NCBI GenBank assembly: GCA_964654205.1
Contig: CAZZHR010000002.1
Location: 65,800 to 129,799, forward strand
Direction of reading: 5' to 3'
Source of the DNA: an uncultured Candidatus Saccharibacteria bacterium
GTDB taxonomy: Bacteria; Patescibacteriota; Minisyncoccia; Phycocordibacterales; UBA2100
Length of the DNA stretch: 64,000 bases
Shown here one piece after another: positions 1 to 64,000 of this stretch; the stretch's first letter is position 1, and every line of letters begins with the position of its first letter. Under the pieces are notes generated by a model that worked only from the letters and a program-made list of their open reading frames with translations, was not told the DNA's origin and did no database searches. Both the position numbers and the translations under genes were made by a program.

Positions 1-99
1 AAGTGCCCGATTGCGGTGCCGCTTGAACGTGCATCCGCAATTACCTCACGAAGCGTGCGCATGTCGCCCAGTATACCGCATCGATAAAAGGTCACGTGG

Positions 100-105
100 T
101 ACAAT
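100..105 (+). promoter_or_regulatory. -10 box TACAAT, preceded by TGG, 6 nt before ATG 112 (leaderless geometry)
   Basis: The sequence reads tggTACAATccgctcATG. The same -10/N6-7/start layout recurs at many genes in this window. Confidence 0.4.
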
Positions 106-111
106 CCGCTC

Positions 112-1101
112 ATGCAATACGATGTCCTTGCCATCGGCGATCCCGTTATTGACTGCTTTATCAGACTGAAAGACGCGAAAGTCCACTGCAACATCGACAA
201 CGAGGACTGCGAGCTCTGCGTAAAATTCGGCCAAAAAATCCCCTTCGAATTCGCGGTCGAAGTGCCTGCGGTCGGCAATGCGTCGAATGCCGCTGTCGCG
301 TGCGCACGGCTCGGACTCGCATCCGCTTTCCGCGGTTCGGTGGGCGACGATGCCAACGGCCAGCTCATCATCGACACCTTCGCGAAAAACGGCGTCGCAA
401 CCGAACACATCGTGAAAGAGCCGGGCAAGGTGACGAATTACCACTACGTGCTCTGGTACGAGAGTGAGCGCACCATCCTCATCAAGCACGAGCACTTTAC
501 GTACTCGCTCCCGCAGCTCTCCGGTGCGCCGAAATGGATTTATCTCTCATCGCTCGGCGAAGGGACAGAAAAGTACCAGCACGAGATTGCTGCGTATGCG
601 CAAACGAGTGGTTCCAAACTCGCGTTCCAGCCCGGCACGTTCCAGATAAAACTCGGCGCCGACGAGCTCAAAGATATTTATGCGGCGGCAGAGATAAGCT
701 TCTGCAACAAAGAAGAGGCGCAGCAGATTTTGAAGACAGAGGAGAGCGACCTGAGAAAGCTGCTCGACGGAATGAGGAGCTTGGGTGTGAAGCAGATGGT
801 GATTACGGATGGCAGAAATGGCTCCTACGCGATGGATGAAAAGGGCTCCGCCTGGCACATACCCATGTATCCCGACCCGAAGCCGCCAGTGGAGCGCACC
901 GGCGCGGGCGATGCGACAGCCTCAACGACGGTCGCGTACCTGCTCAAAGGTCTTAGTCTCGAAGAAGCTCTCATGCGCGGGCTGATCAATTCGGCATACG
1001 TCGTGCAAGAAATAGGCGCGCAAAAAGGCCTGCTTACGCCGGAGCACATTGAGGAGCTCTACGCCGCCCGCCCCGCCGACTTTAAAGCAACGGCTCTCTA
1101 G
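112..1101 (+). CDS. PfkB-family carbohydrate/nucleoside kinase (ribokinase-like)
   Basis: 329-aa ORF. N-terminal VLAIGDPVID and GNASNAAV motifs plus the C-terminal TGAGDA anion-hole motif are typical of PfkB kinases. Confidence 0.88.
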   Translation: MQYDVLAIGDPVIDCFIRLKDAKVHCNIDNEDCELCVKFGQKIPFEFAVEVPAVGNASNAAVACARLGLASAFRGSVGDDANGQLIIDTFAKNGVATEHIVKEPGKVTNYHYVLWYESERTILIKHEHFTYSLPQLSGAPKWIYLSSLGEGTEKYQHEIAAYAQTSGSKLAFQPGTFQIKLGADELKDIYAAAEISFCNKEEAQQILKTEESDLRKLLDGMRSLGVKQMVITDGRNGSYAMDEKGSAWHIPMYPDPKPPVERTGAGDATASTTVAYLLKGLSLEEALMRGLINSAYVVQEIGAQKGLLTPEHIEELYAARPADFKATAL

Positions 1102-1117
1102 AGCCATTTTCCCAATA

Positions 1118-1145
1118 TTGACTACCCGTCTAGTCGTGGTATAAT
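1118..1145 (+). promoter_or_regulatory. sigma70-like promoter: TTGACT, 16-nt spacer, TGgTATAAT
   Basis: -35 TTGACT at 1118-1123 and an extended -10 tggTATAAT at 1137-1145, upstream of the 1171/1216 ORF. Confidence 0.55.
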
Positions 1146-1215
1146 TGCAAGAGCAGGGAGGCGTTGAACAGTGTGGTGGGTGTCACTCGATTTCTCGAAC
1201 CAACGAGGAACTGTG

Positions 1216-1869
1216 ATGCGTATCAAACTGTGGACTATCGAGGCCAGGTTCTTCCGCACCTCGATTCACATGTCTCATTTCTTTGGCGCGCTCATCTTCG
1301 CGATGATCGTGGGTCCGGGAATTGAGATGCAAAGGATCGCCGAGGCGAGAGCCGAGGCGGCCCGTGAGGCGCGACTCGTGCAACTCCGCAAGGACGAGCA
1401 CGAAATCACGTGTCTCACAAACGTTGCTCACCACGAAGCTCGTGGTGAGATGGTGGGCGTGCGCGAGCTGGTCGCAAAGACTGTGCTTGCAATCGCCGGC
1501 GACAGGATGTCGAAGCTGCCGAAGACCGTGTGCGAACTCGCCAGGGTCAAAGGCATGTTCTCGAACATCCGATACGTCGAGGAGCCGCGCTTCGCTGACG
1601 CGAAATGGGCGGCGATTCACGGGGAAATGAGCGAGGTCTACTACGGACCCCGTACACTTCCCCGCGGCTGGGGGTGCGTGCGTGGGTTCCGAGTCTCCGA
1701 CGACCAATTGGAGAAACTCGGTCCCAAGGCGCTCGCACAGCTGGGCTTCACGGTGAACGCGAAGGGATTGAAGTACTTCGCGGCACACCGAGTACCCGTC
1801 GACACTCGCGGTCGCATAACGTTTTATGCACCGCGAGGCGGGTGCAGCGATCCGACTCCAACGACATAG
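1216..1869 (+). CDS. membrane-anchored protein with a SleB/Hydrolase_2-like cell-wall hydrolase domain
   Basis: The motif LTNVAHHEARGEMVGVRELVAKTVLAI resembles the SleB-family core (AR-GE...vA.Vvlnr). There is an N-terminal hydrophobic helix. ATG 1216 has GAGGA 6 nt upstream. GTG 1171, with GGGAGG upstream, is an alternative start. A promoter lies upstream and a terminator downstream. Confidence 0.55.
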   Translation: MRIKLWTIEARFFRTSIHMSHFFGALIFAMIVGPGIEMQRIAEARAEAAREARLVQLRKDEHEITCLTNVAHHEARGEMVGVRELVAKTVLAIAGDRMSKLPKTVCELARVKGMFSNIRYVEEPRFADAKWAAIHGEMSEVYYGPRTLPRGWGCVRGFRVSDDQLEKLGPKALAQLGFTVNAKGLKYFAAHRVPVDTRGRITFYAPRGGCSDPTPTT

Positions 1870-1897
1870 TTCCTCCGGCCACGTGGCCGGAATTCCT

Positions 1898-1931
1898 GAC
1901 GGCGCCCTCGTGGCGCCGTCTTCTTTTTTTT
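1898..1931 (+). terminator. rho-independent terminator
   Basis: GACGGCGCC / GGCGCCGTC 9-bp stem followed by TTCTTTTTTTT. A second palindrome, CCGGCCACGTGGCCGG, lies just upstream. Confidence 0.75.
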
Positions 1932-1958
1932 GCATCCATGCCACTCTGAACCACATCC

Positions 1959-1992
1959 GTACCGATTCCTATCTATAGATAGGAATCGGTAC
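1959..1992. repeat. perfect 34-bp palindrome GTACCGATTCCTATCTA|TAGATAGGAATCGGTAC
   Basis: Read directly from the sequence. It lies in the intergenic region between convergent genes. Confidence 0.9.
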
Positions 1993-2012
1993 AGGCAGAT
2001 ACTGAAGTGAGT

Positions 2013-2046
2013 AGGGAACAGGGAGAATTAGGGAACCGGGAGAATA
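2013..2046 (+). repeat. tandem 17-nt direct repeat: AGGGAACAGGGAGAATT / AGGGAACCGGGAGAATA
   Basis: Two adjacent copies with 15/17 identity, in an intergenic region. Confidence 0.7.
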
Positions 2047-2091
2047 TGGAGACTCGGGGATTCGCATTTCTTAGACCAGGGCGCGGGCGCT

Positions 2092-3099
2092 CTACGTGCG
2101 CCCCCTTCGCGGGATTACATTCTTTACTGCCGCGACAATATCCTTGACGCCGAGTCCGTATGCCTCGATGAGTTCTGCGGCCGTGCCAGACTCCCCGAAC
2201 TCGTCTTGTACCGCGACGAACTCCATCGGTGTCGGGGCTTCGCGCGCGAGCACTTCCGCTATCGCGCCGCCCAGTCCCCCGTTGACCTGATGTTCTTCCA
2301 CAGAGACGACGCAGCCCGCACGCTTCGCTTCGCGCACGATGGTCTCCGCGTCGATTGGTTTTATCGTATGAATATTAGTGACCGTGACCTGCATTCCCTC
2401 TCCTTCTAGCTGCTTCGCAGCTTTGAGCGCACCATGGAGGAGCGAGCCGGTGGCAAAGAGTGCGACCTGCGGAGAATCTGACTGCCATAGAACATTTGCC
2501 TTGCCGAGTGTGAATGGTGTTTCTGGCGTCGTCATCTGCGGCATCTTTTCACGCTCGACGCGGATGTAGACCGGCGTGTTCGTCTTCGCTGCTGCGATGG
2601 TAGCCTTTTTCGCCTCCTCTGCATCACATGGCGAGAGCACTATCATATTGGGCATCGCTCTCATGAGCGCGAGGTCTTCGAGCATCTGGTGCGTCGCGCC
2701 ATCGGGTCCCGTGAGAAGCCCCGCATGGGAGCCGACTATTTTTACCGGCACGTTGTTGAGCGCGATGGTCGTGCGTATCTGCTCCCAGTTGCGCCCGGGT
2801 GAGAACGCCGCGTACGAGGTGCAAAACGGGATTTTCCCGTAGTTCGCCATGCCCGAGGCCACCGTGACGAGATTTTGCTCCGCGACGCCCACTTGGATAA
2901 ACCGTGCAGGGAATTTTTTCGCGAAGAGGTCCATCTTCGTCGACTCAGTGAGGTCTGCCGAAAGCGCGACGATATTTTCATCCGCCTCGCCGGCTACGAC
3001 GAGTCCCTCGCCAAAACCCTGGCGCGTCGGGGAGAGCGTTCCGCCAGCCGGCGGAGCCCCCCAGATGTCCTCGCGCAGCTTCATTTCAGGATTCAACAT
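2092..3099 (-). CDS. transketolase, C-terminal subunit (pyrimidine-binding plus C-terminal domains)
   Basis: Motifs FIQVGVAEQN, GSHAG...GPDGATHQ and EDLALMRAMPNM. I trimmed the ORF to MLNPEMKL, 2 nt after the upstream gene's stop codon. Confidence 0.9.
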   Translation of the reverse strand: MLNPEMKLREDIWGAPPAGGTLSPTRQGFGEGLVVAGEADENIVALSADLTESTKMDLFAKKFPARFIQVGVAEQNLVTVASGMANYGKIPFCTSYAAFSPGRNWEQIRTTIALNNVPVKIVGSHAGLLTGPDGATHQMLEDLALMRAMPNMIVLSPCDAEEAKKATIAAAKTNTPVYIRVEREKMPQMTTPETPFTLGKANVLWQSDSPQVALFATGSLLHGALKAAKQLEGEGMQVTVTNIHTIKPIDAETIVREAKRAGCVVSVEEHQVNGGLGGAIAEVLAREAPTPMEFVAVQDEFGESGTAAELIEAYGLGVKDIVAAVKNVIPRRGRT

Positions 3100-3101
3100 A
3101 T

Positions 3102-3938
3102 TTATTGAGCTACCGCGCGCAACTCTTCGAGGAACTTCGGCGCCTCGTCCTTCGTCGGCGGTTTGCCGTGCCATTTGTAGTCGTTCTCGATACTCTTGAT
3201 GCCCTTCCCTGGCGTCACATGCGCGAGGATGAGCGTCGGCTTGTCCTGGATCGACTTCGCTTCATCGCACGCAGCGATGAACTGCGCGATGTTATGACCA
3301 TCTATCTCTACGACGTGCCAGCCGAATGCCTCGTACTTTGCCCGCATCGGCTCGAGCGACATCACGTCTTCTGTGTTCCCCTCTATCTGGATATTGTTGC
3401 GGTCCATGATGGCGACGAGGTTCGATAATCGATAGTGTCCGGCGAACATCGCGCCCTCCCACGTGTTGCCCTCTTGCTGCTCACCATCGGACATCGCGCA
3501 AAAAATACGGAACTTTTTGTTGTCCATCCGCGCGGCGTACGCATACCCCGCCGCTTGTGAGAGCCCGCTCCCGAGCGGTCCCGAGGTCGTTTCCACACCT
3601 GGCAACTTCTCTCGCTCTGGGTGCCCCTGGAGACGCGAACCGAACTTGCGGAGCGTCAGGCATTCTTCTACCGGAAAGTATCCCGCATGCGCCATCGTCG
3701 CGTAGCGAACCGGCGTGATGTGACCGTTGGAAAGAAACAGGCGGTCACGCTCCTCCCATTCGGGATTCTTCGGGTCGTTTTTGAGTACGTGGAAATAGAG
3801 TGCGGTGAAAATGTCCGTCATGCCTAAGGGGCCGGCTGTGTGCCCCGAACCTGCCGCCGCCAGCATTTCAATAATCGTCTGTCGAACCTTGTTAGCCTGC
3901 TGTTCCAGCCTCTGTATTTCGGCATCCGTAAGAGCCAT
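3102..3938 (-). CDS. transketolase, N-terminal subunit (TPP-binding)
   Basis: Motifs GSGHTAGPLGMTD, LSNGH and MSDGEQQEGNTWEG. Start trimmed to MALTDAEIQ. A TATAAT box lies 6 nt upstream. Confidence 0.9.
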   Translation of the reverse strand: MALTDAEIQRLEQQANKVRQTIIEMLAAAGSGHTAGPLGMTDIFTALYFHVLKNDPKNPEWEERDRLFLSNGHITPVRYATMAHAGYFPVEECLTLRKFGSRLQGHPEREKLPGVETTSGPLGSGLSQAAGYAYAARMDNKKFRIFCAMSDGEQQEGNTWEGAMFAGHYRLSNLVAIMDRNNIQIEGNTEDVMSLEPMRAKYEAFGWHVVEIDGHNIAQFIAACDEAKSIQDKPTLILAHVTPGKGIKSIENDYKWHGKPPTKDEAPKFLEELRAVAQ

Positions 3939-3944
3939 GACGCG

Positions 3945-3950
3945 ATTATA
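3945..3950 (-). promoter_or_regulatory. -10 box TATAAT 6 nt before ATG 3938 (leaderless geometry)
   Basis: The minus strand reads TATAATcgcgtcATG. The box overlaps the rpe stop codon. Confidence 0.4.
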
Positions 3951-4668
3951 CAGTCTCCGCGAGCACGGGGGGTGTGCATCCGCGCATGGCCCTCTCGTGG
4001 AGGCGAGCGAAGGCCTGGGCAGGATTGTCGCTCTTTGAGATTGCCGAGCCCACGCAGAGTCGATTTGCCCCGGCACGTACGAGGTCCTCGATGTTGGACT
4101 CCCCCACGCCACCGTCTACTGCCACCATGAGGTCGGGGTGTTTTGCATGCAGCTCTTCAACTCGTGAAAGCGCGGTGTCATTGAATGGCTGACCCTGGGG
4201 ACCAATCTTCGTTATAGACATCAGAAGCGCGTAATCAATAGCAGAAACAAATTCATCAATAGCAGCGAGTGGCGTATCAATCTTTAGCGCGAGACCAATC
4301 TCATTCGTTCCAGCACTGCGGCACAATGCGATTGTGCGCTGCACATCCTCTGCCGTGTCGAAGGATTCGACATGAAATACGATTCTCTTGAATCCAGCCT
4401 GAGCGAAGCACTCATAAACATCAAGATTCTGTTTTATCATCAAATGCAACTCCATCGAAACACTTCCTCCTAGCCTCAATTGCCGCAATTCCTCAAGCTG
4501 GGTCACATTGTTGAACGGCCATGTCTTTATATCTACGAACACGCCGTCGTCTATATCCACGTGCATCCAGTCGGTGTACGAACCGACGGATTGCACATAC
4601 GAAGCAACGTCGGACCACTCCCTCGGGACAACCGTCGGAAGTATGTGTGGGTCGCAAAGGTACCTCAT
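3946..4668 (-). CDS. rpe: ribulose-phosphate 3-epimerase family protein (divergent)
   Basis: Motifs HVDIDDGVFV, ELHLM, GLALKIDTP, LLMSI..GPQGQPF, VAVDGGV and VGSAI follow the RPE TIM-barrel pattern. Trimmed to MRYLCDP, next to the upstream stop. Confidence 0.78.
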   Translation of the reverse strand: MRYLCDPHILPTVVPREWSDVASYVQSVGSYTDWMHVDIDDGVFVDIKTWPFNNVTQLEELRQLRLGGSVSMELHLMIKQNLDVYECFAQAGFKRIVFHVESFDTAEDVQRTIALCRSAGTNEIGLALKIDTPLAAIDEFVSAIDYALLMSITKIGPQGQPFNDTALSRVEELHAKHPDLMVAVDGGVGESNIEDLVRAGANRLCVGSAISKSDNPAQAFARLHERAMRGCTPPVLAETV

Positions 4669-4670
4669 TT

Positions 4671-5126
4671 TTATTGTGGACCGACTCGGTAGCTGCCGGT
4701 TGGCTCCGTTGATGGAGAAGCACCTTCCGGTACATTGCACGTATCAGCGGGCGACGGTACGCTCGCTTCCATAACCGCACCAATGCAATACGAGACTACA
4801 GCAGAACCAATCGTGTACGGGGTGTAGTTGTAGTTGCTGCCCGTCGACGGGTCGGTAGGTACCTCTGAAATGTAGCTTGGCGCGAGACCCGCAAGAGCGC
4901 CTGGGTACGCGGGCAGTGACTGAGAAGAATAGTAGAGCTCGAGCGCGACTTGGAGCTGCTTGAGGTCCGAGATGCGACGCGTATCGCGCCCCTTCTCTCT
5001 CGCACTATTGAGTGATGCGAGCACAACAGAAGATAGGAGTCCGATGATAGCCACCACGACGAGAAGCTCTATGAGCGTGAACCCTCGCTGGGTGCTACGT
5101 CGCGATATGCGCAAATCTGTTGACAT
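4671..5126 (-). CDS. type IV pilin / pseudopilin with a prepilin N-terminal cleavage-methylation motif
   Basis: Leader MSTDLRISRRSTQRG followed by FTLIELLVVVAIIGLLSSVVL, i.e. the G|FTLIE motif with Glu at +5. Confidence 0.88.
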   Translation of the reverse strand: MSTDLRISRRSTQRGFTLIELLVVVAIIGLLSSVVLASLNSAREKGRDTRRISDLKQLQVALELYYSSQSLPAYPGALAGLAPSYISEVPTDPSTGSNYNYTPYTIGSAVVSYCIGAVMEASVPSPADTCNVPEGASPSTEPTGSYRVGPQ

Positions 5127-5129
5127 GAT

Positions 5130-5348
5130 TTATTGCGGAAGGAGAGGGGGCGCGTCAGAACCACCGGTATTGAATAAGAGAAACGCTCCGACGAGCGCCA
5201 GAACACCAATGCCGATGAGTGTATAGATGGCTGTCTGCCTGTCTCCCACGAGTCCCCACGATACGAGCTTGTCCGCAAAGTCGCCGCGTTCCGCAGCGGG
5301 CGGTCTCCCGAATTCGTCGTTGTTGCTGTCAAAACGCATGTCGCTCAT
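5130..5348 (-). CDS. small single-TM membrane protein, unknown function
   Basis: 72 aa with one hydrophobic helix (AIYTLIGIGVLALVGAFLLF). Its stop is 3 nt from the pilin start. A TATACT box lies 7 nt upstream of its ATG. Confidence 0.5.
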   Translation of the reverse strand: MSDMRFDSNNDEFGRPPAAERGDFADKLVSWGLVGDRQTAIYTLIGIGVLALVGAFLLFNTGGSDAPPLLPQ

Positions 5349-5355
5349 ACCATGA

Positions 5356-5361
5356 AGTATA
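5356..5361 (-). promoter_or_regulatory. -10 box TATACT 7 nt before ATG 5348
   Basis: The minus strand reads gggTATACTtcatggtATG. Confidence 0.4.
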
Positions 5362-5392
5362 CCCTGCGACAGGACAAATCAACACGGGTTGC

Positions 5393-5884
5393 TCACAGTT
5401 GCGTGTCGATGCTCGCGATTCGGCGCGCATGGCGTTCATCACCGGAAAAAGGGGCATCGAGCCAATCTTTGACGGCTTTCTTTGCATCGTCTATAGAGAG
5501 GAATCGGGCACCGAGGGAAAGTGCGTTCGCGTTGTTGTGCTCGCGCGTCGAGACTATCATGTTGAATGTCTTCCCTGCCGCATCGGTCTGTGTCGTGACG
5601 CCGCCGTAGTACACAACAGCGCGAACCCCCTTGAATCGGTTTGCGACGATGGCTTCACCTTGTCCCGAACCCCCCAAGATTACTGCTCTGCTGTCGAATC
5701 CACCCGCAACGTCGGCTGAAAGCTTCCGCGCAGCTCCGGCAACGATGCCGGGATAGTCGTCGGCCGCATCGTACGTGGATGCTCCGCAATCTTCTACCTC
5801 GTAGCCAAGCTCGTCTCGTACAAATGCCACGAGCGTATTTTTCAATTCGAACCCCGCGTGGTCTGCGGCGAAATAGACCTTCAT
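5393..5884 (-). CDS. rpiB: ribose-5-phosphate isomerase B (RpiB/LacA/LacB family)
   Basis: MKVYFAADHAGFELKN and ILGGSGQGEAIVANR are typical of RpiB. The start is 1 nt after the gap stop. Confidence 0.9.
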   Translation of the reverse strand: MKVYFAADHAGFELKNTLVAFVRDELGYEVEDCGASTYDAADDYPGIVAGAARKLSADVAGGFDSRAVILGGSGQGEAIVANRFKGVRAVVYYGGVTTQTDAAGKTFNMIVSTREHNNANALSLGARFLSIDDAKKAVKDWLDAPFSGDERHARRIASIDTQL

Positions 5885-5885
5885 A

Positions 5886-6905
5886 CTACAGTCGCTTCGC
5901 GACTTCACTCACATGCTCGACGAGCGTGTGCACATATCCCATCTCGTTGTCGTACCACGCGAGCACCTTCACGAGCGTGCCATCTACAACACGAGTCATC
6001 GAGAGGTCGGCGATAGAGCCAAATGGCAGTCCAAGGATGTCGCTCGAGACAAGCGGTTCTTCGCTCACAGCGAAGACTCGCTTCCACCTGTCGCTCTGTG
6101 CCGCTGCCTTCAGGGTGGCGTTCACTTCTTCGGCGCTCGTCGCGCGCTTGGCAACAAAAGTGACATCGACGAGAGAGCCCGCGGGTACGGGCACGCGCAC
6201 CGATACGCCGTCGAACTTTCCCGCAAGCTGCGGATATGCAAGCGCAGTCGCCTTCGCAGCACCGGTCGAGGTCGGCACCATATTGAGCGCAGCAGCACGG
6301 CTTTCGCGGAGATCTTTAGACTTGCCGCCATCTACGAGTGCCTGTGATGCGGTGTATGCGTGCGTCGTATTGAGAATCGCTCGCTCGATGCCTATCGCTT
6401 CATCCAAGATGCCCACGAGGGGTGATGCGGCGTTGGTTGTGCAGGAGGCATTCGATGAAATGTCACACGTGCCCTGGCCGGGCAGGCCGAATTTCGATTC
6501 GTTCGCCCCGATGAGTATGGTCTCAAGCCCATCGCCTTTCCCAGGTGCAGAGATGACGACTTTCTTTGCACCCGCGGTGATGTGTCCGCGCGCTTTTTCA
6601 GCATCGGTGAAGAAACCTGTCGATTCGACGACAATGTCGATGCCGAGGTCTTTCCATGGGAGTTTTTCAGGCTCTTTCTCTGCAGTTATACGCACGTTCC
6701 TCCCCCCTATCACGAGCCCGCCATCGCCCACTGCGACTTCGAATTTCGCCTTTCCATAGACAGAATCGTAGGTGAGGAGATACGCGAGGCTCTCCGCGGG
6801 GGTGAGGTCGTTGACCGCGACGAGTTCGAGGCCAGGCCTATCGTGTATCGCCCGCGCGAACCCCCTGCCAATCCTGCCAAATCCATTGATTGCAATTTTT
6901 GCCAT
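5886..6905 (-). CDS. gap: glyceraldehyde-3-phosphate dehydrogenase, type I
   Basis: MAKIAINGFGRIGR, the SNASCTTN catalytic-Cys motif and WYDNEMGY. I trimmed the 424-aa ORF to the conserved N-terminus. Confidence 0.95.
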   Translation of the reverse strand: MAKIAINGFGRIGRGFARAIHDRPGLELVAVNDLTPAESLAYLLTYDSVYGKAKFEVAVGDGGLVIGGRNVRITAEKEPEKLPWKDLGIDIVVESTGFFTDAEKARGHITAGAKKVVISAPGKGDGLETILIGANESKFGLPGQGTCDISSNASCTTNAASPLVGILDEAIGIERAILNTTHAYTASQALVDGGKSKDLRESRAAALNMVPTSTGAAKATALAYPQLAGKFDGVSVRVPVPAGSLVDVTFVAKRATSAEEVNATLKAAAQSDRWKRVFAVSEEPLVSSDILGLPFGSIADLSMTRVVDGTLVKVLAWYDNEMGYVHTLVEHVSEVAKRL

Positions 6906-6911
6906 GTGGCG

Positions 6912-6917
6912 AGTATA
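6912..6917 (-). promoter_or_regulatory. -10 box tggTATACT 6 nt before ATG 6905 (leaderless geometry)
   Basis: The minus strand reads gtggTATACTcgccacATG. Confidence 0.45.
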
Positions 6918-7116
6918 CCACCCGCGCACAGGTGCTCTTGGGGAGATTTCTGGTGTTATTCCGTAGCGGGTGTGGATGTCGCCCCAGACGGTTCTGATGC
7001 TTCGTTGCTCTCTTCCGATTCCGTCCCCTCGTTGGTATCGGAGTCCTCGGATTCGGTACTCGTTGCCGCAGATGGCTCTTCCGGCACCTCTACTTCCCCG
7101 GCGTTGGGGTCGAACA

Positions 7117-7632
7117 CTATGACAGTACGTTCCGCGAACGTCGAAAAAGAACGTACGCACCGAAAAGGAGTAGGGGTGTGAGGATCACACCGCCCACCAA
7201 ATACGGCGCAGGAAAAACACGTTCACCTTCGACGACAGTGATGGAGAACTCGTTCGCGGCAAGCTCCTCGCCGTCTGCCGTTCTGTAACTCACACTCAGC
7301 GCAAACGTACCCTGCTCTGGGAACGTGTAAAGGAGCGTGGTCGGGCCGAAAGTTTGGAAACGGACTCCGGTCGCAAGAAGTGTTTTTCGCTCTCTCATTA
7401 CCCTCACCCACACATGGTCGAAATGCTCGAACGCGAGGTCTTCTTCTGCTCGCAGTTCAAACTCAAACCGTGACGCGCGCCCGGCTTCGAACGTAGGCTC
7501 ATCGTAGCCAATATCAATGAAAAAAGGTGACGATGTGGCTTCGAGGGAGTATCCGAGCGAATGCGCATTGACTATCGAGTAGGGAGCTACCGCGAGGAAA
7601 AGCAGGAGGATGCAGAACAGCACACGCCGCAT
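7117..7632 (-). CDS. secreted / C-terminally anchored beta-sandwich-like protein, unknown function
   Basis: Signal peptide MRRVLFCILLLFLAVAPYSIVNA and a C-terminal TM (LVGGVILTPLLLFGAYVLF). A TAGACT box lies 7 nt upstream of the ATG. Confidence 0.6.
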   Translation of the reverse strand: MRRVLFCILLLFLAVAPYSIVNAHSLGYSLEATSSPFFIDIGYDEPTFEAGRASRFEFELRAEEDLAFEHFDHVWVRVMRERKTLLATGVRFQTFGPTTLLYTFPEQGTFALSVSYRTADGEELAANEFSITVVEGERVFPAPYLVGGVILTPLLLFGAYVLFRRSRNVLS

Positions 7633-7649
7633 GTCTGTCAGTCTATCAT

Positions 7650-7874
7650 TCAACGGTTCGCGTGCATCAGGCATTCCGCTCGGACGTACGGCGGAGTCGC
7701 GTCACAGAAATTCCTCAACCTCACAGTCTTTTGCGCATGCTGATGCAAGTCGACTTTTGCATGACCGAGTGCTGTGTCCATTATCCTGCGCGCCCACTCA
7801 AGCATGCGCGCAGCGAGTATCTCGCCGCTCTCGCGGATGAAGTGGGCAACAGCGCTGATAAAGGACTCGTTCAT
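7650..7874 (-). CDS. small hypothetical protein
   Basis: 74 aa. Its ATG is 1 nt after the stop of the upstream gene. There is no recognisable motif. Support comes only from the tight operon spacing. Confidence 0.35.
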   Translation of the reverse strand: MNESFISAVAHFIRESGEILAARMLEWARRIMDTALGHAKVDLHQHAQKTVRLRNFCDATPPYVRAECLMHANR

Positions 7875-7875
7875 A

Positions 7876-9141
7876 TCAATTTTCAGGTGTGGTGGTCGCT
7901 TGCTGCACTTGTTCGCTCTCTGTAGCCACTGGCTCGGTAGTTGTCGCTGGGATTTCTATCTCCGTACTTCCTGCTTCGGTATTCGTGCTTCCCATTCCAC
8001 TCTCCGTACTCCCCCCTTCGTTCCCTCCGCTCTCATTCGACGCTTCTTCATTCATACCTCCTATTTCGTCTCCTTGTTCTTCTTGGACTTCTTCTTGGGC
8101 AGGCGTGCTCGTTGCCGAAATCGTGTCGCTCGACGCTTCTTCATTCGTACTTCCTCCTTCTCCTGCTGGACTTTCAACGTTCACATTTTCACTTTCAACC
8201 TGCGGCGGAGCCGCCGGCCTCACATTCCCCGCCTCGCTCACTTCGCCACCCGGATTCGCAGCATCACCCACGAGCACGATGCGGCGCACTGTTATCACTG
8301 CACCGCCTGGGTCTGTCGCGCTGTATTCAATCGAGTGCGCAGTCGTCGTCGAGGTATCGATGCCAGTCCATGTCGCTTTCTCGACGCCGTTGATGCGCAT
8401 ATACACGCCCGCGTTGGTCTGGTATGGATCGACGAGTACCGCGCCGAGGTCTGCGTAGCTCGCACCGAGCGGAATACGCGCCGGATTGTTGCCGAGGAGC
8501 TGCAGACCTATCTTGAGCCCGCTCGCGCTCGTACTTCCTGCTTCGTTACTCGTACTTCCGTTTCCGCTTCCATCTGCGGGACCAAAGACCGCGGCCGCTG
8601 CGGCCACCTGCGGCTGGACGACAGGGGTGTAGCCGGGGAGCGTCTCGGTGCTGTCATCGAGGAATTTGCCGATAAGGCCGCCGTACGACGTCGCTACGGT
8701 GAGCTGCGTCACTGCGCTCCGCGCGTTCTCTTGTGTCTTGCTCAGCCGCGAAGCCTCGCGTTCTATCACTTGCCTGAGCTGCTGCGTCACGTACAGGCCG
8801 AGGTCGCGATACTCGCCGAGGTCTGTCTTCGAGACCTGCATCGTTACTTTTTTGATTACGTCCTTCCAGACGTACTCGTCGACATCTATCGTGTGGAATT
8901 CGTACTCTACGAAATAGTCGTTCTCGTCTTCGGTGACCGCGGTGATGACAGCACGCGGGCTGTAGCTCGAGAGGTCCTTGCCGACGAGGTAGGTGTTGTC
9001 CACGGTGAGCACTTCATGCTGCTGCGAGTAGATGGCCTCCGGATTCGTCGCCGCAAAGACCCCCGTGCCGCCTAGAATCAGGATGCCGAGTGCCACCGGC
9101 ACGGCATTGTGATACTGAAAGAAGTGAAGAAGTGGGGTCAT
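7876..9141 (-). CDS. membrane-anchored surface protein with an Ig-like (DUF5011-type) domain and an acidic low-complexity tail
   Basis: N-terminal TM (VPVALGILILGGTGVFA). The segment GNNPARIPLGASYADLGAVLVD...SIEYSATDPGG fits the DUF5011 Ig-like pattern. The C-terminal 120 aa or so are rich in E/S/T/G. Confidence 0.72.
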   Translation of the reverse strand: MTPLLHFFQYHNAVPVALGILILGGTGVFAATNPEAIYSQQHEVLTVDNTYLVGKDLSSYSPRAVITAVTEDENDYFVEYEFHTIDVDEYVWKDVIKKVTMQVSKTDLGEYRDLGLYVTQQLRQVIEREASRLSKTQENARSAVTQLTVATSYGGLIGKFLDDSTETLPGYTPVVQPQVAAAAAVFGPADGSGNGSTSNEAGSTSASGLKIGLQLLGNNPARIPLGASYADLGAVLVDPYQTNAGVYMRINGVEKATWTGIDTSTTTAHSIEYSATDPGGAVITVRRIVLVGDAANPGGEVSEAGNVRPAAPPQVESENVNVESPAGEGGSTNEEASSDTISATSTPAQEEVQEEQGDEIGGMNEEASNESGGNEGGSTESGMGSTNTEAGSTEIEIPATTTEPVATESEQVQQATTTPEN

Positions 9142-9175
9142 AGGTGAGAGGTTAGAGTTGATAGTTTTTAGTTGA
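9141..9175 (+). repeat. direct repeat copy 1: TAGGTGAGAGGTTAGAGTTGATAGTTTTTAGTTGA
   Basis: About 29/35 identical to the copy at 9532-9566. It spans the stop codon and 3' end of the four-helix-bundle gene. Confidence 0.8.
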
Positions 9176-9598
9176 TAAGGGTGTACGCAACTTCCCGATA
9201 ATCGCCGTAAGCATTCGCTGTACTTCGTCGAGCAATTCGATGGATTTGGAGAAATCTATACTGGGAAAGAGCCGTTGCGCCGCGAGAAGCTGTGTTTCCA
9301 GCTCCGCGGCTGAACCAGCCGAGACGCATAAGAATTGCGCGTAATCCTTCCTTGTCCCCCTCTTTGTACCCTCGGCTATGTTTGAGGGGATTGATATTGC
9401 GGCGCGCCGCATCTGGCTCATCAGACCAAACTGCTCCGACTGTGGGAGTTTCGCGGTATCGCGGTACATCGTTTCGACAAGACTCATAGCCCTCTGCCAC
9501 ACGACCAAATCCTTGAAAGACCGCACAGGGGTAGGTGCGAGGTTAGAGTTTTTAGTTTTTAGGTTTGAGCTGTGTGTCGTTTTCATATTTCTTTTCAC
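9152..9598 (-). CDS. four-helix-bundle protein of the 23S rRNA intervening-sequence (S23-IVS) family
   Basis: FKDLVVWQRAMSLVETMY, SQMRRAAISIPSNIAEG and SAGSAAELETQLLAA are hallmark motifs. The start is GTG 9598 or ATG 9586. Confidence 0.85.
   Translation of the reverse strand: MKRNMKTTHSSNLKTKNSNLAPTPVRSFKDLVVWQRAMSLVETMYRDTAKLPQSEQFGLMSQMRRAAISIPSNIAEGTKRGTRKDYAQFLCVSAGSAAELETQLLAAQRLFPSIDFSKSIELLDEVQRMLTAIIGKLRTPLSTKNYQL
9532..9566 (+). repeat. direct repeat copy 2: TAGGTGCGAGGTTAGAGTTTTTAGTTTTTAGGTTT
   Basis: Lies in the 5' codons of the four-helix-bundle gene, 391 bp from copy 1. Confidence 0.8.
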
Positions 9599-9601
9599 TA
9601 A

Positions 9602-9615
9602 AACCTCTAACCTAT
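9602..9615 (-). repeat. inverted copy: ATAGGTTAGAGGTT on the minus strand
   Basis: 13/14 match to ATAGGTGAGAGGTT at 9140-9153 in inverted orientation. The two copies bracket the four-helix-bundle gene. Confidence 0.75.
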
Positions 9616-10112
9616 AAACTCATCACTACCTTCCCAATAATGTCGACTTGTTGAACTGCTCCGAAGACGCGCCCATCGCTGCTCTTGCTGCGATTGTCAC
9701 CGAGCACAAGGTAATCTTCTGGCCCGAGTTGCATACGAAATGCTCCATTGTTCGTCCCGCCTATCATGCTTCCCGTCTCGTACCTCGTACTCTTTCCTTC
9801 GCTATCAGTGACCGTCACTCCATCTTCGCCAAGCTCTACAAGCTCACCGGGCAAGCCAATCACCCGTTTCACTTCAATCACCTCTTTCTGGTGCGGATTG
9901 CGATGCACGAGTATGTCGCCACGGCTAATGTGGAATCGGTGAGTCACCTTTTCGACGATAACAACGTCGTTCGCAGAAAACGTCGGCTCCATCGAGCCGC
10001 CAGAGACCACGTACGGACGGAAAATGAAAACCGAAGACAGCAGCGCGAGCGCAATGACAGTCGCAATCGTCTCTTTGTGCGTTCGTATCGTTGTGTGCAA
10101 TTGGTACGTCAT
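9612..10112 (-). CDS. lepB: signal peptidase I (S26 family)
   Basis: SGGSMEPTF (catalytic Ser), VKRVIGLPGE (Lys box), VLGDNRSKSSDGR and an N-terminal TM. Confidence 0.9.
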   Translation of the reverse strand: MTYQLHTTIRTHKETIATVIALALLSSVFIFRPYVVSGGSMEPTFSANDVVIVEKVTHRFHISRGDILVHRNPHQKEVIEVKRVIGLPGELVELGEDGVTVTDSEGKSTRYETGSMIGGTNNGAFRMQLGPEDYLVLGDNRSKSSDGRVFGAVQQVDIIGKVVMSL

Positions 10113-10114
10113 AT

Positions 10115-13100
10115 CTAAATTTCCATCCCGAGCATGAGCGCGAGGGCTTGGACGAAGCTGTTTGATGTGGCGGCAGGGGCGGCAGAATATTTGAACGGCT
10201 GCTCCGCGAACGCGGCGTAGACCATTGTGTCGCCGCTCGTGTTGAGGAAGGTGGTTCTTAACTTGAAACCATTGGCTAGAGAATCAATGACGTCTGCGGG
10301 TGCCGACTCTTGAGACGAACCATCGGCGCCCAAAACGCCACTTATTGGATTGTAGGTGTTCCTTGTTGTATCCAACATCCACCAACTACCCGTCGTTCCA
10401 ACCGCGGGCTTAAGCATGACAAACCGCGGCTTGAAGCCGGTGTAGACGAACGGACCGTCGGTCGAGCCATTGCCGGTGTAGGAGCCAAATGCCGACATGC
10501 CGGTCGTGGAGGCAAAGAGGTACGCCGCGTACTCGCTCCCGCCACCTACGCCGCCCGGTGTGCTCGAGGAATCGGTGAGTGCGCCGTTCTCCGTAAATGC
10601 TCCGCCTCGCCCCCTGTTGATGTGCCAATTGTCGCTCGTTCCAGAGAAGTACACATCGGGGACGAGTGTGGAACCGACCCCGATGACGGGCACGGGTTCG
10701 CCATTCGCGTCGATGAAGAAGCGCCTATTGGCTTCGACCGAGAGGTCCAGGCTCGTCCCGAACTTTATCCAAAGGTCTTTGATGTCTCCCGTGAGCTTGA
10801 AGCCCGCGTCCGGTTCCGCCCCCACCGCGAAGTTGCCTCTCGTCCAGTCGATCGTGTCGTTGGTAAGCGTGGAGCCGCCCGAATTGAAGTCGCTCACATC
10901 GTTGCGGTAGACCCAGGCGGAGCCGGTGTTTAGGTCGACCGAGAAGAGGTAGTGCACCCAGCCACTCGAGGCGAGCGTCTGCGTCGAGGAGTTCAGGATC
11001 ATGTCGAAGTTGTTGGACGCGTCGAGCCCCACGACCTGGATCACCTGCGTACCCGCCGTGCGTACGATGTAGAAGCCCGTGCCGAGGTCTCCCGTCGCTG
11101 CGATCGTCTGGTTGGTGCTATCTGCGCCCGTAATGTTGACCCAAAAAGAGACAGTTAACCGTTTGCCGTCCACGACGTCTGTGAGGTTTGCACCGCGCGT
11201 GAGGTAATCGTTGGTACCGTCGAAATGCGCGGCGCCGCCTTTGTTCACATCGGCATTCGTCCCCACGGTGAAGGCGCTTGCGGTAGGCGCGGTGTCGTTC
11301 CAGTAGGTCGCGTCGTCGGCAGTCGCAGCTGTGCTGTTGAGCAATAGATAGTCAGTCGCCGGTGCAGATGTATTGGACGAGTGATAGACCGCCCAATCGC
11401 CGGAGCCCGAAGCTTGTGTGTACGAGCGGAGCATCGCGCTCCCCTGATCGGCGATCGCCACGCTTGTGGCAGAGAGCGCCGCAACCGCGGGGTTCGGAGT
11501 CGTGCCGTCGACGATACCGCTCCCGTCGGCCACCTCTCTCCAATCGGTACCGTCGAAGGCGTACACACGGAGCTCGTTGGTCGTTGAGTCCACGAATGCC
11601 ACTCTGTTGCGGCCCAGCGCCGCCATGCCCGTCGAGCCTCCACTCGATTCGATTGTGAGAGAATTGCCCACCTGAGACCAATTCGTGCCGTCGAAATCAT
11701 ACGCGCGCAGCTGCTTTGTCCCCGAGTAGTCGTAGAGGGCTACGCGCGAAGCCGAGAGCGCCGCGAGGGAAGGGAGTGTGATGCCGCTGATGTTGAGCTC
11801 GTTCCCAGTCAGAGTCCAGTTGGTGCCGTCGAAATCATACGCGCGCAAGTCGTCGTTGGTGCCGTCGATAAAGGCTATGCGGTCGGACAGGAGCCCCGCA
11901 AGCGCGGGAGATCCCACGCCCGAGATGTTGAGCTCGTTGCCGGTCAGCGACCATGTAGAGCCGTTGAAATCGTATGCGCGCAAGTCGTCATTCCCGCTGT
12001 CAATAAATGCGACACGGCTCGAAAGCATAGTTGCGAGCGAGGGCGACCCTATACCCGAGATGCTGAGTCCGCTTCCTGTGAGAGACCAATTCGACGAGCT
12101 CAGGTCGTATGCGCGCAAAGACGCATTCCCGAAATCAACATATGCCACCCTCGTCGCGGAGAGCGCGGCAAGCGCGGGAGTATTGATACCGCTTATCGTG
12201 AGGCTGTTGCTCGTCTGTGCCCAGTCTCCGCGCACCTCTTTCACGAGCATGAAGTCCGGCGCTTTACCGAGCGAATGGCTCACCGTCCTGCTCTTACCCG
12301 TCCCCTTGTACGAGACGATGTCGAACCCGGCCTCCGCCGTCTCTTTCCAGAGCCATGAGATGTAGTTCTTGCCGCTCGTGTTGACGTTGGCCGAGCTCGC
12401 GCCGGAGCCGAGGCTGAAGCCGTTGTCGTCGTACGACGTGAGCGATTCCGTGTCGTCGACATCTTCACCGGCGGTCAGATTGGAGCTGAGCCACGCCTGC
12501 ACCCCGCGCAGAGCATCGAAGAGCGCATGGTTGGTCGAAGCGTCGGTACGGTTCTTTATCCACACGAGGTCGGGGCTAAAGCCGGTAACCGTTGTGCTTG
12601 TACCCGTCTGGTAGACAGACTTTGCCGCACCCGTGCCTGCGTACGCGATCGCATCAAAATAATTCTTCGGCACCACCACATCCGGCTCGGGCAAGTTGGC
12701 GGTCGAGAGTGCTTTGAAGCCAGAGGGCGGTTCGTATCTGAAATATCCCCCCGCCGCCGAGTAGTGCGTCGTCGTAGTTGTCCCTGGCTGACCAAAGTTT
12801 ATTGAAGCGCTTGCACCCGTGTAGACGGCGAGTGATGGAAATACAGGGTCAGCTCCGCTGAGTGTGGCGGCAGCTCCTGTGCCTCCTACTGGGTCACCAC
12901 TGTTCTGCCATGTCCCGTTTTTTGAGAAGTAAATCTTCTTGTTATCCAAATCAAGCGCTACACCGACGACATCGTTCGTTGTAAACGTATTGCCGTACGC
13001 GGCATTGGTCCCTCCGTTGTACGTCGTACCATCATGCCCGTAGTAGCTGATGCCCCCATTAGCAGACGAGCCGCCGGGAAATGCGCCGAGTGTCATCGGA

Positions 13101-14242
13101 GTGAACGCTGTGGAAGTTGCAACCCCGACGAGATAAAAATTACTGCCACTACTCTGTGCACCAGCTGTCACTTCCCAATACCATTTACCACTCGTGACAC
13201 CAATAATTGAGAGTGCCGTAAGAAAATTCCCAGCACTATGAGTCATACTCAAGTTGCCTTGAGAAAGAGTCAGCGAAGAGTTTTTGTAAATCGAGTTAAG
13301 TGTCGCAAACGCGTTCGTCGGGGTGTCGATGACTTGGTCGGTTGCGTCGAGGTTGTTGGCGGTCCAGTTGTTGCCGTTGCCGGATGTGTCGGTGCCAAGC
13401 GCCGCACTGTTGCCAAAGGCGAGCTTGAAGCCATTTGTCCCATACGTGCCCGTGTACGACTTCGGCCGCCAGTATCCATTGGCGTCGTACTCGCCGAAAG
13501 AGGTGGGCGTGAGCGCCTGCCCGTCGACAAAATGTAGGTCGGAGAGGTAGACATCAATCGAGCAACATGCACCCCCTTGTTGCTGACCGATACGATTGTT
13601 CGCATTGGCGAGCGCGAATTGGTACTCAGCGTTTTGTGCGGGATAATTCGCAGCGTCAAACGCCGTAATCTGCATCCCATCGATGTACATCTTCACTCTA
13701 TTCGCTGCAGTCGCATCTGTCGTGTCCCACACAACTACGACATGCATCCATTTTGATGGATCGCGAAAAAGTGCCGAGCTGCGAAGTTCGGCGGAAGTAG
13801 CCCCGCCGAAGGCGAAACTCAGGTTGTCCGCTGCAGCGCCGCCCGCCCCGAATTCAAGCCACGAAGAATTGCTCGACGAACCATCGTAGCCGGCAACTAT
13901 CGTTTGTCTCGTCCCCAAATTCCCCCTTTTTATCCACGTAGATATCGTTCCCTTCTTACGGTCAGCGGGTGCACCGGAGAATGTCTTGCTTAGGTTTGCA
14001 CTGTCATCGTCGTTGAAGCGAGCGCTGTTCGCGATCGTGTACGCCGCCTCCGCCTGCGGGAGTGTGAGAAGCGCAAACTGCGCGCCAAACCACGCCAGCG
14101 CGACAATCGCCGCCACAACCACCCGCCACCTCCACAGCCCGTTCAAAGCGTTCAAGGAGGCGTGCAAGGGGCGCCCTTGCACATGTGCAAGGGCGCCCCT
14201 TGCGCCGGAGATTTTGAGAAACTTGGTGAAGAGATTACTCAT
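10115..14242 (-). CDS. giant (1375 aa) signal-anchored surface protein: LamG, SPRY, six 45-aa repeats, LamG, plus three copies of a phage-structural-protein-like module
   Basis: One uninterrupted ORF with an N-terminal TM (VVVAAIVALAWFGAQFALL). Its domain signatures are listed as separate features. Its start forms an ATGA overlap with the RAYT stop. Confidence 0.9.
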   Translation of the reverse strand: MSNLFTKFLKISGARGALAHVQGRPLHASLNALNGLWRWRVVVAAIVALAWFGAQFALLTLPQAEAAYTIANSARFNDDDSANLSKTFSGAPADRKKGTISTWIKRGNLGTRQTIVAGYDGSSSNSSWLEFGAGGAAADNLSFAFGGATSAELRSSALFRDPSKWMHVVVVWDTTDATAANRVKMYIDGMQITAFDAANYPAQNAEYQFALANANNRIGQQQGGACCSIDVYLSDLHFVDGQALTPTSFGEYDANGYWRPKSYTGTYGTNGFKLAFGNSAALGTDTSGNGNNWTANNLDATDQVIDTPTNAFATLNSIYKNSSLTLSQGNLSMTHSAGNFLTALSIIGVTSGKWYWEVTAGAQSSGSNFYLVGVATSTAFTPMTLGAFPGGSSANGGISYYGHDGTTYNGGTNAAYGNTFTTNDVVGVALDLDNKKIYFSKNGTWQNSGDPVGGTGAAATLSGADPVFPSLAVYTGASASINFGQPGTTTTTHYSAAGGYFRYEPPSGFKALSTANLPEPDVVVPKNYFDAIAYAGTGAAKSVYQTGTSTTVTGFSPDLVWIKNRTDASTNHALFDALRGVQAWLSSNLTAGEDVDDTESLTSYDDNGFSLGSGASSANVNTSGKNYISWLWKETAEAGFDIVSYKGTGKSRTVSHSLGKAPDFMLVKEVRGDWAQTSNSLTISGINTPALAALSATRVAYVDFGNASLRAYDLSSSNWSLTGSGLSISGIGSPSLATMLSSRVAFIDSGNDDLRAYDFNGSTWSLTGNELNISGVGSPALAGLLSDRIAFIDGTNDDLRAYDFDGTNWTLTGNELNISGITLPSLAALSASRVALYDYSGTKQLRAYDFDGTNWSQVGNSLTIESSGGSTGMAALGRNRVAFVDSTTNELRVYAFDGTDWREVADGSGIVDGTTPNPAVAALSATSVAIADQGSAMLRSYTQASGSGDWAVYHSSNTSAPATDYLLLNSTAATADDATYWNDTAPTASAFTVGTNADVNKGGAAHFDGTNDYLTRGANLTDVVDGKRLTVSFWVNITGADSTNQTIAATGDLGTGFYIVRTAGTQVIQVVGLDASNNFDMILNSSTQTLASSGWVHYLFSVDLNTGSAWVYRNDVSDFNSGGSTLTNDTIDWTRGNFAVGAEPDAGFKLTGDIKDLWIKFGTSLDLSVEANRRFFIDANGEPVPVIGVGSTLVPDVYFSGTSDNWHINRGRGGAFTENGALTDSSSTPGGVGGGSEYAAYLFASTTGMSAFGSYTGNGSTDGPFVYTGFKPRFVMLKPAVGTTGSWWMLDTTRNTYNPISGVLGADGSSQESAPADVIDSLANGFKLRTTFLNTSGDTMVYAAFAEQPFKYSAAPAATSNSFVQALALMLGMEI
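10748..11236 (-). other. second LamG/concanavalin-like (Laminin_G_3-type) domain, aa ~1003-1165
   Basis: AAHFDGTNDYL...LTVSFWVN...GWVHYLFSVDLNTGSAWVYRND...FAVGAE fits the Laminin_G_3 pattern. Confidence 0.65.
11408..12217 (-). repeat. six tandem in-frame ~135-bp (45-aa) repeats, likely a beta-propeller
   Basis: Unit consensus LRAYDFDGTNW(S/T)LTGNELNISG(I/V)GSPSLAALSxxRVAFxDxxNDx. The GAAATCRTAYGCGCGCA motif recurs about every 135 nt on the plus strand. Confidence 0.85.
12788..13345 (-). other. SPRY/B30.2-like domain, aa ~300-485
   Basis: The TSGKWYWEV signature, then VVGVALDLDNKKIYFSKNG and FPSLAVYTGASASINFG, match the SPRY pattern. Confidence 0.7.
13508..14035 (-). other. first LamG/concanavalin-like domain, aa ~70-245
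   Basis: GTISTWIKR...WMHVVVVWDTT...VKMYIDG...SDLHFVDGQAL fits the Laminin_G_3 pattern. Confidence 0.65.
14163..14204. repeat. REP-like palindrome doublet: TGCAAGGGGCGCCCTTGCA-CATG-TGCAAGGGCGCCCCTTGCg
   Basis: Two 19-nt near-palindromes (8-bp stems) in inverted orientation form a 42-nt palindrome. It lies within codons 13-27 of the 1375-aa ORF, 35 nt downstream of the RAYT stop. Confidence 0.85.
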
Positions 14243-14901
14243 ACTTCGTCGAGCATTAATTCTCGGACTGTCGATTTCCGTGCGACGATGTCGTCGAAAG
14301 CGTCTTCAACGAAACGCTGGTACTCGCGCGCACTCTTGAAGTGCTCAAGGATTGTTGCCGTATCACACAATCCCCCGGTATCTGGCGAGAGGTACTCGGC
14401 ATAGCTACTATGCGGCCACTTTCGAGCGTCTCGCACAAGCTTCGCCACTTGGGGATTCACATGAATATAGGCCGAGAGGTGTTTGAGTTGCGTATCGTCT
14501 ACCACATGCACGGCCTTGATGCGATCCTGAAATACATGTCCCACATGATCGTACTTGCGATTGAAGTACATCGAGTAGCTCGTCAGTAGTTTCAGAAAAA
14601 GTTTACTAATCGATACATCTTTGTTCTGTCGTATGAGAAAATGGAAATGATTAGGCATAAGACAGTACACAGCAATCGAGAATGCATCTCTTTCGAATGG
14701 CTCGATGCGAATCTGGACGCGCTTCCCGCCGGTGTGCAAGGGCGCCCCTTGCACATCGCGACCGAGAGAGCGCATAAGTCGGTCTAGGAAAACTCGTGCA
14801 TCCTCATCATCTCGAAGGATGTCCATCTTGCCATTGCCGCGGCTGAAGAGGTGGTACCACTCTCCTGTCGAGAACTCTTTGTAGTCGCGTGAATTTGTCA
14901 T
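14239..14901 (-). CDS. REP-associated tyrosine transposase (RAYT) / IS200-like Y1 transposase homolog
   Basis: WYHLFSRGN, the HUH motif CLMPNHFHFLI, GHVFQDR and YIHVNP (catalytic Tyr region). There is no second IS gene. Confidence 0.85.
   Translation of the reverse strand: MTNSRDYKEFSTGEWYHLFSRGNGKMDILRDDEDARVFLDRLMRSLGRDVQGAPLHTGGKRVQIRIEPFERDAFSIAVYCLMPNHFHFLIRQNKDVSISKLFLKLLTSYSMYFNRKYDHVGHVFQDRIKAVHVVDDTQLKHLSAYIHVNPQVAKLVRDARKWPHSSYAEYLSPDTGGLCDTATILEHFKSAREYQRFVEDAFDDIVARKSTVRELMLDEV
14735..14753. repeat. third copy of the REP-like palindrome, inside the RAYT ORF and in frame
   Basis: TGCAAGGGCGCCCCTTGCA on the plus strand. It encodes VQGAPLH between the N-terminal strand and the HUH motif. 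Confidence 0.85.
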
Positions 14902-14911
14902 ACTCGATTAG

Positions 14912-17900
14912 TCATCTAAAGCCCGTGGCAGCCGCGCCGAATACGACGAGCGAGCTGGTCGCATTGGTCGCGACAAATGAGACGAGGTCACATTGGTTGG
15001 CCGTCGTGGTGAGTGTCGGTGCGCTTCCACCCTGCCAGCGCACGACCGCTGGCCAGGTCAGTGTGCGGCTTCCCGTGCCGTCTTGGCACACCACGAGACG
15101 GAGGATTTGCCCCGCGATGAAATTGGAGAATGTAATCGTGCGGTTGCCGCCGAGTGTCACCTTCTGCTGGTTGCCTTCAAGCCAGTTGATAGCCACGGTC
15201 GCGCCGTCGGAGAGACTCCTTTCCACCGTGGTGATAGCGCCACCCGCACCCACCGCAAATTTCGCAAACGGCGTCGATGTACCCACACCCACGTTGCCGT
15301 TGGCGTTGATGACAAAGAGGGACTGCGCTGTGGTGGAAGCGACCTGTATGAAGTTGGTCGAGCTATCCTGCGTCTCTATCGTGAGCTTGGCCGCAGGGGT
15401 CGTGGTGCCGATTCCTGCCGCTGTCTCTACATAGAGCTTGCCCGCTCCAGTCGGCGACGTGGGGCAGCCGGATGCGCAGACAAGGAGGTTGTCGTCGGAG
15501 AGCAGAATGTTTTTGTTGGACGTGTGTATCGTAAGGTCGCCAGTCGAGTCCACTTGGAGCGAGGCGACCGTGGAATCATTGTACGAAATCGCTACCTGAG
15601 GATTCGCCGCTGCAGCCGTCACCGAGAACTTGCGGTACGGCGATGTGGTGCCGACACCGAAGAATCCGGCACTCGTGGCGCGCATCACCTCGGTGAGCGC
15701 GCCACTTTGCAGTGTCGAGAACACGAGGTCGCCCTTCCCGAGCCCGCCGAAGTTCTGTTGCAAGATGCTCGTGATTGCAGAAGTCGTCGTACCCGTGCCG
15801 GTGACATCGAGCGCGCGGAATGAGAGCCGCGATGCGGTCGATGTCGCGCTCGCCGCATTGGTGAGGTAGAGCTGGTCGGCGGTCGCGCCGGAAGATGTGT
15901 TGTAGACATCGAGCTTCGTGCCCGGCGTCGTCGTACCGATGCCGACATTGCCCGTGCTGGTGATGCGCATTCGCTCTTGGCTCGACTCATATCCACCAGT
16001 CCTAAACTGAATACTGTCGGAGCCGCCTGATGCAACATTCCCGTTGGTAAAGAGCACCAGACTAGTATTCGAACCGAAACTCGTGTTTCCGCCGAGACCG
16101 TATCCGACACCAGACCCGTACGCACGGAAGTAGCCTGTCGCAGTATCGCTATGTACAGTGTATGTGCTCTGACCATTGCTATTTGCATTCGTCACCGTGA
16201 CCCCGTCGACGCTCGCTACATTGCTGTACACAGTGAGTTTTGTAGACGGAGTCGTCGTCCCTACCCCCACGTTGCCGGTGTTTGTCACCGCAAAGAGCGA
16301 GCTCGTCGCGCTCGCGGTCGAGCTCGCTATCTCGAAGAGCATCGTATTGGTCTCGCCCGACAGTGCGTGCACTGAGAGCTTAGCCCACGGCGACGACGTG
16401 CCGATACCGAAGCGCGCATTGACCGTATCCCACGTGAGCGTACTCGACGCCGCCATCACGCCGCCGTAGTTGAATTGTATGTTGCCGTTGCCGCCTGCCG
16501 GAGCCGAGCCGCCGGATGCGAGGAGGGAGCCGGAGAAGTATGTGTAGACTGCCGAACCATCGACAGCTGTACCCGTTGAAAGCACCGCTGCTTCGAGATA
16601 GTCGGATGTTCCATTCATGTCGACAATGGTGGTTACTTGCGCCGCATCTGCACCACCCGATCGATAGGGACCGTTTGCTATCGCGACACCGTTCTTACGG
16701 ACAGCTGCCTGACAGTTGTTTGTGGTATTTGTACATCCAACAGACGCGACAACGATATACTTGCCGGCTACCGTAGGTGTGAAGCGGTTGGTCGTTAGGT
16801 CAAAATTGTTGTTGGTATCGTAAGTTTCAGTCGTCCAATCGACCACAAGTACCGTATCGCTCACAGTGGTTGTCGCCGACCCATTGCGATGCACATGGAA
16901 CGCTACCGTAGAAGAAGCGGTTCCAACCGTGCGGTTCGTGTAGACCTTGACCGCGAATCCGCCTGCGCCGCCTGCGCCGCCTGCGCCTCCAGTGCCCGCA
17001 TTTCCAGCGCTACCCCCGGAGCCAACGGTGAAATAGAAAGTCCCCGTCGGACTGCCTACAAGCTCGTACGCGTATCCTCCGCCTCCACCTCCGCCTCCAC
17101 TCCATACGTTGTTGAGATCATTGATTCCGCCGCCAGCCCCTCCTCCTCCGAACGCGTTGCCTGCGCCGCCTGCTGCCGTAGTACCCGCTCCGCCACCCCC
17201 ACCGCGGGCACCATTGCCCCCCGCTCCTCCCACTGCGTACAGATCTTGCGTCTCCCCACCATCCGCATCAATACCAAGCGTGAGTCCGCCTGCACCACCA
17301 ACGAGATTTACTTCGCCACCGGAGCCAGAACCGCCAGATGCCGCAGGCCCATTGGAGCCAGACCCACCGCCTCCGCCCGTCGCACTTAAGTGCGGAGAGG
17401 AGCATGCGACAGAATTGCTTCCGAAGCATGTCGTACCTCCTACGCCACCATTGCCGCCGTTGCCTCCACCGCCACCCCCTCCACCGCCGCCCCAAACCTC
17501 CACTTCTATATATGACGTATCGCTCGGGAGCGTGAGCGTGCCACCGGAGAAGCTCGGTGCGCTGCCGGGGTCTCCGGTGAAGACCACCGACGAGGTTCCC
17601 ACAGTGGAAGTCGCGTATGTTCCTATGAGCGTGTTGCCACCACCTCCGCCTCCACTCGAGCCGCTCCCCGTCCCCGCACACTGTCCGCTCGGGAGCAGGA
17701 AGCAGCCGCTCGTGAGTTGGACGCCACCCGCAAAGGTGGATGTTGCCGAGCCGGTGATATTGAGGAGTGTTGATTGAATGCCGCCAGAGAATGTTGTGGT
17801 GGAAGGCGACCCAAACGTCGCTGCGCCGGTGGATGCCGAGAACGAGAGCGCGGCTACCGTAGAAGTCGACGAGTGCGTCGAGGTGGCGAGGTAGAAGGTG

Positions 17901-20900
17901 CTGCCGATGTTGCGGAGTGTCCAGAGATTGCTGCCGAGCCCGTCCGAGAGCGCGAGCTGCGGACCTGTCGAGCTCGCGACCGTAAGAATATGGTACGGTG
18001 TCGTCGTACCGATGCCGAACGTACCGTTGAAATAGCCGAGACCGTTGTCGAGAATGCGGAAGCGCGTCGTCGAGGCGGAGTCGAAGAATTCCGTGAGTAT
18101 GCCCGTGCCCGTCCCAGATCCCTGCACTGAGAGCTTAGCCCACGGTGACGTGGTGCCGATTCCGACGTTGCCCGTCGAACCCTGAATGAGCATTCTCGTC
18201 GCGTAACTCCCGGCCGTTGCGTTGGCCTTGAAATGGAGGTCGCCATTGTTGCCCGTCTGCCCTATCTCCGCCCAGCCCGTGCCAGTACCCGCGCCGCCGG
18301 TCGTGAATATCATGCTGCCGACGTTGCCTGTACCGGCTCTGTTGAGGAAGAGTCGGAAGTCGCCCGACGTGTCAAAGGCCGCACTCGTACCGAAGACGTC
18401 GAGCTTACTCCCCGGCGTCGTCGTACCGATTCCCACGCTGCCGGTGCTCTTTACCGCCAAAAGGTCACCGCCGGATCCGCTCGATGAGTTGAGCTGCAAG
18501 AGGTCCGCGCTGGAACCGGTATGAAGACTTCCAACGATGACGGGCTTCGCGATGTCGTGCTCGTTGTAGATGTTGAAGATACCTGTAAAGGTCGGGGAGG
18601 TTTTGCCAAAACCGATCTCCCCCGTGGGACTGACGATGAAGGCGTTGACGCCGTCGGTCCTGTTCTGGAAGAAGAGCGCCCCAGCAGGAGTATTGCCGCT
18701 ATCCCCCGCGAGGAAGCCCCATTTCTTACCGCCGGAGTCCGTATTCTGGAGATTGAACCACGGATCGCTGCCGCTCACATGGAACTTCGCGTCGCTTGAA
18801 GCTGCGCCCACGCCGAGCAGACCCTGCACGAGTAGGTTACCTGTCGTCGTCGCGCCGCCTGAGATCGTGAGGCCGCCCGCCTGTGTGCCGTCGCCGATGG
18901 TGGAACTTGCTGTGACACCGAGGCCGCCAGTTACAGCGAGTGTGGTCCACGGACTTACGTTGCCGATACCGACACTTCCACCACCGCTTTGAAGGACGAG
19001 ATTATTCCATGCACCGGCACCGCTGCTCTGTGCGCTGAGTCCAAAATAAGTATTGCCCGTGCTCGCGCCCGACGCTACAAAGAGCACCGAACCGGCTGAA
19101 CCAGAGACCCAATCGCTCGTCGTTATCGCAAGTTGTGAAGGCGCATTACCGCCAGTAATTTGCAACTTACCGTTGGTCGGACTCGCCGTGCCGATACCGA
19201 AGTTGCCGCTGATGCGGTCGACGAAGACGAGCGGCGAGGAGGTACCGACGGTAAAGAGCGAGGTCGATGGCGGCGTCGATGTGCCGACGGCGAGACCGCC
19301 GGAGGCGATTGTGCTCGTCGCCGTCGTCGAAGTGGCGACGAAATATGAAGCGTCGACGAATGACGTAAAGCGAGCATTGCCACTAACGTGAAGCTTATAG
19401 GTGGGAGAGGTATTACCTATACCTACAGAGCCAGCTGTATTGAGGAACAATAAGTCTGTCGCCGCGGCGCCCGTGCTGATGGAAAATCCAGAGCTATCGT
19501 TACCACTGATTCCGACTTTCCATTCTGGAGTCGTACCGCTTCTGACAAAGCTGACATTCGGTGCCACATTTCCGTTTATCAAAATTCCTTGATACGTCGT
19601 TCCTGCAGTCACATGGAGTGGCTGCTGCGGATTTGTTGTTCCAATTCCAACCCGACCGCTTGGGTTCCAAATGCCGGAGCCCGGGAAGAATGCGGTGCCA
19701 GAGACAGAGAGCGCGGTTGAGGACGCATACGGGAACGTGGACGCTGCTGTGGTAGAAGTCGCAGTGAAGATTGGCGCGGTGATGGTGTTGTATGCGGTGA
19801 GTGCGCCGCGCAGGAGTGAGCTGCCCGCGACTGAGAGGTTTCCGCTTGAGTCGATGGTCGTCGTCGCGCTGCCGCCGAAGTACGCAGTGCCAAAGTTGGA
19901 GAAGTTAGTACTCGACGCATTCCCCGAGAATATCTGGAGCGCCGTCCAGTTGTTGGAGACACTTGTGTCCACGGAGCCCCCACCGCCCGTGATACAAGCA
20001 CCGTCTACGGCAAAGCATCCGTCGGCGAGGTTTATTCCATTGGCAAATGTGGTAGTAGCCGAGCCGGTAAAGGTAATATCGCTCAGCGTAGTCCCAGAAA
20101 GGGTACCGCCCGTAATCGTCGAGTCGGAGATATCGACGCTGCTGAGCTGATCGATTTTGTTTGTGTGCGCGACCGTCTGATACACATTGGTAATACTTGC
20201 CGACTGCGCTGTAGAGACACCGGCGACGAGGCTTGTGAGTCGCTGTTCCACGGCTGCGATCCGCGTATCGAGGTCGGCATCCGTGATGCCGCCGACAGAT
20301 GCAACTATGCGCTCGGTCTCGACGATACGTTCAACGACTCGTTCGTTTGTCACCACAGTCGATGTGCTCACAACAACAGGCGTTTGCTGCGATTGCGCTA
20401 CGATAACCTGTGCGCGTTCATACGGATCCATCGTGTCGATGAATCCCGCATCGAGCGGTGTAAGTGCGAGCGAGTTCGTCGCGTCACTCGGGAACACGAT
20501 GTTGTAGACGAACGTGTCGACGCTCGTGTTGACTGCCTTCGCGATGGTGCGCAGCGCATCAGGGAAGAAAGAAAGTGTCGCGCTCGATACTTGTGCGAGC
20601 GCGACCTCGGGATTCTCAACCGCATAGTACGTCGCATCACTCGCCGCGCGCACCGCGCGCGTCGCCACTTCATCAACTCGTACGAGCGACTGCGCGACGC
20701 TCGCCGCCATCTCGCGCGTAGTCTCCGCTGCAAACCGCGCATAGGCTGGGTCGACAAACGCATACGTGCCAAATGTCATGGTGAACGCAACGAGCATCGC
20801 GACAAACTTCTGCAGAAACTCCGTCGCGGGAGAAATCGTGTACACCGGCACGTGCACATGTGCGTGACTCAAAGTACGAGCAACCGCCTCGTGCACGCCC

Positions 20901-21349
20901 GACGGCGCCGCTGCGATAGACGGCATCGCGTGAGCGACCTTCGCGCTCTGCGCCACCGCCGCAGCCTTCAATTTTTCCTGCACATGCTTCGCGTGCGCCG
21001 CCAACGTCTTCGTCACAGGTATTTGTCCGCTCACAGAAAGGGCGCTCTCGACACTCTTTACACTTTCAGATTTCAACTTTATATCTTGTGGCTTATTCTC
21101 CACCCCGTGATATTCACGCACCCGTTCATCCGACAGCTGCTCCCTGCGGATGGTTTTCGCATGCTCTTGCTCCACGAGGTATTTTTGGAGCGAGCCCTCA
21201 TCGACGTACCAGTTCTTGCCGATTCTTCTACCGCGAAGCCTTCCATCACGGCAAAGACGAGCGATGTAGTCGCGAGAGAGCCCTGCACTGGATGAAGCAT
21301 CCCCGGCCGAGAGGTGCTTCTGCCCGTCGAAATATATTTCGTTGCTCAT
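14912..21349 (-). CDS. giant (2145 aa from ATG 21349) membrane protein: cytoplasmic excisionase-type HTH, one TM, then an ectodomain of GIGTTxP repeats, a glycine-rich domain and a C1q-like domain
   Basis: One uninterrupted ORF. Modules are listed separately. I prefer ATG 21349 (MSNEIYFDG) over GTG 21430 because the paralogous module in the next gene starts at the same relative position. Confidence 0.9.
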   Translation of the reverse strand: MSNEIYFDGQKHLSAGDASSSAGLSRDYIARLCRDGRLRGRRIGKNWYVDEGSLQKYLVEQEHAKTIRREQLSDERVREYHGVENKPQDIKLKSESVKSVESALSVSGQIPVTKTLAAHAKHVQEKLKAAAVAQSAKVAHAMPSIAAAPSGVHEAVARTLSHAHVHVPVYTISPATEFLQKFVAMLVAFTMTFGTYAFVDPAYARFAAETTREMAASVAQSLVRVDEVATRAVRAASDATYYAVENPEVALAQVSSATLSFFPDALRTIAKAVNTSVDTFVYNIVFPSDATNSLALTPLDAGFIDTMDPYERAQVIVAQSQQTPVVVSTSTVVTNERVVERIVETERIVASVGGITDADLDTRIAAVEQRLTSLVAGVSTAQSASITNVYQTVAHTNKIDQLSSVDISDSTITGGTLSGTTLSDITFTGSATTTFANGINLADGCFAVDGACITGGGGSVDTSVSNNWTALQIFSGNASSTNFSNFGTAYFGGSATTTIDSSGNLSVAGSSLLRGALTAYNTITAPIFTATSTTAASTFPYASSTALSVSGTAFFPGSGIWNPSGRVGIGTTNPQQPLHVTAGTTYQGILINGNVAPNVSFVRSGTTPEWKVGISGNDSSGFSISTGAAATDLLFLNTAGSVGIGNTSPTYKLHVSGNARFTSFVDASYFVATSTTATSTIASGGLAVGTSTPPSTSLFTVGTSSPLVFVDRISGNFGIGTASPTNGKLQITGGNAPSQLAITTSDWVSGSAGSVLFVASGASTGNTYFGLSAQSSGAGAWNNLVLQSGGGSVGIGNVSPWTTLAVTGGLGVTASSTIGDGTQAGGLTISGGATTTGNLLVQGLLGVGAASSDAKFHVSGSDPWFNLQNTDSGGKKWGFLAGDSGNTPAGALFFQNRTDGVNAFIVSPTGEIGFGKTSPTFTGIFNIYNEHDIAKPVIVGSLHTGSSADLLQLNSSSGSGGDLLAVKSTGSVGIGTTTPGSKLDVFGTSAAFDTSGDFRLFLNRAGTGNVGSMIFTTGGAGTGTGWAEIGQTGNNGDLHFKANATAGSYATRMLIQGSTGNVGIGTTSPWAKLSVQGSGTGTGILTEFFDSASTTRFRILDNGLGYFNGTFGIGTTTPYHILTVASSTGPQLALSDGLGSNLWTLRNIGSTFYLATSTHSSTSTVAALSFSASTGAATFGSPSTTTFSGGIQSTLLNITGSATSTFAGGVQLTSGCFLLPSGQCAGTGSGSSGGGGGGNTLIGTYATSTVGTSSVVFTGDPGSAPSFSGGTLTLPSDTSYIEVEVWGGGGGGGGGGNGGNGGVGGTTCFGSNSVACSSPHLSATGGGGGSGSNGPAASGGSGSGGEVNLVGGAGGLTLGIDADGGETQDLYAVGGAGGNGARGGGGGAGTTAAGGAGNAFGGGGAGGGINDLNNVWSGGGGGGGGYAYELVGSPTGTFYFTVGSGGSAGNAGTGGAGGAGGAGGFAVKVYTNRTVGTASSTVAFHVHRNGSATTTVSDTVLVVDWTTETYDTNNNFDLTTNRFTPTVAGKYIVVASVGCTNTTNNCQAAVRKNGVAIANGPYRSGGADAAQVTTIVDMNGTSDYLEAAVLSTGTAVDGSAVYTYFSGSLLASGGSAPAGGNGNIQFNYGGVMAASSTLTWDTVNARFGIGTSSPWAKLSVHALSGETNTMLFEIASSTASATSSLFAVTNTGNVGVGTTTPSTKLTVYSNVASVDGVTVTNANSNGQSTYTVHSDTATGYFRAYGSGVGYGLGGNTSFGSNTSLVLFTNGNVASGGSDSIQFRTGGYESSQERMRITSTGNVGIGTTTPGTKLDVYNTSSGATADQLYLTNAASATSTASRLSFRALDVTGTGTTTSAITSILQQNFGGLGKGDLVFSTLQSGALTEVMRATSAGFFGVGTTSPYRKFSVTAAAANPQVAISYNDSTVASLQVDSTGDLTIHTSNKNILLSDDNLLVCASGCPTSPTGAGKLYVETAAGIGTTTPAAKLTIETQDSSTNFIQVASTTAQSLFVINANGNVGVGTSTPFAKFAVGAGGAITTVERSLSDGATVAINWLEGNQQKVTLGGNRTITFSNFIAGQILRLVVCQDGTGSRTLTWPAVVRWQGGSAPTLTTTANQCDLVSFVATNATSSLVVFGAAATGFR
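16517..16906 (-). other. C1q/TNF-like jelly-roll domain (130 aa)
   Basis: VAFHVHRNG...FDLTTNRFTPTVAGKYIVVASV...AAVRKNGVAIANG...VDMNGTSDYLEAAV...YTYFSGSLLA follows the C1q globular-domain pattern (F.A...F...G.FT.P..G.Y.F...KNG...L..GD.V...F.G.LL). Confidence 0.6.
16940..17515 (-). other. glycine-rich domain of the type seen in phage minor-tail / ALK-like Gly_rich proteins
   Basis: Opens with IEVEVWGGGGGGGGGGNGGNGG, has internal EVNLVGGAGG and FYFTVGSGGSAGNAGTGGAGG, and closes with GGFAVKVY. Confidence 0.6.
21173..21349 (-). other. excisionase-type (HTH_17-like) module at the N-terminus of the giant protein
   Basis: IYFDGQKHLSAGDASSSAGLSRDYIARLCRDGRLRGRRIGKNWYVDEGSLQKYL fits the pattern of HTH_17, a MerR-superfamily helix-turn-helix (hEaA..lGvs..ti.rl.r.G.l....iG..w.i....l..yl). 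Confidence 0.6.
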
Positions 21350-21650
21350 GAGCGATGATGCCTGTGGCCGGACGCACGATTTATCTAATATTCTACTACT
21401 CTTTTCGCCAATTGGACGTGTATCGGACACTATTACGTGTGGACAAGCCTAAGCAGAATTTGTACCGGACATTTTTTACATTTTTTCCCACAAGTTCGTA
21501 TCAACGCACAAAAAATTCTCCGTTTTTTTGAAAAAAAGCCTCTTCACTACAACCTCTCACCTCTTACCTACCCCCCTCCTCCCGGCCGACTCGGGCATCC
21601 GAGGAGCGACGTAGAGCGGTATTCCGCGCGTGTGTGGCGCAGAAAATGAA

Positions 21651-21670
21651 CGGCGCCCAATTGGGCGCCG
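21651..21670 (-). terminator. hairpin / terminator: CGGCGCCCAATTGGGCGCCG
   Basis: A perfect 20-nt palindrome 26 nt downstream of the 21696 stop, followed on the minus strand by TTCATTTT. Confidence 0.55.
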
Positions 21671-21695
21671 CCTTAAGGCCTAGTCACTACACGAA

Positions 21696-22682
21696 TCAGC
21701 GCGAATAGCGTACTTCTTTGCTCACGATGGCTTCCAGAAGGTCGATGAGTACTTCGAGGCCACTCGCTGCATTTGCGGTCATGGTCTCAACCGCGCCAAC
21801 ATCTGCCGCCTCGAACATTGCGTAAAGTGATTCACTCTTGATCGACGCAAAGCCATACGACATCACGATGACCACGGTGAGAGCCACGCCCGCTTTTATC
21901 GCCAAAGACTTAGACATTCCGGGCATCCGTCCACGTCGCATGGGTGCCGTCTTGGCCACTGCATGCGGCACAGCACCTGCACGAGCCCGCGTCTCAACAA
22001 TGCGAATCAGTACAGCATTCGGAAGCGGCTCCAACGCCGCGCTTCGCACTTCATCATTCGCCACCGTTTTCACGTCGGCTGTCGCATTTTGAGTGTCGCC
22101 CTTCAGCTGAGGTTTGTTCACCATTGGCATAAGATGCTTCTCGTCCCGGATGTAGGTGTAGTACGAGGTAGGCCTCTCATCTGATCTCAGCCCTTGAGGC
22201 ACATTACTCGGTGCCGGTCGTACCAGGCCTACTGCATCCGCCTGGACTGCAGCGAGAAGCGAATCTTTCTGGGATTTATGCGTCAAAAGGCCGTTTCTCT
22301 CGACATACCAGCGATTCCCTATTTGCCGAGAGAGTATTTTGCCGGCCCGAGCGAGCTGACCAATGTAGTCAGGATTGTAGCCTGTCATTTTCGCGGCCTT
22401 TGCCGCCGAGACATAGTCCTTGCCATCGAAGGTAATGAGTGTGTCGGCTGCGTCCACAGGCCGTATAGGGGCTTCTGGTGGCCTTGGGACGAATGAATCA
22501 GCATTGCGCTTGTACGCTTCGAGTGAGGCAGGATTCACGTACCAGAGCCCGCCTACGCGCTGCGCGTCGATGACTCCACCGCGCGCAAGCTGGCCGACGT
22601 AGTCCTGCGCGTAGCCGTATTCCTTTGCCGCGCGCTTCGAAGATATATATGTCGTTCCGCCGAGATATAGCTGATCTGCCAT
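21696..22682 (-). CDS. C-terminally membrane-anchored protein with two tandem excisionase-type HTH modules
   Basis: YISSKRAAKEYGYAQDYVGQLARGGVIDAQRVGGLWYVNPASLEAY and YVSAAKAAKMTGYNPDYIGQLARAGKILSRQIGNRWYVERNGL. TM helix LAIKAGVALTVVIVMSYGFASI near the C-terminus. A TATACT box lies 6 nt upstream of ATG 22682. Confidence 0.8.
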   Translation of the reverse strand: MADQLYLGGTTYISSKRAAKEYGYAQDYVGQLARGGVIDAQRVGGLWYVNPASLEAYKRNADSFVPRPPEAPIRPVDAADTLITFDGKDYVSAAKAAKMTGYNPDYIGQLARAGKILSRQIGNRWYVERNGLLTHKSQKDSLLAAVQADAVGLVRPAPSNVPQGLRSDERPTSYYTYIRDEKHLMPMVNKPQLKGDTQNATADVKTVANDEVRSAALEPLPNAVLIRIVETRARAGAVPHAVAKTAPMRRGRMPGMSKSLAIKAGVALTVVIVMSYGFASIKSESLYAMFEAADVGAVETMTANAASGLEVLIDLLEAIVSKEVRYSR

Positions 22683-22688
22683 GATGCA

Positions 22689-22694
22689 AGTATA
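22689..22694 (-). promoter_or_regulatory. -10 box TATACT 6 nt before ATG 22682 (leaderless geometry)
   Basis: The minus strand reads ttgTATACTtgcatcATG. Confidence 0.45.
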
Positions 22695-22756
22695 CAATGA
22701 GCCGCATCTCGGCTTCCCGACTTTCCGAGATTATGTGGACAGCGCAGTTCCTTCGC

Positions 22757-24196
22757 TTACCTCATTACCCCTTTTATGAGAAGCTCTCTCAATACCTCGG
22801 GGTCAGCTGAACCTCTGAGCTGTCGCATACACTGTCCTAACAAAAACTCAAGAGCAGCAGCCTTTCCTGCCCTGTAACCAGCCGCTACATTTGGGTTCGC
22901 GTCGATGACGCTCTTTACGACACCCTCCATAAGCACCGTATCAGTCTTCTGCAACAAGTCGTGCTTCTCCGCGATTGCAATTGGATTACCGCCCCCTTGT
23001 ACCATGAGCGCGAGAATATCTTTTGCAGCTCGAGAGGTTACCTTCCTTTCAGCGACAAGGCCGATAAGCTCCGCAAAGCCATGTGCATCAACAGGGATTT
23101 CGGCGCTTAAAATCGAATCTCGCACTTCGATGTCTCGGACAATTTTTACCAAATCATTCGCAATATAGTTACTCGCAATTGCGAGCTGTCCTGCGGCAAG
23201 CTTTGCCGCAACGGCGTCAAAAAATCTTCCGAATCGCTCATCCTTTACGAACGAATCCGCATCCTCAGGCTTCACGCCAGCCGCCTTGTACCGCGCGCGC
23301 CTTTGCGCAGGCAACTCCGGCAACTTTAAATCTTTAAACATTTCTACCTCTGAAAGCCTCAGGCTCGGTAAATCAGGATCCGGGAAGTATCGATAATCTG
23401 CGCTACCTTCTTTGGTACGCTGCGGGAAAGTCGCCTGCTTCGTCTCATCCCAACCGAGTGTCTGCTTGGTAACCTCGCCTCCAGTCTCAAGAAGCTTCGT
23501 CTGGCGCTCTATCTCGTAGCGCACGGCGCGCTCCATCGCATTAAAAGAATTTAGGTTCTTGATCTCTACGTATCCCATGGAGCGCTCCCCCCTTTTCGCC
23601 ACAGAAACGTTTGCTTCTACGCGCATCTCCCCTTTTTCCATGTTTGCCTCGCTCACGCCAAGCGCCCTGAGCAGTAGCTGCAGCTCGCGCGCAAACTCAC
23701 CCGCCTGCTCCGCGCTATGAATCACCGGCTCCGTAACAAGCTCCATAAGCGGGACACCAGCTCTGTTGTAATCGATAGTGGTCTCACCTGACACCTCGTC
23801 GCCTGCCTGCGCAGGTAGGTGCATCGAACTTGCTGTATCTTCCTCCAAGTGTACGCGCGTAATCGCTACACCGGCAAGCTCCCCTCCTGAAACTAGCGGA
23901 TGCTCGTATTGCGAGATTTGATAGCCCTTTGGCAAATCCGGATAGAAATAGTTTTTACGGTCAAACTCTGCGTAGTCTGCGAGCTTCGAGCCAAGCGCAG
24001 TTCCCACACGCAGTACATGCATGACTGCCTGCTTATTTATTACCGGGAGCGTCCCCGGGTGCGCCATGCACACAGGGCAGATGTTTACGTTGGGTCTTGA
24101 TTCATCAGGGTCATTTTTTGAAGCACAAAACATCTTCGTCTCGGTTCGAAGTTCGGCGTGTATTTCGAGGCCTATGGTGGGCACATACTCAGCCAT
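22757..24196 (-). CDS. gatB: Asp-tRNA(Asn)/Glu-tRNA(Gln) amidotransferase subunit B
   Basis: IGLEIHAEL, NICPVCMAHPGTLPV, YFYPDLPKGYQISQ and ADYRYFPDPDLP are hallmark GatB motifs. Confidence 0.95.
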   Translation of the reverse strand: MAEYVPTIGLEIHAELRTETKMFCASKNDPDESRPNVNICPVCMAHPGTLPVINKQAVMHVLRVGTALGSKLADYAEFDRKNYFYPDLPKGYQISQYEHPLVSGGELAGVAITRVHLEEDTASSMHLPAQAGDEVSGETTIDYNRAGVPLMELVTEPVIHSAEQAGEFARELQLLLRALGVSEANMEKGEMRVEANVSVAKRGERSMGYVEIKNLNSFNAMERAVRYEIERQTKLLETGGEVTKQTLGWDETKQATFPQRTKEGSADYRYFPDPDLPSLRLSEVEMFKDLKLPELPAQRRARYKAAGVKPEDADSFVKDERFGRFFDAVAAKLAAGQLAIASNYIANDLVKIVRDIEVRDSILSAEIPVDAHGFAELIGLVAERKVTSRAAKDILALMVQGGGNPIAIAEKHDLLQKTDTVLMEGVVKSVIDANPNVAAGYRAGKAAALEFLLGQCMRQLRGSADPEVLRELLIKGVMR

Positions 24197-24625
24197 ATGG
24201 CGGCATCATACGACCTCTAAGCCATACGCGGAACACCCATAGAGCCAAAGCCCGCCAATCTGTCAGCACCCCACTCGCCCTGCCATTGCCACCCTATTGC
24301 TGCTCACAGATACCGAAGACTCCGCAGCGGCACCCGTTCGTGCTCTGTACTTCGCTCATCGCTCTTCTCCTGATTGCGAACCCTCGGCCTTACGAGTCTA
24401 CCGAGATGCGTCGCTATACAAAGCCATCTCGGATGCCGAGATAATGTACACGGCAGATGCGAATGTTGTGGGTAGTGTGCTGAATCTTGGCCGACGACGA
24501 GCTGCAGTCCGCGTCGCGTTCAGCATGCAAGTGGAGCTACTCAGTACCTCTTGCCTACCATTGCGGCAAGAACGCGTGAAAATATACGCAACATTAATCC
24601 GCTCATGTAAAGAGCGCTTTTCGTG

Positions 24626-27151
24626 CTACACGACAATGCGCCACCCGTCTGCGAGTAGGGGCTCGGCCTTCTTAAATTTCATTTCCTTGGTCTCAGTGCC
24701 ATTCGTAATAATGACTTTGTCGTTGCGACGGTATTCTTTCTTGCCCGCAATGGGCGCTTGTGCGGTGATACTCCGCGCCGCTCGCGATACCGCTTGTTCC
24801 CCCGCCGTCGCCGTGTGCACTCGCGGCGCCGCTCCGATATGTGGAATTAGTGTTCGTACGTGCGCAGCATACGTCTCCTCTAGCTGCTGGAAAAGCCTGC
24901 GACCTTCTTTTTTGTACTCGACGAGCGGATCGCGCTGTCCGTATGCGCGGAGATTCACGCTCGAGCGCAGGTACTCCATAGCTTCGAGATGCTCCACCCA
25001 GAGAAAGTCGATGCCCTGTAAGAGTATGCGGCGCACCGTCGGGACAAACGCATCCGTAAGCTCCTCTTTCTTTTTCTGTATAGCTTGAGCAAGAGCCTCA
25101 TCAGAGAGCGCGAGCCGCTCGAGCTCAGCCAGTACCGCCCCCTCTCCACCCGTCAGGAGGTCACGGCGACGTGTGTAGATGCTCTTGCGCTGGATGTTGA
25201 GCACATCGTCGTATGCGAGCACATGCTTGCGTGAGTCGAAGTGTATCTCCTCTATTCGCGTCTGCGCCTTCTCGAGCGAGCGCGTGATCATTTTGTTGAA
25301 TATCGGCTCGTCCTCGGGAATATTGAAGCTCCCCATCACCCGCTTGATGACGTCGCTCGCAAAAACGCGCATGAGACTGTCCTCAAGCGAAACGTAGAAC
25401 TGTGTCGCACCCGGGTCCCCTTGTCGGCCTGAGCGGCCACGCAGCTGGTTGTCGATGCGGCGCGCTTCGTGGCGCTCGGTGCCGAGCACAAAGAGGCCGC
25501 CGAGACTTTTTACTTCCTCGTAACTCTCCGGTGTCCCTGGATTGCCGCCGAGCTTAATGTCGACGCCTCGGCCGGCCATGTTGGTCGCGATGGTTACCGC
25601 GCCCTTCTTCCCGGCTTGCGCGACGATCTCACCCTCGCGCTCGTGATTCTTTGCGTTGAGCACTTCGTGCGGGATGCCCTCTTGCTTGAAGTACACCGAG
25701 AGCAGCTCGTTCTTTTCCACCGATACGGTACCGATGAGGACGGGCTGCCCCTTCTCGTGCAGCTCGCGCACGCGCTTCGCTATGGCTTTCATCTTGCCGT
25801 TCTCGGTCTGCAGGATGAGGTCGTCGAGGTCTGTTCGCTGAACGGGCTTGTTGGTCGGCACACTCGCTACGTTCAGGCCATATACCTTGTAGAATTCTTC
25901 GGACGAAGTGGCTGCGGTACCCGTCATGCCCGCGAGCTTGTCGTAGAGGCGGAAATAATTCTGGAAAGTTATCGATGCGAAAGTACGGCTCTCCTGTTGG
26001 ACTGAGACACCCTCCTTTGCCTCTATGGCCTGGTGGAGGCCATCAGACCACCTGCGCCCTGGCTGCATGCGACCCGTGAACTCGTCGACAATGATGACAG
26101 TCCCATCTCGCACTACGTAGTCCTTGTCTCGCTCAAAGAGAGCTTTTGCTCTCACGGCGGTCTCGAGGTGATGCACCATCTTGATGCCAGCATCCGTATA
26201 TATATTGTCTATCCCGAGCGCTGCCTGCGCCTTCTCGATACCTGCATCGGTCATCGCTATCTGTTTGTGCTTTTCGTCTACGGTGAAGTCCTCCTCGCGA
26301 ACCATGCCGCGCGCAATCTGCGCGAATCGCCCGTAGAGCGATTCTGCCTGCGAGACGGGTGCCGAGATAATCAGTGGCGTGCGTGCCTCGTCGATGAGGA
26401 TGGAATCTATCTCGTCGACTATTGCGAACCGGTACCCGCCATCCTGCGGGACGCGCTGACGCAAACCTGCTGCCTCGTATTCAAGGTTGTCGCGGAGGTA
26501 GTCGAAGCCGAATTCATTGTTGGTACCGTAGGTGATGTCGGCGGCATATGCTTCCCCGCGCGTACACGGACGAAGGAAATCTCGCGCCACCTTGAAGCTA
26601 CCTTCTGTATCCTGCTGCGCCTCTTCCTCCGCCTTGAGTTCCGGCGGAACATGCGATGGATCGTATATAAATGACGACTCGTGGTTGAGCACTCCCACGG
26701 TGAGGCCGAGTGCATAGTATATTTGCCCCATCCATGCGCCATCGCGGCGCGAGAGGTAGTCGTTGACAGTGATGACATGTACGCCTTTGCCCTCGAGGGC
26801 GTTGAGGTACGCTGGGAGCGTCGCGACGAGTGTCTTGCCCTCGCCCGTGCGCATCTCTGCGATGCCACCCTGGTGGAGTATCATCCCACCGATGAGCTGC
26901 ACGTCGAAGTGACGTTGACCGAGCGTCCTGCGCGACGCCTCCCTCACCGCGGCAAATGCCTCAGGCGCGAGGCTATCAAGGGATTCCCCGCCCGAAATGC
27001 GGACCTTGAATTCCGCGCTCTTTCCCTTGAGCGCCTCGTCGGTGAGCGCCGTAAACGTGTCTTCAAGTGCATTGACAGCAGCCACAATAGGCTGCGCCTT
27101 GCGGAGCGCCGCGACATTGGTATCTCCGAAGAGTCCTTTCCAAAATGACAT
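24626..27151 (-). CDS. secA: preprotein translocase ATPase SecA
   Basis: MRTGEGKTLVATLPAYLNAL, IVDEIDSILIDEARTPLIIS, GMTGTA, TNMAGRGVDIKLGG and LRGRSGRQGDPG. Trimmed to MSFWKGLFG. Confidence 0.95.
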   Translation of the reverse strand: MSFWKGLFGDTNVAALRKAQPIVAAVNALEDTFTALTDEALKGKSAEFKVRISGGESLDSLAPEAFAAVREASRRTLGQRHFDVQLIGGMILHQGGIAEMRTGEGKTLVATLPAYLNALEGKGVHVITVNDYLSRRDGAWMGQIYYALGLTVGVLNHESSFIYDPSHVPPELKAEEEAQQDTEGSFKVARDFLRPCTRGEAYAADITYGTNNEFGFDYLRDNLEYEAAGLRQRVPQDGGYRFAIVDEIDSILIDEARTPLIISAPVSQAESLYGRFAQIARGMVREEDFTVDEKHKQIAMTDAGIEKAQAALGIDNIYTDAGIKMVHHLETAVRAKALFERDKDYVVRDGTVIIVDEFTGRMQPGRRWSDGLHQAIEAKEGVSVQQESRTFASITFQNYFRLYDKLAGMTGTAATSSEEFYKVYGLNVASVPTNKPVQRTDLDDLILQTENGKMKAIAKRVRELHEKGQPVLIGTVSVEKNELLSVYFKQEGIPHEVLNAKNHEREGEIVAQAGKKGAVTIATNMAGRGVDIKLGGNPGTPESYEEVKSLGGLFVLGTERHEARRIDNQLRGRSGRQGDPGATQFYVSLEDSLMRVFASDVIKRVMGSFNIPEDEPIFNKMITRSLEKAQTRIEEIHFDSRKHVLAYDDVLNIQRKSIYTRRRDLLTGGEGAVLAELERLALSDEALAQAIQKKKEELTDAFVPTVRRILLQGIDFLWVEHLEAMEYLRSSVNLRAYGQRDPLVEYKKEGRRLFQQLEETYAAHVRTLIPHIGAAPRVHTATAGEQAVSRAARSITAQAPIAGKKEYRRNDKVIITNGTETKEMKFKKAEPLLADGWRIVV

Positions 27152-27189
27152 GGATACCCATCCTACCACTGTGCGACTTTTCAATCCAT

Positions 27190-27222
27190 GAAAAGAAGAA
27201 GCCTCCTTTCGGAGGCTTCTTC
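27190..27222 (-). terminator. rho-independent terminator: 12-bp stem GAAGAAGCCTCC/GGAGGCTTCTTC, then TTTTC
   Basis: A perfect stem with a 4-nt loop and a T-tract on the minus strand, 5 nt downstream of the 23-codon ORF stop. Confidence 0.8.
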
Positions 27223-27226
27223 GGGA

Positions 27227-27298
27227 CTACGCGCGCTTCTTGCGCTTCGTGGCCTTCTTTTTCTTGGCTGTCTTTTTCGCCTTCTTTTTCTTTGCCAT
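27227..27298 (-). CDS. unannotated 23-aa polybasic micro-protein MAKKKKAKKTAKKKKATKRKKRA
   Basis: I translated it by hand. It is below the ORF-track cutoff. It runs ATG to TAG, has its own strong terminator, and an AT-rich -10-like AATATT lies 7 nt upstream. Confidence 0.45.
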   Translation of the reverse strand: MAKKKKAKKTAKKKKATKRKKRA

Positions 27299-27439
27299 GG
27301 TCGTAAATATTTTGAGAGTATTAAACTCGACCTTCGCTTCGCGCGCGAAACGCTACAGCGTTTACATAATTATTGCACTCATGCATGTAAAGAAATGTTT
27401 TTTGAAAAAATTGTGTGGATAACTCTTTTATTTTTTAAA

Positions 27440-27759
27440 ATGTATCTCTGATGTAGAAATCAGTTATATGAAATTACTTTCACAGGAAGATATTCAGTAC
27501 GTACTTGAGAAGACATTTCCTTCCGTACACTCCGCGTCGCTCGCCCATACGCAGAAACACCCTTCTGAGGGGTGTTTCTGAAAGACGCACAGCGGAGGAC
27601 GGGTGCGAGCTCCAAAAAAAGTGAAAGTCTTATGTGAGTGCCGCCGCCCTCCGCAATACGCCCTTTTAGTCCTACGACAAAGAGTAACACCCTGTCCTTG
27701 AGTGACAACCTCTATTCGTTGCACACTACTCAGATACGAGACTTGCGTATAATCAGCCA
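27440..27759 (-). ncRNA. candidate structured RNA of unknown class, possibly a long 3'UTR
   Basis: It lies downstream of a duplicated TATAAT promoter element at 27766-27771. It contains a 10-bp hairpin (27553-27579), a long imperfect hairpin (GCGGAGG 27592-27598 pairs with CCTCCGC 27648-27654) and a terminal hairpin at 27448-27463 followed by a T-rich run. No convincing ORF is present. Confidence 0.3.
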
Positions 27760-27772
27760 TGGCGGATTATAA
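27747..27772. promoter_or_regulatory. 26-bp near-palindrome GTATAATCAGCCATGGCGGATTATAA, a candidate operator that contains TATAAT
   Basis: Half-sites TATAATC / GATTATA lie around a central CCATGG. The 18-bp core ATGGCGGATTATAAACAA (27759-27776) is repeated exactly at 28456-28473. Confidence 0.5.
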
Positions 27773-27786
27773 ACAAGCGCGTGAGC

Positions 27787-28422
27787 CTATCGTTCTCCCA
27801 AACCGAAGTGCACTCGCAAGGGTTTATCGTACTCGATTGCGTCCGCAATAATGTATCTCACCTCCGTTCGCAGCGATGCGTCTAGCTTCAGAAGCGTTAT
27901 GATTTCTTCACAATCATACGGGTGCACCCATACGCTGTTTTGCAATCGGTGAAAACCAAGTCTCTTTAATATTTCGCGTACACGATCTCGCGTAGAGCGC
28001 CGCGCATGCGGAATGTCGAATATCACGACTCGCCAACGTCCGTCCCATCGACGCGGCCTAGGTATTTCTACGGCCGAAAGCCGGATGCGTTCCGCATGTG
28101 ACTTTCCCCTCTCCGTCAGTATGGGGTAACGTTTGCCCGAGTGCCGCATAAACTCGACCATCCCTTTTTTCTTCAATCTCGAGAGTGTCTCCCGCAGCCT
28201 CTGCGTGGGCTGCGGGGGCAGGATTACATCAAGGTGTTCTCTTTTGATGAGCGCAGCGACTTTCGGCGCCATCACCGCTACCGTGAGAATTCCTCCGAGA
28301 GCGAGCGTACCTATCACAGCTCTTTCTATCGATCCGCGTCTCAACCGCAGACGAACTCCACTCTCCTGGGATACGCGCGATTCTTGCTCACGCCTCTTCT
28401 GGGTATTCTGTTTTTGCCGCAT
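27787..28422 (-). CDS. PaaX-family-like regulator with a Cas2/VapD-fold C-terminal domain
   Basis: LRETLSRLKKKGMVE (winged-helix-like), then WDGRWRVVIFDIPHARRSTRDRVREILKRLGFHRLQNSVWVHPYD, typical of PaaX C-terminal or Cas2-like domains. ATG 28422 has TACAAT 6 nt upstream. TTG 28437 is an alternative start. Confidence 0.7.
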   Translation of the reverse strand: MRQKQNTQKRREQESRVSQESGVRLRLRRGSIERAVIGTLALGGILTVAVMAPKVAALIKREHLDVILPPQPTQRLRETLSRLKKKGMVEFMRHSGKRYPILTERGKSHAERIRLSAVEIPRPRRWDGRWRVVIFDIPHARRSTRDRVREILKRLGFHRLQNSVWVHPYDCEEIITLLKLDASLRTEVRYIIADAIEYDKPLRVHFGLGER

Positions 28423-28428
28423 GAGTGC

Positions 28429-28434
28429 ATTGTA
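28429..28434 (-). promoter_or_regulatory. -10 box TACAAT 6 nt before ATG 28422 (leaderless geometry)
   Basis: The minus strand reads gtTACAATgcactcATG. Confidence 0.45.
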
Positions 28435-28443
28435 CAAACTTGT

Positions 28444-28469
28444 TTATAACTCGCTATGGCGGATTATAA
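28444..28469. promoter_or_regulatory. second copy of the palindromic operator/promoter element: TTATAACTCGCTATGGCGGATTATAA
   Basis: An imperfect palindrome that shares the exact 18-bp core with 27759-27776. It lies 22-50 nt upstream of the regulator gene start. Confidence 0.5.
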
Positions 28470-28622
28470 ACAATTCAGGAATGTTCCCTTTAGTCCTGTT
28501 GTGCAGTGTGCATAAACTGAATACCGCCCTTTCGGGCGGTACTTCAGCGACTTTCAATCTGCGAGCCACACTTTGTGGCACTCACGTATTCATTATATGT
28601 ACCGCGCAGCGACGCGCAAGTA

Positions 28623-30854
28623 CTAGAGTACTTCGGCCGTACCGGTACGTATCTGCTCAATGACAGGATCCGCCTGCTCTCCAATACCCGGGATAGCGCG
28701 CTTCGCTTCTTCGAGCGCCGCGATCGCCGCCGCGCGATTGCCGGAGAGGTAGTGTATCGCGGCAAGCGTGAAATAGAGCTGCGCATCCTGTGGATTTGCG
28801 CGGATGGCAGCTTCCCAAATCGGCACCGCGCGCACGAGCTGGTTGGTCGAGCGATACGCGGCGAGCACGCGCGAATCGGCCGCCTGGCCTTTCTCGACGT
28901 ATGGTGCGAGCACCTCTTCTCCCTCAGCCATCTGGCCGTTCAAAATGAGCCCAGAGCCGTAAAGCACGGCCGCAGTCGCGAATGACGCGTCGAGTTCGTG
29001 CGCCTGTTTGTAATACGAGAGCGCCGAGGCGGTATCGCCGCGCGCTATCGCGTTCTCCGCAAGCTGGAACATTATTGCCTGCTTTTTCGGAGAGTCTTCG
29101 AGCGCCCGTTCGTACGCTGCCTTCGCATCGTCGTGCAATCCATAGGCTCCATAGAGCACGCCGAGAAAGAGTGGAAAACGCGCATCCAGCGGCGACATGT
29201 CCTCCTGTTTCCGCATTTCCGATTCCGCGAGCGCAAAGAACTGCTGCTTCGTGGCCTCGGGTATGTCGAGCTGGCTCGCCTGTGCTGCCATTTGCGCGAG
29301 CTGCTCCCGGGCTTCCTGCATGCCAAATGTGCCGAGCTCAATCGACTGCCTCATGTACTCCAGATTCGTTGCAATCTGACCCTGCGGTGCGATCGCCTGG
29401 AGCAGAAGCCTGTTCGCAGCGAGCGGCTTTTGGTTGACACCCCATGCGAGGAAAAGCAGCGCGAGTGCACATGCGAGCGCGATGTACGGGATGTACGCAC
29501 GGTTGACTACTGCGCTCCAGAGCACTTTTGCTTCTTGCGCCTTACTGGCTCGATATGCGATAAACGCGAGCACCGTCCCAAAGAGGATGTAGCTTGTCAC
29601 GTTGTCGAAGACGAAGAAGTTGTGCACGAAGTAGCCCGCGAGGAGTCCCGTGAGTATCGAGCGCTCCGCTATCGAGAATCCATCCGGCCGTCCCGTCAAG
29701 ACACTTCGCCAGAGCGCGAATAGCGCAGCGAAGAATATCGAGAGATACGCGAGCAGGCCGAGCGTTCCCCCTGCGACCCACCAGTCGAAAATGATGTTGT
29801 GCACGCGGTCAAACCACGGCTCCTGGCTGTGCATGCGCGGGTCGTAGTACTTGTCGAAAACGAGCGCGTAATTCTCCTGACCCCAGCCCAAAATGGGCTT
29901 CTCCTGTACACCCTGCCATGCCATCTGCCAGTTGATGAATCGCGCCTTCGTCGTCGCGTCGTCGAGTGAGATGGTCGCAAGACGCTGGAGGAAGCCGATG
30001 CGCTGCACCCACGTCTGCTCTTTCACTAAGAAGAACCCGCCGATAATGACGAGGAGCCCTACCACCATCGCCGCCGACGCTCTCCATGCGTTGCGCGAAT
30101 TTTGAGCCTGCATGAGCACGAGCAGCGCGGAAAGGAGCGCGCCGCCGACGAGACCGAGAATCGCACCGCGCGTACCGGTGAGGAGAAGTGCGATGGTGTC
30201 GAGCACAATGATAGAGCCGTACATAAGCGAGATGCCGACGCGCTTTCCCTCGCCCCTTTCCACCCACTGCTGCGCCCAGAGCATCGCCGCGAGGAATATG
30301 TGGAACAGCATGTATGCAGCGAAGTAGATGGGGTTGCCGAATGTCGCGTCGATGCGGCCGCTCAGTCCCGCTGCTCCACCCTGACCGAGTGCAATCTGGC
30401 CGGTAACTTGGAAGAGGCCGTATATCGAGAGGTACGCCGAGACGCCGAGCGTCGTCCACCACAGCCACCGCCAGAGTTTCTCCGTCTGGAGCATCGAGGC
30501 TGCAACCACGGTGTAGACGAGGAGATGGGCAAGCGTCACCCACCCGTCCATGCGCTCGTAGTTGCTCCAGATGCTCTTAAAGGGGTATTCGCCGAAGATG
30601 TCGGCAAGCCCGATGATGGCAACAAATACAGCGAGTGCCGCGAGCACCCATGAGCGCCGGGGTCTATACGCGGGATTGACGAGTGCGAGCGCGAGCCACG
30701 CTGCCGCGCTTATCTCGACAACGATGCGAAAGGCGAAGTTTTTACCCGTGATGTAGGGGAAAAAGAGCGACGAAGTGACGAGGAGGCACACGAAGGGGAG
30801 CGCAAATACGCCAGCAAGGGCAATGAATCGGAGCGTCTTCTCAAGGACAGTCAT
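28623..30854 (-). CDS. O-antigen ligase (Wzy_C)-domain polytopic membrane protein with C-terminal TPR repeats
   Basis: Many TM helices. LLTGTRGAILGLVGG and FDRVHNIIFDWWVAGGTLGLLAY fit the O-antigen ligase core. The C-terminal 280 aa or so are TPR-like (AxxYYKQAxELD...). Trimmed to MTVLEKT, with TAGAAT 7 nt upstream. Confidence 0.78.
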   Translation of the reverse strand: MTVLEKTLRFIALAGVFALPFVCLLVTSSLFFPYITGKNFAFRIVVEISAAAWLALALVNPAYRPRRSWVLAALAVFVAIIGLADIFGEYPFKSIWSNYERMDGWVTLAHLLVYTVVAASMLQTEKLWRWLWWTTLGVSAYLSIYGLFQVTGQIALGQGGAAGLSGRIDATFGNPIYFAAYMLFHIFLAAMLWAQQWVERGEGKRVGISLMYGSIIVLDTIALLLTGTRGAILGLVGGALLSALLVLMQAQNSRNAWRASAAMVVGLLVIIGGFFLVKEQTWVQRIGFLQRLATISLDDATTKARFINWQMAWQGVQEKPILGWGQENYALVFDKYYDPRMHSQEPWFDRVHNIIFDWWVAGGTLGLLAYLSIFFAALFALWRSVLTGRPDGFSIAERSILTGLLAGYFVHNFFVFDNVTSYILFGTVLAFIAYRASKAQEAKVLWSAVVNRAYIPYIALACALALLFLAWGVNQKPLAANRLLLQAIAPQGQIATNLEYMRQSIELGTFGMQEAREQLAQMAAQASQLDIPEATKQQFFALAESEMRKQEDMSPLDARFPLFLGVLYGAYGLHDDAKAAYERALEDSPKKQAIMFQLAENAIARGDTASALSYYKQAHELDASFATAAVLYGSGLILNGQMAEGEEVLAPYVEKGQAADSRVLAAYRSTNQLVRAVPIWEAAIRANPQDAQLYFTLAAIHYLSGNRAAAIAALEEAKRAIPGIGEQADPVIEQIRTGTAEVL

Positions 30855-30861
30855 AGCCGGG

Positions 30862-30867
30862 ATTCTA
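30862..30867 (-). promoter_or_regulatory. -10 box TAGAAT 7 nt before ATG 30854
   Basis: The minus strand reads TAGAATcccggctATG. Confidence 0.4.
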
Positions 30868-31686
30868 TCACGAACGCTTCTTGCGCGTCGGCCGGCCATG
30901 GTCGTCTTCGATGCGGACAATGTCCTCCTCATCGAAATCGCCGTATGCGACCTCCACGACGATGCCGCCTTTCTTCGACTCGAGCCTGTGTACCTGTTTC
31001 TTGCCCACACAGTACGTCTCGCCCCTTTTGAGCCTCACCTGCTCCGCTTTGCCCTTTGCATCGTGGAGGGTCGCTAAGGCATCGCCCTCTACAAGGAGCC
31101 AGCACTCGCTGCGACGATGATGGTATTGCAGACTCAACCGACTCTTGGGCTTTATGTAAATGGTCTTGAGATTCCAGTCCTTGCCACTGTCCCAGCCGTA
31201 GTATTCGCCCCACGGCCGTACTGTTTTCTTCACCGGTTTTGCCGCTTTCGCGATCATCCAGGACGAAGACTGTACTTTCCCTCCGTGACCAACTCGGTAC
31301 TTCCGCGCGATGCCGAGCTCGATGCACACAGAGTCCTCTGGCGTATTCGACTGTACCCTGTCGCCGCCATTGGCGAAGACGTGCGGGCGCAGCTTCCGGA
31401 GCGTGCGCGAGACACTCATATCGGGGTCGTTCTCCGCGTGGTCGGTGAGCACCACCTTGTCGACGAACGGGAGCGACCGTATCATCTCTGCGCGCTCTTT
31501 CTCCGGCATAAAAGCGAAACCTTTCTTAGACTTGAGCCAATTGTCATTGTTGATGATGACAACAAGCTTGTCGCCGAGCTTCTTTGCCTCCTTAAACATA
31601 CGCACATGTCCGATATGGAGTGGGTCGAACCCCCCCGACACAGCGACCCATCGAACCTTTTTGCTACCGTATCGTGCCTTGGCCAT
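30868..31686 (-). CDS. bifunctional cytidylyl/adenylyltransferase-like domain (RfaE-II / TagD type) fused to a cupin (type II phosphomannose-isomerase-like) domain
   Basis: N-terminal VAVSGGFDPLHIGHVRMF (HxGH nucleotidyltransferase). C-terminal RPWGEY...SLQYHHRRSECWLLVEGDA (cupin motif). Confidence 0.82.
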   Translation of the reverse strand: MAKARYGSKKVRWVAVSGGFDPLHIGHVRMFKEAKKLGDKLVVIINNDNWLKSKKGFAFMPEKERAEMIRSLPFVDKVVLTDHAENDPDMSVSRTLRKLRPHVFANGGDRVQSNTPEDSVCIELGIARKYRVGHGGKVQSSSWMIAKAAKPVKKTVRPWGEYYGWDSGKDWNLKTIYIKPKSRLSLQYHHRRSECWLLVEGDALATLHDAKGKAEQVRLKRGETYCVGKKQVHRLESKKGGIVVEVAYGDFDEEDIVRIEDDHGRPTRKKRS

Positions 31687-31718
31687 AGTGGCGTCATCCT
31701 AGCAGAGAGGGCGCACGC

Positions 31719-32459
31719 ATGCGAACTCCTCTATATAATAGGGCTGTGGCGCATATATCACTTATCTTACCCGCGATAGACGAGACGAATTCGCTAGAAG
31801 AGACTGTCCGACTTTCACGTAAGGCACTTTCGTCGCACGACCTCGAGTTTCTCATCGTGACATCTCCCGCCTTTACGACAGGTCCTTGTCTTCGCACAAT
31901 CGAGAATCTGACGACCAACAACCCCGACATTCGACACATCGTGCAAACACTGCCGGGTGTCGGCGGCGCCATACGTAATGCGTTCGATGTTGCGAAGGGC
32001 GAATACACGGTACTCATGGCGAGCGACCTTGAGACTGACCCCGTCGCACTTCCGGCACTCATACAAAAATTGGAGGATGGATTCGACATCGCCGCTACGA
32101 CCCGGTGGCGCGGTGGCGCACATTTCGTAGGCTACCATCCTGTGAAACTTGTATTCAACTACGCATTTCAAAAACTATTTCGCATACTCTACTGGACAGA
32201 CCTCACAGACATGACATACGCATACCGCGCGTACCGCACACCAATAGTAAAACGCATCAGGTGGGAAGAAACGCGGCATCCTTTCCTTTTCGAGAGTATC
32301 GTGAAGCCACTGCGGCTGGGGTACAGAGTGACCGAAGTCGACACCTCATGGAAAGCTCGTTCGGAAGGCGTCTCGCACGGACGACTCACGGACACTCTGA
32401 ACTACGCAAAAGTAGGTCTCAGAGTCCGCTTTATGCCCGCGTCGGAGTTGGTATACTAG
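31719..32459 (+). CDS. GT2 polyprenol-phosphate glycosyltransferase (DPM1/ArnC-like)
   Basis: ISLILPAIDETNSLEETV and MASDLETDP (DxD-like). The alternative in-frame start GTG 31746 has TATAAT 6 nt upstream. Confidence 0.82.
   Translation: MRTPLYNRAVAHISLILPAIDETNSLEETVRLSRKALSSHDLEFLIVTSPAFTTGPCLRTIENLTTNNPDIRHIVQTLPGVGGAIRNAFDVAKGEYTVLMASDLETDPVALPALIQKLEDGFDIAATTRWRGGAHFVGYHPVKLVFNYAFQKLFRILYWTDLTDMTYAYRAYRTPIVKRIRWEETRHPFLFESIVKPLRLGYRVTEVDTSWKARSEGVSHGRLTDTLNYAKVGLRVRFMPASELVY
31734..31739 (+). promoter_or_regulatory. -10 box TATAAT 6 nt before in-frame GTG 31746
   Basis: The sequence reads ctaTATAATagggctGTG. The divergent intergenic gap is only 32 nt. Confidence 0.4.
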
Positions 32460-32559
32460 CCGCAACTCATATGCGTCCAGCTCTCATCACCCCGATACCA
32501 CAATGCTACGCATTGGCTACGGGGCAGGCCGGCGGCATACCTGGTGAGATTTCCTGACT

Positions 32560-33627
32560 ATGAAAAACAAACCGACACTGATTACTGGAGGTTGCGGCTT
32601 CGTTGGACGCCACCTCACGAAAAGCCTCATCGAACGAGGCTATCGAGAAATATGGATTATTGACAACATCGCTCTTGAGAGTGCACACCGTCCACACAGC
32701 TGGCTCTCGGCACGATGGCAAGAGTCCAGTGAGGGCGACGCGCTCATGTATAAGAAAGATGATGTATCGATACGATTCCTCGAGCGCGACGCGCTCGAAG
32801 TGTTCGCTACCCAGCCCGCCGGCGAATTTCCTCAGTTCGGCGATGTCTTCCACCTTGCTTCTATTGTAGGCGGGCGAACGCTTATCGATGGTGACCCCCT
32901 CCTCGTCGCACGTGACCTCGGTATCGATGCCGCGCTATTTCTTTGGCTCTCCCGTGATTCTATGCGCGCCGAACGCGTACTGTACGCTTCATCATCCGCT
33001 GCCTATCCCACGAGACTCCAGGGAGAGAGTGGTGCTGTCGCGCTCAAAGAGTCATTCATAGAATTCTCGGGCGGAACGCTTGGCCAGCCGGACATGACAT
33101 ACGGCTGGGCGAAACTCACCGGCGAGTACCTCGCAAAGCTCGCGCACGAAAAGTACGGCATGCACGTCGCCTGCGTCCGACCATTTTCCGGATATGGGGA
33201 GGATCAAGACCTCACATATCCCACCCCATCTATCGCTCTGCGTGTCGCACGCGGTGACGACCCCATAGAGGTTTGGGGTACCGGTACGCAAGGGCGCGAT
33301 TTCGTGCACATTGACGACTGCGTCGACGCATTCTTCGCTGTACTCGAGAAAGTGTCCGACGGCTCCGCCATCAATATCGGCACTGGGACGCCCACGACAT
33401 TCATTGAATTGATAGAACGCATGCTTACACTCGAAGGTCGTGCAGCAGGAATCAAGCCTCTTTCTGACAAACCGGTCGGAGTGACGACGCGATATGCGGA
33501 CACTACTATGATGGACGAGCGAGTACAGTGGCAGCCGAAAATATCGCTCGACGAGGGACTGCGCCGTGTACTCGACGGTGCGAGACAACGCCTCGCGGGA
33601 AACCCGCTTCCATTCTGCATCGTATGA
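32560..33627 (+). CDS. NAD-dependent nucleotide-sugar epimerase/dehydratase (extended SDR)
   Basis: LITGGCGFVGRHL Rossmann motif and YGWAK (YxxxK). Confidence 0.88.
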   Translation: MKNKPTLITGGCGFVGRHLTKSLIERGYREIWIIDNIALESAHRPHSWLSARWQESSEGDALMYKKDDVSIRFLERDALEVFATQPAGEFPQFGDVFHLASIVGGRTLIDGDPLLVARDLGIDAALFLWLSRDSMRAERVLYASSSAAYPTRLQGESGAVALKESFIEFSGGTLGQPDMTYGWAKLTGEYLAKLAHEKYGMHVACVRPFSGYGEDQDLTYPTPSIALRVARGDDPIEVWGTGTQGRDFVHIDDCVDAFFAVLEKVSDGSAINIGTGTPTTFIELIERMLTLEGRAAGIKPLSDKPVGVTTRYADTTMMDERVQWQPKISLDEGLRRVLDGARQRLAGNPLPFCIV

Positions 33628-34724
33628 AGACGGCAATCGTCACCACAACGATATACGTGCCGAGACTCTTGGCTTCCTATGCCGACGACGCAAAGAAGCA
33701 CGGACACAACCCTATCTTTATCGTAGTCGCGGACAAGAAAACACCGCCGGAGGCCGAGGCGTTCTGCGCAGAACTCGCGAAAACATCGGGGTTTCGCGTC
33801 GAGTACTTTACGGTCGAGCGTCAGGACGAATACCTCTCTCGCTTCCCTGCACTGAAGGCTCACTTACCGTGGAATTGCATCCAGAGGCGCAATGTCGGGC
33901 TCCTCTATGCGTTTGAAGAAGGTTGCGAGACGATTATTACGATTGACGACGACAACTTCCGCGTAACTGAAGACTACATAGGAGCGCATGTTGTCAGCGG
34001 CGAGCGCGAGTGCGACGTAATCTCGACGACAACAGGCTGGCTCAACGTGTGTACTACTCTGAAAGAAAAGCACGGCCGGACTTTCTATCACCGCGGCTTC
34101 CCCCTCGAGAAGCGTCATCTTGAAGAAAACTGGAAGACACAAACACAGACCGTGCGGCCAGTCGTCAACGCCGGTCTCTGGCTCGGCGACCCGGACGTCG
34201 ACGCCATGGAGCGGCTCTACTGGTCCAATGAGCCGACAGAAGCGACCGAATACACAAGCACGCAAAACTACGCTCCGTCAAAGGGCATATGGACGCCTTT
34301 CAATTCACAGAACACCGCCATTGCGCGCCGAGCTATCCCCGCGTATTTTCTCAGTCCCATGGTCGGCCGGTACGATGACATTTGGGCCGCCTACATCATC
34401 AAAAGAATCGCGGACCACCTTGGCGAGTCCATCGTTTTCGGCGAACCTATCGTTCGACAAGAGCGGAACCCGCACAACTATTGGAAAGATCTCGACAATG
34501 AACGCTACGGGCATGCGCTCACTCTTCGTTTTACGCAGGTGCTCGATTCGATTGACCTAGAGGGAAAGGATTACGGCGAGTGCTACGCGGAACTCGTCGA
34601 CTCGCTGCCGACTACATTTACGTCGCTTGGCAAACTCTCCGACGTGGAGGACGCGTTCGTCGCCGGGTATTTTGAGGGTATGAGAGTATGGCGCGAGACA
34701 TTCCCTACCCAGCCCGGACAGTAA
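33624..34724 (+). CDS. reversibly-glycosylated-polypeptide (RGP, GT75) family protein, UDP-arabinopyranose-mutase-like
   Basis: TIDDDNF, HRGFPLEKR, GLWLGDPDVDA and GRYDDIWAAYI parallel the plant RGP motifs TIDDDCF, VRGYPFSLR, GLWLNIPDYDA and GRYDDMWAG. ATGA overlap with the upstream SDR gene. Confidence 0.75.
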   Translation: MKTAIVTTTIYVPRLLASYADDAKKHGHNPIFIVVADKKTPPEAEAFCAELAKTSGFRVEYFTVERQDEYLSRFPALKAHLPWNCIQRRNVGLLYAFEEGCETIITIDDDNFRVTEDYIGAHVVSGERECDVISTTTGWLNVCTTLKEKHGRTFYHRGFPLEKRHLEENWKTQTQTVRPVVNAGLWLGDPDVDAMERLYWSNEPTEATEYTSTQNYAPSKGIWTPFNSQNTAIARRAIPAYFLSPMVGRYDDIWAAYIIKRIADHLGESIVFGEPIVRQERNPHNYWKDLDNERYGHALTLRFTQVLDSIDLEGKDYGECYAELVDSLPTTFTSLGKLSDVEDAFVAGYFEGMRVWRETFPTQPGQ

Positions 34725-35055
34725 CGACGACACCAAGCAGTATCATCGCCAGGCCTATGGCCTGGAAAAGGGTGATGCGCTCGCCGAGGAGAATCGCTGC
34801 ACCTGTAGTGAGCACAAACGTCATACCTATCATAATGGGGTAGCCTACGGCGAGCGGCACAGAGCGCAGCGCGAGGAGGTAGAAACCGAGATTGAGTGCA
34901 AAGAGGACAGCAGCGCTCGCAGCGTACAGATGAGCAGCCGTGAACTCAAACCTAAACAATGCAGAAAAGGAAAACTGATTCGCAGCAGCAAACTTGAGCA
35001 GCACGTTCGCTGCAGCGTTGAGCGTGAAAGCGAGTGCGAGAAACATTAGGTTCAT
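34705..35055 (-). CDS. SMR/EamA-like 4-TM small transporter (ArnE/F-type lipid-linked sugar flippase candidate)
   Basis: 116 aa with four hydrophobic helices and an EmrE-like size. TAGACT lies 6 nt upstream of the ATG. Confidence 0.65.
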   Translation of the reverse strand: MNLMFLALAFTLNAAANVLLKFAAANQFSFSALFRFEFTAAHLYAASAAVLFALNLGFYLLALRSVPLAVGYPIMIGMTFVLTTGAAILLGERITLFQAIGLAMILLGVVVTVRAG

Positions 35056-35069
35056 AGCGTAAGTCTATA

Positions 35070-36605
35070 CTATTCGTCCGACGGTAGCGTGCGCCAAATA
35101 CCGATACCTTTCTCGCCGCCTACCCTATGAATCTCCGAAAGATTCGCCCATGGGCTCTCGACACCCAAGAACTGCCTGTAACGATACTGGATATAGAGAT
35201 CAAAATCTGCAAGATAACCAATATGCTCCTCATCGAGATACGCCCAGAGTCTGCGCTCTCGGAGAGCAGAGGCCGCTTCATTGTTCACAAGCCCGTCGAG
35301 ATTAACGATTCTATGCTCGGAGAAATAGGCTTGCACGCCCGCGTTGAATACACCTATCGTAGAATTCTCGGGCAGGTTCTCGTTCATCCAATGCGCAGCC
35401 TCGTACATGACAAGTTGCTGCGACTGCGCATACCGAAGATCTTTTTCCCAAGCGAAAACAAAAAGGGCTCCGACAGCAAGCGCACAAACTGCTGACGGGA
35501 GTGGTCGCAGCCACCCCCCTTCCCGCCACCTTCCGAGCATCCAGGCTACGAATAGGACGAAGAAGATATTGAACGCCACAAAGTACCATTCTCGAAACGT
35601 CCATCGAATGCTCGCGCTGGTTATGAAATGAAGCAATGTCCCCGCAAAAAGAAAAGCTTCTACTGGCATTTTCAGATTCACAAACCGCTCTCGTGCAGAG
35701 ATTGCCCACGCAATAACTGCACCAATAAACATGAGCGCCAAGAGAGGCGCGCCAGTTTGGTCGATAACCTGGCGTACTGCGCGCTCTGTCATGTATACGA
35801 CTGCTTTCATCTGCACGAAAAGACCCTCTCCGTTGTCTACTTTCACCAATTCATGATTTACGATAGTTGAGGAAACAGACGAAGATGTGAACAGCATGCC
35901 GAAATTCACGAAATTCCACGCAAGCCACGGTGCAACAAAGACTGTCGCTACTAGGCCAGCAGCAATTGAGTGTCGAATACCGACTACGAAGCCGTGTCGA
36001 TACATTAGAAACACGAAAAAGAGCAAGAGGTAGAATACATTGTCGAGTCGGGCAAGCATGAGGAGACCCGCCGCGGCTCCGACGAACAGAAGTCGAAGCA
36101 TTGTCGGCGACTCACTGTAACGGACAGCGGCGAGCACGGTAGTAGATAGAAGCGCCAATGACAGCGGCGTTTCAAGTCCTGACGACATTCCGTAGAGGAC
36201 AAATGGATTGAAGAGCCAGAGTGCTAGTGCACTGGCTTGTACCCAGACACTATTCGTGTACCGGCGCAGAATGAATAAAAGGGTCACTGCGGTCAATGCG
36301 CTCAGAAGCACCGAGAGTGCAAGCGCCGCCCGGACGGGTTCGATATCCATTTCACTGCCCGTGGAAAATATTGAGAAGATTCCCGTGAGCATGACGAGCC
36401 AAAGCGGATGAAATCCATTCGTCGGATTCTCGCCGTCAAAGGTCACGCCGTTCCCCTCAATGATATTGCGCGCGATTTGGAAATAGTAGAATGAATCATC
36501 AGGGATAAGATCCGAGAGCCAGAAAGAGAGCGGCTGAAAGACCATCCACAGCTGGAGTATTAAGCCGACTGCAACAGTCAGGTACGGCAGCGGTCGCGCA
36601 GTCAT
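35070..36605 (-). CDS. GT-C fold membrane glycosyltransferase (ArnT/PMT-like)
   Basis: At least 10 TM helices and a first-loop DDSFYYFQIARNI motif typical of GT-C enzymes. The start is ATG 36605 or TTG 36614. Confidence 0.7.
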   Translation of the reverse strand: MTARPLPYLTVAVGLILQLWMVFQPLSFWLSDLIPDDSFYYFQIARNIIEGNGVTFDGENPTNGFHPLWLVMLTGIFSIFSTGSEMDIEPVRAALALSVLLSALTAVTLLFILRRYTNSVWVQASALALWLFNPFVLYGMSSGLETPLSLALLSTTVLAAVRYSESPTMLRLLFVGAAAGLLMLARLDNVFYLLLFFVFLMYRHGFVVGIRHSIAAGLVATVFVAPWLAWNFVNFGMLFTSSSVSSTIVNHELVKVDNGEGLFVQMKAVVYMTERAVRQVIDQTGAPLLALMFIGAVIAWAISARERFVNLKMPVEAFLFAGTLLHFITSASIRWTFREWYFVAFNIFFVLFVAWMLGRWREGGWLRPLPSAVCALAVGALFVFAWEKDLRYAQSQQLVMYEAAHWMNENLPENSTIGVFNAGVQAYFSEHRIVNLDGLVNNEAASALRERRLWAYLDEEHIGYLADFDLYIQYRYRQFLGVESPWANLSEIHRVGGEKGIGIWRTLPSDE

Positions 36606-36638
36606 ACGAGTCAATGGATTCTAGCGAGTACAGTATGG

Positions 36639-36644
36639 CATACT
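36639..36644 (+). promoter_or_regulatory. -10 box tggCATACT 6 nt before ATG 36651
   Basis: The sequence reads tatggCATACTacccgcATG. A divergent TAGAAT lies at 36618-36623 on the minus strand. Confidence 0.4.
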
Positions 36645-36650
36645 ACCCGC

Positions 36651-37913
36651 ATGAAACAACGCCTGCTGGGACTGATAGATCAGGCGAGCGGGTTGCTCCG
36701 CACGGATCTCCGCTATTCGATGTCGGGCGGCTTTTTTCTTACGGCCATGCAAATCACGAGCGCTATCATCAGCTTTGGCCTCACAGTAGCGTTCGCCAAC
36801 CTGCTCCCGGTTGATACATATGGTACGTACCGGTACATGCTCGCAGCATACGCCATCCTTTCCATCTTCGCGCTCCCAGGCATAGAGACCGCCCTCATGC
36901 GAGCAGTATCCGTCGGCAAGGAAGGTGCGTTCGCAGAAAGTCTGCGGACCAAATTCCGGTGGGGATTACTAGGCTCGCTCGCCGCCGTCTTCTACGCTGG
37001 TTATCTTTTCTCTCAGGACAGCATGGTAATGGCCGGCCTTTTCATTGTCGTTGCACTCATGCTCCCGGCGATGGAATCCCTAGCCCTGTACAGCACCTTC
37101 TTCAACGGCAAGAAGCTTTTTCGACAGTGGGCTGCGTTCGATATTGCCGCGCAGCTGCTGTCAGTAACGGCGCTCGTTGGGGCGATGATCGCTACGAAAA
37201 ACATCGTAGCGCTCCTGCTCGCCTACTTCCTGCCATACATCATCGTCCGCGTAATCGGAAGCTGGTACGTGAAGGAGTATCACGTGACAAGCGACACACC
37301 AGACAGCGAGCTCATGCCGTACGCTAAATCTGTTACATTCTTTCAAATCATTTCGAAGATTTCTTCCTCGCTCGACCAAATAGTCCTCTACCACGTGCTA
37401 GGTCCCGCGCAGGTCGCCATCTATTCGCTCGCGATGGCTATCCCGAATCGGGCTCAGGGATTATTCAAAATCAGCGGTATTCTCGCGTTCCCCAAATTCG
37501 CCGCCCGAACGAGCGGAGAAGTCGTGTATACGCTACCGAGAAAGATGCTTCTTTTCGGTGCCGGCATCATGCTTGTGTGTGTGGTGTACGTGCTTATAGC
37601 GCCGTACCTATTTGCACTTCTCTTCCCACAATATATGGCATCTCTCACCTACTCGCAGGTCGCGATATTCTTTACACTTTCTGCCGTGACCTACCCGTTT
37701 AGTTCGTTCCTATTTTCGCATAAAAGACTCGCGGAGAATTACGCAATCTCGCTCGGGAGCTTCTTCAGTAAAATTATTGCGCTCGCCGTATTCGTTCCTT
37801 TTTACGGTATCTGGGGCGCGATTATTAGCGTCCTAGTCGCGTCCGCTACCACAACCACGATATCGGTCATCGTACTGTGGCGCGAGCGACGCAGCTCTCC
37901 TGTCGCTTCCTAG
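36651..37913 (+). CDS. Wzx-type oligosaccharide/polysaccharide flippase (MOP superfamily)
   Basis: 420 aa, about 12 TM helices, with Polysacc_synt-like organisation. Confidence 0.78.
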   Translation: MKQRLLGLIDQASGLLRTDLRYSMSGGFFLTAMQITSAIISFGLTVAFANLLPVDTYGTYRYMLAAYAILSIFALPGIETALMRAVSVGKEGAFAESLRTKFRWGLLGSLAAVFYAGYLFSQDSMVMAGLFIVVALMLPAMESLALYSTFFNGKKLFRQWAAFDIAAQLLSVTALVGAMIATKNIVALLLAYFLPYIIVRVIGSWYVKEYHVTSDTPDSELMPYAKSVTFFQIISKISSSLDQIVLYHVLGPAQVAIYSLAMAIPNRAQGLFKISGILAFPKFAARTSGEVVYTLPRKMLLFGAGIMLVCVVYVLIAPYLFALLFPQYMASLTYSQVAIFFTLSAVTYPFSSFLFSHKRLAENYAISLGSFFSKIIALAVFVPFYGIWGAIISVLVASATTTTISVIVLWRERRSSPVAS

Positions 37914-38865
37914 CAATGCAGTACAAGGATATGTAGCGCTTTCTTGTCGGGAGCATGACGAGGTAGATGATGATAGCTGGTATCCCAAATAGAACCGCGT
38001 CCTTCATCGACGCAAGTGTCGCAGTAACAGATATGACTCGCTCCTTCGGACTTCCTATATGAATGTGGCCATCATTCCGGAGTGCGCGCTTGGTTTTGTC
38101 GACAAGACCGAAGGAGAATGCTGTGCCATAGAGGAACCGCAACTTCACAATAAGGTAACGCAGCCCACCGAAGTATCGAGTCATGTAGACAATTTCGAAC
38201 CCATGTCGCTCAAGATACATTTGAAGAGAGTGTCTGTCCCAGCACGTGAGGTGTCGGGGTGGAAGGTCGCCGCGCATGAGCCAGTCGGCATGGTGCCTAT
38301 AAGGCATCGACATGGCGACGTATCCCCCATCTCGAAGTGATTGTTTGACCGCTTCGATAAAGTCGGCGTGATTATCGATATGTTCAAACACGTCAAAAAA
38401 TGTTACGAGGTCGAACTTTCTCTCTGGATGCTTGCGCGCATACTCAATGATGTCCCCGAGCTCGACATTGGGCAGTTGAAAAAGTGTGTTCGCGACCCGT
38501 ACCGCATCTCGATCAAAATCCAGCCCATAGGGATCCCATTTTTGAGAACGTGCGTAGTACAGAAAATTGCCCGTCCCACAGCCGACGTCGAGCACGCGGC
38601 CATACATCGGTGCGAGTTTCGAGATAACTTTGAGATGGTTCCAATTCGGCTTCATAAGCGGATCTCTGTTGCGACCGGCGTATCGTGTATCTTTTTCGTA
38701 CCATTCAGCGCCTGGATTTTTCAAAGGGGACCAAAACCACGCATCGCATGTGCCGCAGTCAAAGAGCATATAGGTTATGCCACTATCTTCGTGTGTGCGA
38801 CCGCGCGGTCTCGCATCGGTTGCTCCGCATAAAGGACATATCGATGCAGGTACCGTCTGTGCCAT
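37867..38865 (-). CDS. class I SAM-dependent methyltransferase with an N-terminal Cys4 zinc ribbon and a C-terminal TM
   Basis: CPLCG...CGTC ribbon and the VLDVGCGTGNF motif I. Trimmed to MAQTVPAS, because the upstream part of the ORF is antisense to the radical SAM gene. Confidence 0.8.
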   Translation of the reverse strand: MAQTVPASICPLCGATDARPRGRTHEDSGITYMLFDCGTCDAWFWSPLKNPGAEWYEKDTRYAGRNRDPLMKPNWNHLKVISKLAPMYGRVLDVGCGTGNFLYYARSQKWDPYGLDFDRDAVRVANTLFQLPNVELGDIIEYARKHPERKFDLVTFFDVFEHIDNHADFIEAVKQSLRDGGYVAMSMPYRHHADWLMRGDLPPRHLTCWDRHSLQMYLERHGFEIVYMTRYFGGLRYLIVKLRFLYGTAFSFGLVDKTKRALRNDGHIHIGSPKERVISVTATLASMKDAVLFGIPAIIIYLVMLPTRKRYISLYCIARKRQESCVARATVR

Positions 38866-38976
38866 ACAAGAAGTGAATGCGTGACACTTTAGCATGAATT
38901 GAACCGAGTGGCTTAGTCTGATAAGGTTGCTCTGGATGGGCTCTTTGACAGAGGGCCGCAACGAAGGGGTGAAACG

Positions 38977-40740
38977 ATGAAGAAAAAGTTCATCCTCGCG
39001 GCTCGCTATTACAGCATCGAGCCGCTGGGGATCCTGTACTTGGCCGGTCTCGTGAAAGCGATGCCGGACTGGGACTGCAAGGTGGTGCTCGTTCGCGAGT
39101 ACAATTTTGAGGAGCTCTACGATGCCGTGCGAAGCTGGCAGCCTGACCTGGTCGGCTTCCAGATCTGGACGGGATACCACATTCCCGCCTTCGCCGCCTG
39201 CGACCGCATACGGGGTATGGGCGTGCCCGTCGTGATAGGCGGCCCGCACGCTACGTACTTCTCGGATGAATGCAAGAAGCATGCAGAGTGGGTAGTCCAA
39301 GGAAGCGGCTTCGGCCTCCTCCAGAAGATACTCACGGGTCTTGGTGGCGGCGTTCACTTCGACAAGTCGGGCCGAGAAGAGGTTTTCCCCCTTCCTGACC
39401 GCGACGTCGTCTACAATGCGTATCCCGAGTTGGGTAACAGCCCGATTAAGAGCATCTTCGGCTCAGTCGGGTGCCCAATGACGTGCACGTACTGTTATGC
39501 GCCCTCGTTCAACGAGATGCATGGTGGCTTCAAACTAACCGTGCGTCCCGTCGACGACATCGTGCGCGAGGCGAAGGCGATCATGGAGCAGTGGCCACTT
39601 CGAATGGTCTACTTCCAGGACGACATTTTCGGGTACAACATCCGTTGGCTCGAGGAGTTCTCCAAGAAGTGGAAATCCGAGGTTGGAGTCCCGTACCACT
39701 GCCAGATCCGATTGGAGCTGACCCGACACGACAAAGGCGATCAGCGCCTAGACCTCTTCGCTGAAGGCGGCTGCAGCGGCATTACGCTCGCGATAGAAAG
39801 TGGCAACGCTTTTCTTCGCGACCGCGTGCTCTTCCGCCACATGCCCGACGAACTCATCGTCGAGGGATGCCGGAAGATCATGGATCGAGGGATGACGCTC
39901 CGGACGGAGCAGATTCTCGCGGTGCCCTTTAGCGACACGGTCACAGACCTCGCGACGCTCGACCTCAATAACCGTATCAGACCTACGATGGCGTGGACAT
40001 CGATCCTCGCCCCCTATGCCGGGACGGACATGGGCACGATCGCGAAGAATTTCGGATTCTATGACGGCAACAACGATGACCTGTCGGAATCTTTCTTCGA
40101 CAGGAGCGTACTCCGACATGTCGAAGGAGGCCCGCGGGACATCGAGGCAATCGTTGAAAAATCCGGAACTCCCGCGAACGTGCACGCGGCGAAGCAACCG
40201 CTTTTGAGCCTTCGGGCGCACAGGCGCAACAGCTACGACGCAGATGTGGTCGACAAGACTGGATTGAAGCACGGCACTATTCGGTATCTGGACCAGGTCG
40301 ACAACGAGAGGTACTGCAGGGACACCGTTCGTCTTCAGCGCCTGTTCAACTGGCTGGCAATGGTGCCGCAGGCAGCGAAGCTCGGACGCATGCTTGTGGA
40401 CATTCCGGAGGAGGAGTGGACATGGGCACGCATCGGCCGCGAGAGCGAGAAGCACCTGCACGATACGGGCGTCGGCGACGTGGAGTCATGGAAGCGCGAG
40501 CTTGCACGCGAAATGTCCGTCGAGGTATTGCCCGAGCCGATCGCTCAAAACATTCCGTTCTTCGCGCACTTCCCTGCGGGAGGCGTGCTCGCGCGGAGCG
40601 TGGTGGAAAAAGATGTCCTGCGTTCCACGAGAACGACGGGCGAGGCACTCGATGAACTCGGGACACTCGCGCGCCGGCACCTCTTCCACTTCGGCCTCTA
40701 CAAGATCGAAGAAGGATTGGCGCCGATCGCAAGTCGCTGA
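38977..40740 (+). CDS. B12-binding-domain radical SAM enzyme
   Basis: An N-terminal cobalamin-binding-like Rossmann region (IEPLGILYLAG...VVIGGPHAT), then GSVGCPMTCTYCYAPSF (CxxxCxxC). GGGGTG Shine-Dalgarno (SD, ribosome-binding) sequence upstream. Confidence 0.88.
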   Translation: MKKKFILAARYYSIEPLGILYLAGLVKAMPDWDCKVVLVREYNFEELYDAVRSWQPDLVGFQIWTGYHIPAFAACDRIRGMGVPVVIGGPHATYFSDECKKHAEWVVQGSGFGLLQKILTGLGGGVHFDKSGREEVFPLPDRDVVYNAYPELGNSPIKSIFGSVGCPMTCTYCYAPSFNEMHGGFKLTVRPVDDIVREAKAIMEQWPLRMVYFQDDIFGYNIRWLEEFSKKWKSEVGVPYHCQIRLELTRHDKGDQRLDLFAEGGCSGITLAIESGNAFLRDRVLFRHMPDELIVEGCRKIMDRGMTLRTEQILAVPFSDTVTDLATLDLNNRIRPTMAWTSILAPYAGTDMGTIAKNFGFYDGNNDDLSESFFDRSVLRHVEGGPRDIEAIVEKSGTPANVHAAKQPLLSLRAHRRNSYDADVVDKTGLKHGTIRYLDQVDNERYCRDTVRLQRLFNWLAMVPQAAKLGRMLVDIPEEEWTWARIGRESEKHLHDTGVGDVESWKRELAREMSVEVLPEPIAQNIPFFAHFPAGGVLARSVVEKDVLRSTRTTGEALDELGTLARRHLFHFGLYKIEEGLAPIASR

Positions 40741-40763
40741 ATTCGTTGCTTCACAGTTCTTCC

Positions 40764-40794
40764 GCCCCGGGCTTGTCCCGGGGCCTTTTCTTTT
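40764..40794 (+). terminator. rho-independent terminator: GCCCCGGG/CCCGGGGC, then CTTTTCTTTT
   Basis: An 8-bp GC stem, a 5-nt loop and a T-rich tail, 24 nt after the radical SAM stop. Confidence 0.75.
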
Positions 40795-40809
40795 ACTACG
40801 ATTCCTGGC

Positions 40810-40815
40810 TATACT
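40810..40815 (+). promoter_or_regulatory. -10 box tggcTATACT 6 nt before ATG 40822
   Basis: The sequence reads ctggcTATACTcgccgcATG. Confidence 0.45.
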
Positions 40816-40821
40816 CGCCGC

Positions 40822-41259
40822 ATGACAAAGAAACACCCTATCACCGTGGTTGTATCCGGAGGTTTCGACCCTGTACATATCGGCCACGTCCGAATGTTTC
40901 GCGAAGCCAAAAAGCTCGGAGACACGCTTATTGTGGTCTTGAATAATGACAATTGGGTGAAGGACAAAAAGGGGTACGTATTCATGCCCGCCAAGGAGCG
41001 GAAAGAAGTTATTGAAAGCATTAAATATGTTGATAAGGTCGCACTCTCATCTCACATACCAGGCGACGCGGACAAGACCATCGCGCGTGAACTGAGGCGT
41101 ATTAGACCCGATATTTTTGCCAATGGTGGTGGTGCGAAGCATATGCCTGGTAATGAACTCGACACCTGTCGTGAACTCGGCATTCAACTCGCTTACGACG
41201 TGGGGGGCAGAAAGAAAGTTCAGTCGAGCTCGCGGCTCGTACAAAATTCAAGGCACTGA
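40822..41259 (+). CDS. stand-alone cytidylyl/adenylyltransferase-like protein, paralog of the N-terminal domain of 30868-31686
   Basis: [37 protein letters not shown] aligns almost residue for residue with [37 protein letters not shown]. Confidence 0.85.
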   Translation: [145 protein letters not shown]

Positions 41260-41288
41260 TTGACAATAGTGATGTAAATCTGCATAGT
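41260..41288 (+). promoter_or_regulatory. sigma70-like promoter: TTGACA, 17-nt spacer, CATAGT
   Basis: A perfect -35 hexamer and a plausible -10, upstream of the SD-led (GGGAGA) ATG 41330. Confidence 0.5.
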
Positions 41289-41329
41289 TGCACCGGACCA
41301 TCCCGAAACGATTGGTGTGGGAGACAATA

Positions 41330-42205
41330 ATGCTGACATTAGATGCGGCCACGCTGCTCTCGCGAGCTGCGTACGGCCAAGACATGTTCGTCACGGAAGC
41401 CCAGGTGGCAGAGCGCGGCGAGCGACTCGCGATCAATGTTCCGGAAGGGGCGCGCGTCGCCACCAGTCGCGCGGAGCGGTGGGAGCTCTCGGCTACGAAC
41501 AATCCGAAGTGGCGCTGGTCGCAAGGCGGTGCGCTTCCACTCATGCGTCTGCGCGACGCGATCGTCGCTCCGCTTCAGCTCTCGGATTCGACGTTGCCCT
41601 TGTACGCCAATCACCTTACGGCGGCGACAGGGCTCGCGAGCTCACCCGAGGAATGGGTCAATCCCAGACGCCTTATGCGTGAAGCGTTCGAAGAGATCGC
41701 GATCGCGACGCCGACCGGTATAGCGATTCCCATCTTCAACGACCCCGAACTCGACACGCTTTCCTTCGGCACATTACCTGGGGTTCTGTCGCTCATCGAG
41801 ATGCAGAGTGACTTGCCAGACCTCTTCCACCTCGGTGTGTTCAACCGCGTGCGGGCGCAACACCTGCCACTTCGCGGCGAACGCTCGATTAGCGTGAGTA
41901 TTTTCGGAAGGATCGTCTCGCACATGCGAGCGGTCGCGGTCTTGGACGAGACGACGCGCGGAGTCGATATTATGCATGCGTATCAAATCGATCTGCGTGC
42001 GTGGAGGCTCGACGAGATCTCGCTCTTTTGCGCCGAGTCACGCGACGGTGTGCCGACCAATAGTGAGATCGCTTGTCTCGAGTTCAATGACGACTTCGAG
42101 CCTCTGCGAATCATCCGGTCGTTCAAGACAGGCAAGGCGATTGAGGGCACGGGCTCGATGGAGCGGATCTCGCCGGTTCTGAGGGCGACGCTCGCATCGC
42201 TCTGA
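41330..42205 (+). CDS. hypothetical protein, possibly a degenerate Nudix fold
   Basis: GLASSPEEWVNPRRLMREAFEEIAI loosely resembles the Nudix box Gx5Ex7REUxEExGU, but the spacing is off by one. No other motif was recognised. Confidence 0.5.
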   Translation: MLTLDAATLLSRAAYGQDMFVTEAQVAERGERLAINVPEGARVATSRAERWELSATNNPKWRWSQGGALPLMRLRDAIVAPLQLSDSTLPLYANHLTAATGLASSPEEWVNPRRLMREAFEEIAIATPTGIAIPIFNDPELDTLSFGTLPGVLSLIEMQSDLPDLFHLGVFNRVRAQHLPLRGERSISVSIFGRIVSHMRAVAVLDETTRGVDIMHAYQIDLRAWRLDEISLFCAESRDGVPTNSEIACLEFNDDFEPLRIIRSFKTGKAIEGTGSMERISPVLRATLASL

Positions 42206-42223
42206 AGCACACGCAATCTTGCG

Positions 42224-42254
42224 AGCCCCGGCGACGCCGGGGCTTGTTCTTTTA
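42224..42254 (+). terminator. rho-independent terminator: AGCCCCGG/CCGGGGCT, then TGTTCTTTT
   Basis: An 8-bp stem, a 5-nt loop and a T-rich tail. Confidence 0.7.
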
Positions 42255-42285
42255 TATGAGCGCGCAATCGGCTACTATGCATGTA

Positions 42286-43419
42286 ATGAACAGAATCAGG
42301 GTCGCCATAATGACCGACGATTTTGATCCGCGACCAGAGCGGACTTTGTACTATCGCCGCCTCATTGAGCGCCTCATTGCATCCCCAGAGCTGGAAGTTA
42401 CCCTCGTCCATGCGAAAGCGGTGCCAGATGAACCGCTCTATGCGCAGACGCGCGAGGTCATCATGCCGCGTGTACAGCTGCCATTCGGTTCGCGATTCGT
42501 GGCATTTTTGCGCTACTGTTTGACCACCGAGGACCGATACGACATCGTGCACTGGCTGAAACCTCGTATTTTTCCTTTCTTCTGGCTTTTCCCAGCGAGG
42601 CGGATCATCGTTATGGCGCATGGCGGTGGTGACGTGTTTGTTCCAGGCATATGGACCCTCTCACGTCGCATATTTAACTGGACAATGATCTATTTTGGCA
42701 ACCGTATCCATACACTTATTGCAGTATCTGAGTACGCGAATAAAGAAATTGTGTACGCTTACAGAGCGCATCCGGAAAAAGTTGTGACCATCTATAACCC
42801 TGTCGATCCTCTGTACACACAGCCCTTTTCAGAAACTGTCGAGGCAGAGATCCGCCGCGAACACGGGCTAAGGGAGCCCTACTTCTTTTCGATAAGCCGA
42901 TTCCGCCTGCATAAAAATATTGGCCGTACTGTCGAGGCATTCGTGAGATACAGGACAGAACATCCCGAGAGTCGTGAACATCTTGCGCTCGGAGGTGGCT
43001 CGCTCGACGAGTTCGAGACGGCGTACGGCCCTCTTCTCGATTCCCCGTATACTAAGGATATCCACTTCCTAGGATATATCCCTTCCGAACATCTCCCAGC
43101 TCTCTACAGAGGCGCCACTGCGCTCGTATTCATATCGCTCAATGAGGGCTTTGGACTACCTGTCGTCGAGGCTATGGCCTGCAAGACGCCTGTCATCGTT
43201 TCGAATGTGACGTCGCTTCCTGAGATTGCAGGCGACGCTGGTGTCATAGTGGATCCGCAGAGCACCAGCGACGTAGCCGCCGCTATGTCCAGGGTCGCTC
43301 TCGATGAGCCATTTAGGAGGCAGCTCGTGGAGCGTGGGTACAAACGCAGTACATTCTTTACGTGGGACAAGAACTTCGCCTCTGTTCTCGCACTCTACAA
43401 ACGCGCTCTCTCTCAATGA
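42286..43419 (+). CDS. GT4-family glycosyltransferase
   Basis: EGFGLPVVEAMACKTPVIVSNVTSLPEIAGDAG (the EX7E region). Start moved past the terminator to MNRIRVAIM, with TACTAT 7 nt upstream. Confidence 0.88.
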   Translation: MNRIRVAIMTDDFDPRPERTLYYRRLIERLIASPELEVTLVHAKAVPDEPLYAQTREVIMPRVQLPFGSRFVAFLRYCLTTEDRYDIVHWLKPRIFPFFWLFPARRIIVMAHGGGDVFVPGIWTLSRRIFNWTMIYFGNRIHTLIAVSEYANKEIVYAYRAHPEKVVTIYNPVDPLYTQPFSETVEAEIRREHGLREPYFFSISRFRLHKNIGRTVEAFVRYRTEHPESREHLALGGGSLDEFETAYGPLLDSPYTKDIHFLGYIPSEHLPALYRGATALVFISLNEGFGLPVVEAMACKTPVIVSNVTSLPEIAGDAGVIVDPQSTSDVAAAMSRVALDEPFRRQLVERGYKRSTFFTWDKNFASVLALYKRALSQ

Positions 43420-43811
43420 CTATGGAACTCCGCACACCACTTCCCGAAGCTCTCGATCGACTCTCAATCCTCACACTCAAGCTCGAACACACACCCGAGA
43501 ATGATCCTCGACGTACGAGCGTGAAGAAGGAATATGATTTTTATCGCGCCGTGGTGGAAAGCTATCGCACGGATGGTACTCCTGTACAGAACGCGTGGCT
43601 CGATGAGCTTGTAGCGGTCAATCGCACATGCTGGGATATGGAGGACGCCATCCGTGAAGGCAAGGAGGGAGGCCTTACACTAGAGGAAGTAGGTAGGCGT
43701 GCGCTTGAACTAAGAGATCTCAATAAACAACGCATCTCCGTGAAGAATCGGATTGCGAAGGAGTGCGGCCTCGACTTTTTCGAGGTCAAAATACGGCACG
43801 CGTCTGAATAG
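43416..43811 (+). CDS. small helical protein resembling DUF4254
   Basis: VNRTCWDMEDAIRE and LRDLNKQRISVKNRIAKE resemble the DUF4254 pattern (N..LW..ED..R ... Nq.Rnd.Ie.iD), recalled from memory. ATGA overlap with the upstream GT. Confidence 0.5.
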   Translation: MTMELRTPLPEALDRLSILTLKLEHTPENDPRRTSVKKEYDFYRAVVESYRTDGTPVQNAWLDELVAVNRTCWDMEDAIREGKEGGLTLEEVGRRALELRDLNKQRISVKNRIAKECGLDFFEVKIRHASE

Positions 43812-43814
43812 CTC

Positions 43815-44942
43815 CTAGGTTCGCTCTAACGCCTCTTTGACAATCTTGATCACGTAATCCACCTCGTTTTTCTTGAGCTTCGCATACATCGGGAGTGACA
43901 CAGTGCTGCCCGCAATCTTCTCCGCTATGGGAAAATCCCGTGTCTTGAATCCGAACTTCTTCTTGTAGAGCGTAAAAAGGTGGATAGGCGGATAGTTGAT
44001 GACGGCGCCAACACCGTGAGTATTCAAGTATGCGAGTACCGCGTCGCGCTTTTTCGCCTCCACCCAAATGGGAAAGAGATGGTATCCGTGAATCGCGCCA
44101 CGAAGCGCCTCCGGCATTTGAATAGCCAGATTCTTGAAACCGGCGCGATACTTTTTTGCCACCGCTTCTCTTTTTGCGCGCGTCGAATCCGCTTTTCTCA
44201 ACTGCGGCAAGAGCATGGCACCCTGTATATTGTTCATGTTTGCTTTCCATCCAGCCACGTTAATATCGTATGTCTTAAGCCCCGTCCTCTCGCGTTGGGC
44301 GAGCTCCGACGTGATGCCATGTGAACGCAATTGACGCATGAGCGCTGCGACATCATCGCTCTGCGTTGCAAACGCCCCGCCTTCGCCGCTTGTAATTCCT
44401 TTTGTCGCATAAAAACTAAAGCAGGCGCCGAATGACTTTTCGCCCGGCCGAATGCCATCGCGCTTAGCCTCAAGAGCATGTGCAGCGTCCTCGATGACAA
44501 TGAGCTTGTTCCTTTTTGCGATGGAAAGGATTTTCTTCATATCAACCATTTGCCCGTACAGATGGACGGGCAGTATGGCTTTAGTGCGCTTCGTAATGGC
44601 TTTTTCTATGAGGTCCGCGTTGATATTGCCCGTATGCGACTCAACATCAACGAAAACCGGTTTTGCTCCGGTCATCAAAATGACATTCGAACTCGCGACA
44701 AACGACATGGGTGTCGTGATGACCTCGTCTCCTTCCCCTACGCCGGCAGCAAGCAGCGCGAGATGCAACGCGCTCGTACAGCTCATAAGCCCGATTGCAT
44801 GTTTTGTGCCAAGGTATCGAGCGAGTGCCTTCTCAAACGCGTCCACGTCCGCGCCTGTCGTGAGGAAAAGTGACTGCAGCACACCATCGACGGCGGCGCG
44901 TTCCTTTTCTCCCACATTATGTTTAAAAAAAGCCACTTTCAT
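43815..44942 (-). CDS. DegT/DnrJ/EryC1/StrS-family PLP-dependent sugar aminotransferase
   Basis: FSFYATKGITSGEGGA (PLP Lys) and a family-typical N-terminal region. Confidence 0.9.
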   Translation of the reverse strand: MKVAFFKHNVGEKERAAVDGVLQSLFLTTGADVDAFEKALARYLGTKHAIGLMSCTSALHLALLAAGVGEGDEVITTPMSFVASSNVILMTGAKPVFVDVESHTGNINADLIEKAITKRTKAILPVHLYGQMVDMKKILSIAKRNKLIVIEDAAHALEAKRDGIRPGEKSFGACFSFYATKGITSGEGGAFATQSDDVAALMRQLRSHGITSELAQRERTGLKTYDINVAGWKANMNNIQGAMLLPQLRKADSTRAKREAVAKKYRAGFKNLAIQMPEALRGAIHGYHLFPIWVEAKKRDAVLAYLNTHGVGAVINYPPIHLFTLYKKKFGFKTRDFPIAEKIAGSTVSLPMYAKLKKNEVDYVIKIVKEALERT

Positions 44943-44943
44943 A

Positions 44944-45930
44944 CTAGACCCTTGATACTTCGGAGAATATCTGTTTGAAAACTTCTATATTGTAGTAGCG
45001 CAGATTGGCGTAGTCGAAAGAAGCATCGTAGTGTTCGTCCAAACCTTTCAGTATCGATGCCACGGAGCCAGTTGGTCTAAATTTGAGCTCTTTCTTAGCC
45101 TTTTCTATGGTCGCGGTGTAATTGCGAAGATCTGGTGAGTTGAGTATCTCGAGTGCTATCTCTACACCGTGCTTCTTTTTAAAGTGCGCTTGTATCTCTT
45201 CGGCTACCGCTCCCACTGTGACGTTGCAACTCGCAATGTTAAACGTACCAGAAACAGCTTGTGGTGCCTCGATAGCGAGGATGTACGCCTGCACGGCGTC
45301 ATCCATATCAAGAAGCGGGCGACCTATCTTGGGATTGTCTACGACTATCTTTTTTCTCAGGCGGGCATTTTTGTACATCGCATTCACAAGGAGGTCGAAG
45401 CGCATGCGCGGACTCCAACCTGATACGGTACCTTTCCGAATCGCAATGACCGAAAAATCTTTGCTCGCGAGAGGCATAAGTGCTTGATTCGCCTGCGCCT
45501 TGGACGCGCCATACGGATACGCAGACGTGAGCGGCGCGTTTTCGTCGCACACTTTCCCGTCGGCATTGCCATACACAGAACACGAATCGGCGAATATGAA
45601 TCGATTGACCCCCGCATGGAGAGCTGCAAATGCCGAATACGCTGGAACGCCAAGATTGCTGATAAAGTTGTACGCGCTCGCATACTGCGCCATCGGATCG
45701 CTCGAGAGACCGGCGAGAAATACGACCGTATCAAACCCTTTAAAAAAATCCTGCGGCACCTTGAGTACGTCGGATTTTACTAGTGTTACGGACTCATCGA
45801 GATGGTTCCCAAACCAGCACGGATCGACGACCGTGACTTTGTACCCGCGCTCAAGCAGCTCGGGAACAAGTCTGGTCCCGATGTATCCTGCCCCACCTAT
45901 TACGCACAGGCTTCGAGGGCTCTTTGTCAT
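44944..45930 (-). CDS. NAD-dependent nucleotide-sugar epimerase/dehydratase (SDR)
   Basis: VIGGAGYIGTRLV and YGASK (YxxxK). TATACA lies 6 nt upstream of the ATG. Confidence 0.88.
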   Translation of the reverse strand: MTKSPRSLCVIGGAGYIGTRLVPELLERGYKVTVVDPCWFGNHLDESVTLVKSDVLKVPQDFFKGFDTVVFLAGLSSDPMAQYASAYNFISNLGVPAYSAFAALHAGVNRFIFADSCSVYGNADGKVCDENAPLTSAYPYGASKAQANQALMPLASKDFSVIAIRKGTVSGWSPRMRFDLLVNAMYKNARLRKKIVVDNPKIGRPLLDMDDAVQAYILAIEAPQAVSGTFNIASCNVTVGAVAEEIQAHFKKKHGVEIALEILNSPDLRNYTATIEKAKKELKFRPTGSVASILKGLDEHYDASFDYANLRYYNIEVFKQIFSEVSRV

Positions 45931-45983
45931 GTTGGCTGTATAGTACGCACAATCGTGGTGTAAATCAAACGTACACGTCTCTC

Positions 45984-46649
45984 CTACTGTCCCGTGTCAC
46001 CCTGCTTATATATTTTTAGAATGTACGTGTGTCCATCGTGTGTAAAATGCGCAGGATATCGTTCGTTGTCGACCACTCGAAGCAAGTTGAATTGCTGGAG
46101 AATGGTTTGATGTATGTCGAGTTCGCTATCTTTGGATTTACGCTTCTTGTACCACGTACTTTCCCCCCGCTGCTCTCTCGGCTCATTGTGTGGATATGCA
46201 TCGATGAATTTAAGTGCGAGTTCAATGGTTTTTTGTCCTTGCGCTTGCTTCAGCTCTTCATTGAGTTCATGTCCTTGAAAATGAATAGTGTCCTTATAGT
46301 AGTACGGTCCCGAATCTACTTTTGCCACAGCCTCGAAGAGCGTTACAGGGATATCATTTTTACCCTCCAATATTTGCCAGGTCAGCGGTGAAAATCCTTG
46401 GCCGAGCGGGAGATCGCTCGGGTGAATCACGATGTTGTGCCTGTGTTTTTGTAGCGTGGACTCCGGCACAATCTTGTCGCAGCTAAGTATGAAGAGGATG
46501 TCGCCTTTCTCTATATCATTTTCCACCCCGAAAATTCTTACTGAGTGTCCTCGCGACTCGATGGCCAACTTAAGTTCAGCAATGTAGGGGTGTATCCAGC
46601 TATTTGGATTATCAACGAATATCGATATTGAGAGGTTTTGCTTTGCCAT
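45984..46649 (-). CDS. formyltransferase-domain protein (sugar N-formyltransferase candidate)
   Basis: NIVIHPSDLPLGQGFSPLTWQILEG matches the Formyl_trans_N motif (H.SLLP..RG..P). GATAAT lies 6 nt upstream of ATG 46649. Confidence 0.78.
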   Translation of the reverse strand: MAKQNLSISIFVDNPNSWIHPYIAELKLAIESRGHSVRIFGVENDIEKGDILFILSCDKIVPESTLQKHRHNIVIHPSDLPLGQGFSPLTWQILEGKNDIPVTLFEAVAKVDSGPYYYKDTIHFQGHELNEELKQAQGQKTIELALKFIDAYPHNEPREQRGESTWYKKRKSKDSELDIHQTILQQFNLLRVVDNERYPAHFTHDGHTYILKIYKQGDTGQ

Positions 46650-46659
46650 AGCGCAATTA

Positions 46660-47793
46660 TCATCGTCGCGAGCGCTTGTGGTCAAGGAGTTGCGAAAAGA
46701 GTCTCGCCAGTGCGGCCGCGGAGTTTTCTATCGTACGGTCGCCGTAGCGCACCCTTGCTTCTCGGGCGAGGCGCGCCATAAGAGCATCATCAGAGAGTGC
46801 GCGAACAAGCGCGCGGGCAAGCCCCTCTACATCTCGAGGCTCCGCGAGAAGTCCTGTTTCTTCGTGCTTTATGACGTCCGGGATACCGCCCACGTTCGAC
46901 GCCACGATGGGTAGATCTGAAAAGAACGCTTCCGCAAGTACCATGCCTTGCCCTTCCCACACCGAAGGAAATACGAAGATGTCCGCACTTCTCATAAGGT
47001 CTGGTACATCTTTGCGGGCGCCTAGGAAGATGACTCTGTGCTCAATGCCGAGTTCTTTTGCCTCCTGTTTGAGCGAGGCTTCAAGCCCACCTATTCCCGC
47101 TATTGCAAAATATGTGTCTGGCTTATCTTTAAGAACCAGCGGCATCGCCCTTAAGAGGTACGTATGACCTTTTTGTTCTATGAGGCGCCCCACTGTGAGT
47201 ACGAAATGCGCACCCTCTGGTATTCCGATTTCGCGCCGTATCTTTACCCTATCTATCGGCGTAGTGAATTTCGAAAGGTCGACCGCGTTCATTGATATTT
47301 CGTGGATTTTCTTTTGGGGAAAACCAATCACATCACGTGCGTAGACAGATATTGCCTGTGTTTGCGAGAGACACGCATCTGTACATTTAGATAAAACCCA
47401 GTCAGTCCAGATGTATTTTTTGGGAAGTGACGGGATGAGGTTCTGTACGGCCGTCACGATAAGTCGCGTACGAGCAAGGAGGGCTGCCAACCTACCGAAG
47501 AGATCCGACATGAACAGTTGTGTGAAGACGACATCAAATTTCTCCCTACGTATGTACCGATATAGTCGAAAGAACCCGGGTACGTCCCAAAAACCCCTGA
47601 AACCGAAATCAATGTATACGACCGACGGTTTCAGCAGGTCTTTGAAGAAAGAGTACTTTTGCTCGGTGCGGAGTGTCGCGACGGTCACATCTACGTCCTT
47701 CTTTTCTAGTTCGTTCGCGAAGTTTACGACGAGCCGTTGTACACCACCGGGCGCGAGCTCATTCGTCAGCAGAAGCAGCTTGAACTTACTCAT
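46660..47793 (-). CDS. GT4-family glycosyltransferase
   Basis: VFPSVWEGQGMVLAEAFFSDLPIVASNVGGIPDVI. Confidence 0.9.
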   Translation of the reverse strand: MSKFKLLLLTNELAPGGVQRLVVNFANELEKKDVDVTVATLRTEQKYSFFKDLLKPSVVYIDFGFRGFWDVPGFFRLYRYIRREKFDVVFTQLFMSDLFGRLAALLARTRLIVTAVQNLIPSLPKKYIWTDWVLSKCTDACLSQTQAISVYARDVIGFPQKKIHEISMNAVDLSKFTTPIDRVKIRREIGIPEGAHFVLTVGRLIEQKGHTYLLRAMPLVLKDKPDTYFAIAGIGGLEASLKQEAKELGIEHRVIFLGARKDVPDLMRSADIFVFPSVWEGQGMVLAEAFFSDLPIVASNVGGIPDVIKHEETGLLAEPRDVEGLARALVRALSDDALMARLAREARVRYGDRTIENSAAALARLFSQLLDHKRSRR

Positions 47794-48419
47794 GAAGAAG
47801 TGCTCTTTACTGCCGCGACGAGGTATCCGAGCGGATAGCGATTGGTTGAGAATGTCTGCTTTTTGTCCAGACCCACGAGCACGTCATCGAGTACAGAACT
47901 CACCAGGCCATGTGCCTGCGCAAGAAGCGGAACCTTCGAAAGAACGTTATGCGCCACGTGGGACGCCGCCGTAAAGGGACCCTTTCCGATAGGCGTTACC
48001 TGCACGTTGTGGAACTCCGCATCCGCGAATATTTTCTTCAGGGTTTCATCAGTGTAGCGAAAGTAATCGTGCGGCGAGGGGTGTACTTGCATGATGAATG
48101 GCACCGCGAGCAGTATCTTCCCGCCGGGCTTGAGTATGCGGCGACACTCTGAAAGGAATTGCTCGTGATTGTAGATGTGCTCCATGATGTTCATGCATAT
48201 GACACCGTCGTACGACGCGTCTGGGAGCGGAAACTTTTCTTCCAGATCGAAAATGTGCTCCGCGCCCGTCTCCCGCGAGAGATTCACGACCTCCACCTTT
48301 TTCTCTCCGCGCAGAAGCGCGTGATAGCCCGAGCGACTATCGCCCCCGACGTCTAACACACGGCCAGTGAGCTCGTGCTTTTCGAGCTCTCTGTACAGTC
48401 GACGTCTCCAGGGACTCAT
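47790..48419 (-). CDS. class I SAM-dependent methyltransferase
   Basis: VLDVGGDSRSGY (motif I-like) and ILKPGGKILLAVPF. 4-nt overlaps with both neighbouring genes. Confidence 0.78.
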   Translation of the reverse strand: MSPWRRRLYRELEKHELTGRVLDVGGDSRSGYHALLRGEKKVEVVNLSRETGAEHIFDLEEKFPLPDASYDGVICMNIMEHIYNHEQFLSECRRILKPGGKILLAVPFIMQVHPSPHDYFRYTDETLKKIFADAEFHNVQVTPIGKGPFTAASHVAHNVLSKVPLLAQAHGLVSSVLDDVLVGLDKKQTFSTNRYPLGYLVAAVKSTSS

Positions 48420-49444
48420 ATATGCATTTCTCTTCTTAGCATCCCGACCAGTGTACCCAAACTATGATCACGCGCCACTTGCTCACGCAGTTCATTCGTG
48501 CCCGCCGAGCCAAGGAACTGCTCGATCCGATCCGACAGCTGATGAGCATCACCCGCTTTGAACCATAGCTTGTCTCCTGCGAATTGCCGATAATCCTCAC
48601 TGCATGCGATGCTTGTGCATCCACAGGCAACCGCTTCGAAGATGGTCTTGTCGAACATACCGCTCGCGCTCGCGTTGACGAATACCTCGTGCACGGAATA
48701 GATAGCTGGCGTTTCGCTGTTCTTCACGCCTGGATAGAATACTACGTTGTCGGAAAGGTTATTCTCGCGGACGAAACGCTTTTGGTCTTCGAGATACCCA
48801 GCACCTTTTGGCAGTGCGTCGCCGTACATCGAAGCCGTAAAATCAATTCCTCTGCTCTTCAAAATCTTGAACGCCTCGAGCATCACGTGGATATTTTTCG
48901 ATGGTGCAATGCGGCCGAGCGAAAGGATACTGCGCGGTTTACGCTCCATCCCAGGCACTGGCCTGAACATATCAGTGTCAATGCCGACAGGCATCAGTAC
49001 ATTCTTTCGATATTTCGCGACGTACGAGCTTTTCGACGTACAGAATGTTTTATGCGAGAGCGCTACGGCTATATCTGTGACAATCCCGGGCGCCCAGTGA
49101 TTGCGCCAGAGATACACGCGCTTGCCCATGAGCCGCCAGAAGATACCGCCGAGCACGACGTACTCCGGATTCATATGTACGAAGACCGCGTCGTACTCGC
49201 GTCGAAGCGTCCACGCGAGTCGATAAAACCGAAGTATATAAAGCAACCGGTTACCACCAGATTCTTTGCCGAGCGAGTACACCTGTACATTCGCCGGGAC
49301 ATCGTGTGCTCCGACACGCAGCCCCACCGCGTGAATGTGCGGGAACTTCGCCGCAAAAGCACGCAGCCACCCATGGAAAAACCCCAACACGGGGTCTTTC
49401 GTATCTATCGCCTGTGTAAACACGAGAAGCCTCGTCCCGTTCAT
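48416..49444 (-). CDS. GT4-like glycosyltransferase, paralog of the C-terminal half of 49441-51423
   Basis: LLVFTQAIDTKDPVLGFFHGWLRAF...VQVYSLGKE aligns with VLVCTESVDRSDPLLGYFHGWLREF...VTEHSLGKE in the next gene. Confidence 0.8.
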   Translation of the reverse strand: MNGTRLLVFTQAIDTKDPVLGFFHGWLRAFAAKFPHIHAVGLRVGAHDVPANVQVYSLGKESGGNRLLYILRFYRLAWTLRREYDAVFVHMNPEYVVLGGIFWRLMGKRVYLWRNHWAPGIVTDIAVALSHKTFCTSKSSYVAKYRKNVLMPVGIDTDMFRPVPGMERKPRSILSLGRIAPSKNIHVMLEAFKILKSRGIDFTASMYGDALPKGAGYLEDQKRFVRENNLSDNVVFYPGVKNSETPAIYSVHEVFVNASASGMFDKTIFEAVACGCTSIACSEDYRQFAGDKLWFKAGDAHQLSDRIEQFLGSAGTNELREQVARDHSLGTLVGMLRREMHI

Positions 49445-51423
49445 GATGTGTAGTGCGAATGTTCTCCGCCCTCCCTCGTCAACATTTCGAGCATGTTGGG
49501 GACGACAGAGGAGAGCGCGTGCTCGCGGCGCACGTAGGCACGCGCAAGAGCGCGCGCATGCTCGCGCTTCTCTTCCGAGAGCGCGAGCGCGGCCTTGATA
49601 GCTACGGCTACGCTCTCAGGCGTGACTTCCTCGAGGAACAGCCTCGGCTCGATGACCCGTTGCACCTCCTTTTCTGAGGTAATCACAAGACAGCCGGCCG
49701 CCATCGCCTCATAGAGCGTCTTTTTTGAGCCGTGCGCGGAACCCGCGTGAATGAAAATCTCATGCGATGCGTAGATGCCCGGCGTCTTCTCATGGAGCAC
49801 CGTCCCGCGATACGCGACTGCTCCGCTGCGTTCTGCGTCGGTGAACTGGGAGCGGAGCTTCGCCGCGTACGCTTCATCTCCCGGTCGCGGCTCCCCGTAG
49901 ACATCGAGCGAGAAGTTGTGGACGTTCTCGCGCACCTGCGCGGCGGCCGCGATGACCGACTCGAGTCGCTTCGATTGATGGATGCGGCCCATAAAAAGCA
50001 GCGACTCTTTCGGCGCAGAGCGTAATGCGGAATACATGTCCGTATCGATGCCCATCGGGACGTACCGCGCGTGTGCAAGCCGGGCGGCATACGAATCCTT
50101 GCTCGAATAGAAGACGATGTCGGCGAGCTGCATCGCCATGCGCGCCATCCATGTCGCGCGCGCGTCGTTGTGCCAGAAACCGACGCGCTTGCCGAGCAGC
50201 TTCCAGAGCCACCCGCCGACGACGGCAAACTCGGACGAGAGATGGACGAGTACCGCGTCGTACTCGCGGCGATGCTTCCACGCCACGGAAAGCAGGCGCG
50301 CCGAGTACACGAGTCGGCGGAAGAACCGCCCCACGGCCGACATCGATTCCTTGCCGAGACTGTGTTCAGTCACGTTGGGTGGGAGCCCCCTGTCGCCGTA
50401 GCCGAGGCAGACGACGTGCAGCCTGTGTGCGTGACGTGCAAACTCCCTAAGCCAGCCGTGGAAGTAGCCGAGGAGCGGGTCGGAGCGGTCTACCGATTCA
50501 GTGCAGACGAGCACTTTCACCTCGCCGCGCAGCGAGCTCAATTTCGGGAGCTCCATCCGTTCGAACGGCTCTTTGAGCACCGACTTTCCATACACGCCCT
50601 CAAGGAGGTCGAGGTCTTTGCCCGTGCCGCGGAGGAGTTCGATATTTTTACGCTCCATGGCTTCCAAGAGCGCCGTACCTGCTTCATTGCCAATCTTTGT
50701 GCTGTATTCGCCTCGGAGAGCCGCGACATCTTTGATAAAACAGTGGCCGCCCGCGCCGCGTCCGCTTTTGTGTATCGGGCGAGCGTAGCGATTGTTGACG
50801 AGAGGGTCCGCTTCGATGGCGCGCTGAATCATGTGCCAATTGCAGCCGTGGTGCGCCGCGAGGTCGTACATGAGGTTGAAAAAGAGTATTTGCGTGTAGC
50901 CGCTCCCGTTGTGCGAGTACTTGATGATCTCGGCTTCCGTGCTCGAGCATGTCTGCGCATATGGCGCAGTCGGAAGGACAGAGTGGATGAGCGCTGCGGC
51001 AGCCTTCTGCTTCGGCGTGTCTTCTGTGAGCCCTACGATGTTCATAAAAGGATGCGCCGCGTCGTGCGCCGCGGTCGCCTCGCTGAGAAATTCCGGCGAG
51101 TAGATGACTGTCTTGTCGGGGAACTCGGTCTGTAATACTTTTGCAGTGCCAGGCACGATGGTCGATTTTATGACTGCAACTTTGTTTTTTCCCACGAGCT
51201 CAATTGCGGATCGGACGATCGAGTAGTCGAATCCCGATGGCGTGGTCGGAGTCGGCACTGCGATAAAGACGAGGTCGCACTCAAGCACCTTGTCCCTATT
51301 TCGCACATAGGGCTCTTCGAGGGCATAGCGGACGCACGCATAGCCGCGGCGCTCGAAATCGTCGGCATAATTCTTGCCGATGAATCCCTGCCCTATGAAC
51401 CCGATGAGCGGCGTGTCTTTCAT
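49441..51423 (-). CDS. fusion protein: UDP-glucose/GDP-mannose dehydrogenase-like N-terminal half plus a GT4-like glycosyltransferase C-terminal half
   Basis: IGFIGQGFIGKNYA Rossmann motif, VFIAVPTPT and GGHCFIKD (catalytic Cys region), then the GT domain described above. Confidence 0.78.
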   Translation of the reverse strand: MKDTPLIGFIGQGFIGKNYADDFERRGYACVRYALEEPYVRNRDKVLECDLVFIAVPTPTTPSGFDYSIVRSAIELVGKNKVAVIKSTIVPGTAKVLQTEFPDKTVIYSPEFLSEATAAHDAAHPFMNIVGLTEDTPKQKAAAALIHSVLPTAPYAQTCSSTEAEIIKYSHNGSGYTQILFFNLMYDLAAHHGCNWHMIQRAIEADPLVNNRYARPIHKSGRGAGGHCFIKDVAALRGEYSTKIGNEAGTALLEAMERKNIELLRGTGKDLDLLEGVYGKSVLKEPFERMELPKLSSLRGEVKVLVCTESVDRSDPLLGYFHGWLREFARHAHRLHVVCLGYGDRGLPPNVTEHSLGKESMSAVGRFFRRLVYSARLLSVAWKHRREYDAVLVHLSSEFAVVGGWLWKLLGKRVGFWHNDARATWMARMAMQLADIVFYSSKDSYAARLAHARYVPMGIDTDMYSALRSAPKESLLFMGRIHQSKRLESVIAAAAQVRENVHNFSLDVYGEPRPGDEAYAAKLRSQFTDAERSGAVAYRGTVLHEKTPGIYASHEIFIHAGSAHGSKKTLYEAMAAGCLVITSEKEVQRVIEPRLFLEEVTPESVAVAIKAALALSEEKREHARALARAYVRREHALSSVVPNMLEMLTREGGEHSHYTS

Positions 51424-51441
51424 GGCGACGTATACTAGCAA

Positions 51442-52515
51442 TTATCGCACCCCCGCGGAAGCTACATCAGCGCAGTACGCGGATACATAGTCTTCGAAGC
51501 TTTTGTAAGGATAATCGGCCAAGAACGCGTCATAAGGACCCTCGGCAAACCAGCGCTTGAGCGCATCTCTGTAATCCTTTTCTTCTGTGACGATTGCTCC
51601 CGCTTCTCTGGCGATACCCACGTCGGTCGATAGGACCGGCTTCCCGGCAGCGAGCGCCTCGATGATGACGAGGCCATACCCTTCGTAGCGCGACGTGACA
51701 AGCACGAGGTCGGCGAGCGCGTAGTATGGCGCACTGTCTGTCTCGCCCTCAAAAAAGACGCGCTCGGCCACTTTGAGTTCATGAGCGAGCTTGTCGAGGT
51801 ACGGCCGTTCGCTGCCACCACCCACGATGACGAGGCACGCATCCGTCGGTGCCGCAGCCGCGAACGCCCGGAGCGCGAGGCATGGATTCTTTTCCGCCTC
51901 AAAGCGACCTACATAGAGCAGGCGTTTCGAAAACCGGGCAAACTTTTGCACAAGCTCCGTATCGGGTCTCGCATTGCGTACACGATCAATATCGACAAAG
52001 ATGGGCAGCACCGTTATCGGACATGTGAGCTCGAATGTATCCTGCAGTGAGCGCTTAATGCGCTCGGAAACGACACGAACACGTGATGAGCGTTGCAATA
52101 CGATTCCCGCCATACGGACGCGCAATCTGTTGATCCAAGAATGATTCGCATACGCCGGAGAAAGAAAGTCTGTGTGGACTTGCACATGCAGCGGCTTGCC
52201 GACAAAACGTGATATCACGAGTGCCGTGAGCCCAGCCTCGAATGGATCCTGTGCGGATACGACATCCGGCCATGGCAACCGCGTCGCGAGGAGTAGCGCA
52301 TCTATGCTATACAGCAACTTCGAGAACGACCTCGTAGGATGCACATGAAGCGCCCCATCGCGGATTTCTGTGAACCCATCGTTTTCGAGCGAGAAACCAA
52401 TGATGTCGAGTGCGCCGAATTTCTCAGCGTACGCTTTCTGCCGCGCGTATGCGGGAGAGCCGGGCACCAGGATGCCCCGCTTTGACCTGTCGGCTCCGAT
52501 CTGCAAGACATGCAT
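51442..52515 (-). CDS. GT4-family glycosyltransferase
   Basis: TSRYEGYGLVIIEALAAGKPVLSTDVGIAREAG. Confidence 0.87.
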   Translation of the reverse strand: MHVLQIGADRSKRGILVPGSPAYARQKAYAEKFGALDIIGFSLENDGFTEIRDGALHVHPTRSFSKLLYSIDALLLATRLPWPDVVSAQDPFEAGLTALVISRFVGKPLHVQVHTDFLSPAYANHSWINRLRVRMAGIVLQRSSRVRVVSERIKRSLQDTFELTCPITVLPIFVDIDRVRNARPDTELVQKFARFSKRLLYVGRFEAEKNPCLALRAFAAAAPTDACLVIVGGGSERPYLDKLAHELKVAERVFFEGETDSAPYYALADLVLVTSRYEGYGLVIIEALAAGKPVLSTDVGIAREAGAIVTEEKDYRDALKRWFAEGPYDAFLADYPYKSFEDYVSAYCADVASAGVR

Positions 52516-52529
52516 ACCTCTACAGAGTA

Positions 52530-53687
52530 TCAGCGTGCCGTGAGAATGTCCTCATACAATGTGATGAATGAATTCACCACGTTCGTAAGCTGGAACTGTT
52601 TAGACCTCTCATATGCAGACTTGGCCATTTTATTCCGCAGATCAAGGTTCACTAGAAGTTCCCGAATTTTCTCAGAGAATGCGTCTTCGTCACTCGGATC
52701 GACGAGGAAACCCGTAATCCCATCTTGCACCAATTCCGAGCAACCCCCCACATCGGTGGACACAATAGGAAGGCCGAAGTGCATGGCTTCGATGAAGACG
52801 TTGGGGAATCCCTCTTCGAGAGACGCAGACACGTAGAGCGCGGCGCCTTGAAACTGCGCATACACGTCTGCTGACGATAGGCGTCCTGTAAACGTGACCG
52901 GCACTCGGAGCCGCTTTGCTTCTGACTCGGATTCCTCGCGGATCCTGTCCTGGCCGTCACCGATGAGCACGAGATGTGCATGGGGGGTTTTCGCCTTGGC
53001 GAACGCACGGATTATCGTCGGTATTCTTTTGTGCGGAATGAACCGATTCGCTGACACGACGACAGGCTTGCTATCGTGAGTGAATGTCTTGTACCCGCCG
53101 CCCTCGATGTCGAGCGCATTTGGAATGATTCGGATACTCGCATCCTCGCCTGCTATCGCGCGAATGTTCTTCGCACGGAACTGTGAGGGTGCCCACACCA
53201 CAGAAAAAAGCAGAAGGCCGTGGCGTTCTATCCAAGTCAGGAACCTCGAAAAAACCGAGAAAGAGTAGGTGCCGCCGAAGTCACGGCTTTTTACGTCACT
53301 CGTTGCGTATGTTTCCCACACCCAGTCGCCTGCGAACTTTATGATACTGGGCATGCCTGCGATTTTCGCAAAAAGGCCTGCCACGAATGACAGTGCGCTC
53401 ACGCTGTGCGCATGTAGGATGTCCGGTCGCTCACGCACGATGACCCATGCCAGACATGCAGAACCGACGAGCCAGCGGATGGGCTTATCGAGCGGCGTGC
53501 GAGTGTAGCGCCAACGGTATCGGTACACCGTGTATCCGTCTGGATTCGACAACTCAAAGCGATCCCCTACAGTGACAACAACGGGTGTTACGCCCCTATC
53601 ATTGAGTACACGGCAAAGGTGCCACGACTGCGTTGCGGGCCCTCCTATCATGGGTGGGAAAATGGGCGCGTACATCAAGACTTTCAT
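52530..53687 (-). CDS. GT4-family glycosyltransferase
   Basis: ASLEEGFPNVFIEAMHFGLPIVSTDVGGCSELV. TAGTAT lies 6 nt upstream of the ATG. Confidence 0.9.
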   Translation of the reverse strand: MKVLMYAPIFPPMIGGPATQSWHLCRVLNDRGVTPVVVTVGDRFELSNPDGYTVYRYRWRYTRTPLDKPIRWLVGSACLAWVIVRERPDILHAHSVSALSFVAGLFAKIAGMPSIIKFAGDWVWETYATSDVKSRDFGGTYSFSVFSRFLTWIERHGLLLFSVVWAPSQFRAKNIRAIAGEDASIRIIPNALDIEGGGYKTFTHDSKPVVVSANRFIPHKRIPTIIRAFAKAKTPHAHLVLIGDGQDRIREESESEAKRLRVPVTFTGRLSSADVYAQFQGAALYVSASLEEGFPNVFIEAMHFGLPIVSTDVGGCSELVQDGITGFLVDPSDEDAFSEKIRELLVNLDLRNKMAKSAYERSKQFQLTNVVNSFITLYEDILTAR

Positions 53688-53693
53688 ATCTCG

Positions 53694-53699
53694 ATACTA
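53694..53699 (-). promoter_or_regulatory. -10 box TAGTAT 6 nt before ATG 53687
   Basis: The minus strand reads TAGTATcgagatATG. Confidence 0.4.
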
Positions 53700-53762
53700 T
53701 ACATGCCTCCTCGCCCGCTCATTGTCCCATTCGTCCGACTGTCACCAGCGACCCGAGCTACG

Positions 53763-54818
53763 CTAGCCACGTTTGGTGGCAAATTTTACCTTTTTGAAGT
53801 ACGCCTGCTGAAGGTCGAGTTGCATCTTCTCAAAGGTGCCCGGCGGCAAAGCTTTAGTCGCAGCAATAATACGACGGATACCCTCCTCCAAGGAGACCTC
53901 TGGCGTGAATCCGAGTACTTTCTTTACTTTCTTCATATCTGCAAGCAGTCGGTACGCATAGATCTGAATAGGGACATTTACACGCACGGGCTTCGGAGTC
54001 TTGACTCCGAGCTGCTTAGCAATGATAGCAAGTACGTCATTGAACGTGTGCTCAATGCCGAAGCCAAGGTTCAGTTCGCAGGTCGGGATATTCTTTTCCA
54101 TCGCCATAATGAAAGCGCGGGCTACGTCGTCGACATAGATGAAATCACGCGTCTGCTTGCCGTCGCCCCATATGACCGGCTTCTGTCCGCCCATGAGCGC
54201 CCACGTAAGGAGCGACGTGATGTTGGCATACCCCAGCTTCGTATGCTCTCCGACTCCGTAGACGGAGAATGGTCGGAAGGCGATGCATTTGAAACCCCAC
54301 CTGTTGCTATAGCGCCTTGCTTCAAGTTCGCACCAATGTTTCGAGCCTGCTTTACTGTCGGGCGGATCGATGGGCATGTCCTCGCGAAATGGCACGCGCG
54401 GCGGCTTGTTCCATTCCTCATAGACGGCGGACGTGGATGCCCATACTATCTTTCTTTTCCCATGCTTGCGCATCGCCTCAAGGATTGTCTTGAACCCGCG
54501 CATCGTAAAGTCGCAGGACTCTACGTCGTTCTCTTCGTACATGATGAACGACGACGGCGCAGCGAGATGGATGATATGGTCTGCTTTTGAGACCAAGTCC
54601 GAAACGAGCTTGTAGTCACGGACGTCGCCCTCTTTCCAGGCTATGTGCGGGGAATTGAGTATTTGGTCGCGATTCGAGAACCGGAAATTATCGAGCGCCG
54701 TGACCCGGTATCCCTTTTCGATAAGTTGCCTCACGAGAGAGCGCCCGATAAAACCTGCTGCGCCTGTCACGAATACGTTTTCACGCAGACCAGACTTTTT
54801 TCGAAACTGTTTTTTCAT
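53763..54818 (-). CDS. NAD-dependent nucleotide-sugar epimerase/dehydratase (SDR)
   Basis: VFVTGAAGFIGRSLV Rossmann motif. Trimmed to MKKQFRKK. Confidence 0.88.
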   Translation of the reverse strand: MKKQFRKKSGLRENVFVTGAAGFIGRSLVRQLIEKGYRVTALDNFRFSNRDQILNSPHIAWKEGDVRDYKLVSDLVSKADHIIHLAAPSSFIMYEENDVESCDFTMRGFKTILEAMRKHGKRKIVWASTSAVYEEWNKPPRVPFREDMPIDPPDSKAGSKHWCELEARRYSNRWGFKCIAFRPFSVYGVGEHTKLGYANITSLLTWALMGGQKPVIWGDGKQTRDFIYVDDVARAFIMAMEKNIPTCELNLGFGIEHTFNDVLAIIAKQLGVKTPKPVRVNVPIQIYAYRLLADMKKVKKVLGFTPEVSLEEGIRRIIAATKALPPGTFEKMQLDLQQAYFKKVKFATKRG

Positions 54819-54850
54819 ATGGCGAGGATAGTACCATGGCGGCACTCAAA

Positions 54851-54878
54851 GTAAAACGGGGCGCGAGGGCGCCCCGTT
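54851..54878 (-). terminator. rho-independent terminator: AACGGGGCGC/GCGCCCCGTT, then TTTTAC
   Basis: A 10-bp GC-rich stem and a 4-nt loop, with a T-tract on the minus strand. Confidence 0.7.
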
Positions 54879-54901
54879 CCAATCTTGGGCAGGCGGGAAC
54901 G

Positions 54902-55123
54902 CTACCGCGTTGGCGGACCCGCGAGAAGATAGGGACTCCTCAGAATGAGCTCGGTGATGATGAGAGACGACTGAATCCAGGCGATGGCAATGGTAGCCGG
55001 CGCAAGCGTCAGCATTGCGTACTCCTTCATTCCGAACTCGTTTCCTTGGAGAGGAGAGACAAATGGGAACATTACAGCTCCCTCCTTTCCTACCCAATCA
55101 AACACCCATATCGGTGTTCTCAC
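54902..55123 (-). CDS. possible small membrane protein
   Basis: GTG start. One hydrophobic helix (AMLTLAPATIAIAWIQSSLIITELIL). It sits between the GT stop and the terminator, but there is no family motif. Confidence 0.3.
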   Translation of the reverse strand: MRTPIWVFDWVGKEGAVMFPFVSPLQGNEFGMKEYAMLTLAPATIAIAWIQSSLIITELILRSPYLLAGPPTR

Positions 55124-55130
55124 CAGCGAG

Positions 55131-56354
55131 TTATCCCCTGTTCGTCAGTGGGTCGAAAACCTCCCTTTTCATGCGCTCTGCTATCAGACCCCAGTCGTAC
55201 CGCTCCGCCGCAAGCTCCCTGGCGTTCTTTACGATGCGTGCGGTGAGCGACGGCTCACCCATGTAGCGCCGCACAGCTTTAGCGACTGATTCCGGATTGC
55301 TGACTTCGCAGAAGATGCCTGTCGGTTCCATGTCGGGATTTCTCTCCGGGTCGAAAAGAAAATCTGGTATGCCGCCGACCGGAGTCGCCACCACGGGAAT
55401 GCCCGCAGCGAACGCTTCAACAAACGCATTGCCAAAACCCTCGATAAGCGATGGTCGCACAAAAATGTCGCACATTTTGTAGTACGCCGGCAATTCGTCG
55501 TGACCGATGTGCCCCGCAAAAATTACGCGCCCCCGCACGCCAGATTCCTGCGCTATGCGCTCGAGCTTGGCTTCGTCTTCTCCAGAGCCGGCAATGAGCA
55601 GCTTTACATTCTCGGGCAGGTGCGCGAGCGAGCGAATCGTGTCCTCGACACCGCGCGAGAGTACGAGGCGCGATGCGGTGAAGAGGAATACGTCACCCAT
55701 TTTTTTGTCGTACTTTTCCTTCAACGTGAGGAGTTCATCTTCCGGTATCACACGAGAAAACTTCGCCACGTCGACTGCGTTGGGAATCACTGCTACGTGC
55801 CCCTTGTACCCTATGTTCCGCACCTCCCGCTCCAGAAAATGCGATATAACCTTGATGCGGTCGGCTCTATGGTAGACACGTTTGTACAGCCACCACAGCA
55901 CATAGAGAATCGGTCGACGCTTCGGCATGTCGCTAAACGCTCGGCCGTCCTGTAGCTCAAGCACATACGGCGTCTTGGGGTGCAGATAATTGAAGATCAT
56001 GCCCGCGAAACCCGCCTGGTTCGCCATCATCGACCAGACCGTGTCGTACACATACTTCTGGTCGAGCATCATCGCTTTCACAAATGCCGTAAAAGGGAAC
56101 AGTAGCTTGGCGAACTTGAGAGTAAGCGGCATCATGCGATCCGACACCTTTGGATTTGCAGCAGACGGGCCGATGCGGTGAATCGTTATGTTGCCCCGCC
56201 TCTCGACTTTCGGCAGGGCTCTGTCGAAGCGGAGCGTCACCATGTGAAATTCATACTCGCTGGAATCAATGCGGTCGGTAATTTCTTTTATCGCCACCTC
56301 CGCGCCGCCAACGAAGGGATGGTAAGTGAGCGAGATAATCAGAACGCGTCTCAT
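55131..56354 (-). CDS. GT4-family glycosyltransferase
   Basis: RPSLIEGFGNAFVEAFAAGIPVVATPVGGIPDFL. Confidence 0.9.
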   Translation of the reverse strand: MRRVLIISLTYHPFVGGAEVAIKEITDRIDSSEYEFHMVTLRFDRALPKVERRGNITIHRIGPSAANPKVSDRMMPLTLKFAKLLFPFTAFVKAMMLDQKYVYDTVWSMMANQAGFAGMIFNYLHPKTPYVLELQDGRAFSDMPKRRPILYVLWWLYKRVYHRADRIKVISHFLEREVRNIGYKGHVAVIPNAVDVAKFSRVIPEDELLTLKEKYDKKMGDVFLFTASRLVLSRGVEDTIRSLAHLPENVKLLIAGSGEDEAKLERIAQESGVRGRVIFAGHIGHDELPAYYKMCDIFVRPSLIEGFGNAFVEAFAAGIPVVATPVGGIPDFLFDPERNPDMEPTGIFCEVSNPESVAKAVRRYMGEPSLTARIVKNARELAAERYDWGLIAERMKREVFDPLTNRG

Positions 56355-57238
56355 GCCTTCTGTGCCTTTAGTGAATCTATATACTGTTTTACCGTCATCT
56401 GCGGCTTCCAGCCGAATTCCTTTTCCACTCGTGTCGTATCGACGATCGAGTCCATGCGGTTCCCCTTCCGCTCCGGCAGCATGACGATGTTGTCAGTAAA
56501 CATCTTCGCGATATCGAGCACCGTGTGCGATTCAGGACTTCCGAGACCGTACTCATCGCCCTGCCCTTTCTCCCCCACATCGACGAGGCCGCGCGCGATG
56601 TCGCCGGCAAAGGTAAAGTTGCGCTTCTGCGTACCAGGTGAGACCACGGTGATGGGCTCGCCTTTCCAGTACTGCGTCTTGAAACGTCCGATGACGCTCG
56701 CATACGGGCCTTCCGCGAGCTCTTGTTTTCCGTACGCATTGTAGAAATACGTGATGGCGTACGGCATGCTGAACCATGTGCCGTAGTTGCGCACGAGTTC
56801 GGTATTGCTCGCCTTCATCCACGCGTAGGGCGATTGGTCGCGCCCCATGCCGCCATCTGAGAACTTGGTCGACGAACCGGCATACACGATTTTGCACTTC
56901 TGGCCAGATAGATTGCGCTTGCGCCAATACTCGAAGACGCGGAACGTGCCGTGGACGTTGCTCTCCCACACGAGCGGCAAGTCGTCGAAGCTTTGTTCGA
57001 CGCGCGAGTACTCGCCGAGATGGAAAATGATAGCGGGGTTTTCTTTGCCGAGAAGCTGTTCGATGTCTTTCGTATGTCCCTCTACGTACTCCGCTCCCGC
57101 GAAATGATTGTCCTTGCTGCCGATGAAGTAATTGTCGAGCGATACCACCCGATACCCCTTTTCGAGGAGCATCTCGATAAGGTGTGAACCAATCAGACCG
57201 GCGCCACCTGTCACAATGACCGTTTTTTTCTCACTCAT
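56351..57238 (-). CDS. NAD-dependent nucleotide-sugar dehydratase/decarboxylase (SDR; UDP-glucuronate decarboxylase / dTDP-glucose dehydratase-like)
   Basis: VIVTGGAGLIGSHLIE and YAWMK (YxxxK). 4-nt overlap with the downstream GT. Confidence 0.88.
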   Translation of the reverse strand: MSEKKTVIVTGGAGLIGSHLIEMLLEKGYRVVSLDNYFIGSKDNHFAGAEYVEGHTKDIEQLLGKENPAIIFHLGEYSRVEQSFDDLPLVWESNVHGTFRVFEYWRKRNLSGQKCKIVYAGSSTKFSDGGMGRDQSPYAWMKASNTELVRNYGTWFSMPYAITYFYNAYGKQELAEGPYASVIGRFKTQYWKGEPITVVSPGTQKRNFTFAGDIARGLVDVGEKGQGDEYGLGSPESHTVLDIAKMFTDNIVMLPERKGNRMDSIVDTTRVEKEFGWKPQMTVKQYIDSLKAQKA

Positions 57239-57272
57239 GTGTTGAAGCGTACAGTGTGTCGTTACAAAAGCA

Positions 57273-57300
57273 AAGTCGCCGTTTTCTCAAACGGCGACTT
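57273..57300 (-). terminator. hairpin terminator: AAGTCGCCGTT/AACGGCGACTT
   Basis: An 11-bp stem and a 6-nt loop. The minus strand continues GCTTTTGTAAC. Outer GTTAC/GTAAC bases extend the stem. Confidence 0.62.
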
Positions 57301-57370
57301 GTAACATGTGTCGTTCACTGGCCGCGGAGCTTGCGAATCTCGTCGGAAGTAAGCCCGAGGTCGCTCGGCG

Positions 57371-57868
57371 TCACCACGCCGCTCGCGAGCACATCGTTGC
57401 GTAGGTGGTCGAGCGCATGATCGGGCTCGGCCCAGACTCGCTCGCGGTGATGCGAACGAACTCCATAGCATGCGCAATCACCGCTGCGCGAAAATACGCG
57501 TCCACGACCTGCTTGGGCATGCCGATGTCAGCGTAGCTCAGGCCTTTCCGCAGTAGATCGTCGAGTTCGCGCCGCCCATGATGCGGATATTCGCCCGGAA
57601 GGGTCTGCCACCGATAGATGCAGTAGCGTACGCTGAAGATGTTCGCGCGCTTGCGAGCGCTCTTCAGCATCGTCTGCGTCACCCTGGTGCCGTCACCGAG
57701 GGTTACGACATGACCGTCCTCGATGAGCCGCGAGAAATCTTCGATGAAGTCGGGCATCTTCAGTGTAAACCAGTTCGACCTCTCCGTTGGCCAGAACCCT
57801 TCGCCGGTCGAAAGGAGCTCTTCGAGCTCTTTCGTGTTGTGTCGTGGTCGCAGTTTGGTGACGCTCAT
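57371..57868 (-). CDS. hypothetical protein
   Basis: 165 aa. GGGAGG SD 5 nt upstream of the ATG and a terminator downstream. No recognisable motif. Confidence 0.5.
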   Translation of the reverse strand: MSVTKLRPRHNTKELEELLSTGEGFWPTERSNWFTLKMPDFIEDFSRLIEDGHVVTLGDGTRVTQTMLKSARKRANIFSVRYCIYRWQTLPGEYPHHGRRELDDLLRKGLSYADIGMPKQVVDAYFRAAVIAHAMEFVRITASESGPSPIMRSTTYATMCSRAAW

Positions 57869-57927
57869 CTGCGCCTCCCGGTTGCCAATACTCCTACCAT
57901 TATACCACGAATGCCAGACTCAAGCAA

Positions 57928-59136
57928 CTACACCGTATCCTCAACGATGCCCCACTCGCCCTGCCGCTTCCGGCGCACCGCCATCACAGCGCCACCAGTG
58001 AGGAGCGCGAGTGCGACGGGAGCAAACCACCACATGCTCATGCCGAACGATGCGCTTGCGGCAGCGACGGTAGGACGCACCACATCCGTGGCCGATTCTG
58101 GTACCACCTCCACCGCTTCAGTTTCCTCGTCGGGGGCAGCGGGAGAGAGTTGCACGGACGCGCGAGATGCGGGCTTAGGCGCTACACTCGACTGCACCGC
58201 TTGGAATTCGCTCGGCGAGGGCGCTGACGCTGGCGCACTCTGTGTGGGCGCATCACCCGCTTTCATCGCGAGTACGCCGTTGGGGTACGCGAGCTCCGCC
58301 TCCGCTCCTGCAAAAAAGCCGAGTGTTTTCGGAGATACCCGCATCGACGAGCCGGCAAGAATGAAGGAGTTGTCGGGCAGAAGAAATTCGCGCATGAATG
58401 CGCGAATAATCCATGAGGATAGGTCGAGATCTCGATCTGCATGGTTCTCGATTATCACGCTTCCGTCGGACTCAGCGCGAAACGCCAGCCGCGCTGGTTC
58501 TGCTGTGACGACGATACGGTCGCTTGCGGACTCAATGTCCTTAGCAACGGAGAGCACGACGACGTATTTCCCAGGGTACTCATAGTGGTGCGTCACGGTC
58601 GCACCTTCTGCCGTACCCCCATCGCCGAAGTTCCAGTTGAACCGCACATTGTCGAGGGGCTCCTTCTTCTTATTGTAGGCGCGTGCGCGATACGTCGTGT
58701 GCGCACCGACGATGACGACTCTGTCCTCGCCCGCGTCGACGAAGACTGAGGGGTCTGGCGGCGCTACGTATGACGAGACGGGTGCAATCTGCTGTGTCGT
58801 CGCTGTGGTCTGGGTATTCGTCGACTGAGTAGTGGTCGTGCTGGTGTCGGTTCCCGATGTTGTCTGTGCTTGTGATGATCCTCCTGGAGCTTCGCCGACG
58901 GTGATGAGATGTTTAAAATTGTCGAAAGTCGACGGTCCGATGCCATTGACATTGATGATGTCCTCAATTGTCGCGAAGGGGCCGTTCGTCGTCCTGTAAT
59001 CGATTATTCTCTGGGCCAAGGTAGGCCCAATGCCCGGGAGAGTATCGAGCGTTGCGAGGTCCGCCGTGTTGATATTGATGAGCGCATGCGCCGGGAGCGG
59101 CGCAAGAAGCAATATGAGTGCGACAAGCCATCGCAT
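57928..59136 (-). CDS. comEA: ComEA-like DNA receptor: signal peptide, tandem helix-hairpin-helix, Thr-rich linker, PKD domain, lamin-tail-like domain, C-terminal TM
   Basis: INTADLATLDTLPGIGPTLAQRII...NVNGIGPSTF (HhH). FNWNFGDGGTAEGATVTHHYEYPGKYVV (PKD). SVIIENHADRDLDLSSWII (LTD-like). WWFAPVALALLTGGAVMAV (TM). Confidence 0.8.
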   Translation of the reverse strand: MRWLVALILLLAPLPAHALININTADLATLDTLPGIGPTLAQRIIDYRTTNGPFATIEDIINVNGIGPSTFDNFKHLITVGEAPGGSSQAQTTSGTDTSTTTTQSTNTQTTATTQQIAPVSSYVAPPDPSVFVDAGEDRVVIVGAHTTYRARAYNKKKEPLDNVRFNWNFGDGGTAEGATVTHHYEYPGKYVVVLSVAKDIESASDRIVVTAEPARLAFRAESDGSVIIENHADRDLDLSSWIIRAFMREFLLPDNSFILAGSSMRVSPKTLGFFAGAEAELAYPNGVLAMKAGDAPTQSAPASAPSPSEFQAVQSSVAPKPASRASVQLSPAAPDEETEAVEVVPESATDVVRPTVAAASASFGMSMWWFAPVALALLTGGAVMAVRRKRQGEWGIVEDTV

Positions 59137-59143
59137 GCACGGT

Positions 59144-59149
59144 ATTATG
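59144..59149 (-). promoter_or_regulatory. -10 box CATAAT 7 nt before ATG 59136
   Basis: The minus strand reads cgCATAATaccgtgcATG. Confidence 0.4.
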
Positions 59150-59198
59150 CGACACGAATCAATGAGAGAGTGTTTGACTATTGAATCGCTGTGGATTC

Positions 59199-61079
59199 TC
59201 AGTTAACACCCTTGTCCTTTGTATCGCCGCCGTTGACGACGCGCTGGAGCACTTGGTTGGATACTTCAGGATTCGCTTGTGACCGCTCCCCGGCGTGATT
59301 CTGTTGCATCTCTGTAGGCTTTTGATGCGGCGTCGCATGGCGAGGACCGCCCTGAGACTTATCAAAGCGTTGCTCACCCCGGCCATGATTGTGGTGCGGC
59401 TGGTGGTCGCGCGACTGCTGTTTATGCGCCTGCTTATCGCGCAATAGCTCGAGCGGCGAGCGAGCGGGTGCTTGAGCTGATGAAATACCCTCGGCACGTG
59501 CCTTTTCTATCGCGTCGCGAAGAGAGTTCCGTCCCGCCTCGGCGCGAGGTTGGGTTGTCACCTGCTCGCGCCGCGGCTCCACCCTGGCAATGGTCGGCTG
59601 CAGTACGGGCGCAGGCGCAGGTGACGGGCGCGACTCGCGCAATCTCTCTGCCGGAGAGATGCTCGGGGGAGGTGTAAAGCCACCATTCGGCCGATAGTCG
59701 CGCCGTTCTTTTTTTTCTTTTGGCGGCGGGATGAACTCTTCTTGCTTAGATTTTATGAGCTCCTCTATCTTCGCCCTTGGTACGCCGAAGGCGTGTCGCG
59801 ACGACATGATGACATCGTCGCGGTATGTGATGTTGGGCGGCTCAATAGGCGGTATGGTCTCTGCCGAAAAGGGCGGCGAACCCACACCATCTATCATGAG
59901 CGTGAGGTAAATCTGCCCGAGGCCGAGATTCACGAGGTCCTCCGGTTCGAACGTGGGCTGGAAGACAGTCTCGAGAACTTCCGCGTCGAATGGACCCACC
60001 CGGAAGACAATGAGCGTGCCGACGTTGCCGAAGACCGCGTCGCGGACTTCCTCTTCCATCTGCTCGATGTACTGGTTGGCCAGCGTGAGCGCGAGCTTGT
60101 ACTTGCGGGATTCTGAGAGAATATCGGCGAATGCCTCGTTCATCATCGACTGGAATTCGTCGACATAAAAGTAGAAGCGAGGCAGTTTCGCAAGACGCAT
60201 CGGCGGTTCGTCTGCACGCGACATCGCAGCAAGGTAAATCTTGACGGTGAGCGCCGAGCCGAGGAGAGAGGCGTTCGTCTCGCCCATGCGTCCTTTTGAG
60301 AGATTGACGATGAAGATTTTCTTCTCATCCATCACTTTGCGCAAATCGAAGGAAGATTTTGCCTGGCCTACAATGTTGCGAATGAGAGGGTTTGAGACGA
60401 ATTGGCCGATTTTGTTCTGGATTGCCGGCAGAGCTTCGCGTGTGTATGTGTCGGTAAAATTCGCAAATTCCTCCACCCAGAACGCTTTGACGATAGGGTC
60501 TGAAACCTTTTCAAGCACCGCATTGCGATACGTTTTGTTGATGAGCATGCGGTTCACGTCGAGCAGCGTCGAGCCTGGATACTCGAGGAGTGCGAGCAGA
60601 GTGTTTTGCAAGATATACTCCATGCGGGCGCTCCACGCGTCCACCCAGATGCGTTTGAGTGCCCCCATGAGACCGGAGACGACGAGGTGCCGCTTGTCAT
60701 ACCCCACGTCCTCCATCACGTTGAATCCAAGGGGGTATTCGGTATCAAACGGCGCGAAGTAGATGACATCACTGATACGCTCCTGCGGGATGAAATCGAG
60801 GAGCTTTTCGGCGGTCGAGCCGTGGGGGTCGATAAAGGCGATGCCTTCCCCATTTTGAATATCCTGAATCGCCATGTTCTCGAGCATGGTCGATTTGCCC
60901 ATGCCGGTCTTGCCGATAACATAGATATGCTTTCCGCGGTCTATCGCGCGGATACCGAACATTTCCCTCTTTCCCCGCGTGTGCGTCGATGCGAAGTAGG
61001 TGATTCGCCTATCGTCGTCGAACTGGTCAGGGTGGGGCTTGTGCTCGCCTGAAGCGTGACTGTCGTGGTGCTCAGACAT
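59199..61079 (-). CDS. soluble VirD4/TraD/TraG-like (type IV coupling protein-like) P-loop ATPase with a disordered His/Gln-rich C-terminus
   Basis: Walker A VIGKTGMGKST, Walker B FYFYVDEFQ, then LANQY...VGTLIVFRV. No N-terminal TM. The last 190 aa or so are low complexity. Confidence 0.78.
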   Translation of the reverse strand: MSEHHDSHASGEHKPHPDQFDDDRRITYFASTHTRGKREMFGIRAIDRGKHIYVIGKTGMGKSTMLENMAIQDIQNGEGIAFIDPHGSTAEKLLDFIPQERISDVIYFAPFDTEYPLGFNVMEDVGYDKRHLVVSGLMGALKRIWVDAWSARMEYILQNTLLALLEYPGSTLLDVNRMLINKTYRNAVLEKVSDPIVKAFWVEEFANFTDTYTREALPAIQNKIGQFVSNPLIRNIVGQAKSSFDLRKVMDEKKIFIVNLSKGRMGETNASLLGSALTVKIYLAAMSRADEPPMRLAKLPRFYFYVDEFQSMMNEAFADILSESRKYKLALTLANQYIEQMEEEVRDAVFGNVGTLIVFRVGPFDAEVLETVFQPTFEPEDLVNLGLGQIYLTLMIDGVGSPPFSAETIPPIEPPNITYRDDVIMSSRHAFGVPRAKIEELIKSKQEEFIPPPKEKKERRDYRPNGGFTPPPSISPAERLRESRPSPAPAPVLQPTIARVEPRREQVTTQPRAEAGRNSLRDAIEKARAEGISSAQAPARSPLELLRDKQAHKQQSRDHQPHHNHGRGEQRFDKSQGGPRHATPHQKPTEMQQNHAGERSQANPEVSNQVLQRVVNGGDTKDKGVN

Positions 61080-61085
61080 ACGGGA

Positions 61086-61091
61086 AGTATA
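61086..61091 (-). promoter_or_regulatory. -10 box TATACT 6 nt before ATG 61079 (leaderless geometry)
   Basis: The minus strand reads ggggTATACTtcccgtATG. The box lies inside the left arm of the 17-bp inverted repeat. Confidence 0.45.
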
Positions 61092-61194
61092 CCCCGTGAG
61101 ATAGGCGCTCCTCCGGTCTTTAATGCAAATTGGAGCAAAGCAGGATCGACCATGTTTCTAGGCTCACCCCGCACGCATATCTCACGGGGTATAC
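61087..61194. repeat. perfect 17-bp inverted repeat: GTATACCCCGTGAGATA (61087-61103) / TATCTCACGGGGTATAC (61178-61194), 74-nt spacer
   Basis: Read directly. The arms are exact reverse complements. Confidence 0.9.
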
Positions 61195-61195
61195 C

Positions 61196-61222
61196 AAGAA
61201 GCGTCCCTCAGGGACGCTTCTT
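61196..61222 (-). terminator. hairpin at the 3' end of the hydrolase gene: AAGAAGCGTCCC/GGGACGCTTCTT
   Basis: A 12-bp stem and a 3-nt loop that overlap the TAA stop. No clear T-tract. Confidence 0.45.
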
Positions 61223-62489
61223 ATTGCGCCGAGAGCGCCTGTTTCAAGCTGCTGTATCGATTCGCGGGATCCCAGAAGTACCACGAGGTGAGCCCTGCGT
61301 CGTACGTTGCGCGTGTCTGGTCGAGGATGTCTTGCGCGGTATACGTCTTGCCGTAATTAAAATCCTGCAGCCACGGGCGCAGCATCTTGGGGTCATACAC
61401 CGGTTTCTCGTACACTGCCGGCGTCGACGTGCCGATACGCGTAAAGGCGAGCGACGGGACGGTCGTCGTGGGCGCTTTGAGTCGCCGCACCGCTTCGGCC
61501 ATGGATTGGTACACGACTTTGTACGGGTCACTGTTCGGGTCACTCAGTCCTGCAAAGCCCTTGTTGTAGTGCGATGGGTACACCATGGGCGCGATGTAGT
61601 CGAAATATGGAAGCGCGCGCTCGAGCTGTTGGCCGATACCGAGGTCGTCGGTGAGCACGGTCGTGTAGCCAAAGAGGTCTGCGCTCATGACCGGCACGTG
61701 GCCGCCGTGGTGCGCCGTATCAAATCCCTTTACTTGCTTGTGGAGATACGAGAAGAATTTCTCCAGCTCGCCTGCCCGGTCTGTCGAGGGATAGACGATG
61801 TCGCTCATGACGCCGTCGGATGGCCAACGGACGTAATCGTAATTCAGTTCGTCGAAGCCGAGCTCGTAGCTCTCTCGGCTAAGCTCCACAATGTAGTCCC
61901 AGTGCGGCTCCGAATTGACCGCGATAAATGAGAGGCCCTTGTGGTCTTTCCATGGCTCACCGGGCCGCGCCTTCGACTGCACCGCTCGCTCAGGATGCAC
62001 CTTCGACATGAAGGGGTCTTGGAACACCGTGATGCGTCCTATCACGTAGATTCCTTTTTCATGGAGCGTCGCGATGAACTCGCGCATATCGCCCGCTCCG
62101 CACTTGGCGGCATCCCACGCTGGTTTCAATTCCTCACTCTCGGGCTTGAACGCGATGGTACCTGAGTAATCTTTTATATCGATAACGACCGCGTTGAGCT
62201 TCGTCGAGTCCAAGAGTTCTACAAGGGTGTTGCGGAGCGAGGGCGTCCCCACGGCGCACTGCGTCATGTATATCGCGTACATGGGCTCCGGCGCGGCCAC
62301 GTGACTTACGCGCGCCTTCGGAGCCTCGGGAATCACCACCTTCGGCGTACTGGTCGCACCAGCGCGGATAAATTCTGCCGACGGATTAGAGAGAGAAATG
62401 AACACGCCCGCCGCAACGACGGCGGGTGCCGCGATGCCGAGGAAAACGACGCCTATCCTCGACGCGCTCGTTCGTTTAGAGCTGGACAT
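61221..62489 (-). CDS. putative glycoside hydrolase, GHL10/DUF4015-type TIM barrel, signal-anchored
   Basis: LNAVVIDIKDYSG, VIGRITVFQD and GFDELNYDYVRWPSDG fit the DUF4015 pattern. N-terminal TM. Trimmed to MSSSKRT. Confidence 0.7.
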   Translation of the reverse strand: MSSSKRTSASRIGVVFLGIAAPAVVAAGVFISLSNPSAEFIRAGATSTPKVVIPEAPKARVSHVAAPEPMYAIYMTQCAVGTPSLRNTLVELLDSTKLNAVVIDIKDYSGTIAFKPESEELKPAWDAAKCGAGDMREFIATLHEKGIYVIGRITVFQDPFMSKVHPERAVQSKARPGEPWKDHKGLSFIAVNSEPHWDYIVELSRESYELGFDELNYDYVRWPSDGVMSDIVYPSTDRAGELEKFFSYLHKQVKGFDTAHHGGHVPVMSADLFGYTTVLTDDLGIGQQLERALPYFDYIAPMVYPSHYNKGFAGLSDPNSDPYKVVYQSMAEAVRRLKAPTTTVPSLAFTRIGTSTPAVYEKPVYDPKMLRPWLQDFNYGKTYTAQDILDQTRATYDAGLTSWYFWDPANRYSSLKQALSAQ

Positions 62490-62697
62490 GCTCGTGACGC
62501 GGTTGCGAGACGTTCTCGGTTTCTGGTCGGCGCGGATTCTCAATGTGGCCGTACCTCCTGCGCACTACGATGCCGAGCGCGATGACGAAAACGCCAACAG
62601 CAAAGAAAATCCACGTGTCCCAGGTGTTGGGAAAGCCCAAAAAAGGAAGTGCTGCGACGAGGACGCCGGAGAGCATGATGAGCGCATCGAGTGTCAT
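62476..62697 (-). CDS. small two-TM membrane protein
   Basis: MTLDALIMLSGVLVAALPFLGF...IFFAVGVFVIALGIVV. ATG 62697 has TATACT 7 nt upstream. ATG 62724, with an AGGAG SD, is the alternative start. Confidence 0.5.
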   Translation of the reverse strand: MTLDALIMLSGVLVAALPFLGFPNTWDTWIFFAVGVFVIALGIVVRRRYGHIENPRRPETENVSQPRHEHVQL

Positions 62698-62704
62698 GTG
62701 GCCT

Positions 62705-62710
62705 AGTATA
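62705..62710 (-). promoter_or_regulatory. -10 box TATACT 7 nt before ATG 62697
   Basis: The minus strand reads TATACTaggccacATG. Confidence 0.4.
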
Positions 62711-62768
62711 TAGCCACGCGGCATACGCTCCTAGTGCACAAACATCTTTATAGTCCTGTGTACCCCTC

Positions 62769-62805
62769 CCTCCCATGAGTGACCTCGTAGGTCACTCATG
62801 GGAGG
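62769..62805 (-). terminator. 16-bp perfect hairpin: CCTCCCATGAGTGACC/GGTCACTCATGGGAGG
   Basis: A 5-nt loop, 19 nt downstream of the rsmI stop. The arm TCACTCATGGG is repeated once more at 62806-62816. No T-tract. Confidence 0.5.
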
Positions 62806-62823
62806 TCACTCATGGGTGCGCTT

Positions 62824-63549
62824 TTATGCCGAGGACTGCGGCTCGATGATGACGACAAATTCTCCCCGCTCGGCCTTGCGCTTCTTCAGGTCTGCGGCGA
62901 GTTCTTTCGGCGTACCAGAGAGCATTTCTTCATGGAGTTTCGTGAGCTCGCGACCGATGTGCACTTTGCGAACTTTTACCACCTCAAGCTCCGAGAGGAG
63001 CTTCTGAATGCGGTGAGGCGACTCGAAAAGTACGACCGGGATGCCGCCCTGTGGTGAGCCTGGTCGAACCATCGCGGCGACTCTTTTTACAAATGTCTGA
63101 CGTCCTTTTTTGTGCGGCGCGAATCCAAGGAATGCGAACTCCGGCGACGCAAGCCCTGCAATCGAGAGCGCCGCGGTGAGCGAGCTTGGCCCTGGGATTG
63201 CGTCGACGAGTCCGCCGCCCTCGCGCACAAGTGCGACGAGGCGCGCGCCGGGGTCGGATATGCCCGGCGTCCCCGCGTCCGACACGTAGACCACATGCTC
63301 ACCGCTGAGCACGCGCTCGAGCACTTCTTTCGACTTCTTGCCCTCCATCGCCGCATCGAGTCGCTGGAGCGATTTTCTGATGCCATAGTGTGCGAGCAAC
63401 TTCGACACGACACGCGTGTCTTCTGCGTAGATAACACTGCACTCTTTCAAGTTCCACAGCGCCCGGAATGTGATATCGCCCATGTTGCCGATGGGCGTGG
63501 CGACGATAGAGAGTTTCCCCTGCTCGGTCTCCCTTGAGACTTCGTTCAT
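62824..63549 (-). CDS. rsmI: 16S rRNA (cytidine1402-2'-O)-methyltransferase
   Basis: LSIVATPIGNMGDITFRAL, IYAEDTR, VSDAGTPGISDPG and ESPHR are typical RsmI tetrapyrrole-methylase-fold motifs. Confidence 0.9.
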   Translation of the reverse strand: MNEVSRETEQGKLSIVATPIGNMGDITFRALWNLKECSVIYAEDTRVVSKLLAHYGIRKSLQRLDAAMEGKKSKEVLERVLSGEHVVYVSDAGTPGISDPGARLVALVREGGGLVDAIPGPSSLTAALSIAGLASPEFAFLGFAPHKKGRQTFVKRVAAMVRPGSPQGGIPVVLFESPHRIQKLLSELEVVKVRKVHIGRELTKLHEEMLSGTPKELAADLKKRKAERGEFVVIIEPQSSA

Positions 63550-63571
63550 ACGCAGACCCTACCACTGATAC

Positions 63572-63611
63572 AAAAAAGAGAGAAGCCGCGGCGCTTTCGC
63601 GCCGCGGCTTC
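63572..63611 (-). terminator. rho-independent terminator: 13-bp stem GAAGCCGCGGCGC/GCGCCGCGGCTTC, then TCTCTTTTTTG
   Basis: A perfect GC-rich stem, a 4-nt loop and a T6 tract on the minus strand, 19 nt after the 63630 stop. Confidence 0.82.
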
Positions 63612-63629
63612 GAGACGATGCCGTGATTG

Positions 63630-63872
63630 TTACTTTTTGCCCGGCGTTCCGAGCAGAAGCTCACCGTACTCGACGAGCTTGCGCCGATTTCGCGGCGTCA
63701 GGCCGTCATAGATGACCTGGACTCTCGACGGGGCGTGGTTCTCATGGCACTGCTTGAGCTGCCGCTTCGCGAGCCCAAGTGCGCTTTCAAGCGCGTAGAC
63801 CGCTTTTGAGGCGGAGCGGTCGAGCCCACGGAACCGGTGGGTCACCCTGCGGGTGATTTTTTTCCTTGGCAT
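63630..63872 (-). CDS. small basic hypothetical protein (80 aa)
   Basis: GAGGAG SD 9 nt upstream of ATG 63872, a promoter upstream and a strong terminator downstream. No family recognised. Confidence 0.55.
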   Translation of the reverse strand: MPRKKITRRVTHRFRGLDRSASKAVYALESALGLAKRQLKQCHENHAPSRVQVIYDGLTPRNRRKLVEYGELLLGTPGKK

Positions 63873-63917
63873 TTCAACGTTCTCCTCGCTTCCAGCCCCT
63901 ATGGCCGGTATGTTTGT

Positions 63918-63945
63918 ATTATAGCACACCTTGCGGATAATGCAA
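63918..63945 (-). promoter_or_regulatory. sigma70-like promoter: TTGCAT, 16-nt spacer, tgcTATAAT
   Basis: -35 at 63940-63945 and an extended -10 at 63918-63926 on the minus strand. Confidence 0.55.
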
Positions 63946-64000
63946 GTTCGCCCTATTCCTTGCCTTCGTTCTTAGAAATATGCGCAACGAGCGGTGGAAT

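Follow-up and report, generated by a model that had tools for sequence, protein, structure and literature searches.

TAnnnT hexamers recur 6–7 nucleotides (nt) upstream of start codons in a 64-kb stretch of bacterial DNA (hereafter the window) and, to judge from the sequence, are very probably extended −10 promoters of the sigma-70 type that abut the starts and give leaderless mRNAs, read without a Shine–Dalgarno (SD) sequence. This reading, which extends that of an earlier note on the same DNA, is supported by the motif, its spacing and spacing statistics, its gene context and its conservation: the boxes have the geometry of −10 elements, are enriched for a preceding TGn, are used distally at SD-led genes, are absent from coupled genes, in four cases follow closely on terminators and are kept among relatives. 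The source organism is an ultrasmall, Kaiserbacteria-like member of the Parcubacteria/Paceibacteria (CPR; Patescibacterium). About half of the ~56 genes in the window carry a box, ~23 at 6–7 nt and 5 at 8–9 nt, corresponding to ~60–70% of the genes uncoupled to an upstream gene, and about six genes have leadered transcripts with a GGAGG-type SD. SD-led genes thus stand beside box-led ones, as the earlier note held, and a third mode exists, namely start/stop-coupled genes without an SD.

Boxes and start codons in the window

All 19 hexamers reported previously were found, 11 of them 6 nt and eight of them 7 nt before the ATG or GTG (the earlier coordinates give the first hexamer base on the plus strand and the lowest coordinate, that is, the 3′ T, on the minus strand). 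TATACT is the commonest form (6 of 19). The description TAnnnT applies strictly to 15 sites; the other four are near-consensus (CATACT, GATAAT, CATAAT and TATACA). The 6–7-nt spacer is too short to hold an SD, and the sole SD-like 4-mer near a box-led start, a GGAG 16 nt ahead of ATG 3938, precedes the box and falls outside the predicted transcript.

On the plus strand, boxes stand 6 nt before ATG 112 of a PfkB-family kinase (TACAAT, TGG upstream; 100–105), GTG 31746 of a GT2 glycosyltransferase (TATAAT; 31734–31739), ATG 36651 of a polysaccharide biosynthesis protein (near-consensus TGGCATACT, hexamer CATACT; 36639–36644) and ATG 40822 of a cytidylyltransferase (TATACT; 40810–40815, with a terminator at 40764–40794 just upstream), and 7 nt before ATG 42286 of a GT4 glycosyltransferase (TACTAT; 42273–42278). 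On the minus strand, the 6-nt spacing is seen at ATG 3938 of the transketolase N-terminal subunit (TATAAT; 3945–3950), ATG 6905 of GAPDH (TGGTATACT; 6912–6917), ATG 22682 of an HTH_17 protein (TATACT; 22689–22694), ATG 28422 of a PaaX_M/Cas2-like domain protein (TACAAT; 28429–28434), ATG 35055 of an SMR-like membrane protein (TAGACT; 35062–35067), ATG 46649 (near-consensus GATAAT; 46656–46661, with TTGACC 18 nt upstream), ATG 53687 of a GT4 glycosyltransferase (TAGTAT; 53694–53699) and ATG 61079 of a T4SS coupling-protein-like gene (GGGTATACT; 61086–61091). The weakest site, TATACA at 45937–45942, is 6 nt before ATG 45930 of an epimerase, which also has a strict TACTAT at 9 nt. Minus-strand boxes at 7 nt precede ATG 5348 of a 72-aa protein (TATACT, GGG upstream; 5356–5361), ATG 7632 of a 171-aa protein with the signal-peptide-like start MRRVLFCILLL (TGATAGACT; 7640–7645), ATG 30854 of an O-antigen ligase/TPR protein (TGATAGAAT; 30862–30867, with the TGA serving as stop codon of the upstream gene), ATG 59136 of a ComEA-like gene (near-consensus CATAAT; 59144–59149) and ATG 62697 (TATACT; 62705–62710).

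Four further minus-strand boxes at 6–7 nt had been overlooked: TATACT at 70–75, 7 nt before ATG 62 of a divergent gene cut off by the left edge; TATCCT at 54825–54830, 6 nt before ATG 54818, with TGGTACTAT at 9 nt; TACGCT at 57246–57251, 7 nt before ATG 57238 of an epimerase; and TGGTAGGGT at 63556–63561, 6 nt before ATG 63549 of a TP_methylase. Boxes at 8–9 nt, likewise unlisted before, precede ATG 51423 (TGCTAGTAT; 51432–51437, minus strand, 8 nt), ATG 52515 (TGATACTCT; 52524–52529, minus strand, 8 nt), 24196, 27151 and 31686. At this distance the predicted leaders would be 1–3 nt long, and the mRNAs near-leaderless, as at 51423, rather than strictly leaderless.

In most cases, the open reading frame (ORF) has no ATG before the box-adjacent one. 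Pfam domains begin 3–14 residues after the box-adjacent starts, and public gene calls match the GAPDH, 72-aa, 211-aa, 241-aa and 402-aa products; together with the N-termini of orthologues, these lend indirect support to the box-adjacent codons as translated starts. Six starts (7632, 28422, 30854, 31746, 42286 and 62697) were picked by the pattern, none being the first start codon of its ORF. Among those for which the earlier note had let the box decide, 28422 coincides with the public gene call, and 42286 is preferred since the other candidate, ATG 42256, falls in the U-tract of a terminator (42221–42257); 31746 is consistent with the start of its Pfam domain, and 62697 is at odds with the public call at ATG 62724. 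Start 30854 avoids a 65-nt gene overlap, and for 7632 two public calls conflict (171 aa versus 185 aa). GTG, the start codon at 31746, works poorly on leaderless mRNAs in E. coli, yet is used in mycobacteria.

Spacing, promoter character and gene context

The positional enrichment of TAnnnT relative to starts, proposed earlier as a statistical check, appears in the window and in related loci, with a peak at 6–7 nt within the window. Scanning both strands for TA[TCG][AT][AC]T-N(d)-ATG gave 10 matches at d = 6, 10 at d = 7 and 1–6 at other spacings, against 2.2–2.6 ± 1.5 (~2.4) per spacing in dinucleotide shuffles; since the scan needs no start calls, the peak is independent of start choice. When the first ATG of each of 52 coding-potential ORFs was fixed a priori, TAnnnT stood at 6–7 nt in 13 of them (0.76 expected; Poisson p = 2.4e-12), with counts of 10, 3, 5 and 3 at d = 6, 7, 8 and 9 versus ~0.4 per position.

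The boxes have an invariant A2 and T6 and an A at position 4, and TGn precedes 11 of 29 (38%) versus 5.2% of TAnnnT hexamers across the window, about seven times background. TGn is not universal, many boxes carrying GGG, GGC or nTG instead. Every high-quality TGnTAtAaT box lies either 6–9 nt before a start or 25–45 nt before an SD-led start. The latter arrangement is found at the three clearest GGAGG-led genes, which use the same TGnTATAAT-type box: TTGACT-16-TGGTATAAT (hexamer 1140–1145, plus strand) has a GGAGG-led start (GTG 1171 or ATG 1216) 25 nt downstream; TGGTATAAT recurs at 57899–57904 (minus strand), 30 nt ahead of ATG 57868 (SD GGGAGG, 5 nt upstream of the ATG); and TGCTATAAT lies at 63918–63923 (minus strand), 45 nt ahead of ATG 63872 (SD GAGGAG, 9 nt upstream of the ATG). 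The GGAGG-type signals previously named are clear at 57868 and 63872 and weaker at 41330 and 38977, and further clear GGAGG/AGGAG motifs occur at 1171 and 55072.

No conserved −35 was found: TTGACA-like sequences 16–18 nt from the −10 average 2.6 of 6 matches, compared with 2.4 at random positions. A scan of the window with the classical two-hexamer consensus gave no enrichment, and the two-hexamer sigma-70 layout fits only 1118–1145 and 46685–46656. The −35 element is also weak or absent in the leaderless-rich genomes of GeneMarkS-2 'group C'.

The boxes would accordingly represent housekeeping (sigma-70-type), extended −10 promoters with an approximate consensus T-G-n-T-A-t-A-(a/c)-T and no conserved −35. 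Counted from the A of the start codon, the hexamer spans −12 to −7. RNA polymerase would thus start at or within 1–3 nt of the AUG, and from this canonical geometry we infer that transcription begins at the A of the ATG. The resulting mRNAs would be leaderless, and ribosomes would decode them from the 5′-terminal AUG, independently of any SD interaction.

Gene context separates box-led from coupled genes. Of 14 coupled genes none has a strict box, whereas 26 of 40 uncoupled ones do (Fisher p = 1.5e-5). The 14 start −4 to +3 nt from the upstream stop (an ATGA overlap or a 1–3-nt gap), have neither box nor SD and are presumably translated by termination–reinitiation; one has a 68-nt overlap that depends on the choice of start. 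The majority of boxes lie in divergent or 40–250-nt intergenic regions. As for the claim that several sit inside the preceding gene's 3′ end, two do overlap the upstream stop codon (TAA at 3945–3950 and TGA at 46656–46661), and four sit 2–5 nt past a stop, in 13–18-nt gaps. Four boxes, those of 40822, 42286, 57238 (terminator 57263–57300) and 63549 (a 13-bp terminator at 63572–63611), lie ~10–25 nt past the end of a strong intrinsic terminator, which leaves no room for an SD-bearing leader.

Conservation and alternative explanations

The box-adjacent architecture recurs in Kaiserbacteria-like relatives, where the SD signal is essentially absent. Orthologues from dozens of related genomes retain box and spacing, but the bases of the spacer vary. 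Among GAPDH orthologues, TAnnnT stands 5–9 nt before the ATG, with no SD, in 54 of 64 related loci (26 at 6 nt), whereas 11 outgroup loci have a box in 0 and an SD in 8. PfkB orthologues have TAnnnT at 6–9 nt in 30 of 40 related loci, TGnTAnAAT being prominent in their promoters, and the transketolase-N, PfkB and 24196-gene orthologue sets follow the GAPDH pattern; RpiB and transketolase-C orthologues are mostly coupled. In the aggregate profile, related loci of each GC class have their maximum at d = 6, and the outgroup is flat. In a close relative (L085), box and spacing are kept while the spacer has diverged: its sequence is changed at the 61079 orthologue and 6 of 7 spacer bases differ at that of 57238. 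The 59136 orthologue has GATAAT at 7 nt, and the arrangement before 51423 is identical.

A non-SD ribosome-binding or translation-enhancer motif within a longer 5′ UTR, as in the A/T-rich motif ~10 nt upstream of Bacteroidetes starts, would also keep a fixed short distance to the start codon, and would suit a lineage in which SD signals are nearly absent from related loci and the anti-SD motif is reportedly missing in part of the Parcubacteria (PMC9297842). It is nevertheless very unlikely that the hexamer is such a motif and not a promoter, since it fits the sigma-70 −10 consensus, with the excess of TGn described above, and the same box lies far upstream of SD-led genes. Moreover, motifs of the Bacteroidetes type are also found before genes inside operons (PMC6028130), whereas the box stands before none of the 14 coupled genes, and the four boxes directly after strong terminators have no upstream transcript to carry them.

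If the promoters are real, translation might still begin at a downstream in-frame codon, so that leaders are short and the box-adjacent ATG does not initiate; further in-frame ATGs lie close by in a few ORFs (for example, 5339, 35046 and 53675), and at 7632 and 62697 the start call is ambiguous. We consider this very unlikely, because GAPDH orthologues align from residue 1–3 of the box-adjacent start (MAKIAINGFGR), Pfam domains follow so closely on such starts, and the sharp 6-nt spacing, kept over dozens of genomes, would go unexplained if the ATG were unused. There is scarcely any probability that the pattern is due to chance or to a compositional artefact, for example of A/T-rich gene starts or of packed upstream genes whose TAA/TAG stops place TA at −12. 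The boxes that overlap or closely follow a stop are what such an artefact would produce, but most boxes lie elsewhere, stop codons cannot explain the invariant A2 and T6 or the A at position 4, and outgroup loci lack the peak. The artefact reading is already contradicted by the shuffles and by the spacing profile, in which the other in-frame spacings (d = 0, 3, 9 and 12) show no peak.

Relation to known systems

The leaderless mechanism itself is well known in other bacteria; a search of the searchable literature library found no report of it for this lineage, nor of a leaderless/coupled default architecture for any CPR lineage. Beyond the source genome, the balance tips slightly towards leaderless initiation combined with stop/start coupling, with almost no SD, as the default mode of gene expression across much of the Parcubacteria/Paceibacteria. 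Roughly half of Parcubacteria have no detectable anti-SD motif, and bS21 is frequently lacking (PMC9297842); such a default architecture, if true, would provide an mRNA-side explanation for both absences.

Like extended −10 sigma-70 promoters, the boxes can have TG one base before the hexamer (38% here) and dispense with a conserved −35, although, unlike those promoters, they often lack TGn; canonical two-hexamer sigma-70 promoters have a −35 that is not conserved at the window boxes. By their start/stop geometry, the 14 coupled genes would be cases of termination–reinitiation coupling (ATGA and TAAnATG junctions). Bacteroidetes 'group B' genomes resemble the window in having a short A/T-rich motif ~10 nt before starts and little SD use. 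However, the same motif on all genes, including internal operon genes, and leadered mRNAs, which mark the Bacteroidetes type, are not the pattern of the window, where the motif is a −10 consensus with TGn, is confined to genes that could be transcribed from a promoter of their own and is also found well upstream of SD-led starts.

The closest counterparts are leaderless-rich bacterial genomes, in which a Pribnow box (TAnnnT) lies 6–8 nt from the start of first operon genes (PMC6028130). In GeneMarkS-2 'group C' (for example, Mycobacterium tuberculosis, Streptomyces, Corynebacterium and Deinococcus deserti), box-led genes have no SD and other genes are SD-led (PMC6028130). The window shares the 6–8-nt box geometry, the division between box-led genes without SD and others with it, and the weak or absent −35. 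It differs in lineage, belonging to the CPR/Parcubacteria and not to the Actinobacteria or Deinococcus–Thermus; in its box-led share of uncoupled genes, which is at the high end; and in that SD signals in its related loci are practically absent rather than co-dominant.

Hexamers at fixed distances from start codons

The earlier note described 19 TAnnnT hexamers of the −10 type (hereafter boxes), placed 6–7 nt before start codons, and read them as marks of leaderless mRNAs. All 19 hexamers are present where they had been placed (minus-strand boxes are named by their lowest coordinate, the 3′ T); 11 of them stand 6 nt from the start codon and the other eight 7 nt, and TATACT is indeed the most frequent hexamer. 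The TAnnnT form holds strictly at 15 of the 19 sites, but not at 36639 (CATACT), 46656 (GATAAT), 59144 (CATAAT) or 45937 (TATACA). Further boxes, absent from that list, lie 6–7 nt before the ATG codons at 62 (minus strand), 54818, 57238 and 63549, and 8–9 nt before the starts at 51423, 52515, 24196, 27151 and 31686. Several boxes had been assigned to the interior of the preceding gene; two do overlap the upstream stop codon (3945–3950 contains TAA and 46656–46661 overlaps TGA), whereas four lie beyond it, in 13–18-nt gaps directly past the stop, so that the rest of those promoters falls in upstream coding sequence.

Two tests were run so that the starts are not picked by the pattern itself. 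The motif TA[TCG][AT][AC]T-N(d)-ATG, where d is the number of nucleotides between the hexamer and the start codon, occurs on both strands of the window 10 times at d = 6 and 10 times at d = 7, as compared with 2.2–2.6 ± 1.5 in dinucleotide shuffles and 1–6 matches at all remaining spacings from d = 0 to 20. When 52 open reading frames (ORFs) were chosen on codon-usage score alone and the earliest ATG of each was used, the counts of TAnnnT were 10, 3, 5 and 3 for d = 6, 7, 8 and 9, respectively, with about 0.4 expected by chance at each position (Poisson p = 2.4 × 10⁻¹² for d = 6 and 7 pooled). At most of the 19 sites, the first ATG of the ORF is the box-adjacent one.

The pattern had also guided the choice between alternative starts. 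The start at 28422 is the same as the public gene call (211 aa), whereas that at 62697 departs from it, the public call being 82 aa from ATG 62724, which has AGGAG only 3 nt away. The start at 42286 is favoured because the alternative ATG 42256 sits in the U-tract of a terminator (42221–42257). With the GTG start at 31746 the GT2 domain begins at residue 5, the start at 30854 keeps clear of the upstream gene, which would otherwise be overlapped by 65 nt, and at 7632 two public calls (171 and 185 aa) are in conflict. Exact-protein look-ups with both start variants of 30854/30932 and of 42286/42256 matched no record. The 211-aa product (27787–28422, minus strand) is a solitary PaaX_M/Cas2-like domain protein; neither a CRISPR array nor other cas genes were noticed nearby.

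One candidate box, TAACCT before ATG 9141, was rejected because it lies within a 31-nt repeat (9141–9171) that supplies the sequence directly upstream. This repeat and a second direct copy (9532–9562, 90% identical) flank a gene of the 23S_rRNA_IVP family (four-helix bundle; ~9152–9598, minus strand, within the region 9127–9620), and an inverted copy occupies 9597–9620; gene and repeats together have the appearance of a small, repeat-flanked cassette.

Promoter element or ribosome-binding motif

As the earlier note held, box-adjacent starts and genes led by a GGAGG-type Shine–Dalgarno (SD) sequence coexist in the window, and coupling to the upstream gene constitutes a third mode beyond these two. 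The box stands at 6–7 nt in about 23 genes and at 8–9 nt in five more, 14 coupled genes have neither box nor SD, and about six SD-led genes lie on leadered transcripts; a handful of genes (starts at 9500, 14901, 21349, 32560 and 36605, and the methyltransferase at ~38865/38895) fit none of these classes clearly. Coupling, assigned from a curated gene table, denotes an ATGA overlap (for example, 14239–14242, 33624–33627, 43416–43419, 47790–47793, 48416–48419, 49441–49444 and 56351–56354) or a 1–3-nt gap to the upstream gene (for example, at 3099, 4668, 5126, 5884, 10112 and 44942), with one start having a longer overlap. The internal junctions take the form of ATGA overlaps or TAA/TAG-N(1–3)-ATG and lack an SD, an arrangement that suggests systematic termination–reinitiation coupling of internal genes.

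A hexamer this close to the ATG might serve the ribosome or the RNA polymerase, and five observations point to a promoter element over a ribosome-binding motif. TGn, the signature of extended −10 elements when placed ahead of the hexamer, precedes 11 of 29 boxes, as compared with 5.2% of TAnnnT hexamers over the window as a whole. Full-consensus boxes also occur at a distance, with TGGTATAAT, TGGTATAAT and TGCTATAAT located 25, 30 and 45 nt before the starts at 1171, 57868 and 63872, each of which has a clear GGAGG-type SD; one of these three leadered promoters shows a perfect TTGACT-16-TATAAT arrangement. Wherever the window matches TGnTAtAaT well, the site is either start-adjacent or upstream of an SD-led gene, and the remaining matches of the scan are poor, intragenic hexamers. 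Moreover, a box precedes none of the 14 coupled genes, as compared with 26 of 40 uncoupled ones (Fisher p = 1.5 × 10⁻⁵), which argues against a ribosome-binding motif, expected before internal genes too. Strong intrinsic terminators, with GC-rich stems of 8–13 bp and then T-runs, stop ~10–25 nt upstream of the boxes of the genes starting at 40822, 42286, 57238 and 63549; these four genes thus require their own promoter, and the short distance leaves no space for an SD-bearing leader. As for geometry, a 6-nt spacer sets the hexamer at exactly −12 to −7 relative to the A of the ATG, which is where a canonical −10 element stands with respect to +1.

A promoter of the classical two-hexamer type was rejected, as −35/−10 scans of the window gave no enrichment over shuffles and a direct −35 test in the window was negative, with no conserved −35 before the boxes. 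The lack of a conserved −35 fits −35-independent extended −10 promoters. With the comparative data below included, it is very probable that the box-adjacent genes are expressed from leaderless mRNAs; the transcription start at the A of the ATG is the one step of this reading that we infer. A separate full-consensus box, TGGTATACT, occupies 32452–32457 (plus strand), still within the final codons of the GT2 gene. It precedes ATG 32560, a start with no clear SD, by 102 nt and may belong to a leadered transcript without an SD or to an unannotated small feature in 32460–32559.

Genomic setting and conservation in relatives

The window (64 kb, ~56% G+C) is coding-dense. In a similarity search, its GAPDH gene (5886–6905, minus strand) is nearest to those of Candidatus Kaiserbacteria (77% identity with Kaiserbacteria RIFCSPHIGHO2_01_FULL_53_29) and other Paceibacteria/Parcubacteria MAGs; Kaiserbacteria belong to the Parcubacteria group of Patescibacteria in the NCBI taxonomy. 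Logan contigs of SRR15237804 and SRR15237806 carry near-identical pieces of the window, and GCA_964594735.1 is a closely related MAG. The window encodes a pentose-phosphate/glycolysis cluster (PfkB kinase, split transketolase, RpiB and GAPDH), two giant surface proteins, a long glycosyltransferase/polysaccharide cluster, and ComEA-like and T4SS coupling-protein-like (T4CP) proteins. The tRNA and Rfam scans of the whole window gave zero RNA matches, and neither the window nor any retrieved locus contains a 16S rRNA 3′ end. The two minus-strand transketolase genes (N-terminal, 3938–3102; C-terminal, 3099–2092) are separated by 2 nt, and the synteny of the PfkB–transketolase–RpiB–GAPDH cluster is kept in many related loci. 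A 19-nt G+C-rich palindrome, TGCAAGGGGCGCCCTTGCA, is present in three copies (14163–14204 and 14735–14753; 0.01 expected), within the 5′ portions of two neighbouring genes encoding 1375-aa (start 14242) and 220-aa (start 14901) proteins.

We gathered 80 loci by GAPDH similarity and inspected the gap gene start in each. Many carry the automated TPA-pipeline label "Candidatus Saccharibacteria" yet cluster with Paceibacteria by GAPDH, so clade statements here mean relatives retrieved by GAPDH similarity. Of the 64 Patescibacteria loci that were usable, 54 carry TAnnnT 5–9 nt before the gap ATG (exactly 6 nt in 26), mostly as TATAAT, TACAAT or TATACT, and only one (locus L064) has an SD there; in the outgroup of ten non-CPR loci and one Curtissbacteria, 0 of 11 have a box and 8 of 11 an AGGAG-type SD. 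Boxes also precede orthologues of the PfkB kinase (30 of 40 loci, often as TGnTAnAAT-N6-ATG), the transketolase N-terminal part (30 of 48) and the gene starting at 24196 (11 of 16), and stop/start coupling is found at most RpiB and transketolase C-terminal orthologues. The aggregate profile of all long ORFs in related loci peaks sharply at d = 6 in each G+C class (97 versus ~10–20 below 40% G+C; 31 versus ~3 at 48% G+C or above), as opposed to a flat profile in the outgroup. SD 4-mers have no preferred position across Patescibacteria loci; they peak at 8–10 nt in the outgroup and at 4–6 nt in a single sheep-gut Saccharibacteria locus.

In the related MAG (contig CAZQMS010000002.1), three minus-strand orthologues keep the box and its spacing with altered spacer sequence: the T4CP gene (start 61079; TATACT at 6 nt in both), the ComEA-like gene (59136; CATAAT in the window and GATAAT in the relative, 7 nt in both) and the epimerase gene (57238; TACGCT at 7 nt in both, 6 of 7 spacer bases changed). 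Such conservation bears the signature of selection acting on the hexamer and on its spacing to the ATG. The same contig shares the methylase/82-aa/DUF4015/T4CP/ComEA block of window region 52000–64000. Its glycosyltransferase region departs from the window in gene content, lacking, for example, the 165-aa gene of 57868, which indicates strain-level variability of the polysaccharide cluster.

Start prediction and known leaderless systems

Start prediction in CPR MAGs mostly employs tools that presuppose a ribosome-binding site. For at least two window genes (7632 and 62697), public start calls disagree with the pattern-guided start or with one another, and the −10 box as a start marker could improve N-terminus prediction in CPR genomes. 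TGnTAtAaT without a −35 would provide a promoter consensus for future genetics, and a promoter fused 6 nt from the ATG could guide expression design in uncultured or newly cultured CPR.

The signal is common to dozens of related CPR genomes and touches their reduced translation apparatus. Of the Parcubacteria surveyed by Tsurumaki et al. (2022), only 48% had a detected anti-SD motif, and bS21 was frequently missing; the authors gave no account of how translation then begins (PMC9297842). Box-adjacent starts offer a plausible answer: leaderless mRNAs, if they dominate, would account for initiation in Parcubacteria lacking anti-SD and bS21. Full-text searches found no papers in which Patescibacteria, CPR, Parcubacteria or Saccharibacteria are connected with leaderless mRNAs, the matches being passing mentions or "leaderless secretion/bacteriocins", although an earlier mention elsewhere is possible.

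In the "group C" genomes of GeneMarkS-2, a Pribnow box lies 6–8 nt from the start of first-in-operon genes, alongside SD-led genes; this group comprises 90% of Actinobacteria and 97% of Deinococcus-Thermus in the GeneMarkS-2 survey, and dRNA-seq data from M. tuberculosis and D. deserti confirmed it (PMC6028130). The window matches group C exactly in box spacing and in the mixture with SD-led genes, and the leaderless mechanism itself is therefore already known rather than new.

Follow-up and report, generated by a model that had tools for sequence, protein, structure and literature searches.

What is a cluster of giant, phage-tail-fibre-like genes doing in the genome of a Kaiserbacteria-like Parcubacterium (CPR/Patescibacteria), and do these genes make up one apparatus? 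The window, that is, the whole 64-kb stretch of DNA analysed here, carries nine minus-strand ORFs at 7117-22682; a check of the ORF coordinates confirmed all nine genes that an earlier note had described as running from 22682 to 7117. Counted from 7117 upward, they are spaced by -25, 1, 10, 13, 2, -4 (ATGA), 10 and 346 nt. The tight spacing reported in that note holds, but the 74-aa and 185-aa ORFs overlap by 25 nt and not by the ATGA claimed for them. By itself, such packing is not beyond chance, because dense one-strand runs are the norm for the source genome; judged from ORF coordinates only, a second run of about ten closely packed minus-strand ORFs lies at 43815-54845. The conserved synteny of the locus, unlike its packing, is beyond chance. 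The best explanation is that the locus is a chromosomal, vertically inherited and fast-evolving 'surface-fibre island' between gatB and the GAPDH gene. We further judge it reasonably probable that this island, with a core of G1-type giants, G2, signal peptidase (SPase) I, Ig421 and p185 in many lineages, is a device for attachment or recognition.

The locus is flanked by GAPDH, RpiB, Rpe, transketolase and PfkB on one side and by GatB and SecA on the other; the roughly 7-8 kb examined per side hold housekeeping or cell-envelope genes, and GC content is uniform across the region. In the complete 859-kb Kaiserbacteria genome CP066682.1 the order reads GatB-HTH-G1-(IVP)-G2-(Y1)-S26-...-Ig-GAPDH. 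In other Parcubacteria, the core block is found again in L002/L003, L005/L090, L007-L009, the P0011 contig and L125, and locus L004 has a G1/G2/S26/Ig421 block with quite different flanks. Conservation of gene order in relatives, which the earlier note had left to be checked, is borne out, and the synteny spans genomes whose GatB proteins are just 60-69% identical.

How many of the nine ORFs belong to the apparatus? The earlier count of nine parts was too high, as it included passengers (the four-helix-bundle gene and probably Y1) and the stub of a third giant, G3. The four-helix-bundle protein (148 aa, 9152..9598, minus strand) falls into the 23S rRNA IVS protein family (23S_rRNA_IVP 1.2e-31, TIGR02436 2.9e-32). 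Direct repeats of 31 nt (D10, 90% identical) enclose its gene, at 9141-9171 and 9532-9562, and relatives carry it elsewhere, namely in the G1/G2 interval (L001/L005) or between two transketolase genes (L090); most likely, it is a hitchhiking insert, a selfish passenger. A role of the protein as the Avd component of a local DGR was considered and rejected, there being no reverse transcriptase or TR/VR pair. The IS200/RAYT-type Y1 (HUH) transposase homologue (220 aa, 14239..14901, minus strand) separates the two giants: it starts 10 nt past the end of G1 and shares an ATGA with G2. It matches Pfam Y1_Tnp at 4e-9 and NCBIfam REP_Tyr_transpos with 52 bits, below the cut-off of 80, and its HUH (CLMPNHFH) and tyrosine (YIHxNP) motifs are intact and conserved in five loci. 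Y1 occurs at differing positions in 6/9 giant loci versus 2/75 other SPase loci, there is no second copy within the window, and it too is probably a selfish hitchhiker. Over its residues 1-53, finally, the 74-aa ORF (7650..7874, minus strand) shares 74% identity with the N-terminal 53 residues of G3 in the closest relative, a 2442-aa Peptidase_S74 and Ig protein that comes after the Ig421 orthologue. No further G3 sequence is left at the window locus, and on this identity the ORF is what a truncation has left of a third giant, not an independent gene.

Two smaller genes encode predicted surface proteins. Ig421 (421 aa, 7876..9141, minus strand) is anchored by an N-terminal TM helix, which is accompanied by the conserved motif F-x-Q-Y-H-N-A-V-P and followed by a conserved domain of ~140 aa, a weak Ig-like domain at residues 213-291 (Pfam Bact_surface_Ig-like 0.0015, below cut-off) and an acidic, Ser/Thr/Glu-rich tail; the 47 invariant columns of its alignment (A4) lie almost all within the first 175 residues. 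Its orthologues come after the SPase in L002 (as a 320-aa ORF), L004, L005 and L007-L009, and relatives were found in 76 metagenome loci and in none of the 2.9 million viral contigs of IMG/VR. The neighbouring p185 (185 aa, 7117..7674, minus strand) begins with a predicted signal peptide (VNA|H), whose putative cleavage point falls in an Ala-His pair that never varies; a beta-rich ectodomain follows, and a TM helix at the C-terminus would anchor the protein. In 8 metagenome loci a homologue is the gene just upstream of Ig421, and in two more one lies nearby; Pfam, PDB, PHROG and PADLOC returned no relatives. Because farther relatives retain p185-Ig421-GAPDH without any giant, the giants may be add-ons to an unrelated conserved p185-Ig421 pair.

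The signal peptidase I (S26A, bacterial type; 166 aa, 9612..10112, minus strand) starts 2 nt after G2 and carries an N-terminal TM anchor. It is well matched by Peptidase_S26 (9e-33) and TIGR02227 (120 bits versus a cut-off of 47), and its Ser/Lys dyad is intact, with S40, K82 and the GDNR box invariant in five orthologues. Its status as the locus's 'own' peptidase, as had been suggested, is not established: the enzyme is of the canonical bacterial SPase I kind, the window holds no other, and from the one complete relative genome only the fibre-locus copy was among the 80 loci retained out of 225. It may be the general enzyme of the cell. Might the locus, then, be no system at all, but a variable neighbourhood in which independent surface proteins have gathered in a tolerant gatB-GAPDH interval, next to a general SPase I and with an adjacency that merely reflects operon packing in a streamlined genome? 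The canonical enzyme with no special features, the one SPase locus per genome in that scan, the close co-directional ORF runs elsewhere in the window, the number of giants between GatB and GAPDH, which ranges from none to four, and the free insertion of IVP, Y1 and NYN passengers would all fit such a scenario. However, the L004 block is kept despite its different flanks, and S26 adjoins G2 or G1 down to 36% SPase identity. Among 82 Parcubacteria SPases, the fibre-linked ones form a single clade (8/8), although they are mutually just 36-73% identical, whereas at 75 other Parcubacteria SPase loci the enzyme never adjoins such giants. Moreover, the predicted and conserved AXA junction of G2 coincides exactly with the start of its phage homology. 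We consider a mere neighbourhood unlikely, if by no means negligible, and return to the island as an attachment or recognition device.

How are the giants built, and how might they reach the surface? The upstream HTH328 (328 aa, 21696..22682, minus strand) begins with two excisionase-type HTH_17 domains (Pfam 1.4e-9, two stretches), followed by one TM helix near residues 260-278 and a C-terminal tail of ~50 aa, and has orthologues directly after GatB in L001 (42% identity), L005 (74%) and L125. It is probably its own transcription unit. The 346-nt gap to G1 holds a strong hairpin, the best-scoring one of the region (21649..21672, minus strand; 10 bp, 8 of them GC, with a T-rich tail after it), which is suggestive only as a terminator, the total of terminator-like sites in the region being not above shuffle expectation. 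The HTH of HTH328 is paralogous to the N-terminus of G1 (2145 aa, 14912..21349, minus strand), whose start, an ATG at 21349, agrees with the N-termini of its orthologues. G1 comprises an HTH_17-like domain (residues 1-60; weak in the window protein, 3.3e-4, and clear in orthologues, 1.5e-9), a TM helix (~183-205), a conserved stalk up to residue ~460, a beta-helix of 'GIGTTxP' repeats (460-1225), a glycine-rich domain (~1245-1475), a C1q/TNF-like domain (1480-1625; 25.4 bits versus a cut-off of 23.7 when these residues were scanned alone), a second repeat shaft (1625-2042) and a tail-fibre tip domain (2043-2145); GIGTTxP-type repeats number thirteen. It matches PHROG tail-fibre families at 1e-13, the PDB structure of Bd2133 (8ond) over residues 564-700 (E 4.9e-6) and, by tblastn, phage sequences over residues 564-1154, 1479-1605 and 2043-2141. 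According to the module map, the glycine-rich and C1q modules are peculiar to the window G1; AF2 confidence is low for the C1q part. The N-terminal module recurs in a family of 104 representatives (E<1e-30), where it almost always forms the start of the protein. G1-type giants are best explained as type-II membrane proteins in which an excisionase-like HTH on the cytoplasmic side leads through one TM helix to a conserved stalk and a long, tail-fibre-type shaft of swappable modules.

Regulators of the ToxR/CadC type likewise have an N-terminal cytoplasmic DNA-binding domain (an OmpR-type winged helix), one TM helix and an extracytoplasmic sensor domain. G1 shares this topology but has an excisionase/MerR-like HTH_17 and a fibre ectodomain of ~1900 aa. 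Conceivably, HTH328 and the G1-type proteins sense contact as one-component regulators tethered to the membrane, a fibre ligand altering DNA binding by the HTH, possibly via proteolytic release. The conservation of the HTH-TM module in hundreds of giant proteins and the tandem-HTH/TM paralogue directly upstream in several genomes would speak for such sensing, yet the HTH match of the window G1 is weak, and some G1-type fibres, such as G3 and the G1 of L004, begin instead with an ordinary signal peptide or a different N-terminus; the HTH is therefore dispensable for fibre function, and we regard contact sensing as improbable. A fibre serving attachment or recognition remains our preferred reading of G1.

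The second giant, G2 (1375 aa, 10115..14242, minus strand), is of the secreted lectin type. A predicted 66-residue signal peptide ending in AEA|A is followed by LamG (67-305), SPRY (353-485) and DUF7483 units (~520-680 and 1240-1355), the latter two separated by an insert (682-1239) of six propeller-type LRAYD repeats of ~46 aa and a second LamG (DUF7483 1.4e-82; SPRY 4.5e-16; Laminin_G_3 1.5e-12 and 1e-8). The core is predicted confidently by AF2, and its SPRY fold finds structural matches (E 4e-13, TM 0.8-0.87). For the insert, AF2 confidence is low. In PHROG, G2 hits 19943 'virion structural protein' (5e-161) and 24898 'tail fiber' (4.5e-53). It is colinear with gp32 of Roseobacter phage CRP-811 (68-681 with residues 10-622 and 1240-1355 with 676-795) and 35-39% identical to proteins in tail-fibre position in pelagiphages, cyanophage SS120-1 and CRP-811, and its C-terminal unit reaches 52% identity to marine-phage homologues. 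Signal peptide and AXA site are kept in G2 orthologues; of the best 120 homologues, at least 37 have a leader and at least 32 a short, phage-type N-terminus. By these comparisons, G2 is a marine-phage tail-fibre/virion homologue with an added 66-residue signal peptide and a lectin/propeller insert of ~560 residues. Nearly all of the domain calls made in the earlier note are supported by profiles or structure, its 'phage-tail-fibre-like parts' by PHROG, PDB, tblastn and colinearity, and the predicted topology places the products outside the membrane, as it had supposed.

Could such displayed copies of receptor-binding proteins instead serve against phages, by masking or competing for the cell's own phage receptors in the manner of superinfection exclusion, or as decoys? 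G2 evolves fast and closely copies the structure of a phage fibre protein, and CPR genomes are reported to encode few classical defence systems (PMC6509639). Against this stand the lack of a PADLOC match or of a precedent in the literature found, the extra lectin/propeller modules and the 2000-aa anchored fibre, which exceed the needs of masking, and the conservation of the locus over long divergence, unlike that of patchy defence islands; we think an anti-phage role very improbable. A decayed prophage or domesticated, tailocin-like fibre remnant with no present role in cell-cell contact, to which the phage fibre modules of both giants and the full-length phage homologues of G2 (some in bona fide phage genomes) might point, is already largely refuted and hardly credible, since no sheath, tube, baseplate, capsid, terminase, integrase or lysis gene lies in or beside the locus, the 1375- and 2145-codon frames are intact and long in many genomes, there are added TM anchors, a signal peptide and an SPase, the locus keeps its place among housekeeping genes, and the partner Ig421 is absent from viral contigs. 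Searches for capsid, portal, terminase and tape-measure genes gave no match in the locus, and PHROG returned no structural or packaging match there other than the fibres. Flanking phage genes, which the earlier note had named as evidence that would overturn its view of a cell-encoded locus and no prophage, were looked for in the roughly 7-8 kb on each side and none was seen; housekeeping flanks, native GC, synteny and an Ig421 without viral relatives uphold that view.

How might the island promote attachment? We envision that G1 would be inserted through its signal-anchor and project a fibre, probably trimeric, past the wall. G2 would be exported by Sec and then cut by SPase I at AEA|A, which would leave an N-terminus exactly where the phage protein begins, and it might stay attached to the cell with G1, Ig421 or p185 as its docking partner. 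If they work like phage receptor-binding proteins and the MAT fibres of Bdellovibrio, the LamG, SPRY, propeller, C1q and glycine-rich modules would bind glycans or proteins of another cell or surface. The island is a good candidate for recognising and holding other cells; we infer attachment to a host cell, the source organism being assumed, by analogy with cultivated CPR, to be an episymbiont.

Type I signal peptidases occur within surface-fibre operons also elsewhere, in tapA-sipW-tasA of B. subtilis and, as SipA/LepA, in streptococcal pilus islands. In these systems as in the island, the SPase gene is embedded with genes for secreted surface fibres, and by analogy this arrangement suggests dedicated processing. 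SipW is of the ER/archaeal type, whereas the window enzyme is bacterial (TIGR02227 120 bits versus E 2e-4 for the SipW model), and the substrates are unrelated. The DUF7483-SPRY fibres of marine phages (Pelagibacter phage HTVC011P gp36-37, Cyanophage SS120-1, CRP-811 gp32) share the LamG-SPRY-DUF7483 order with G2, but they lack a leader, with only ~10 residues ahead of the conserved motif, and are encoded in tail modules; G2 has the 66-aa signal peptide, the 560-aa propeller and LamG insert and a housekeeping setting beside the SPase.

The closest analogue of the island is the MAT (mosaic adhesive trimeric) fibres of Bdellovibrio bacteriovorus, such as Bd2133, Bd3182 and Bd2439, which are cell-encoded, tail-fibre-like adhesins (PMC10769870). 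Like G1, they combine cellular encoding with phage-tail-fibre-like architecture and long beta-helix shafts, and like the island they have mosaic, swappable tips (TNF/C1q-like, beta-sandwich, S74-chaperone; S74 is carried by G3 and G4 of the relatives). Bdellovibrio lives on other bacteria, a lifestyle that is assumed for the CPR bacterium of the window. MAT fibres measure ~1000 aa, with a signal peptide and an invariant, beta-rich N-terminal domain of ~130 aa, and are scattered over the genome of a Gram-negative predator (PMC10769870); G1, in contrast, has 2145 aa, is anchored by HTH, TM and stalk, carries its C1q module internally and not terminally, and resides in a syntenic CPR island alongside Ig421, an SPase and G2, the secreted homologue of phage fibres. 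In CPR genomes, concanavalin/lectin and beta-propeller domains are common in predicted surface proteins (PMC5220378). That account lists the domains alone, to which the island adds phage-fibre ancestry, the HTH-TM anchor, SPase linkage and synteny. The claim that no such system had been described thus needs narrowing, because MAT fibres and CPR lectin/propeller proteins are known, but it stands for the exact island in the literature found, which holds no description of the phage ancestry of G2, the HTH-TM anchor family, the SPase linkage or the gatB-GAPDH island.

How fast do the giants change? G2 is 26-63% identical to its closest orthologue, compared with 73-83% for its neighbours, and the G1 shaft (residues 600-1800) retains ~25% identity between relatives while the ends retain 70-93%; relatives also hold two extra S74-tipped giants. 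Such diversifying evolution is as expected of a recognition device. Between relatives, the C-terminal tip of G1 keeps 91-93% identity on a shaft that differs, and a conserved tip on a variable shaft is the reverse of the usual pattern of receptor-binding tips.

All nine minus-strand open reading frames that the earlier note had placed between 7117 and 22682 are present exactly, and profile searches bore out nearly all of its domain assignments. Read from 7117 upward, neighbouring genes are spaced by -25, 1, 10, 13, 2, -4, 10 and 346 nt, so that the tight block comprises the genes from that for a 2145-residue giant (G1; ATG at 21349) through that for a 185-residue protein (p185). A 328-residue protein with two HTH_17 domains (HTH328; 1.4e-9) is set apart by the 346-nt gap; a hairpin resembling a terminator, the strongest such in the region, lies in this gap (21649-21672). 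GC content is uniform across the region (0.55-0.60), and tRNA and Rfam scans of the window returned no matches. The smaller products include a 220-residue Y1_Tnp homologue (Y1) with intact HUH and Tyr motifs, a 166-residue bacterial signal peptidase I (SPase), a 148-residue four-helix-bundle, 23S-rRNA-IVS protein (IVP) and a 421-residue protein (Ig421) for which the proposed Ig-like domain was found as a weak match only; the 74- and 185-residue proteins gave no family match in the profile searches. GAPDH, RpiB, a pilin-like gene, Rpe, a split transketolase and PfkB occupy the lower-coordinate flank, and GatB, SecA, a PaaX/Cas2-like ORF and an O-antigen-ligase/TPR protein the other. The best named relatives of the window proteins are from Candidatus Kaiserbacteria.

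By sequence, the second giant (G2, 1375 aa) belongs with the phage DUF7483/SPRY fibre proteins, but by genomic context it does not: no phage tail-gene module surrounds it, its flanks are housekeeping genes and its synteny is kept in cellular genomes. It carries DUF7483 (Pfam, 1.4e-82), SPRY (4.5e-16), two Laminin_G_3 domains (1.5e-12 and 1e-8) and six LRAYD repeats of about 46 residues each, which are scored as LVIVD in the closest orthologue, and it matches a PHROG annotated as virion structural protein (19943; 5e-161) as well as a tail-fibre PHROG (4.5e-53). A tblastn search with G2 reached 71 phage genomes at 35-39% identity, mostly pelagiphages, cyanophages and roseophages, in which the homologue occupies the tail-fibre position. 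The shared DUF7483 and LamG/SPRY architecture is colinear; by BLASTP, residues 10-622 and 676-795 of the 796-residue gp32 of Roseobacter phage CRP-811 align with residues 68-681 and 1240-1355 of G2. Relative to gp32, G2 has an insert of about 560 residues (propeller repeats and the second LamG domain) in place of some 50 in the phage protein, and an N-terminal extension of 66 residues, a signal peptide whose last residues are LPQAEA, directly before AY. This leader and its AXA junction are kept in orthologues, and among the best 120 homologues at least 37 begin with a hydrophobic leader, and the N-terminus is short and of the phage type in at least 32. An AF2 model of residues 300-1375 was confident for the phage-homologous core, which superposes on SPRY domains (E 4e-13, TM 0.8-0.87); SPRY matches swamped the fold search and hid the DUF7483 units. 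AF2 confidence was low for the propeller/LamG insert of G2 and for the C1q part of G1, because the alignments lacked those modules. A 1322-residue G2 homologue also occurs in a metagenome-assembled genome labelled Proteobacteria (WGMN01000001.1), where it follows a 908-residue Peptidase_S74 fibre protein and a 1428-residue protein in otherwise cellular surroundings (acyltransferase, patatin, ABC transporter) without an SPase; the same pair of phage fibres may have been recruited separately here, outside CPR.

G1 combines a different anchor with fibre parts of comparable origin. It lacks a cleavable leader and has a folded N-terminal HTH and an internal hydrophobic helix (about residues 183-205), from which a type-II topology is predicted that leaves about 1900 residues outside the cell. 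It matches tail-fibre PHROGs, short phage fibre modules align with residues 564-1154, 1479-1605 and 2043-2141, and a scan restricted to residues 1480-1625 puts a C1q domain above the Pfam cut-off (25.4 vs 23.7 bits). Which described system does this resemble? The earlier note knew of none, and the literature on DUF7483, CPR tail-fibre-like adhesins and Kaiserbacteria giants yielded no paper describing the island, a leader-bearing phage-fibre homologue, the SPase linkage or the HTH-TM anchor family; the mosaic adhesive trimeric (MAT) fibres of Bdellovibrio are nevertheless the closest described system. The likeness lies in a putative trimeric beta-helix shaft, with 13 GIGTTxP repeats and a match to the crystallised beta-helix part of the MAT fibre Bd2133 (8ond; E 4.9e-6), and in the logic of a variable adhesive C-terminal tip (S74 chaperone, TNF-like, lectin or beta-sandwich in MAT fibres), which in G1 comprises a C1q/TNF-like module and a phage fibre tip domain. 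MAT fibres, however, begin with a signal peptide followed by a conserved beta-rich N-terminal domain of about 130 residues (PMC10769870), and G1, with its HTH_17-like domain and internal signal-anchor, lacks this defining N-terminal feature. Surface proteins with lectin and propeller domains are known to be numerous in CPR genomes (PMC5220378).

Both giants are mosaic. Compared with the closest relative (CAZQMS010000002), G1 is 70-75% identical over residues 1-600, about 25% over residues 600-1800 and 91-93% over the last 195 residues, and G2 varies between 26 and 63% along its length, with SPase at 73%, Ig421 at 83%, HTH328 at 74% and GatB at 69%. The glycine-rich and C1q modules of G1 are absent from all 46 other homologues retrieved. 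Module swapping on a conserved anchor is a pattern described for phage receptor-binding proteins and MAT fibres (PMC10769870). The C-terminal 195 or so residues of G1 (about 1950-2145; window 14915-15500) are thus more conserved than the housekeeping protein GatB and far more so than the shaft, which points to recent exchange of this segment or to a partner of the tip under strong constraint.

The conservation of gene order in relatives, which the earlier note had named as a check, was found. In the complete 859-kb genome CP066682.1 the order is GatB, HTH (321 aa), giant (2256), IVP, DUF7483 giant (1952), Y1_Tnp, S26 (the SPase), two proteins of 389 and 385 aa, an Ig-like protein and GAPDH. 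The same core is present in two GROS21 assemblies, in a further giant-bearing contig (P0011), in three short GTDB contigs, in JBMXUQ010000011 between unrelated flanks, and in CAZQMS010000002, where two further S74-tipped giants (G3 and G4, paralogous to G1) precede GAPDH and end in Peptidase_S74 and Ig domains, S74 being one of the MAT tip types. Samples of groundwater and sediment contain these genomes. A 588-kb metagenome contig has a compact form: GatB, HTH, G1 (1335), S26, a 183-aa protein, G2 (849), Ig and GAPDH. Of the proposed nine-gene set, then, a core of G1, G2, SPase and Ig421 recurs, while IVP and Y1 are probably passengers and the 74-residue frame is a remnant of G3. The two GROS21 loci come from essentially one genome but for three clustered SNPs over 26.4 kb (locus positions 2808, 2818 and 2857), one of which, TAA vs TAC, splits the G1 orthologue into a 394-residue HTH-TM piece and a 2017-residue fibre in one assembly and leaves it intact at 2560 residues in the other; this could be a natural knock-out, a phase variant or a sequencing error.

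We consider it rather probable that the locus is a surface recognition and attachment island. We envision that G1 would assemble as a trimeric fibre, that G2 would be cut between Ala66 and Ala67 and might then dock to a surface partner through its phage-type N-terminal region, and that the lectin-type modules would bind the target cell. Scaled from the ~55 nm reported for a MAT fibre of ~1000 aa (PMC10769870), surface fibres would measure on the order of 100 nm. G2 and p185 carry predicted SPase-I-type sites, and Ig421 probably does so as well. The SPase itself is of the bacterial S26A type (TIGR02227, 120 bits, cut-off 47) and, with S40, K82 and GDNR invariant, is predicted to be catalytically intact.

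Alternatively, the locus may hold independent surface proteins that happen to lie beside a housekeeping SPase, a reading that we regard as distinctly less probable though worth keeping in mind. The SPase is a single copy in the window, which lacks the gyrA region that houses the gene in other Parcubacteria, and dense packing on one strand is nothing special here, as ORF coordinates also place about ten close-set minus-strand ORFs at 43815-54845. A genome-collection scan with the SPase alignment listed 80 Parcubacteria loci among 225 matches, one per genome; five lie among such giants (L006-L009, at least 46% identity, and L011, a contig known to carry the locus), unlike the remaining 75. Against this reading, the SPases linked to fibres, eight in all, group in a clade of their own in a neighbour-joining tree. 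S26 lies directly upstream of Ig421 in 19 of the 57 Ig421 loci with upstream sequence long enough to judge. The Ig421 family was found in 76 metagenome loci and in none of IMG/VR, and more distant relatives retain p185-Ig421-GAPDH-RpiB without giants.

A more ambitious reading, which we rate as quite unlikely, is that the HTH-TM-stalk module defines an undescribed Parcubacteria family of giant fibre-sensor proteins, in which a phage-type receptor-binding fibre, a single TM helix and a cytoplasmic excisionase-like DNA-binding domain would convert host contact into gene regulation or DNA handling, with HTH328 as a partner and SPase-processed G2 as a detachable specificity subunit. The module is a family of its own, with at least 104 representatives (clusters at 50% identity) at E<1e-30, rising to 652 at E<1e-10; it is nearly always N-terminal, and its carriers reach 5047 aa. 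HTH_17 is weak in the window G1 and scores 1.5e-9 in an orthologue (P0133). Little weight attaches to a contact sensor or to anti-phage masking, against which none of eight locus proteins (all except the 74-residue stub) had a PADLOC match. A prophage or tailocin, for all the phage homology of the giants, was rejected, as the earlier note had done, since capsid, portal, terminase, sheath, tube, baseplate, integrase and lysis genes were not found adjacent, the flanks are housekeeping genes and cellular genomes keep the synteny.

What would a surface attachment island offer? Host finding and holding by ultrasmall CPR/Patescibacteria is known mainly for type IV pili in Saccharibacteria (bioRxiv 10.1101/2024.11.25.624915). 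The locus supplies concrete, conserved candidates, namely a membrane-anchored giant fibre and a phage tail-fibre protein that is "cellularised" and bears an export signal. Each evolves by module swapping in the manner of phage receptor-binding proteins and MAT fibres. The leader peptide and adjoining signal peptidase also show a clear path along which the gene for a phage fibre was recruited to the cell surface. To our knowledge no Kaiserbacteria-type organism is in culture. If G1 and G2 mediate host contact, their variable modules could predict, or be used to fish for, the hosts of uncultured Parcubacteria. The HTH-TM anchor and p185 families are uncharacterised and merit structural work.

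Orthologues of p185 are missing from the closest genomes, but the protein belongs to a family that recurs beside Ig421 (directly upstream in 8 of the 57 loci judged), for which no Pfam or PDB relative was found, even with the family profile. An Ala-His pair is invariant at the predicted signal-peptidase cleavage site, so that the mature protein would begin with His (His38 in p185), which we take to be reminiscent of histidine-brace copper sites. Members (window 7117-7674; L110, L114, L116, L134, L141 and L148) further agree in G, S, E, D, GY and VR residues that do not vary, and have a TM anchor at the C-terminus.

The IVP gene looks like a small mobile cassette and is treated as a passenger: a 31-nt direct repeat, 90% identical, brackets its core (9141-9171, 9532-9562), and IVP genes occupy other slots in relatives, for instance between the split transketolase genes of the closest relative (L090, 18215-18553). 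Its product scores 1e-31 as 23S_rRNA_IVP vs 0.0019 as Avd (NCBIfam, cut-off 80); a diversity-generating retroelement was rejected, as neither an RT domain nor a TR/VR-like repeat pair was found in the locus. Y1 is probably another passenger, with an unexplained preference for the island (six of nine giant loci vs two of 75 other SPase loci). It precedes G2 in the window, GROS21 and the P0011 contig, follows G2 in CP066682 and follows Ig421 in L008, one of the short GTDB contigs. The motifs CLMPNHFH (HUH) and YIHxNP are kept in five loci; Y1 passes Pfam Y1_Tnp (37 bits, cut-off 23) and stays below the NCBIfam REP_Tyr_transpos equivalog (52 bits vs 80), and its gene, spaced 10 and -4 nt from its neighbours, is flanked by no repeat family. 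The homologues (window 14239-14901; L001, L002, L007, L008 and the P0011 contig) fall into two sequence groups, 69% vs about 32% identical to the window copy. The 74-residue frame corresponds to residues 1-53 of the 2442-residue G3 (74% identity) and then continues into unrelated sequence, which implies that the window genome lost G3 and G4.

Several features of the flanks may be recorded. A 151-residue type IV pilin-like protein (4671-5126, minus strand; N_methyl 2.7e-9) is encoded between RpiB and Rpe, an arrangement kept in one GROS21 assembly (L002) and in the closest relative. The transketolase (2092-4112, minus strand) consists of two overlapping ORFs, an N-terminal half at 3102-4112 and a C-terminal half at 2092-3174, and relatives are split likewise. 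A 216-residue PaaX-central/Cas2-like ORF (27787-28437, minus strand; PF20803 1.6e-21, CRISPR_Cas2 2.8e-6) is flanked by a 36-nt direct repeat, 83% identical (27741-27776, 28438-28473), the second small gene here to lie between repeats; the window showed no CRISPR array. Finally, two 155-nt arms separated by 9.2 kb (31493-31647, 40846-41000) form an inverted repeat with 72% complementarity; they probably represent paralogous segments of genes that face opposite ways.

Follow-up and report, generated by a model that had tools for sequence, protein, structure and literature searches.

A putative intervening-sequence-type cassette with complementary heptamer arms, carrying a four-helix-bundle gene, in a protein-coding operon

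Within the window, the whole 64,000-nt (64-kb) stretch of DNA that was analyzed, a four-helix-bundle gene lies in a surface-protein operon between lepB and the gene for an Ig-like surface protein. The gene with its flanking repeats is probably an intervening sequence (IVS)-type cassette in the mRNA of a protein-coding operon, and its two arms are probably an RNase III-cleavable stem. This layout is already known for rRNA from the 23S IVSs and is apparently seen here in ordinary operons.

The upstream host gene, lepB (signal peptidase I; 9612..10112, minus strand), for which orthologue loci were retrieved, encodes a product matching Peptidase_S26 (PF10502, E = 9e-33 in Pfam). The downstream host gene (7876..9141, minus strand) encodes a 421-aa protein with a weak match to an Ig-like surface domain (E = 1.5e-3, under the Pfam cut-off) and with orthologues that are 40-73% identical (alignment A2). 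The ORF between them (9152..9598, minus strand) codes for 148 aa from a GTG start; public records place its start at an ATG at 9586, giving 144 aa, and the database protein P0001 is 100% identical to its product. The protein matches PF05635 over model positions 1-105 of 106 (E = 1.2e-31, 109.5 bits versus a cut-off of 33.8), TIGR02436 (111.1 bits versus a cut-off of 24) and PDB entry 2GSC_A (XCC0516; E = 1.7e-22). Its conserved core comprises residues 29-131 (Pfam envelope; 9206..9514, minus strand). The 28 residues ahead of the core and the C-terminal tail are additions for which repeat DNA codes; most homologues measure 115-125 aa and cover 73-86% of the query. The motif RxxxSxxxNxxE is present, with R61, S65, N69 and E72 invariant (alignment A1), and the leading G of the GxxRxxxSxxxNxxE motif published for Xcc0516 homologues is Q58 in the window protein and its close relatives.

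Bacterial genomes contain thousands of PF05635 genes annotated as "four helix bundle protein", and outside the Avd of diversity-generating retroelements (DGRs) we know of no role for them. Large surface-protein genes adjoin the four-helix-bundle gene in the window, and its product is weakly similar to bAvd (PF22296, E = 4.4e-4) and to the DGR Avd equivalog, as would be expected if the gene were an Avd serving to diversify the neighbouring surface proteins. However, the scores fall well below the cut-offs of both models (NF033474 equivalog, 18.5 bits versus 80; PF22296, 21.2 bits versus 40). Moreover, a Pfam scan of 37 window ORFs, every large ORF outside the cassette neighbourhood among them, revealed no reverse transcriptase, and no template/variable (TR/VR) repeat pair was found in the 64-kb window. 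For the window, the Avd reading is close to refuted.

The first-pass annotation had reported an inverted repeat, a direct repeat and a recurring 12-mer at this gene, and all three are present. The inverted repeat pairs ATAGGTGAGAGGTT (9140-9153) with 9602-9615 (ATAGGTTAGAGGTT), the former and the reverse complement of the latter being identical at 13/14 positions, and it can be extended to 26 nt with 77% complementarity. Taken alone it is marginal, its ungapped score of 11 (z = 3.1) only equalling the best of 40 shuffles. The direct repeat, placed at first at 9141-9175 versus 9532-9566, is real: 31 nt with 90% identity (9141-9171 versus 9532-9562) and a score of 22 (z = 16.8), above every shuffle. 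Its proximal copy spans about codons 11-22 of the GTG-started ORF, and its distal copy spans the last 7 codons of the ORF, the stop codon, a 10-nt spacer and the A of the next ATG. The 12-mer AGGTKAGAGGTT, allowing at most one mismatch, has 5 occurrences in 64 kb versus 0.25 expected, a number that 0/100 shuffles reached; four lie inside the cassette, and the remaining one, on the minus strand at 21551-21562, is that noted previously. A further match, missed in the first reading, joins 9540-9556 to 9597-9613 (17 nt, 94% complementary, 40 nt between).

All repeats of the cassette are tandem heptamers, (T/G)AGGTnn upstream of the ORF and the complement downstream. The 5' arm (9594..9628, minus strand) consists, as read from the sequence, of five heptamers, TAGTGAT GAGTTTA TAGGTTA GAGGTTT TAGTGAA, which precede the start of the ORF and whose inverted-repeat partner is 9133-9172. 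This arm holds the last five codons and the stop codon of lepB (9612-9614) together with an SD-like GAGG (9604-9607) and the GTG (9596-9598) at which the four-helix-bundle ORF starts, and has stop codons in all three reading frames. The distal 3' arm (9141..9175, minus strand) reads TAGGTGA GAGGTTA GAGTTGA TAGTTTT TAGTTGA on the plus strand and holds the last codons of the ORF, its TAA stop (9152-9154) and, as its final base, the A (9141) with which the ATG of the 421-aa gene starts. The direct repeat corresponds to an extra, proximal copy of this 3' arm (9532..9566, minus strand), which encodes ..LKTKNSNLAPT.. in the protein.

Reconstructing an excision yields a putative inserted segment of 474 nt (9141..9614, minus strand) that on the mRNA strand starts TAGGTTAGAGG and ends CCTCTCACCTA. 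With the segment removed, the junction reads AGT TTA TGA CCC, the end of lepB (..S-L-TGA) overlapping the ATG of the next gene, and resembles the empty junction of a relative, L085 (AAA CTA TGA GAG). The segment boundaries are ambiguous by the TA/TAT common to both junctions, and a target-site duplication is not demonstrable. Clean excision would back the inserted segment in the window, but it is suggestive only because the same reconstruction fails for another relative, L084.

The fifth 12-mer lies in a solo array of the cassette's heptamer unit (21545..21580, minus strand), TAGGTAA GAGGTGA GAGGTTG TAGTGAA GAGG, in the leader of a 2172-aa gene. This array is like the 5' arm of the cassette at 21/28 positions in a hand alignment, and no inverted partner was found within 700 nt of it. 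The window thus contains one cassette and one solo array, with no period-7 arrays elsewhere in its 64 kb at the scan threshold, which speaks against the motif being genome-wide filler. An Rfam scan of the window found no rRNA and no other RNA family. A Y1_Tnp (IS200-like) ORF is present at 14239-14901 in the same operon, ~5 kb from the cassette, with REP-like palindromes beside and inside it.

To place the window in its family, we surveyed 78 homologous loci from many phyla together with the window itself, the sample being the closest relatives of the window protein. Ungapped scores between 5' and 3' flanks were compared with 40 shuffles per locus and with mismatched-locus controls; a first test, RNAduplex on 160-nt flanks, was dropped as confounded by GC content. 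Complementary arms beat all 40 shuffles in 61/79 loci, with z of at least 4 in 59. The arms are locus-specific, the median score being 15 within a locus versus 7 for flanks paired across loci, and no terminal sequence common to the arms of different loci was found among the 79. Family members without arms were also seen (the 152-aa gene of L083, copy 2 of L037, and L123).

Where the flanks are periodic, the period is nearly always 7 (26/31 5' flanks and 33/36 3' flanks), and any period at all occurs in only 8/442 control segments. Arms typically consist of 4-5 units (medians 31-32 nt) and abut the ORF. Their polarity is consistent, with G exceeding C in 37/40 5' arrays and C exceeding G in 39/44 3' arrays. 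Every unit contains a [T/C/A]AG[G/T] core, its other positions differing between loci, and among consensus units TAG is the trinucleotide found most often (20/34). Stop codons occupy all three frames in 26/40 5' arms, versus 15/40 after reversal and 6/40 after shuffling. The stop codon of the upstream ORF falls mostly at the first unit of the array (25/33 within -8 to +11 nt), and the downstream start codon lies 0-30 nt past the 3' array in 23/36 loci. Copies on Nostoc plasmids have arms (CAGGAGT)n/(ACTCCTG)n and (GGGAACA)n/(CTGTTCC)n. Neighbouring arrays within a locus use different units in 10 of the 14 loci with extra arrays; the idea of one heptamer unit per genome was rejected as a general rule, only 4/14 reusing the unit of the cassette. 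The gene is co-directional with the ORFs on both sides in 51/67 loci, which is not clearly above what any operon gene would show and was left out as evidence.

Among relatives, the lepB/Ig-like junction itself is variable. Related lepB operons mostly lack the cassette, the junction being without a PF05635 gene in 11 related loci (L083, L085, L088, L089, L094, L097, L099, L105, L110, L116 and L119). In L085, L088, L089 and L110 the stop and start codons overlap as ATGA, and other relatives have gaps of 2-21 nt. In L084 and L098, an orthologous cassette with different arms occupies the junction; the repeats accompany the gene there too, in a different sequence and with the same period-7 design. 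The four-helix-bundle proteins of these two loci are 64-68% identical to that of the window, about the level of lepB, and this identity equals or exceeds the best non-self match among 5.8 billion proteins. With a divergence close to that of lepB, the junction cassettes give no indication of having moved recently, and the cassette seems to be old, not newly mobile. The arm units differ in concert between the orthologues (GGTT in the window, GCTT in L084, CTAAAAG units in the single arm available for L098). A 96-nt hairpin with period-7 arms and no ORF occupies the junction in L090-L093 and L120, the 126-nt segment that contains it folding at -25.2 kcal/mol (z = -2.4). PF05635 genes occupy three different slots of the same operon among relatives. 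An apparent 363-nt insertion after lepB in L086 proved to be a gene-start calling difference relative to L087; these two loci have a different downstream gene.

Given these data, that the gene is an ordinary operon member, its repeats being chance low-complexity or G-quadruplex simple repeats unlinked to it, is highly improbable. The 13/14 inverted repeat of the window is by itself marginal, and heptamer arrays elsewhere have been read as G4 motifs. However, complementary arms in most loci of the gene's relatives, the excess of the 12-mer, the strength of the direct repeat and a junction that is empty in most relatives all count against it, and with the comparative data in hand the ordinary-member reading is already inconsistent. 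A G-quadruplex reading of the window arrays was likewise rejected: the (T/G)AGGTnn units contain GG but no GGG tract, so the canonical three-tetrad G4, with its at least four G3 tracts, is not available. The original suggestion of a cassette rather than an ordinary operon member is supported by the arms in 61/79 loci and by the variable junction. It also stands up to both refuting conditions that came with it: flanking repeats accompany the gene at the occupied junctions of L084 and L098, and a scan of the 64-kb window showed no further period-7 arrays.

That the repeats could form a stem enclosing the whole ORF had also been proposed, and such a stem appears in the predicted folds: for 9125-9630, the MFE and centroid structures alike have the whole ORF closed by the terminal arms, including the distal 3' arm. 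The stem itself is weak, with a duplex energy of -25.9 kcal/mol for the terminal arms (z about -1.8 versus composition-matched shuffles) and z = -1.6 for the whole-transcript fold. Because 9540-9556 is complementary to 9597-9613, the 5' arm is also able to form a local hairpin around the start codon. In this prediction it pairs with the proximal 3'-arm copy (9532-9566) at a duplex energy of -26.3 kcal/mol, and the 101-nt segment with the hairpin (9525-9625) folds at -17.3 kcal/mol. The local hairpin is about as stable as the terminal stem and competes with it for the 5' arm. In the orthologous cassette of L084, the fold also closes the ORF with another arm sequence, TAGCTTT and its complement (z = -2.4; 0/100 shuffles as good), and the arm duplex is -36.8 kcal/mol versus -18.2 +/- 4.2 for shuffles.

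At the level of the family, selection on this pairing left no signature in the sense RNA, as G·U (84) and A·C (81) are equally common among the 394 non-Watson-Crick stem positions of 77 loci (p = 0.88). This parity counts against a purely RNA-level account, and the complementarity of the arms could be kept up at the DNA level instead. The arms would then be terminal inverted repeats or hairpins of a small, possibly non-autonomous mobile element, made and homogenised by slippage and by arm-to-arm gene conversion in hairpin or cruciform DNA, and the RNA stem would be a by-product. Movement would occur in trans, for example by a Y1/HUH transposase acting on single-stranded hairpins. We consider such a DNA-level element possible, if unlikely. 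In addition to the G·U/A·C parity, the variable presence at one junction, the three slots used in the same operon and the concerted change of every unit of both arms between orthologous cassettes are consistent with it. So are the Y1_Tnp ORF with its REP-like palindromes in the same operon, although the link to that ORF is one of proximity, and the heptamer arrays of Xanthomonas (186 arrays, 70 convergent pairs, mostly ORF-less; PMC4692102). However, no conserved terminal sequence is available between loci for a transposase to recognise, and a 64-kb stretch holds just one cassette and one solo array. Similarly, the lepB-like divergence of the junction cassettes and junctions that have only the ambiguous TA/TAT in common argue against it.

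The arms might also be sites for the protein itself, a putative pentameric ring that could bind 4-5 heptamers, one per subunit, in a TRAP-like manner. TRAP binds (G/U)AG repeats. The candidate sites would be on the gene's own RNA or DNA, with a role in autoregulation of translation or processing, or in propagation of the repeats. This reading is compatible with the IVS-type cassette, and we regard it as doubtful. The length of the arms, which peaks at 4-5 units (4 being commonest in Xanthomonas), is consistent with it, as is the closest solved homologue, XCC0516, which is described as an assembly of five four-helix bundles. Each unit also carries the [T/C/A]AG[G/T] core within otherwise locus-variable sequence, and the SD and start codon fall within the 5' arm. 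However, most Xanthomonas heptamer arrays have no adjacent PF05635 gene, neighbouring arrays often consist of different units (10/14 loci with extra arrays), and a stop-codon function would also account for the enrichment of TAG.

In the IVS-type cassette that we favour, the ORF is bracketed by two complementary arrays of about five heptamers, G/T-rich with (T/G)AG per unit on the 5' side and the C/A-rich complement on the 3' side. The cassette sits exactly between the lepB stop and the next start, its arms now supplying both the lepB stop codon and the A that opens the downstream ATG. Once transcribed as part of the polycistronic message, the arms would pair into a stem of roughly 25-35 bp around the ORF and, if the homologous Coxiella 23S rRNA IVS is a guide, RNase III would likely act on this stem. 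Cleavage would free the four-helix-bundle mRNA, and the flanking messages would stay joined via the base of the stem. With a stop codon every 7 nt, the outer arms leave no frame open to ribosomes arriving from either side, which may insulate the cassette and its stem wherever they are located. A special feature of the window is that a second copy of the 3' arm lies just inside the 5' end, giving the direct repeat. This duplication lengthens the N-terminus of the protein and provides the 5' arm with an alternative, local partner, in a hairpin where the SD and start codon would be buried. The direct repeats may also allow deletion of the ORF, leaving an ORF-less hairpin like that in a relative.

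A wider and more tentative proposal, which we think rather unlikely to hold, is that heptamer-flanked PF05635 genes, the much more numerous ORF-less heptamer hairpins and the classical ORF-bearing rRNA IVSs form one widespread class of hairpin elements in transcription units. Among the ORF-less hairpins of this class we would count the Xanthomonas "G4 repeats", ORF-less rRNA IVSs and cyanobacterial STRRs. STRR heptamers are repeats of the same kind as those of Xanthomonas and Nostoc. The ORF-bearing form would be autonomous, its pentameric protein recognising, maintaining or spreading arrays of 4-5 units. The arms would keep the element harmless at any site through three-frame stops from either side, and the stem would let the host transcript be processed or re-joined.

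Outside rRNA, the gene's close relatives share one anatomy across differing arm sequences: complementary arms that each have 4-5 heptamer units, the 5' arm being G-rich and in most cases stopping all three frames. We found no paper in the full-text literature that links PF05635 genes outside rRNA to flanking heptamer arms, though closed-access work may differ. Where rRNA intervening sequences come from and what they serve for has, to our knowledge, been an open question since about 1990. The present anatomy ties together rRNA IVSs, heptameric "G4"/STRR repeats and the S23p/Avd fold, which are unconnected in the literature searched. It also accounts for the unusual low-complexity tails at both ends of these four-helix-bundle proteins and flags their annotated start codons as unreliable.

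Several known systems share part of this anatomy. Like MITEs and REP elements with RAYT/Y1 transposases, the window element has short hairpin-forming inverted repeats in intergenic DNA, a variable presence among relatives and a Y1_Tnp gene with REP-like palindromes nearby. Its TIR-like arms are locus-specific tandem heptamers rather than a conserved palindrome, and no multi-copy identical family was seen in the 64 kb, where a single cassette and a single solo array occur. In addition, there is no clear target-site duplication, and the cargo is a conserved protein gene. With bAvd, which is small and basic and has both nucleic acids and proteins as binding partners, the window protein has the four-helix-bundle superfamily fold in common, but it falls far under the Avd model cut-offs.

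The G-rich heptameric tandem repeats described by Rehm et al. (2015), GGGAATC in Xanthomonas and GGGGAYT in Nostoc, are treated there as G-quadruplex motifs of unknown role (PMC4692102). The text and supplementary files of that paper yielded no link to PF05635 or IVSs. In one case, four GGGAATC units are found 6 nt downstream of accB, where they overlap the start codon of the PF05635 gene XCC0516 (2GSC) (PMC4692102 supplementary file 2). Like the arrays of the window, these repeats have period 7, are intergenic between co-directional ORFs, lie close to the upstream ORF and often form convergent pairs with the G-rich strands pointing inward. The window repeats likewise have at least two tandem units and form an intergenic convergent pair near the upstream ORF. 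They differ in that their unit has no GGG tract, that most arrays described there have no ORF, and that one unit dominates the Xanthomonas genome whereas the loci surveyed here often hold several.

The ORF-bearing 23S IVSs of Coxiella burnetii and Leptospira encode the same protein family (PF05635, S23p). In Coxiella, the IVS has a PF05635 ORF, a 28-bp terminal stem and 3-4 tandem GACAGAT heptamers before the start codon, the first of these repeats being where RNase III cleaves in vitro (PMC4990558). Rather than in a helix of 23S or 16S rRNA, the window element lies between lepB and another protein-coding gene, and none of the 40 homologous loci scanned with Rfam (0/40) has an rRNA context or matches any other known RNA family. 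Unlike the 23S IVSs, the window element supplies the host stop codon and part of the host start codon from its arms, and it has an extra internal copy of the 3' arm. At about 474 nt, versus 428 nt for the Coxiella IVS, the window element likewise has terminal complementary sequences around its ORF, and in both elements heptamers stand right before the start codon with a weak or buried SD overlapping the arm.

The window (G+C content 56%), whose relatives are Patescibacteria (CPR) metagenome assemblies, carries four head-to-tail genes on the minus strand. The first encodes a 1375-aa DUF7483/SPRY protein (10115-14242) and is followed by lepB for signal peptidase I (9612-10112; PF10502, E = 9e-33), a 148-aa four-helix-bundle ORF matching both PF05635 and TIGR02436 (9152-9598), and a gene for a 421-aa protein with a weak Ig-like surface-domain match (7876-9141). 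The 148-aa ORF is a full-length PF05635 member (109.5 bits, cut-off 33.8; 111 bits for TIGR02436, cut-off 24), and the closest solved relative of its product is XCC0516 of Xanthomonas campestris (PDB 2GSC, E = 1.7e-22). In public records the product starts at the ATG of 9586 and is 144 aa long. As its homologues are mostly 115-125 aa long and cover 73-86% of the query, the first ~28 and last ~10 residues are extras. A role as the Avd protein of a diversity-generating retroelement (DGR) is effectively excluded: Avd models score the 148-aa protein far under their cut-offs, no reverse transcriptase was present among the 37 window ORFs scanned against Pfam, and no TR/VR pair was found in the window. 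Neither Rfam families nor tRNA genes were found in the 64 kb.

The first-pass annotation had described this ORF as an inserted cassette bracketed by an inverted repeat, with a direct repeat and a recurring 12-mer, and all three repeats were recovered where it placed them. The inverted repeat (9140-9153 and 9602-9615, 13/14 matches; 26 nt at 77% when extended) is marginal on its own, tying the best of 40 shuffles (z = 3.1). The direct repeat (9141-9171 and 9532-9562; 31 nt, 90% identity, z = 16.8) is far beyond chance. For the 12-mer AGGTKAGAGGTT there are five matches with at most one mismatch against 0.25 expected, four in the cassette and one at 21551-21562. That annotation missed a second pairing of the 5' element, with a proximal copy of the 3' arm (9597-9613 with 9540-9556; 17 nt, 94% complementarity, arms 40 nt apart), and the fact that all repeats of the cassette are heptamer runs. 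On the mRNA strand the 5' arm (9628-9594) reads TAGTGAT GAGTTTA TAGGTTA GAGGTTT TAGTGAA, and both 3'-type copies, the distal arm (9141-9175) and the proximal copy (9532-9566), are its complement. Within the 5' arm sit the final five codons and TAG stop of lepB, a Shine-Dalgarno (SD)-like GAGG and the GTG from which the four-helix-bundle ORF starts; that ORF's TAA stop falls in the distal 3' arm, whose last base is the A of the downstream gene's ATG. Both arms, as read from the sequence, have all three reading frames closed by stop codons. Only the window has the proximal copy; at that position L084, one of the homologous loci (L-numbers) retrieved from other genomes and metagenomes, has a short KTK-coding remnant and nothing more. 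The copy lengthens the N-terminus of the four-helix-bundle protein and could form a local hairpin able to bury the SD and start codon. Recombination between the proximal and distal copies as direct repeats would delete the ORF and leave a ~100-nt hairpin like that of L090.

Arms of this kind are common among the closest relatives of the window protein. These were sampled as 78 loci from one-genome-per-species bacterial and archaeal contigs, spanning CPR, Bacteroidota, Acidobacteriota, Planctomycetota, Firmicutes, Proteobacteria and others, a set of close relatives that is not representative of PF05635 as a whole. For each locus, the 150 nt 5' of the domain core were compared with the 150 nt 3' of it. 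With the window included, the best flanking inverted repeat exceeded all 40 shuffles in 61 of 79 loci, with z of at least 4 in 59 and at least 8 in 36. The arms are locus-specific, with a median score of 15 within a locus and 7 for mismatched locus pairs. Where flanks were periodic, the period was 7 in 26 of 31 on the 5' side and 33 of 36 on the 3' side; control segments 0.7-1.3 kb away showed any period in 8 of 442. Arrays typically have 4-5 units (medians 31-32 nt), the 5' array usually ending 0-25 nt upstream of the ORF's ATG and the 3' array usually starting within about 20 nt of its stop codon. Polarity is consistent, with G exceeding C in 37/40 5' arrays and C exceeding G in 39/44 3' arrays. 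These statistics across relatives, together with the lack of GGG tracts in the window's units, rule out chance or G4 as the explanation.

The usual unit is [T/C/A]AG[G/T]nnn, with TAG, present in 20 of 34 consensus units, as the most frequent trinucleotide. Stop codons spaced 7 nt apart fall in each reading frame in turn, and all three frames were closed in 26/40 5' arms, compared with 15/40 when reversed and 6/40 when shuffled. The 3' arms had three closed frames in 23/44 cases on the other strand versus 13/44 on the sense strand. The stop codon of the upstream gene usually coincides with the array's first unit (-8 to +11 nt in 25/33 loci), and the downstream gene starts 0-30 nt past the 3' array in 23/36. 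Some family members are armless (the 152-aa gene of L083, L037 copy 2 and L123). In 14/42 loci there are further period-7 arrays no more than 3 kb from the cassette (L021:4014-4099; L008:4408-4431 and 5941-5971; L060:2624-2676), one ORF-less convergent pair in L021 among them, and their units mostly differ from the cassette's own. In the window, a solo run of the cassette's own unit (TAGGTAA GAGGTGA GAGGTTG TAGTGAA GAGG; 21545-21580, minus strand) sits within the 2172-aa gene's leader, ~115 nt past the stop codon of an HTH_17 gene and preceded by a GC palindrome (21651-21670). No complementary partner was found within 700 nt, and the run may be a remnant or half-element.

The junction between lepB and the Ig-like gene was compared across orthologous lepB operons and 27 metagenome loci with the Ig-like gene. 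The junction has no PF05635 gene in 11 loci (L083, L085, L088, L089, L094, L097, L099, L105, L110, L116 and L119), among them the locus with the closest lepB (L083, 73% identity). Four of these (L085, L088, L089 and L110) have an ATGA stop/start overlap and the others a gap of 2-21 nt. An orthologous PF05635 gene occupies the junction in L084 and L098, with 64% and 68% identity to the window's, which equals or exceeds the best non-self match among 5.8 billion proteins. Five further loci (L090-L093 and L120) have an ORF-less hairpin of 96 nt with period-7 arms, contained in a 126-nt segment that folds at -25.2 kcal/mol (z = -2.4), and L095 and L096 have short spacers of 52 and 56 nt. The cassette reading of the first-pass annotation is supported, as the occupied junctions of L084 (TAGCTTT TAGCTTG TAGCTTA CAGCTTG and complement) and L098 (3' arm (CTAAAAG)5) also carry heptamer arms.

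Excision of 9141-9614 (474 nt; TAGGTTAGAGG...CCTCTCACCTA) would yield AGT TTA TGA CCC, with an ATGA overlap as in L085. For L084 such a reconstruction fails, so it is suggestive only. The cassette proteins have diverged to roughly the same degree as lepB (68%), and an old insertion with repeated loss afterwards is the simplest history; recent mobility is not indicated. Orthologous cassettes differ concertedly across every unit of the two arms (GGTT units in the window versus GCTT units in L084), and in L098 the one arm available is built of CTAAAAG units; arm complementarity is therefore actively maintained. Other positions in the operon can hold PF05635 genes too: L083 has one ahead of its DUF7483 gene, and L090, L094 and L095 have one ahead of lepB. 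In L090 (2330-3004; also L091-L093), the gene between the DUF7483 gene and lepB is a divergent 205-aa member with arms of reversed polarity (5' CCCTTTC-type, 3' GAAAGGG-type) and an internal insertion with its own purine-rich/pyrimidine-rich inverted repeat inside the ORF.

The stem that had been proposed to enclose the ORF is predicted by folding, the terminal arms closing the whole ORF in both the MFE and centroid structures of 9125-9630 (overall z only -1.6). The different arms of L084 likewise close its ORF (z = -2.4). Compared with composition-matched shuffles, the duplex of the window's 5' arm with the distal 3' arm has an energy of -25.9 kcal/mol (shuffles -19.6 +/- 3.5) and that with the proximal copy -26.3 kcal/mol (-17.0 +/- 3.4), while the arms of L084 reach -36.8 kcal/mol (-18.2 +/- 4.2). 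By these measures the window has a weak stem, and two partners are equally good for its 5' arm. RNA helices conserved over a long time normally have a large G·U excess. Among 394 non-Watson-Crick stem positions from 77 loci there was none (G·U 84, A·C 81, p = 0.88). Possibly the mismatches arose only recently; alternatively, slippage and arm-to-arm conversion in hairpin DNA may preserve complementarity at the DNA level. Mainly for this reason we hold processing of the mRNA stem by RNase III with moderate confidence and retain as a rival a DNA-level hairpin element moved in trans. A candidate source of such movement is present in the same operon, a Y1_Tnp (IS200-like) ORF (14239-14901) with REP-like palindromes beside and inside it, although it is tied to the cassette by proximity alone. 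An attractive further proposal, that the pentameric protein binds 4-5 heptamers, is compatible with an IVS-type cassette in mRNA.

The Y1_Tnp ORF (220 aa, minus strand; PF01797, E = 4e-9) is tightly placed between the 2172-aa and 1375-aa surface-protein genes, in a slot that in L083 holds the armless PF05635 gene. Two back-to-back copies of the perfect palindrome GTGCAAGGGGCGCCCTTGCAC lie at 14162-14203, within the first ~25 codons of the 1375-aa gene, where they encode ..GARGALAHVQGRPLHA.., and a third copy (14733-14756) lies inside the Y1_Tnp ORF. A pattern search gave seven strand matches at four sites against 0.24 expected, three of the sites being palindrome copies. A similar double palindrome (GCCAAGGGCGCCCCTTGGC x2) is inside lepB at L090:3290-3335. 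These palindromes look like REP-like mini-elements inserted in frame into coding DNA. Elsewhere in the window, direct repeats of 36 nt (27741-27776 and 28438-28473; 83% identity, with TTATAA-type inverted halves) bracket a 216-aa ORF with a PaaX central/Cas2-like domain (27787-28437, minus strand; PF20803, E = 1.6e-21) and may be operator sites. A 116-nt direct repeat (49101-49216 and 50168-50283; 72% identity, 1067 nt apart) across two adjacent glycosyltransferase-type genes probably reflects paralogous domains. A 626-aa ORF with TrwB/T4SS coupling-protein domains (59199-61079, minus strand; PF10412, E = 2e-8) adjoins a PKD/helix-hairpin-helix protein (57928-59136), and the pair hints at DNA-uptake or conjugation machinery.

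By analogy, the cassette appears to work like an rRNA intervening sequence (IVS). It does not lie in rRNA, so it lacks the location that defines an rRNA IVS, and none of 40 relatives' loci had an rRNA context. The 23S IVS of Coxiella burnetii (428 nt) encodes the PF05635 protein S23p and has a 28-bp terminal stem and 3-4 tandem GACAGAT heptamers directly before the start codon, the first of which is cut by RNase III in vitro (PMC4990558). PF05635 genes are also known wedged among cas genes, for example between cmr3 and cmr2 (PMC3936711), and from CPR rRNA insertions. We found a like design on annotated Nostoc plasmids, with (CAGGAGT)n/(ACTCCTG)n and (GGGAACA)n/(CTGTTCC)n arms. A full-text literature search, closed-access work aside, returned no paper joining non-rRNA PF05635 genes to flanking heptamer arms. 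In Xanthomonas, 186 GGGAATC arrays, mostly of four units, lie between co-directional ORFs near the upstream ORF, 70 of them in convergent pairs; the study that describes them (Rehm et al. 2015, PMC4692102) reads them as G-quadruplex motifs of unknown function. Repeat #15 lies 6 nt past accB (XCC0517) and overlaps the start codon of XCC0516 (PMC4692102 supplementary table), which is the crystallised PF05635 protein, an array-gene link that we found in the PMC4692102 dataset. Repeats #16 and #17, separated by 60 nt, are convergent; groES ends 16 nt before #16, and groEL starts 101 nt after it (PMC4692102 supplementary table). The window is a rather weak example, and its main interest is the design that it reveals: a sequence-independent flanking arrangement, shared by the close relatives of a very common gene that has no known function, which ties together rRNA IVSs, heptameric "G4" or STRR repeats and the S23p/Avd fold.
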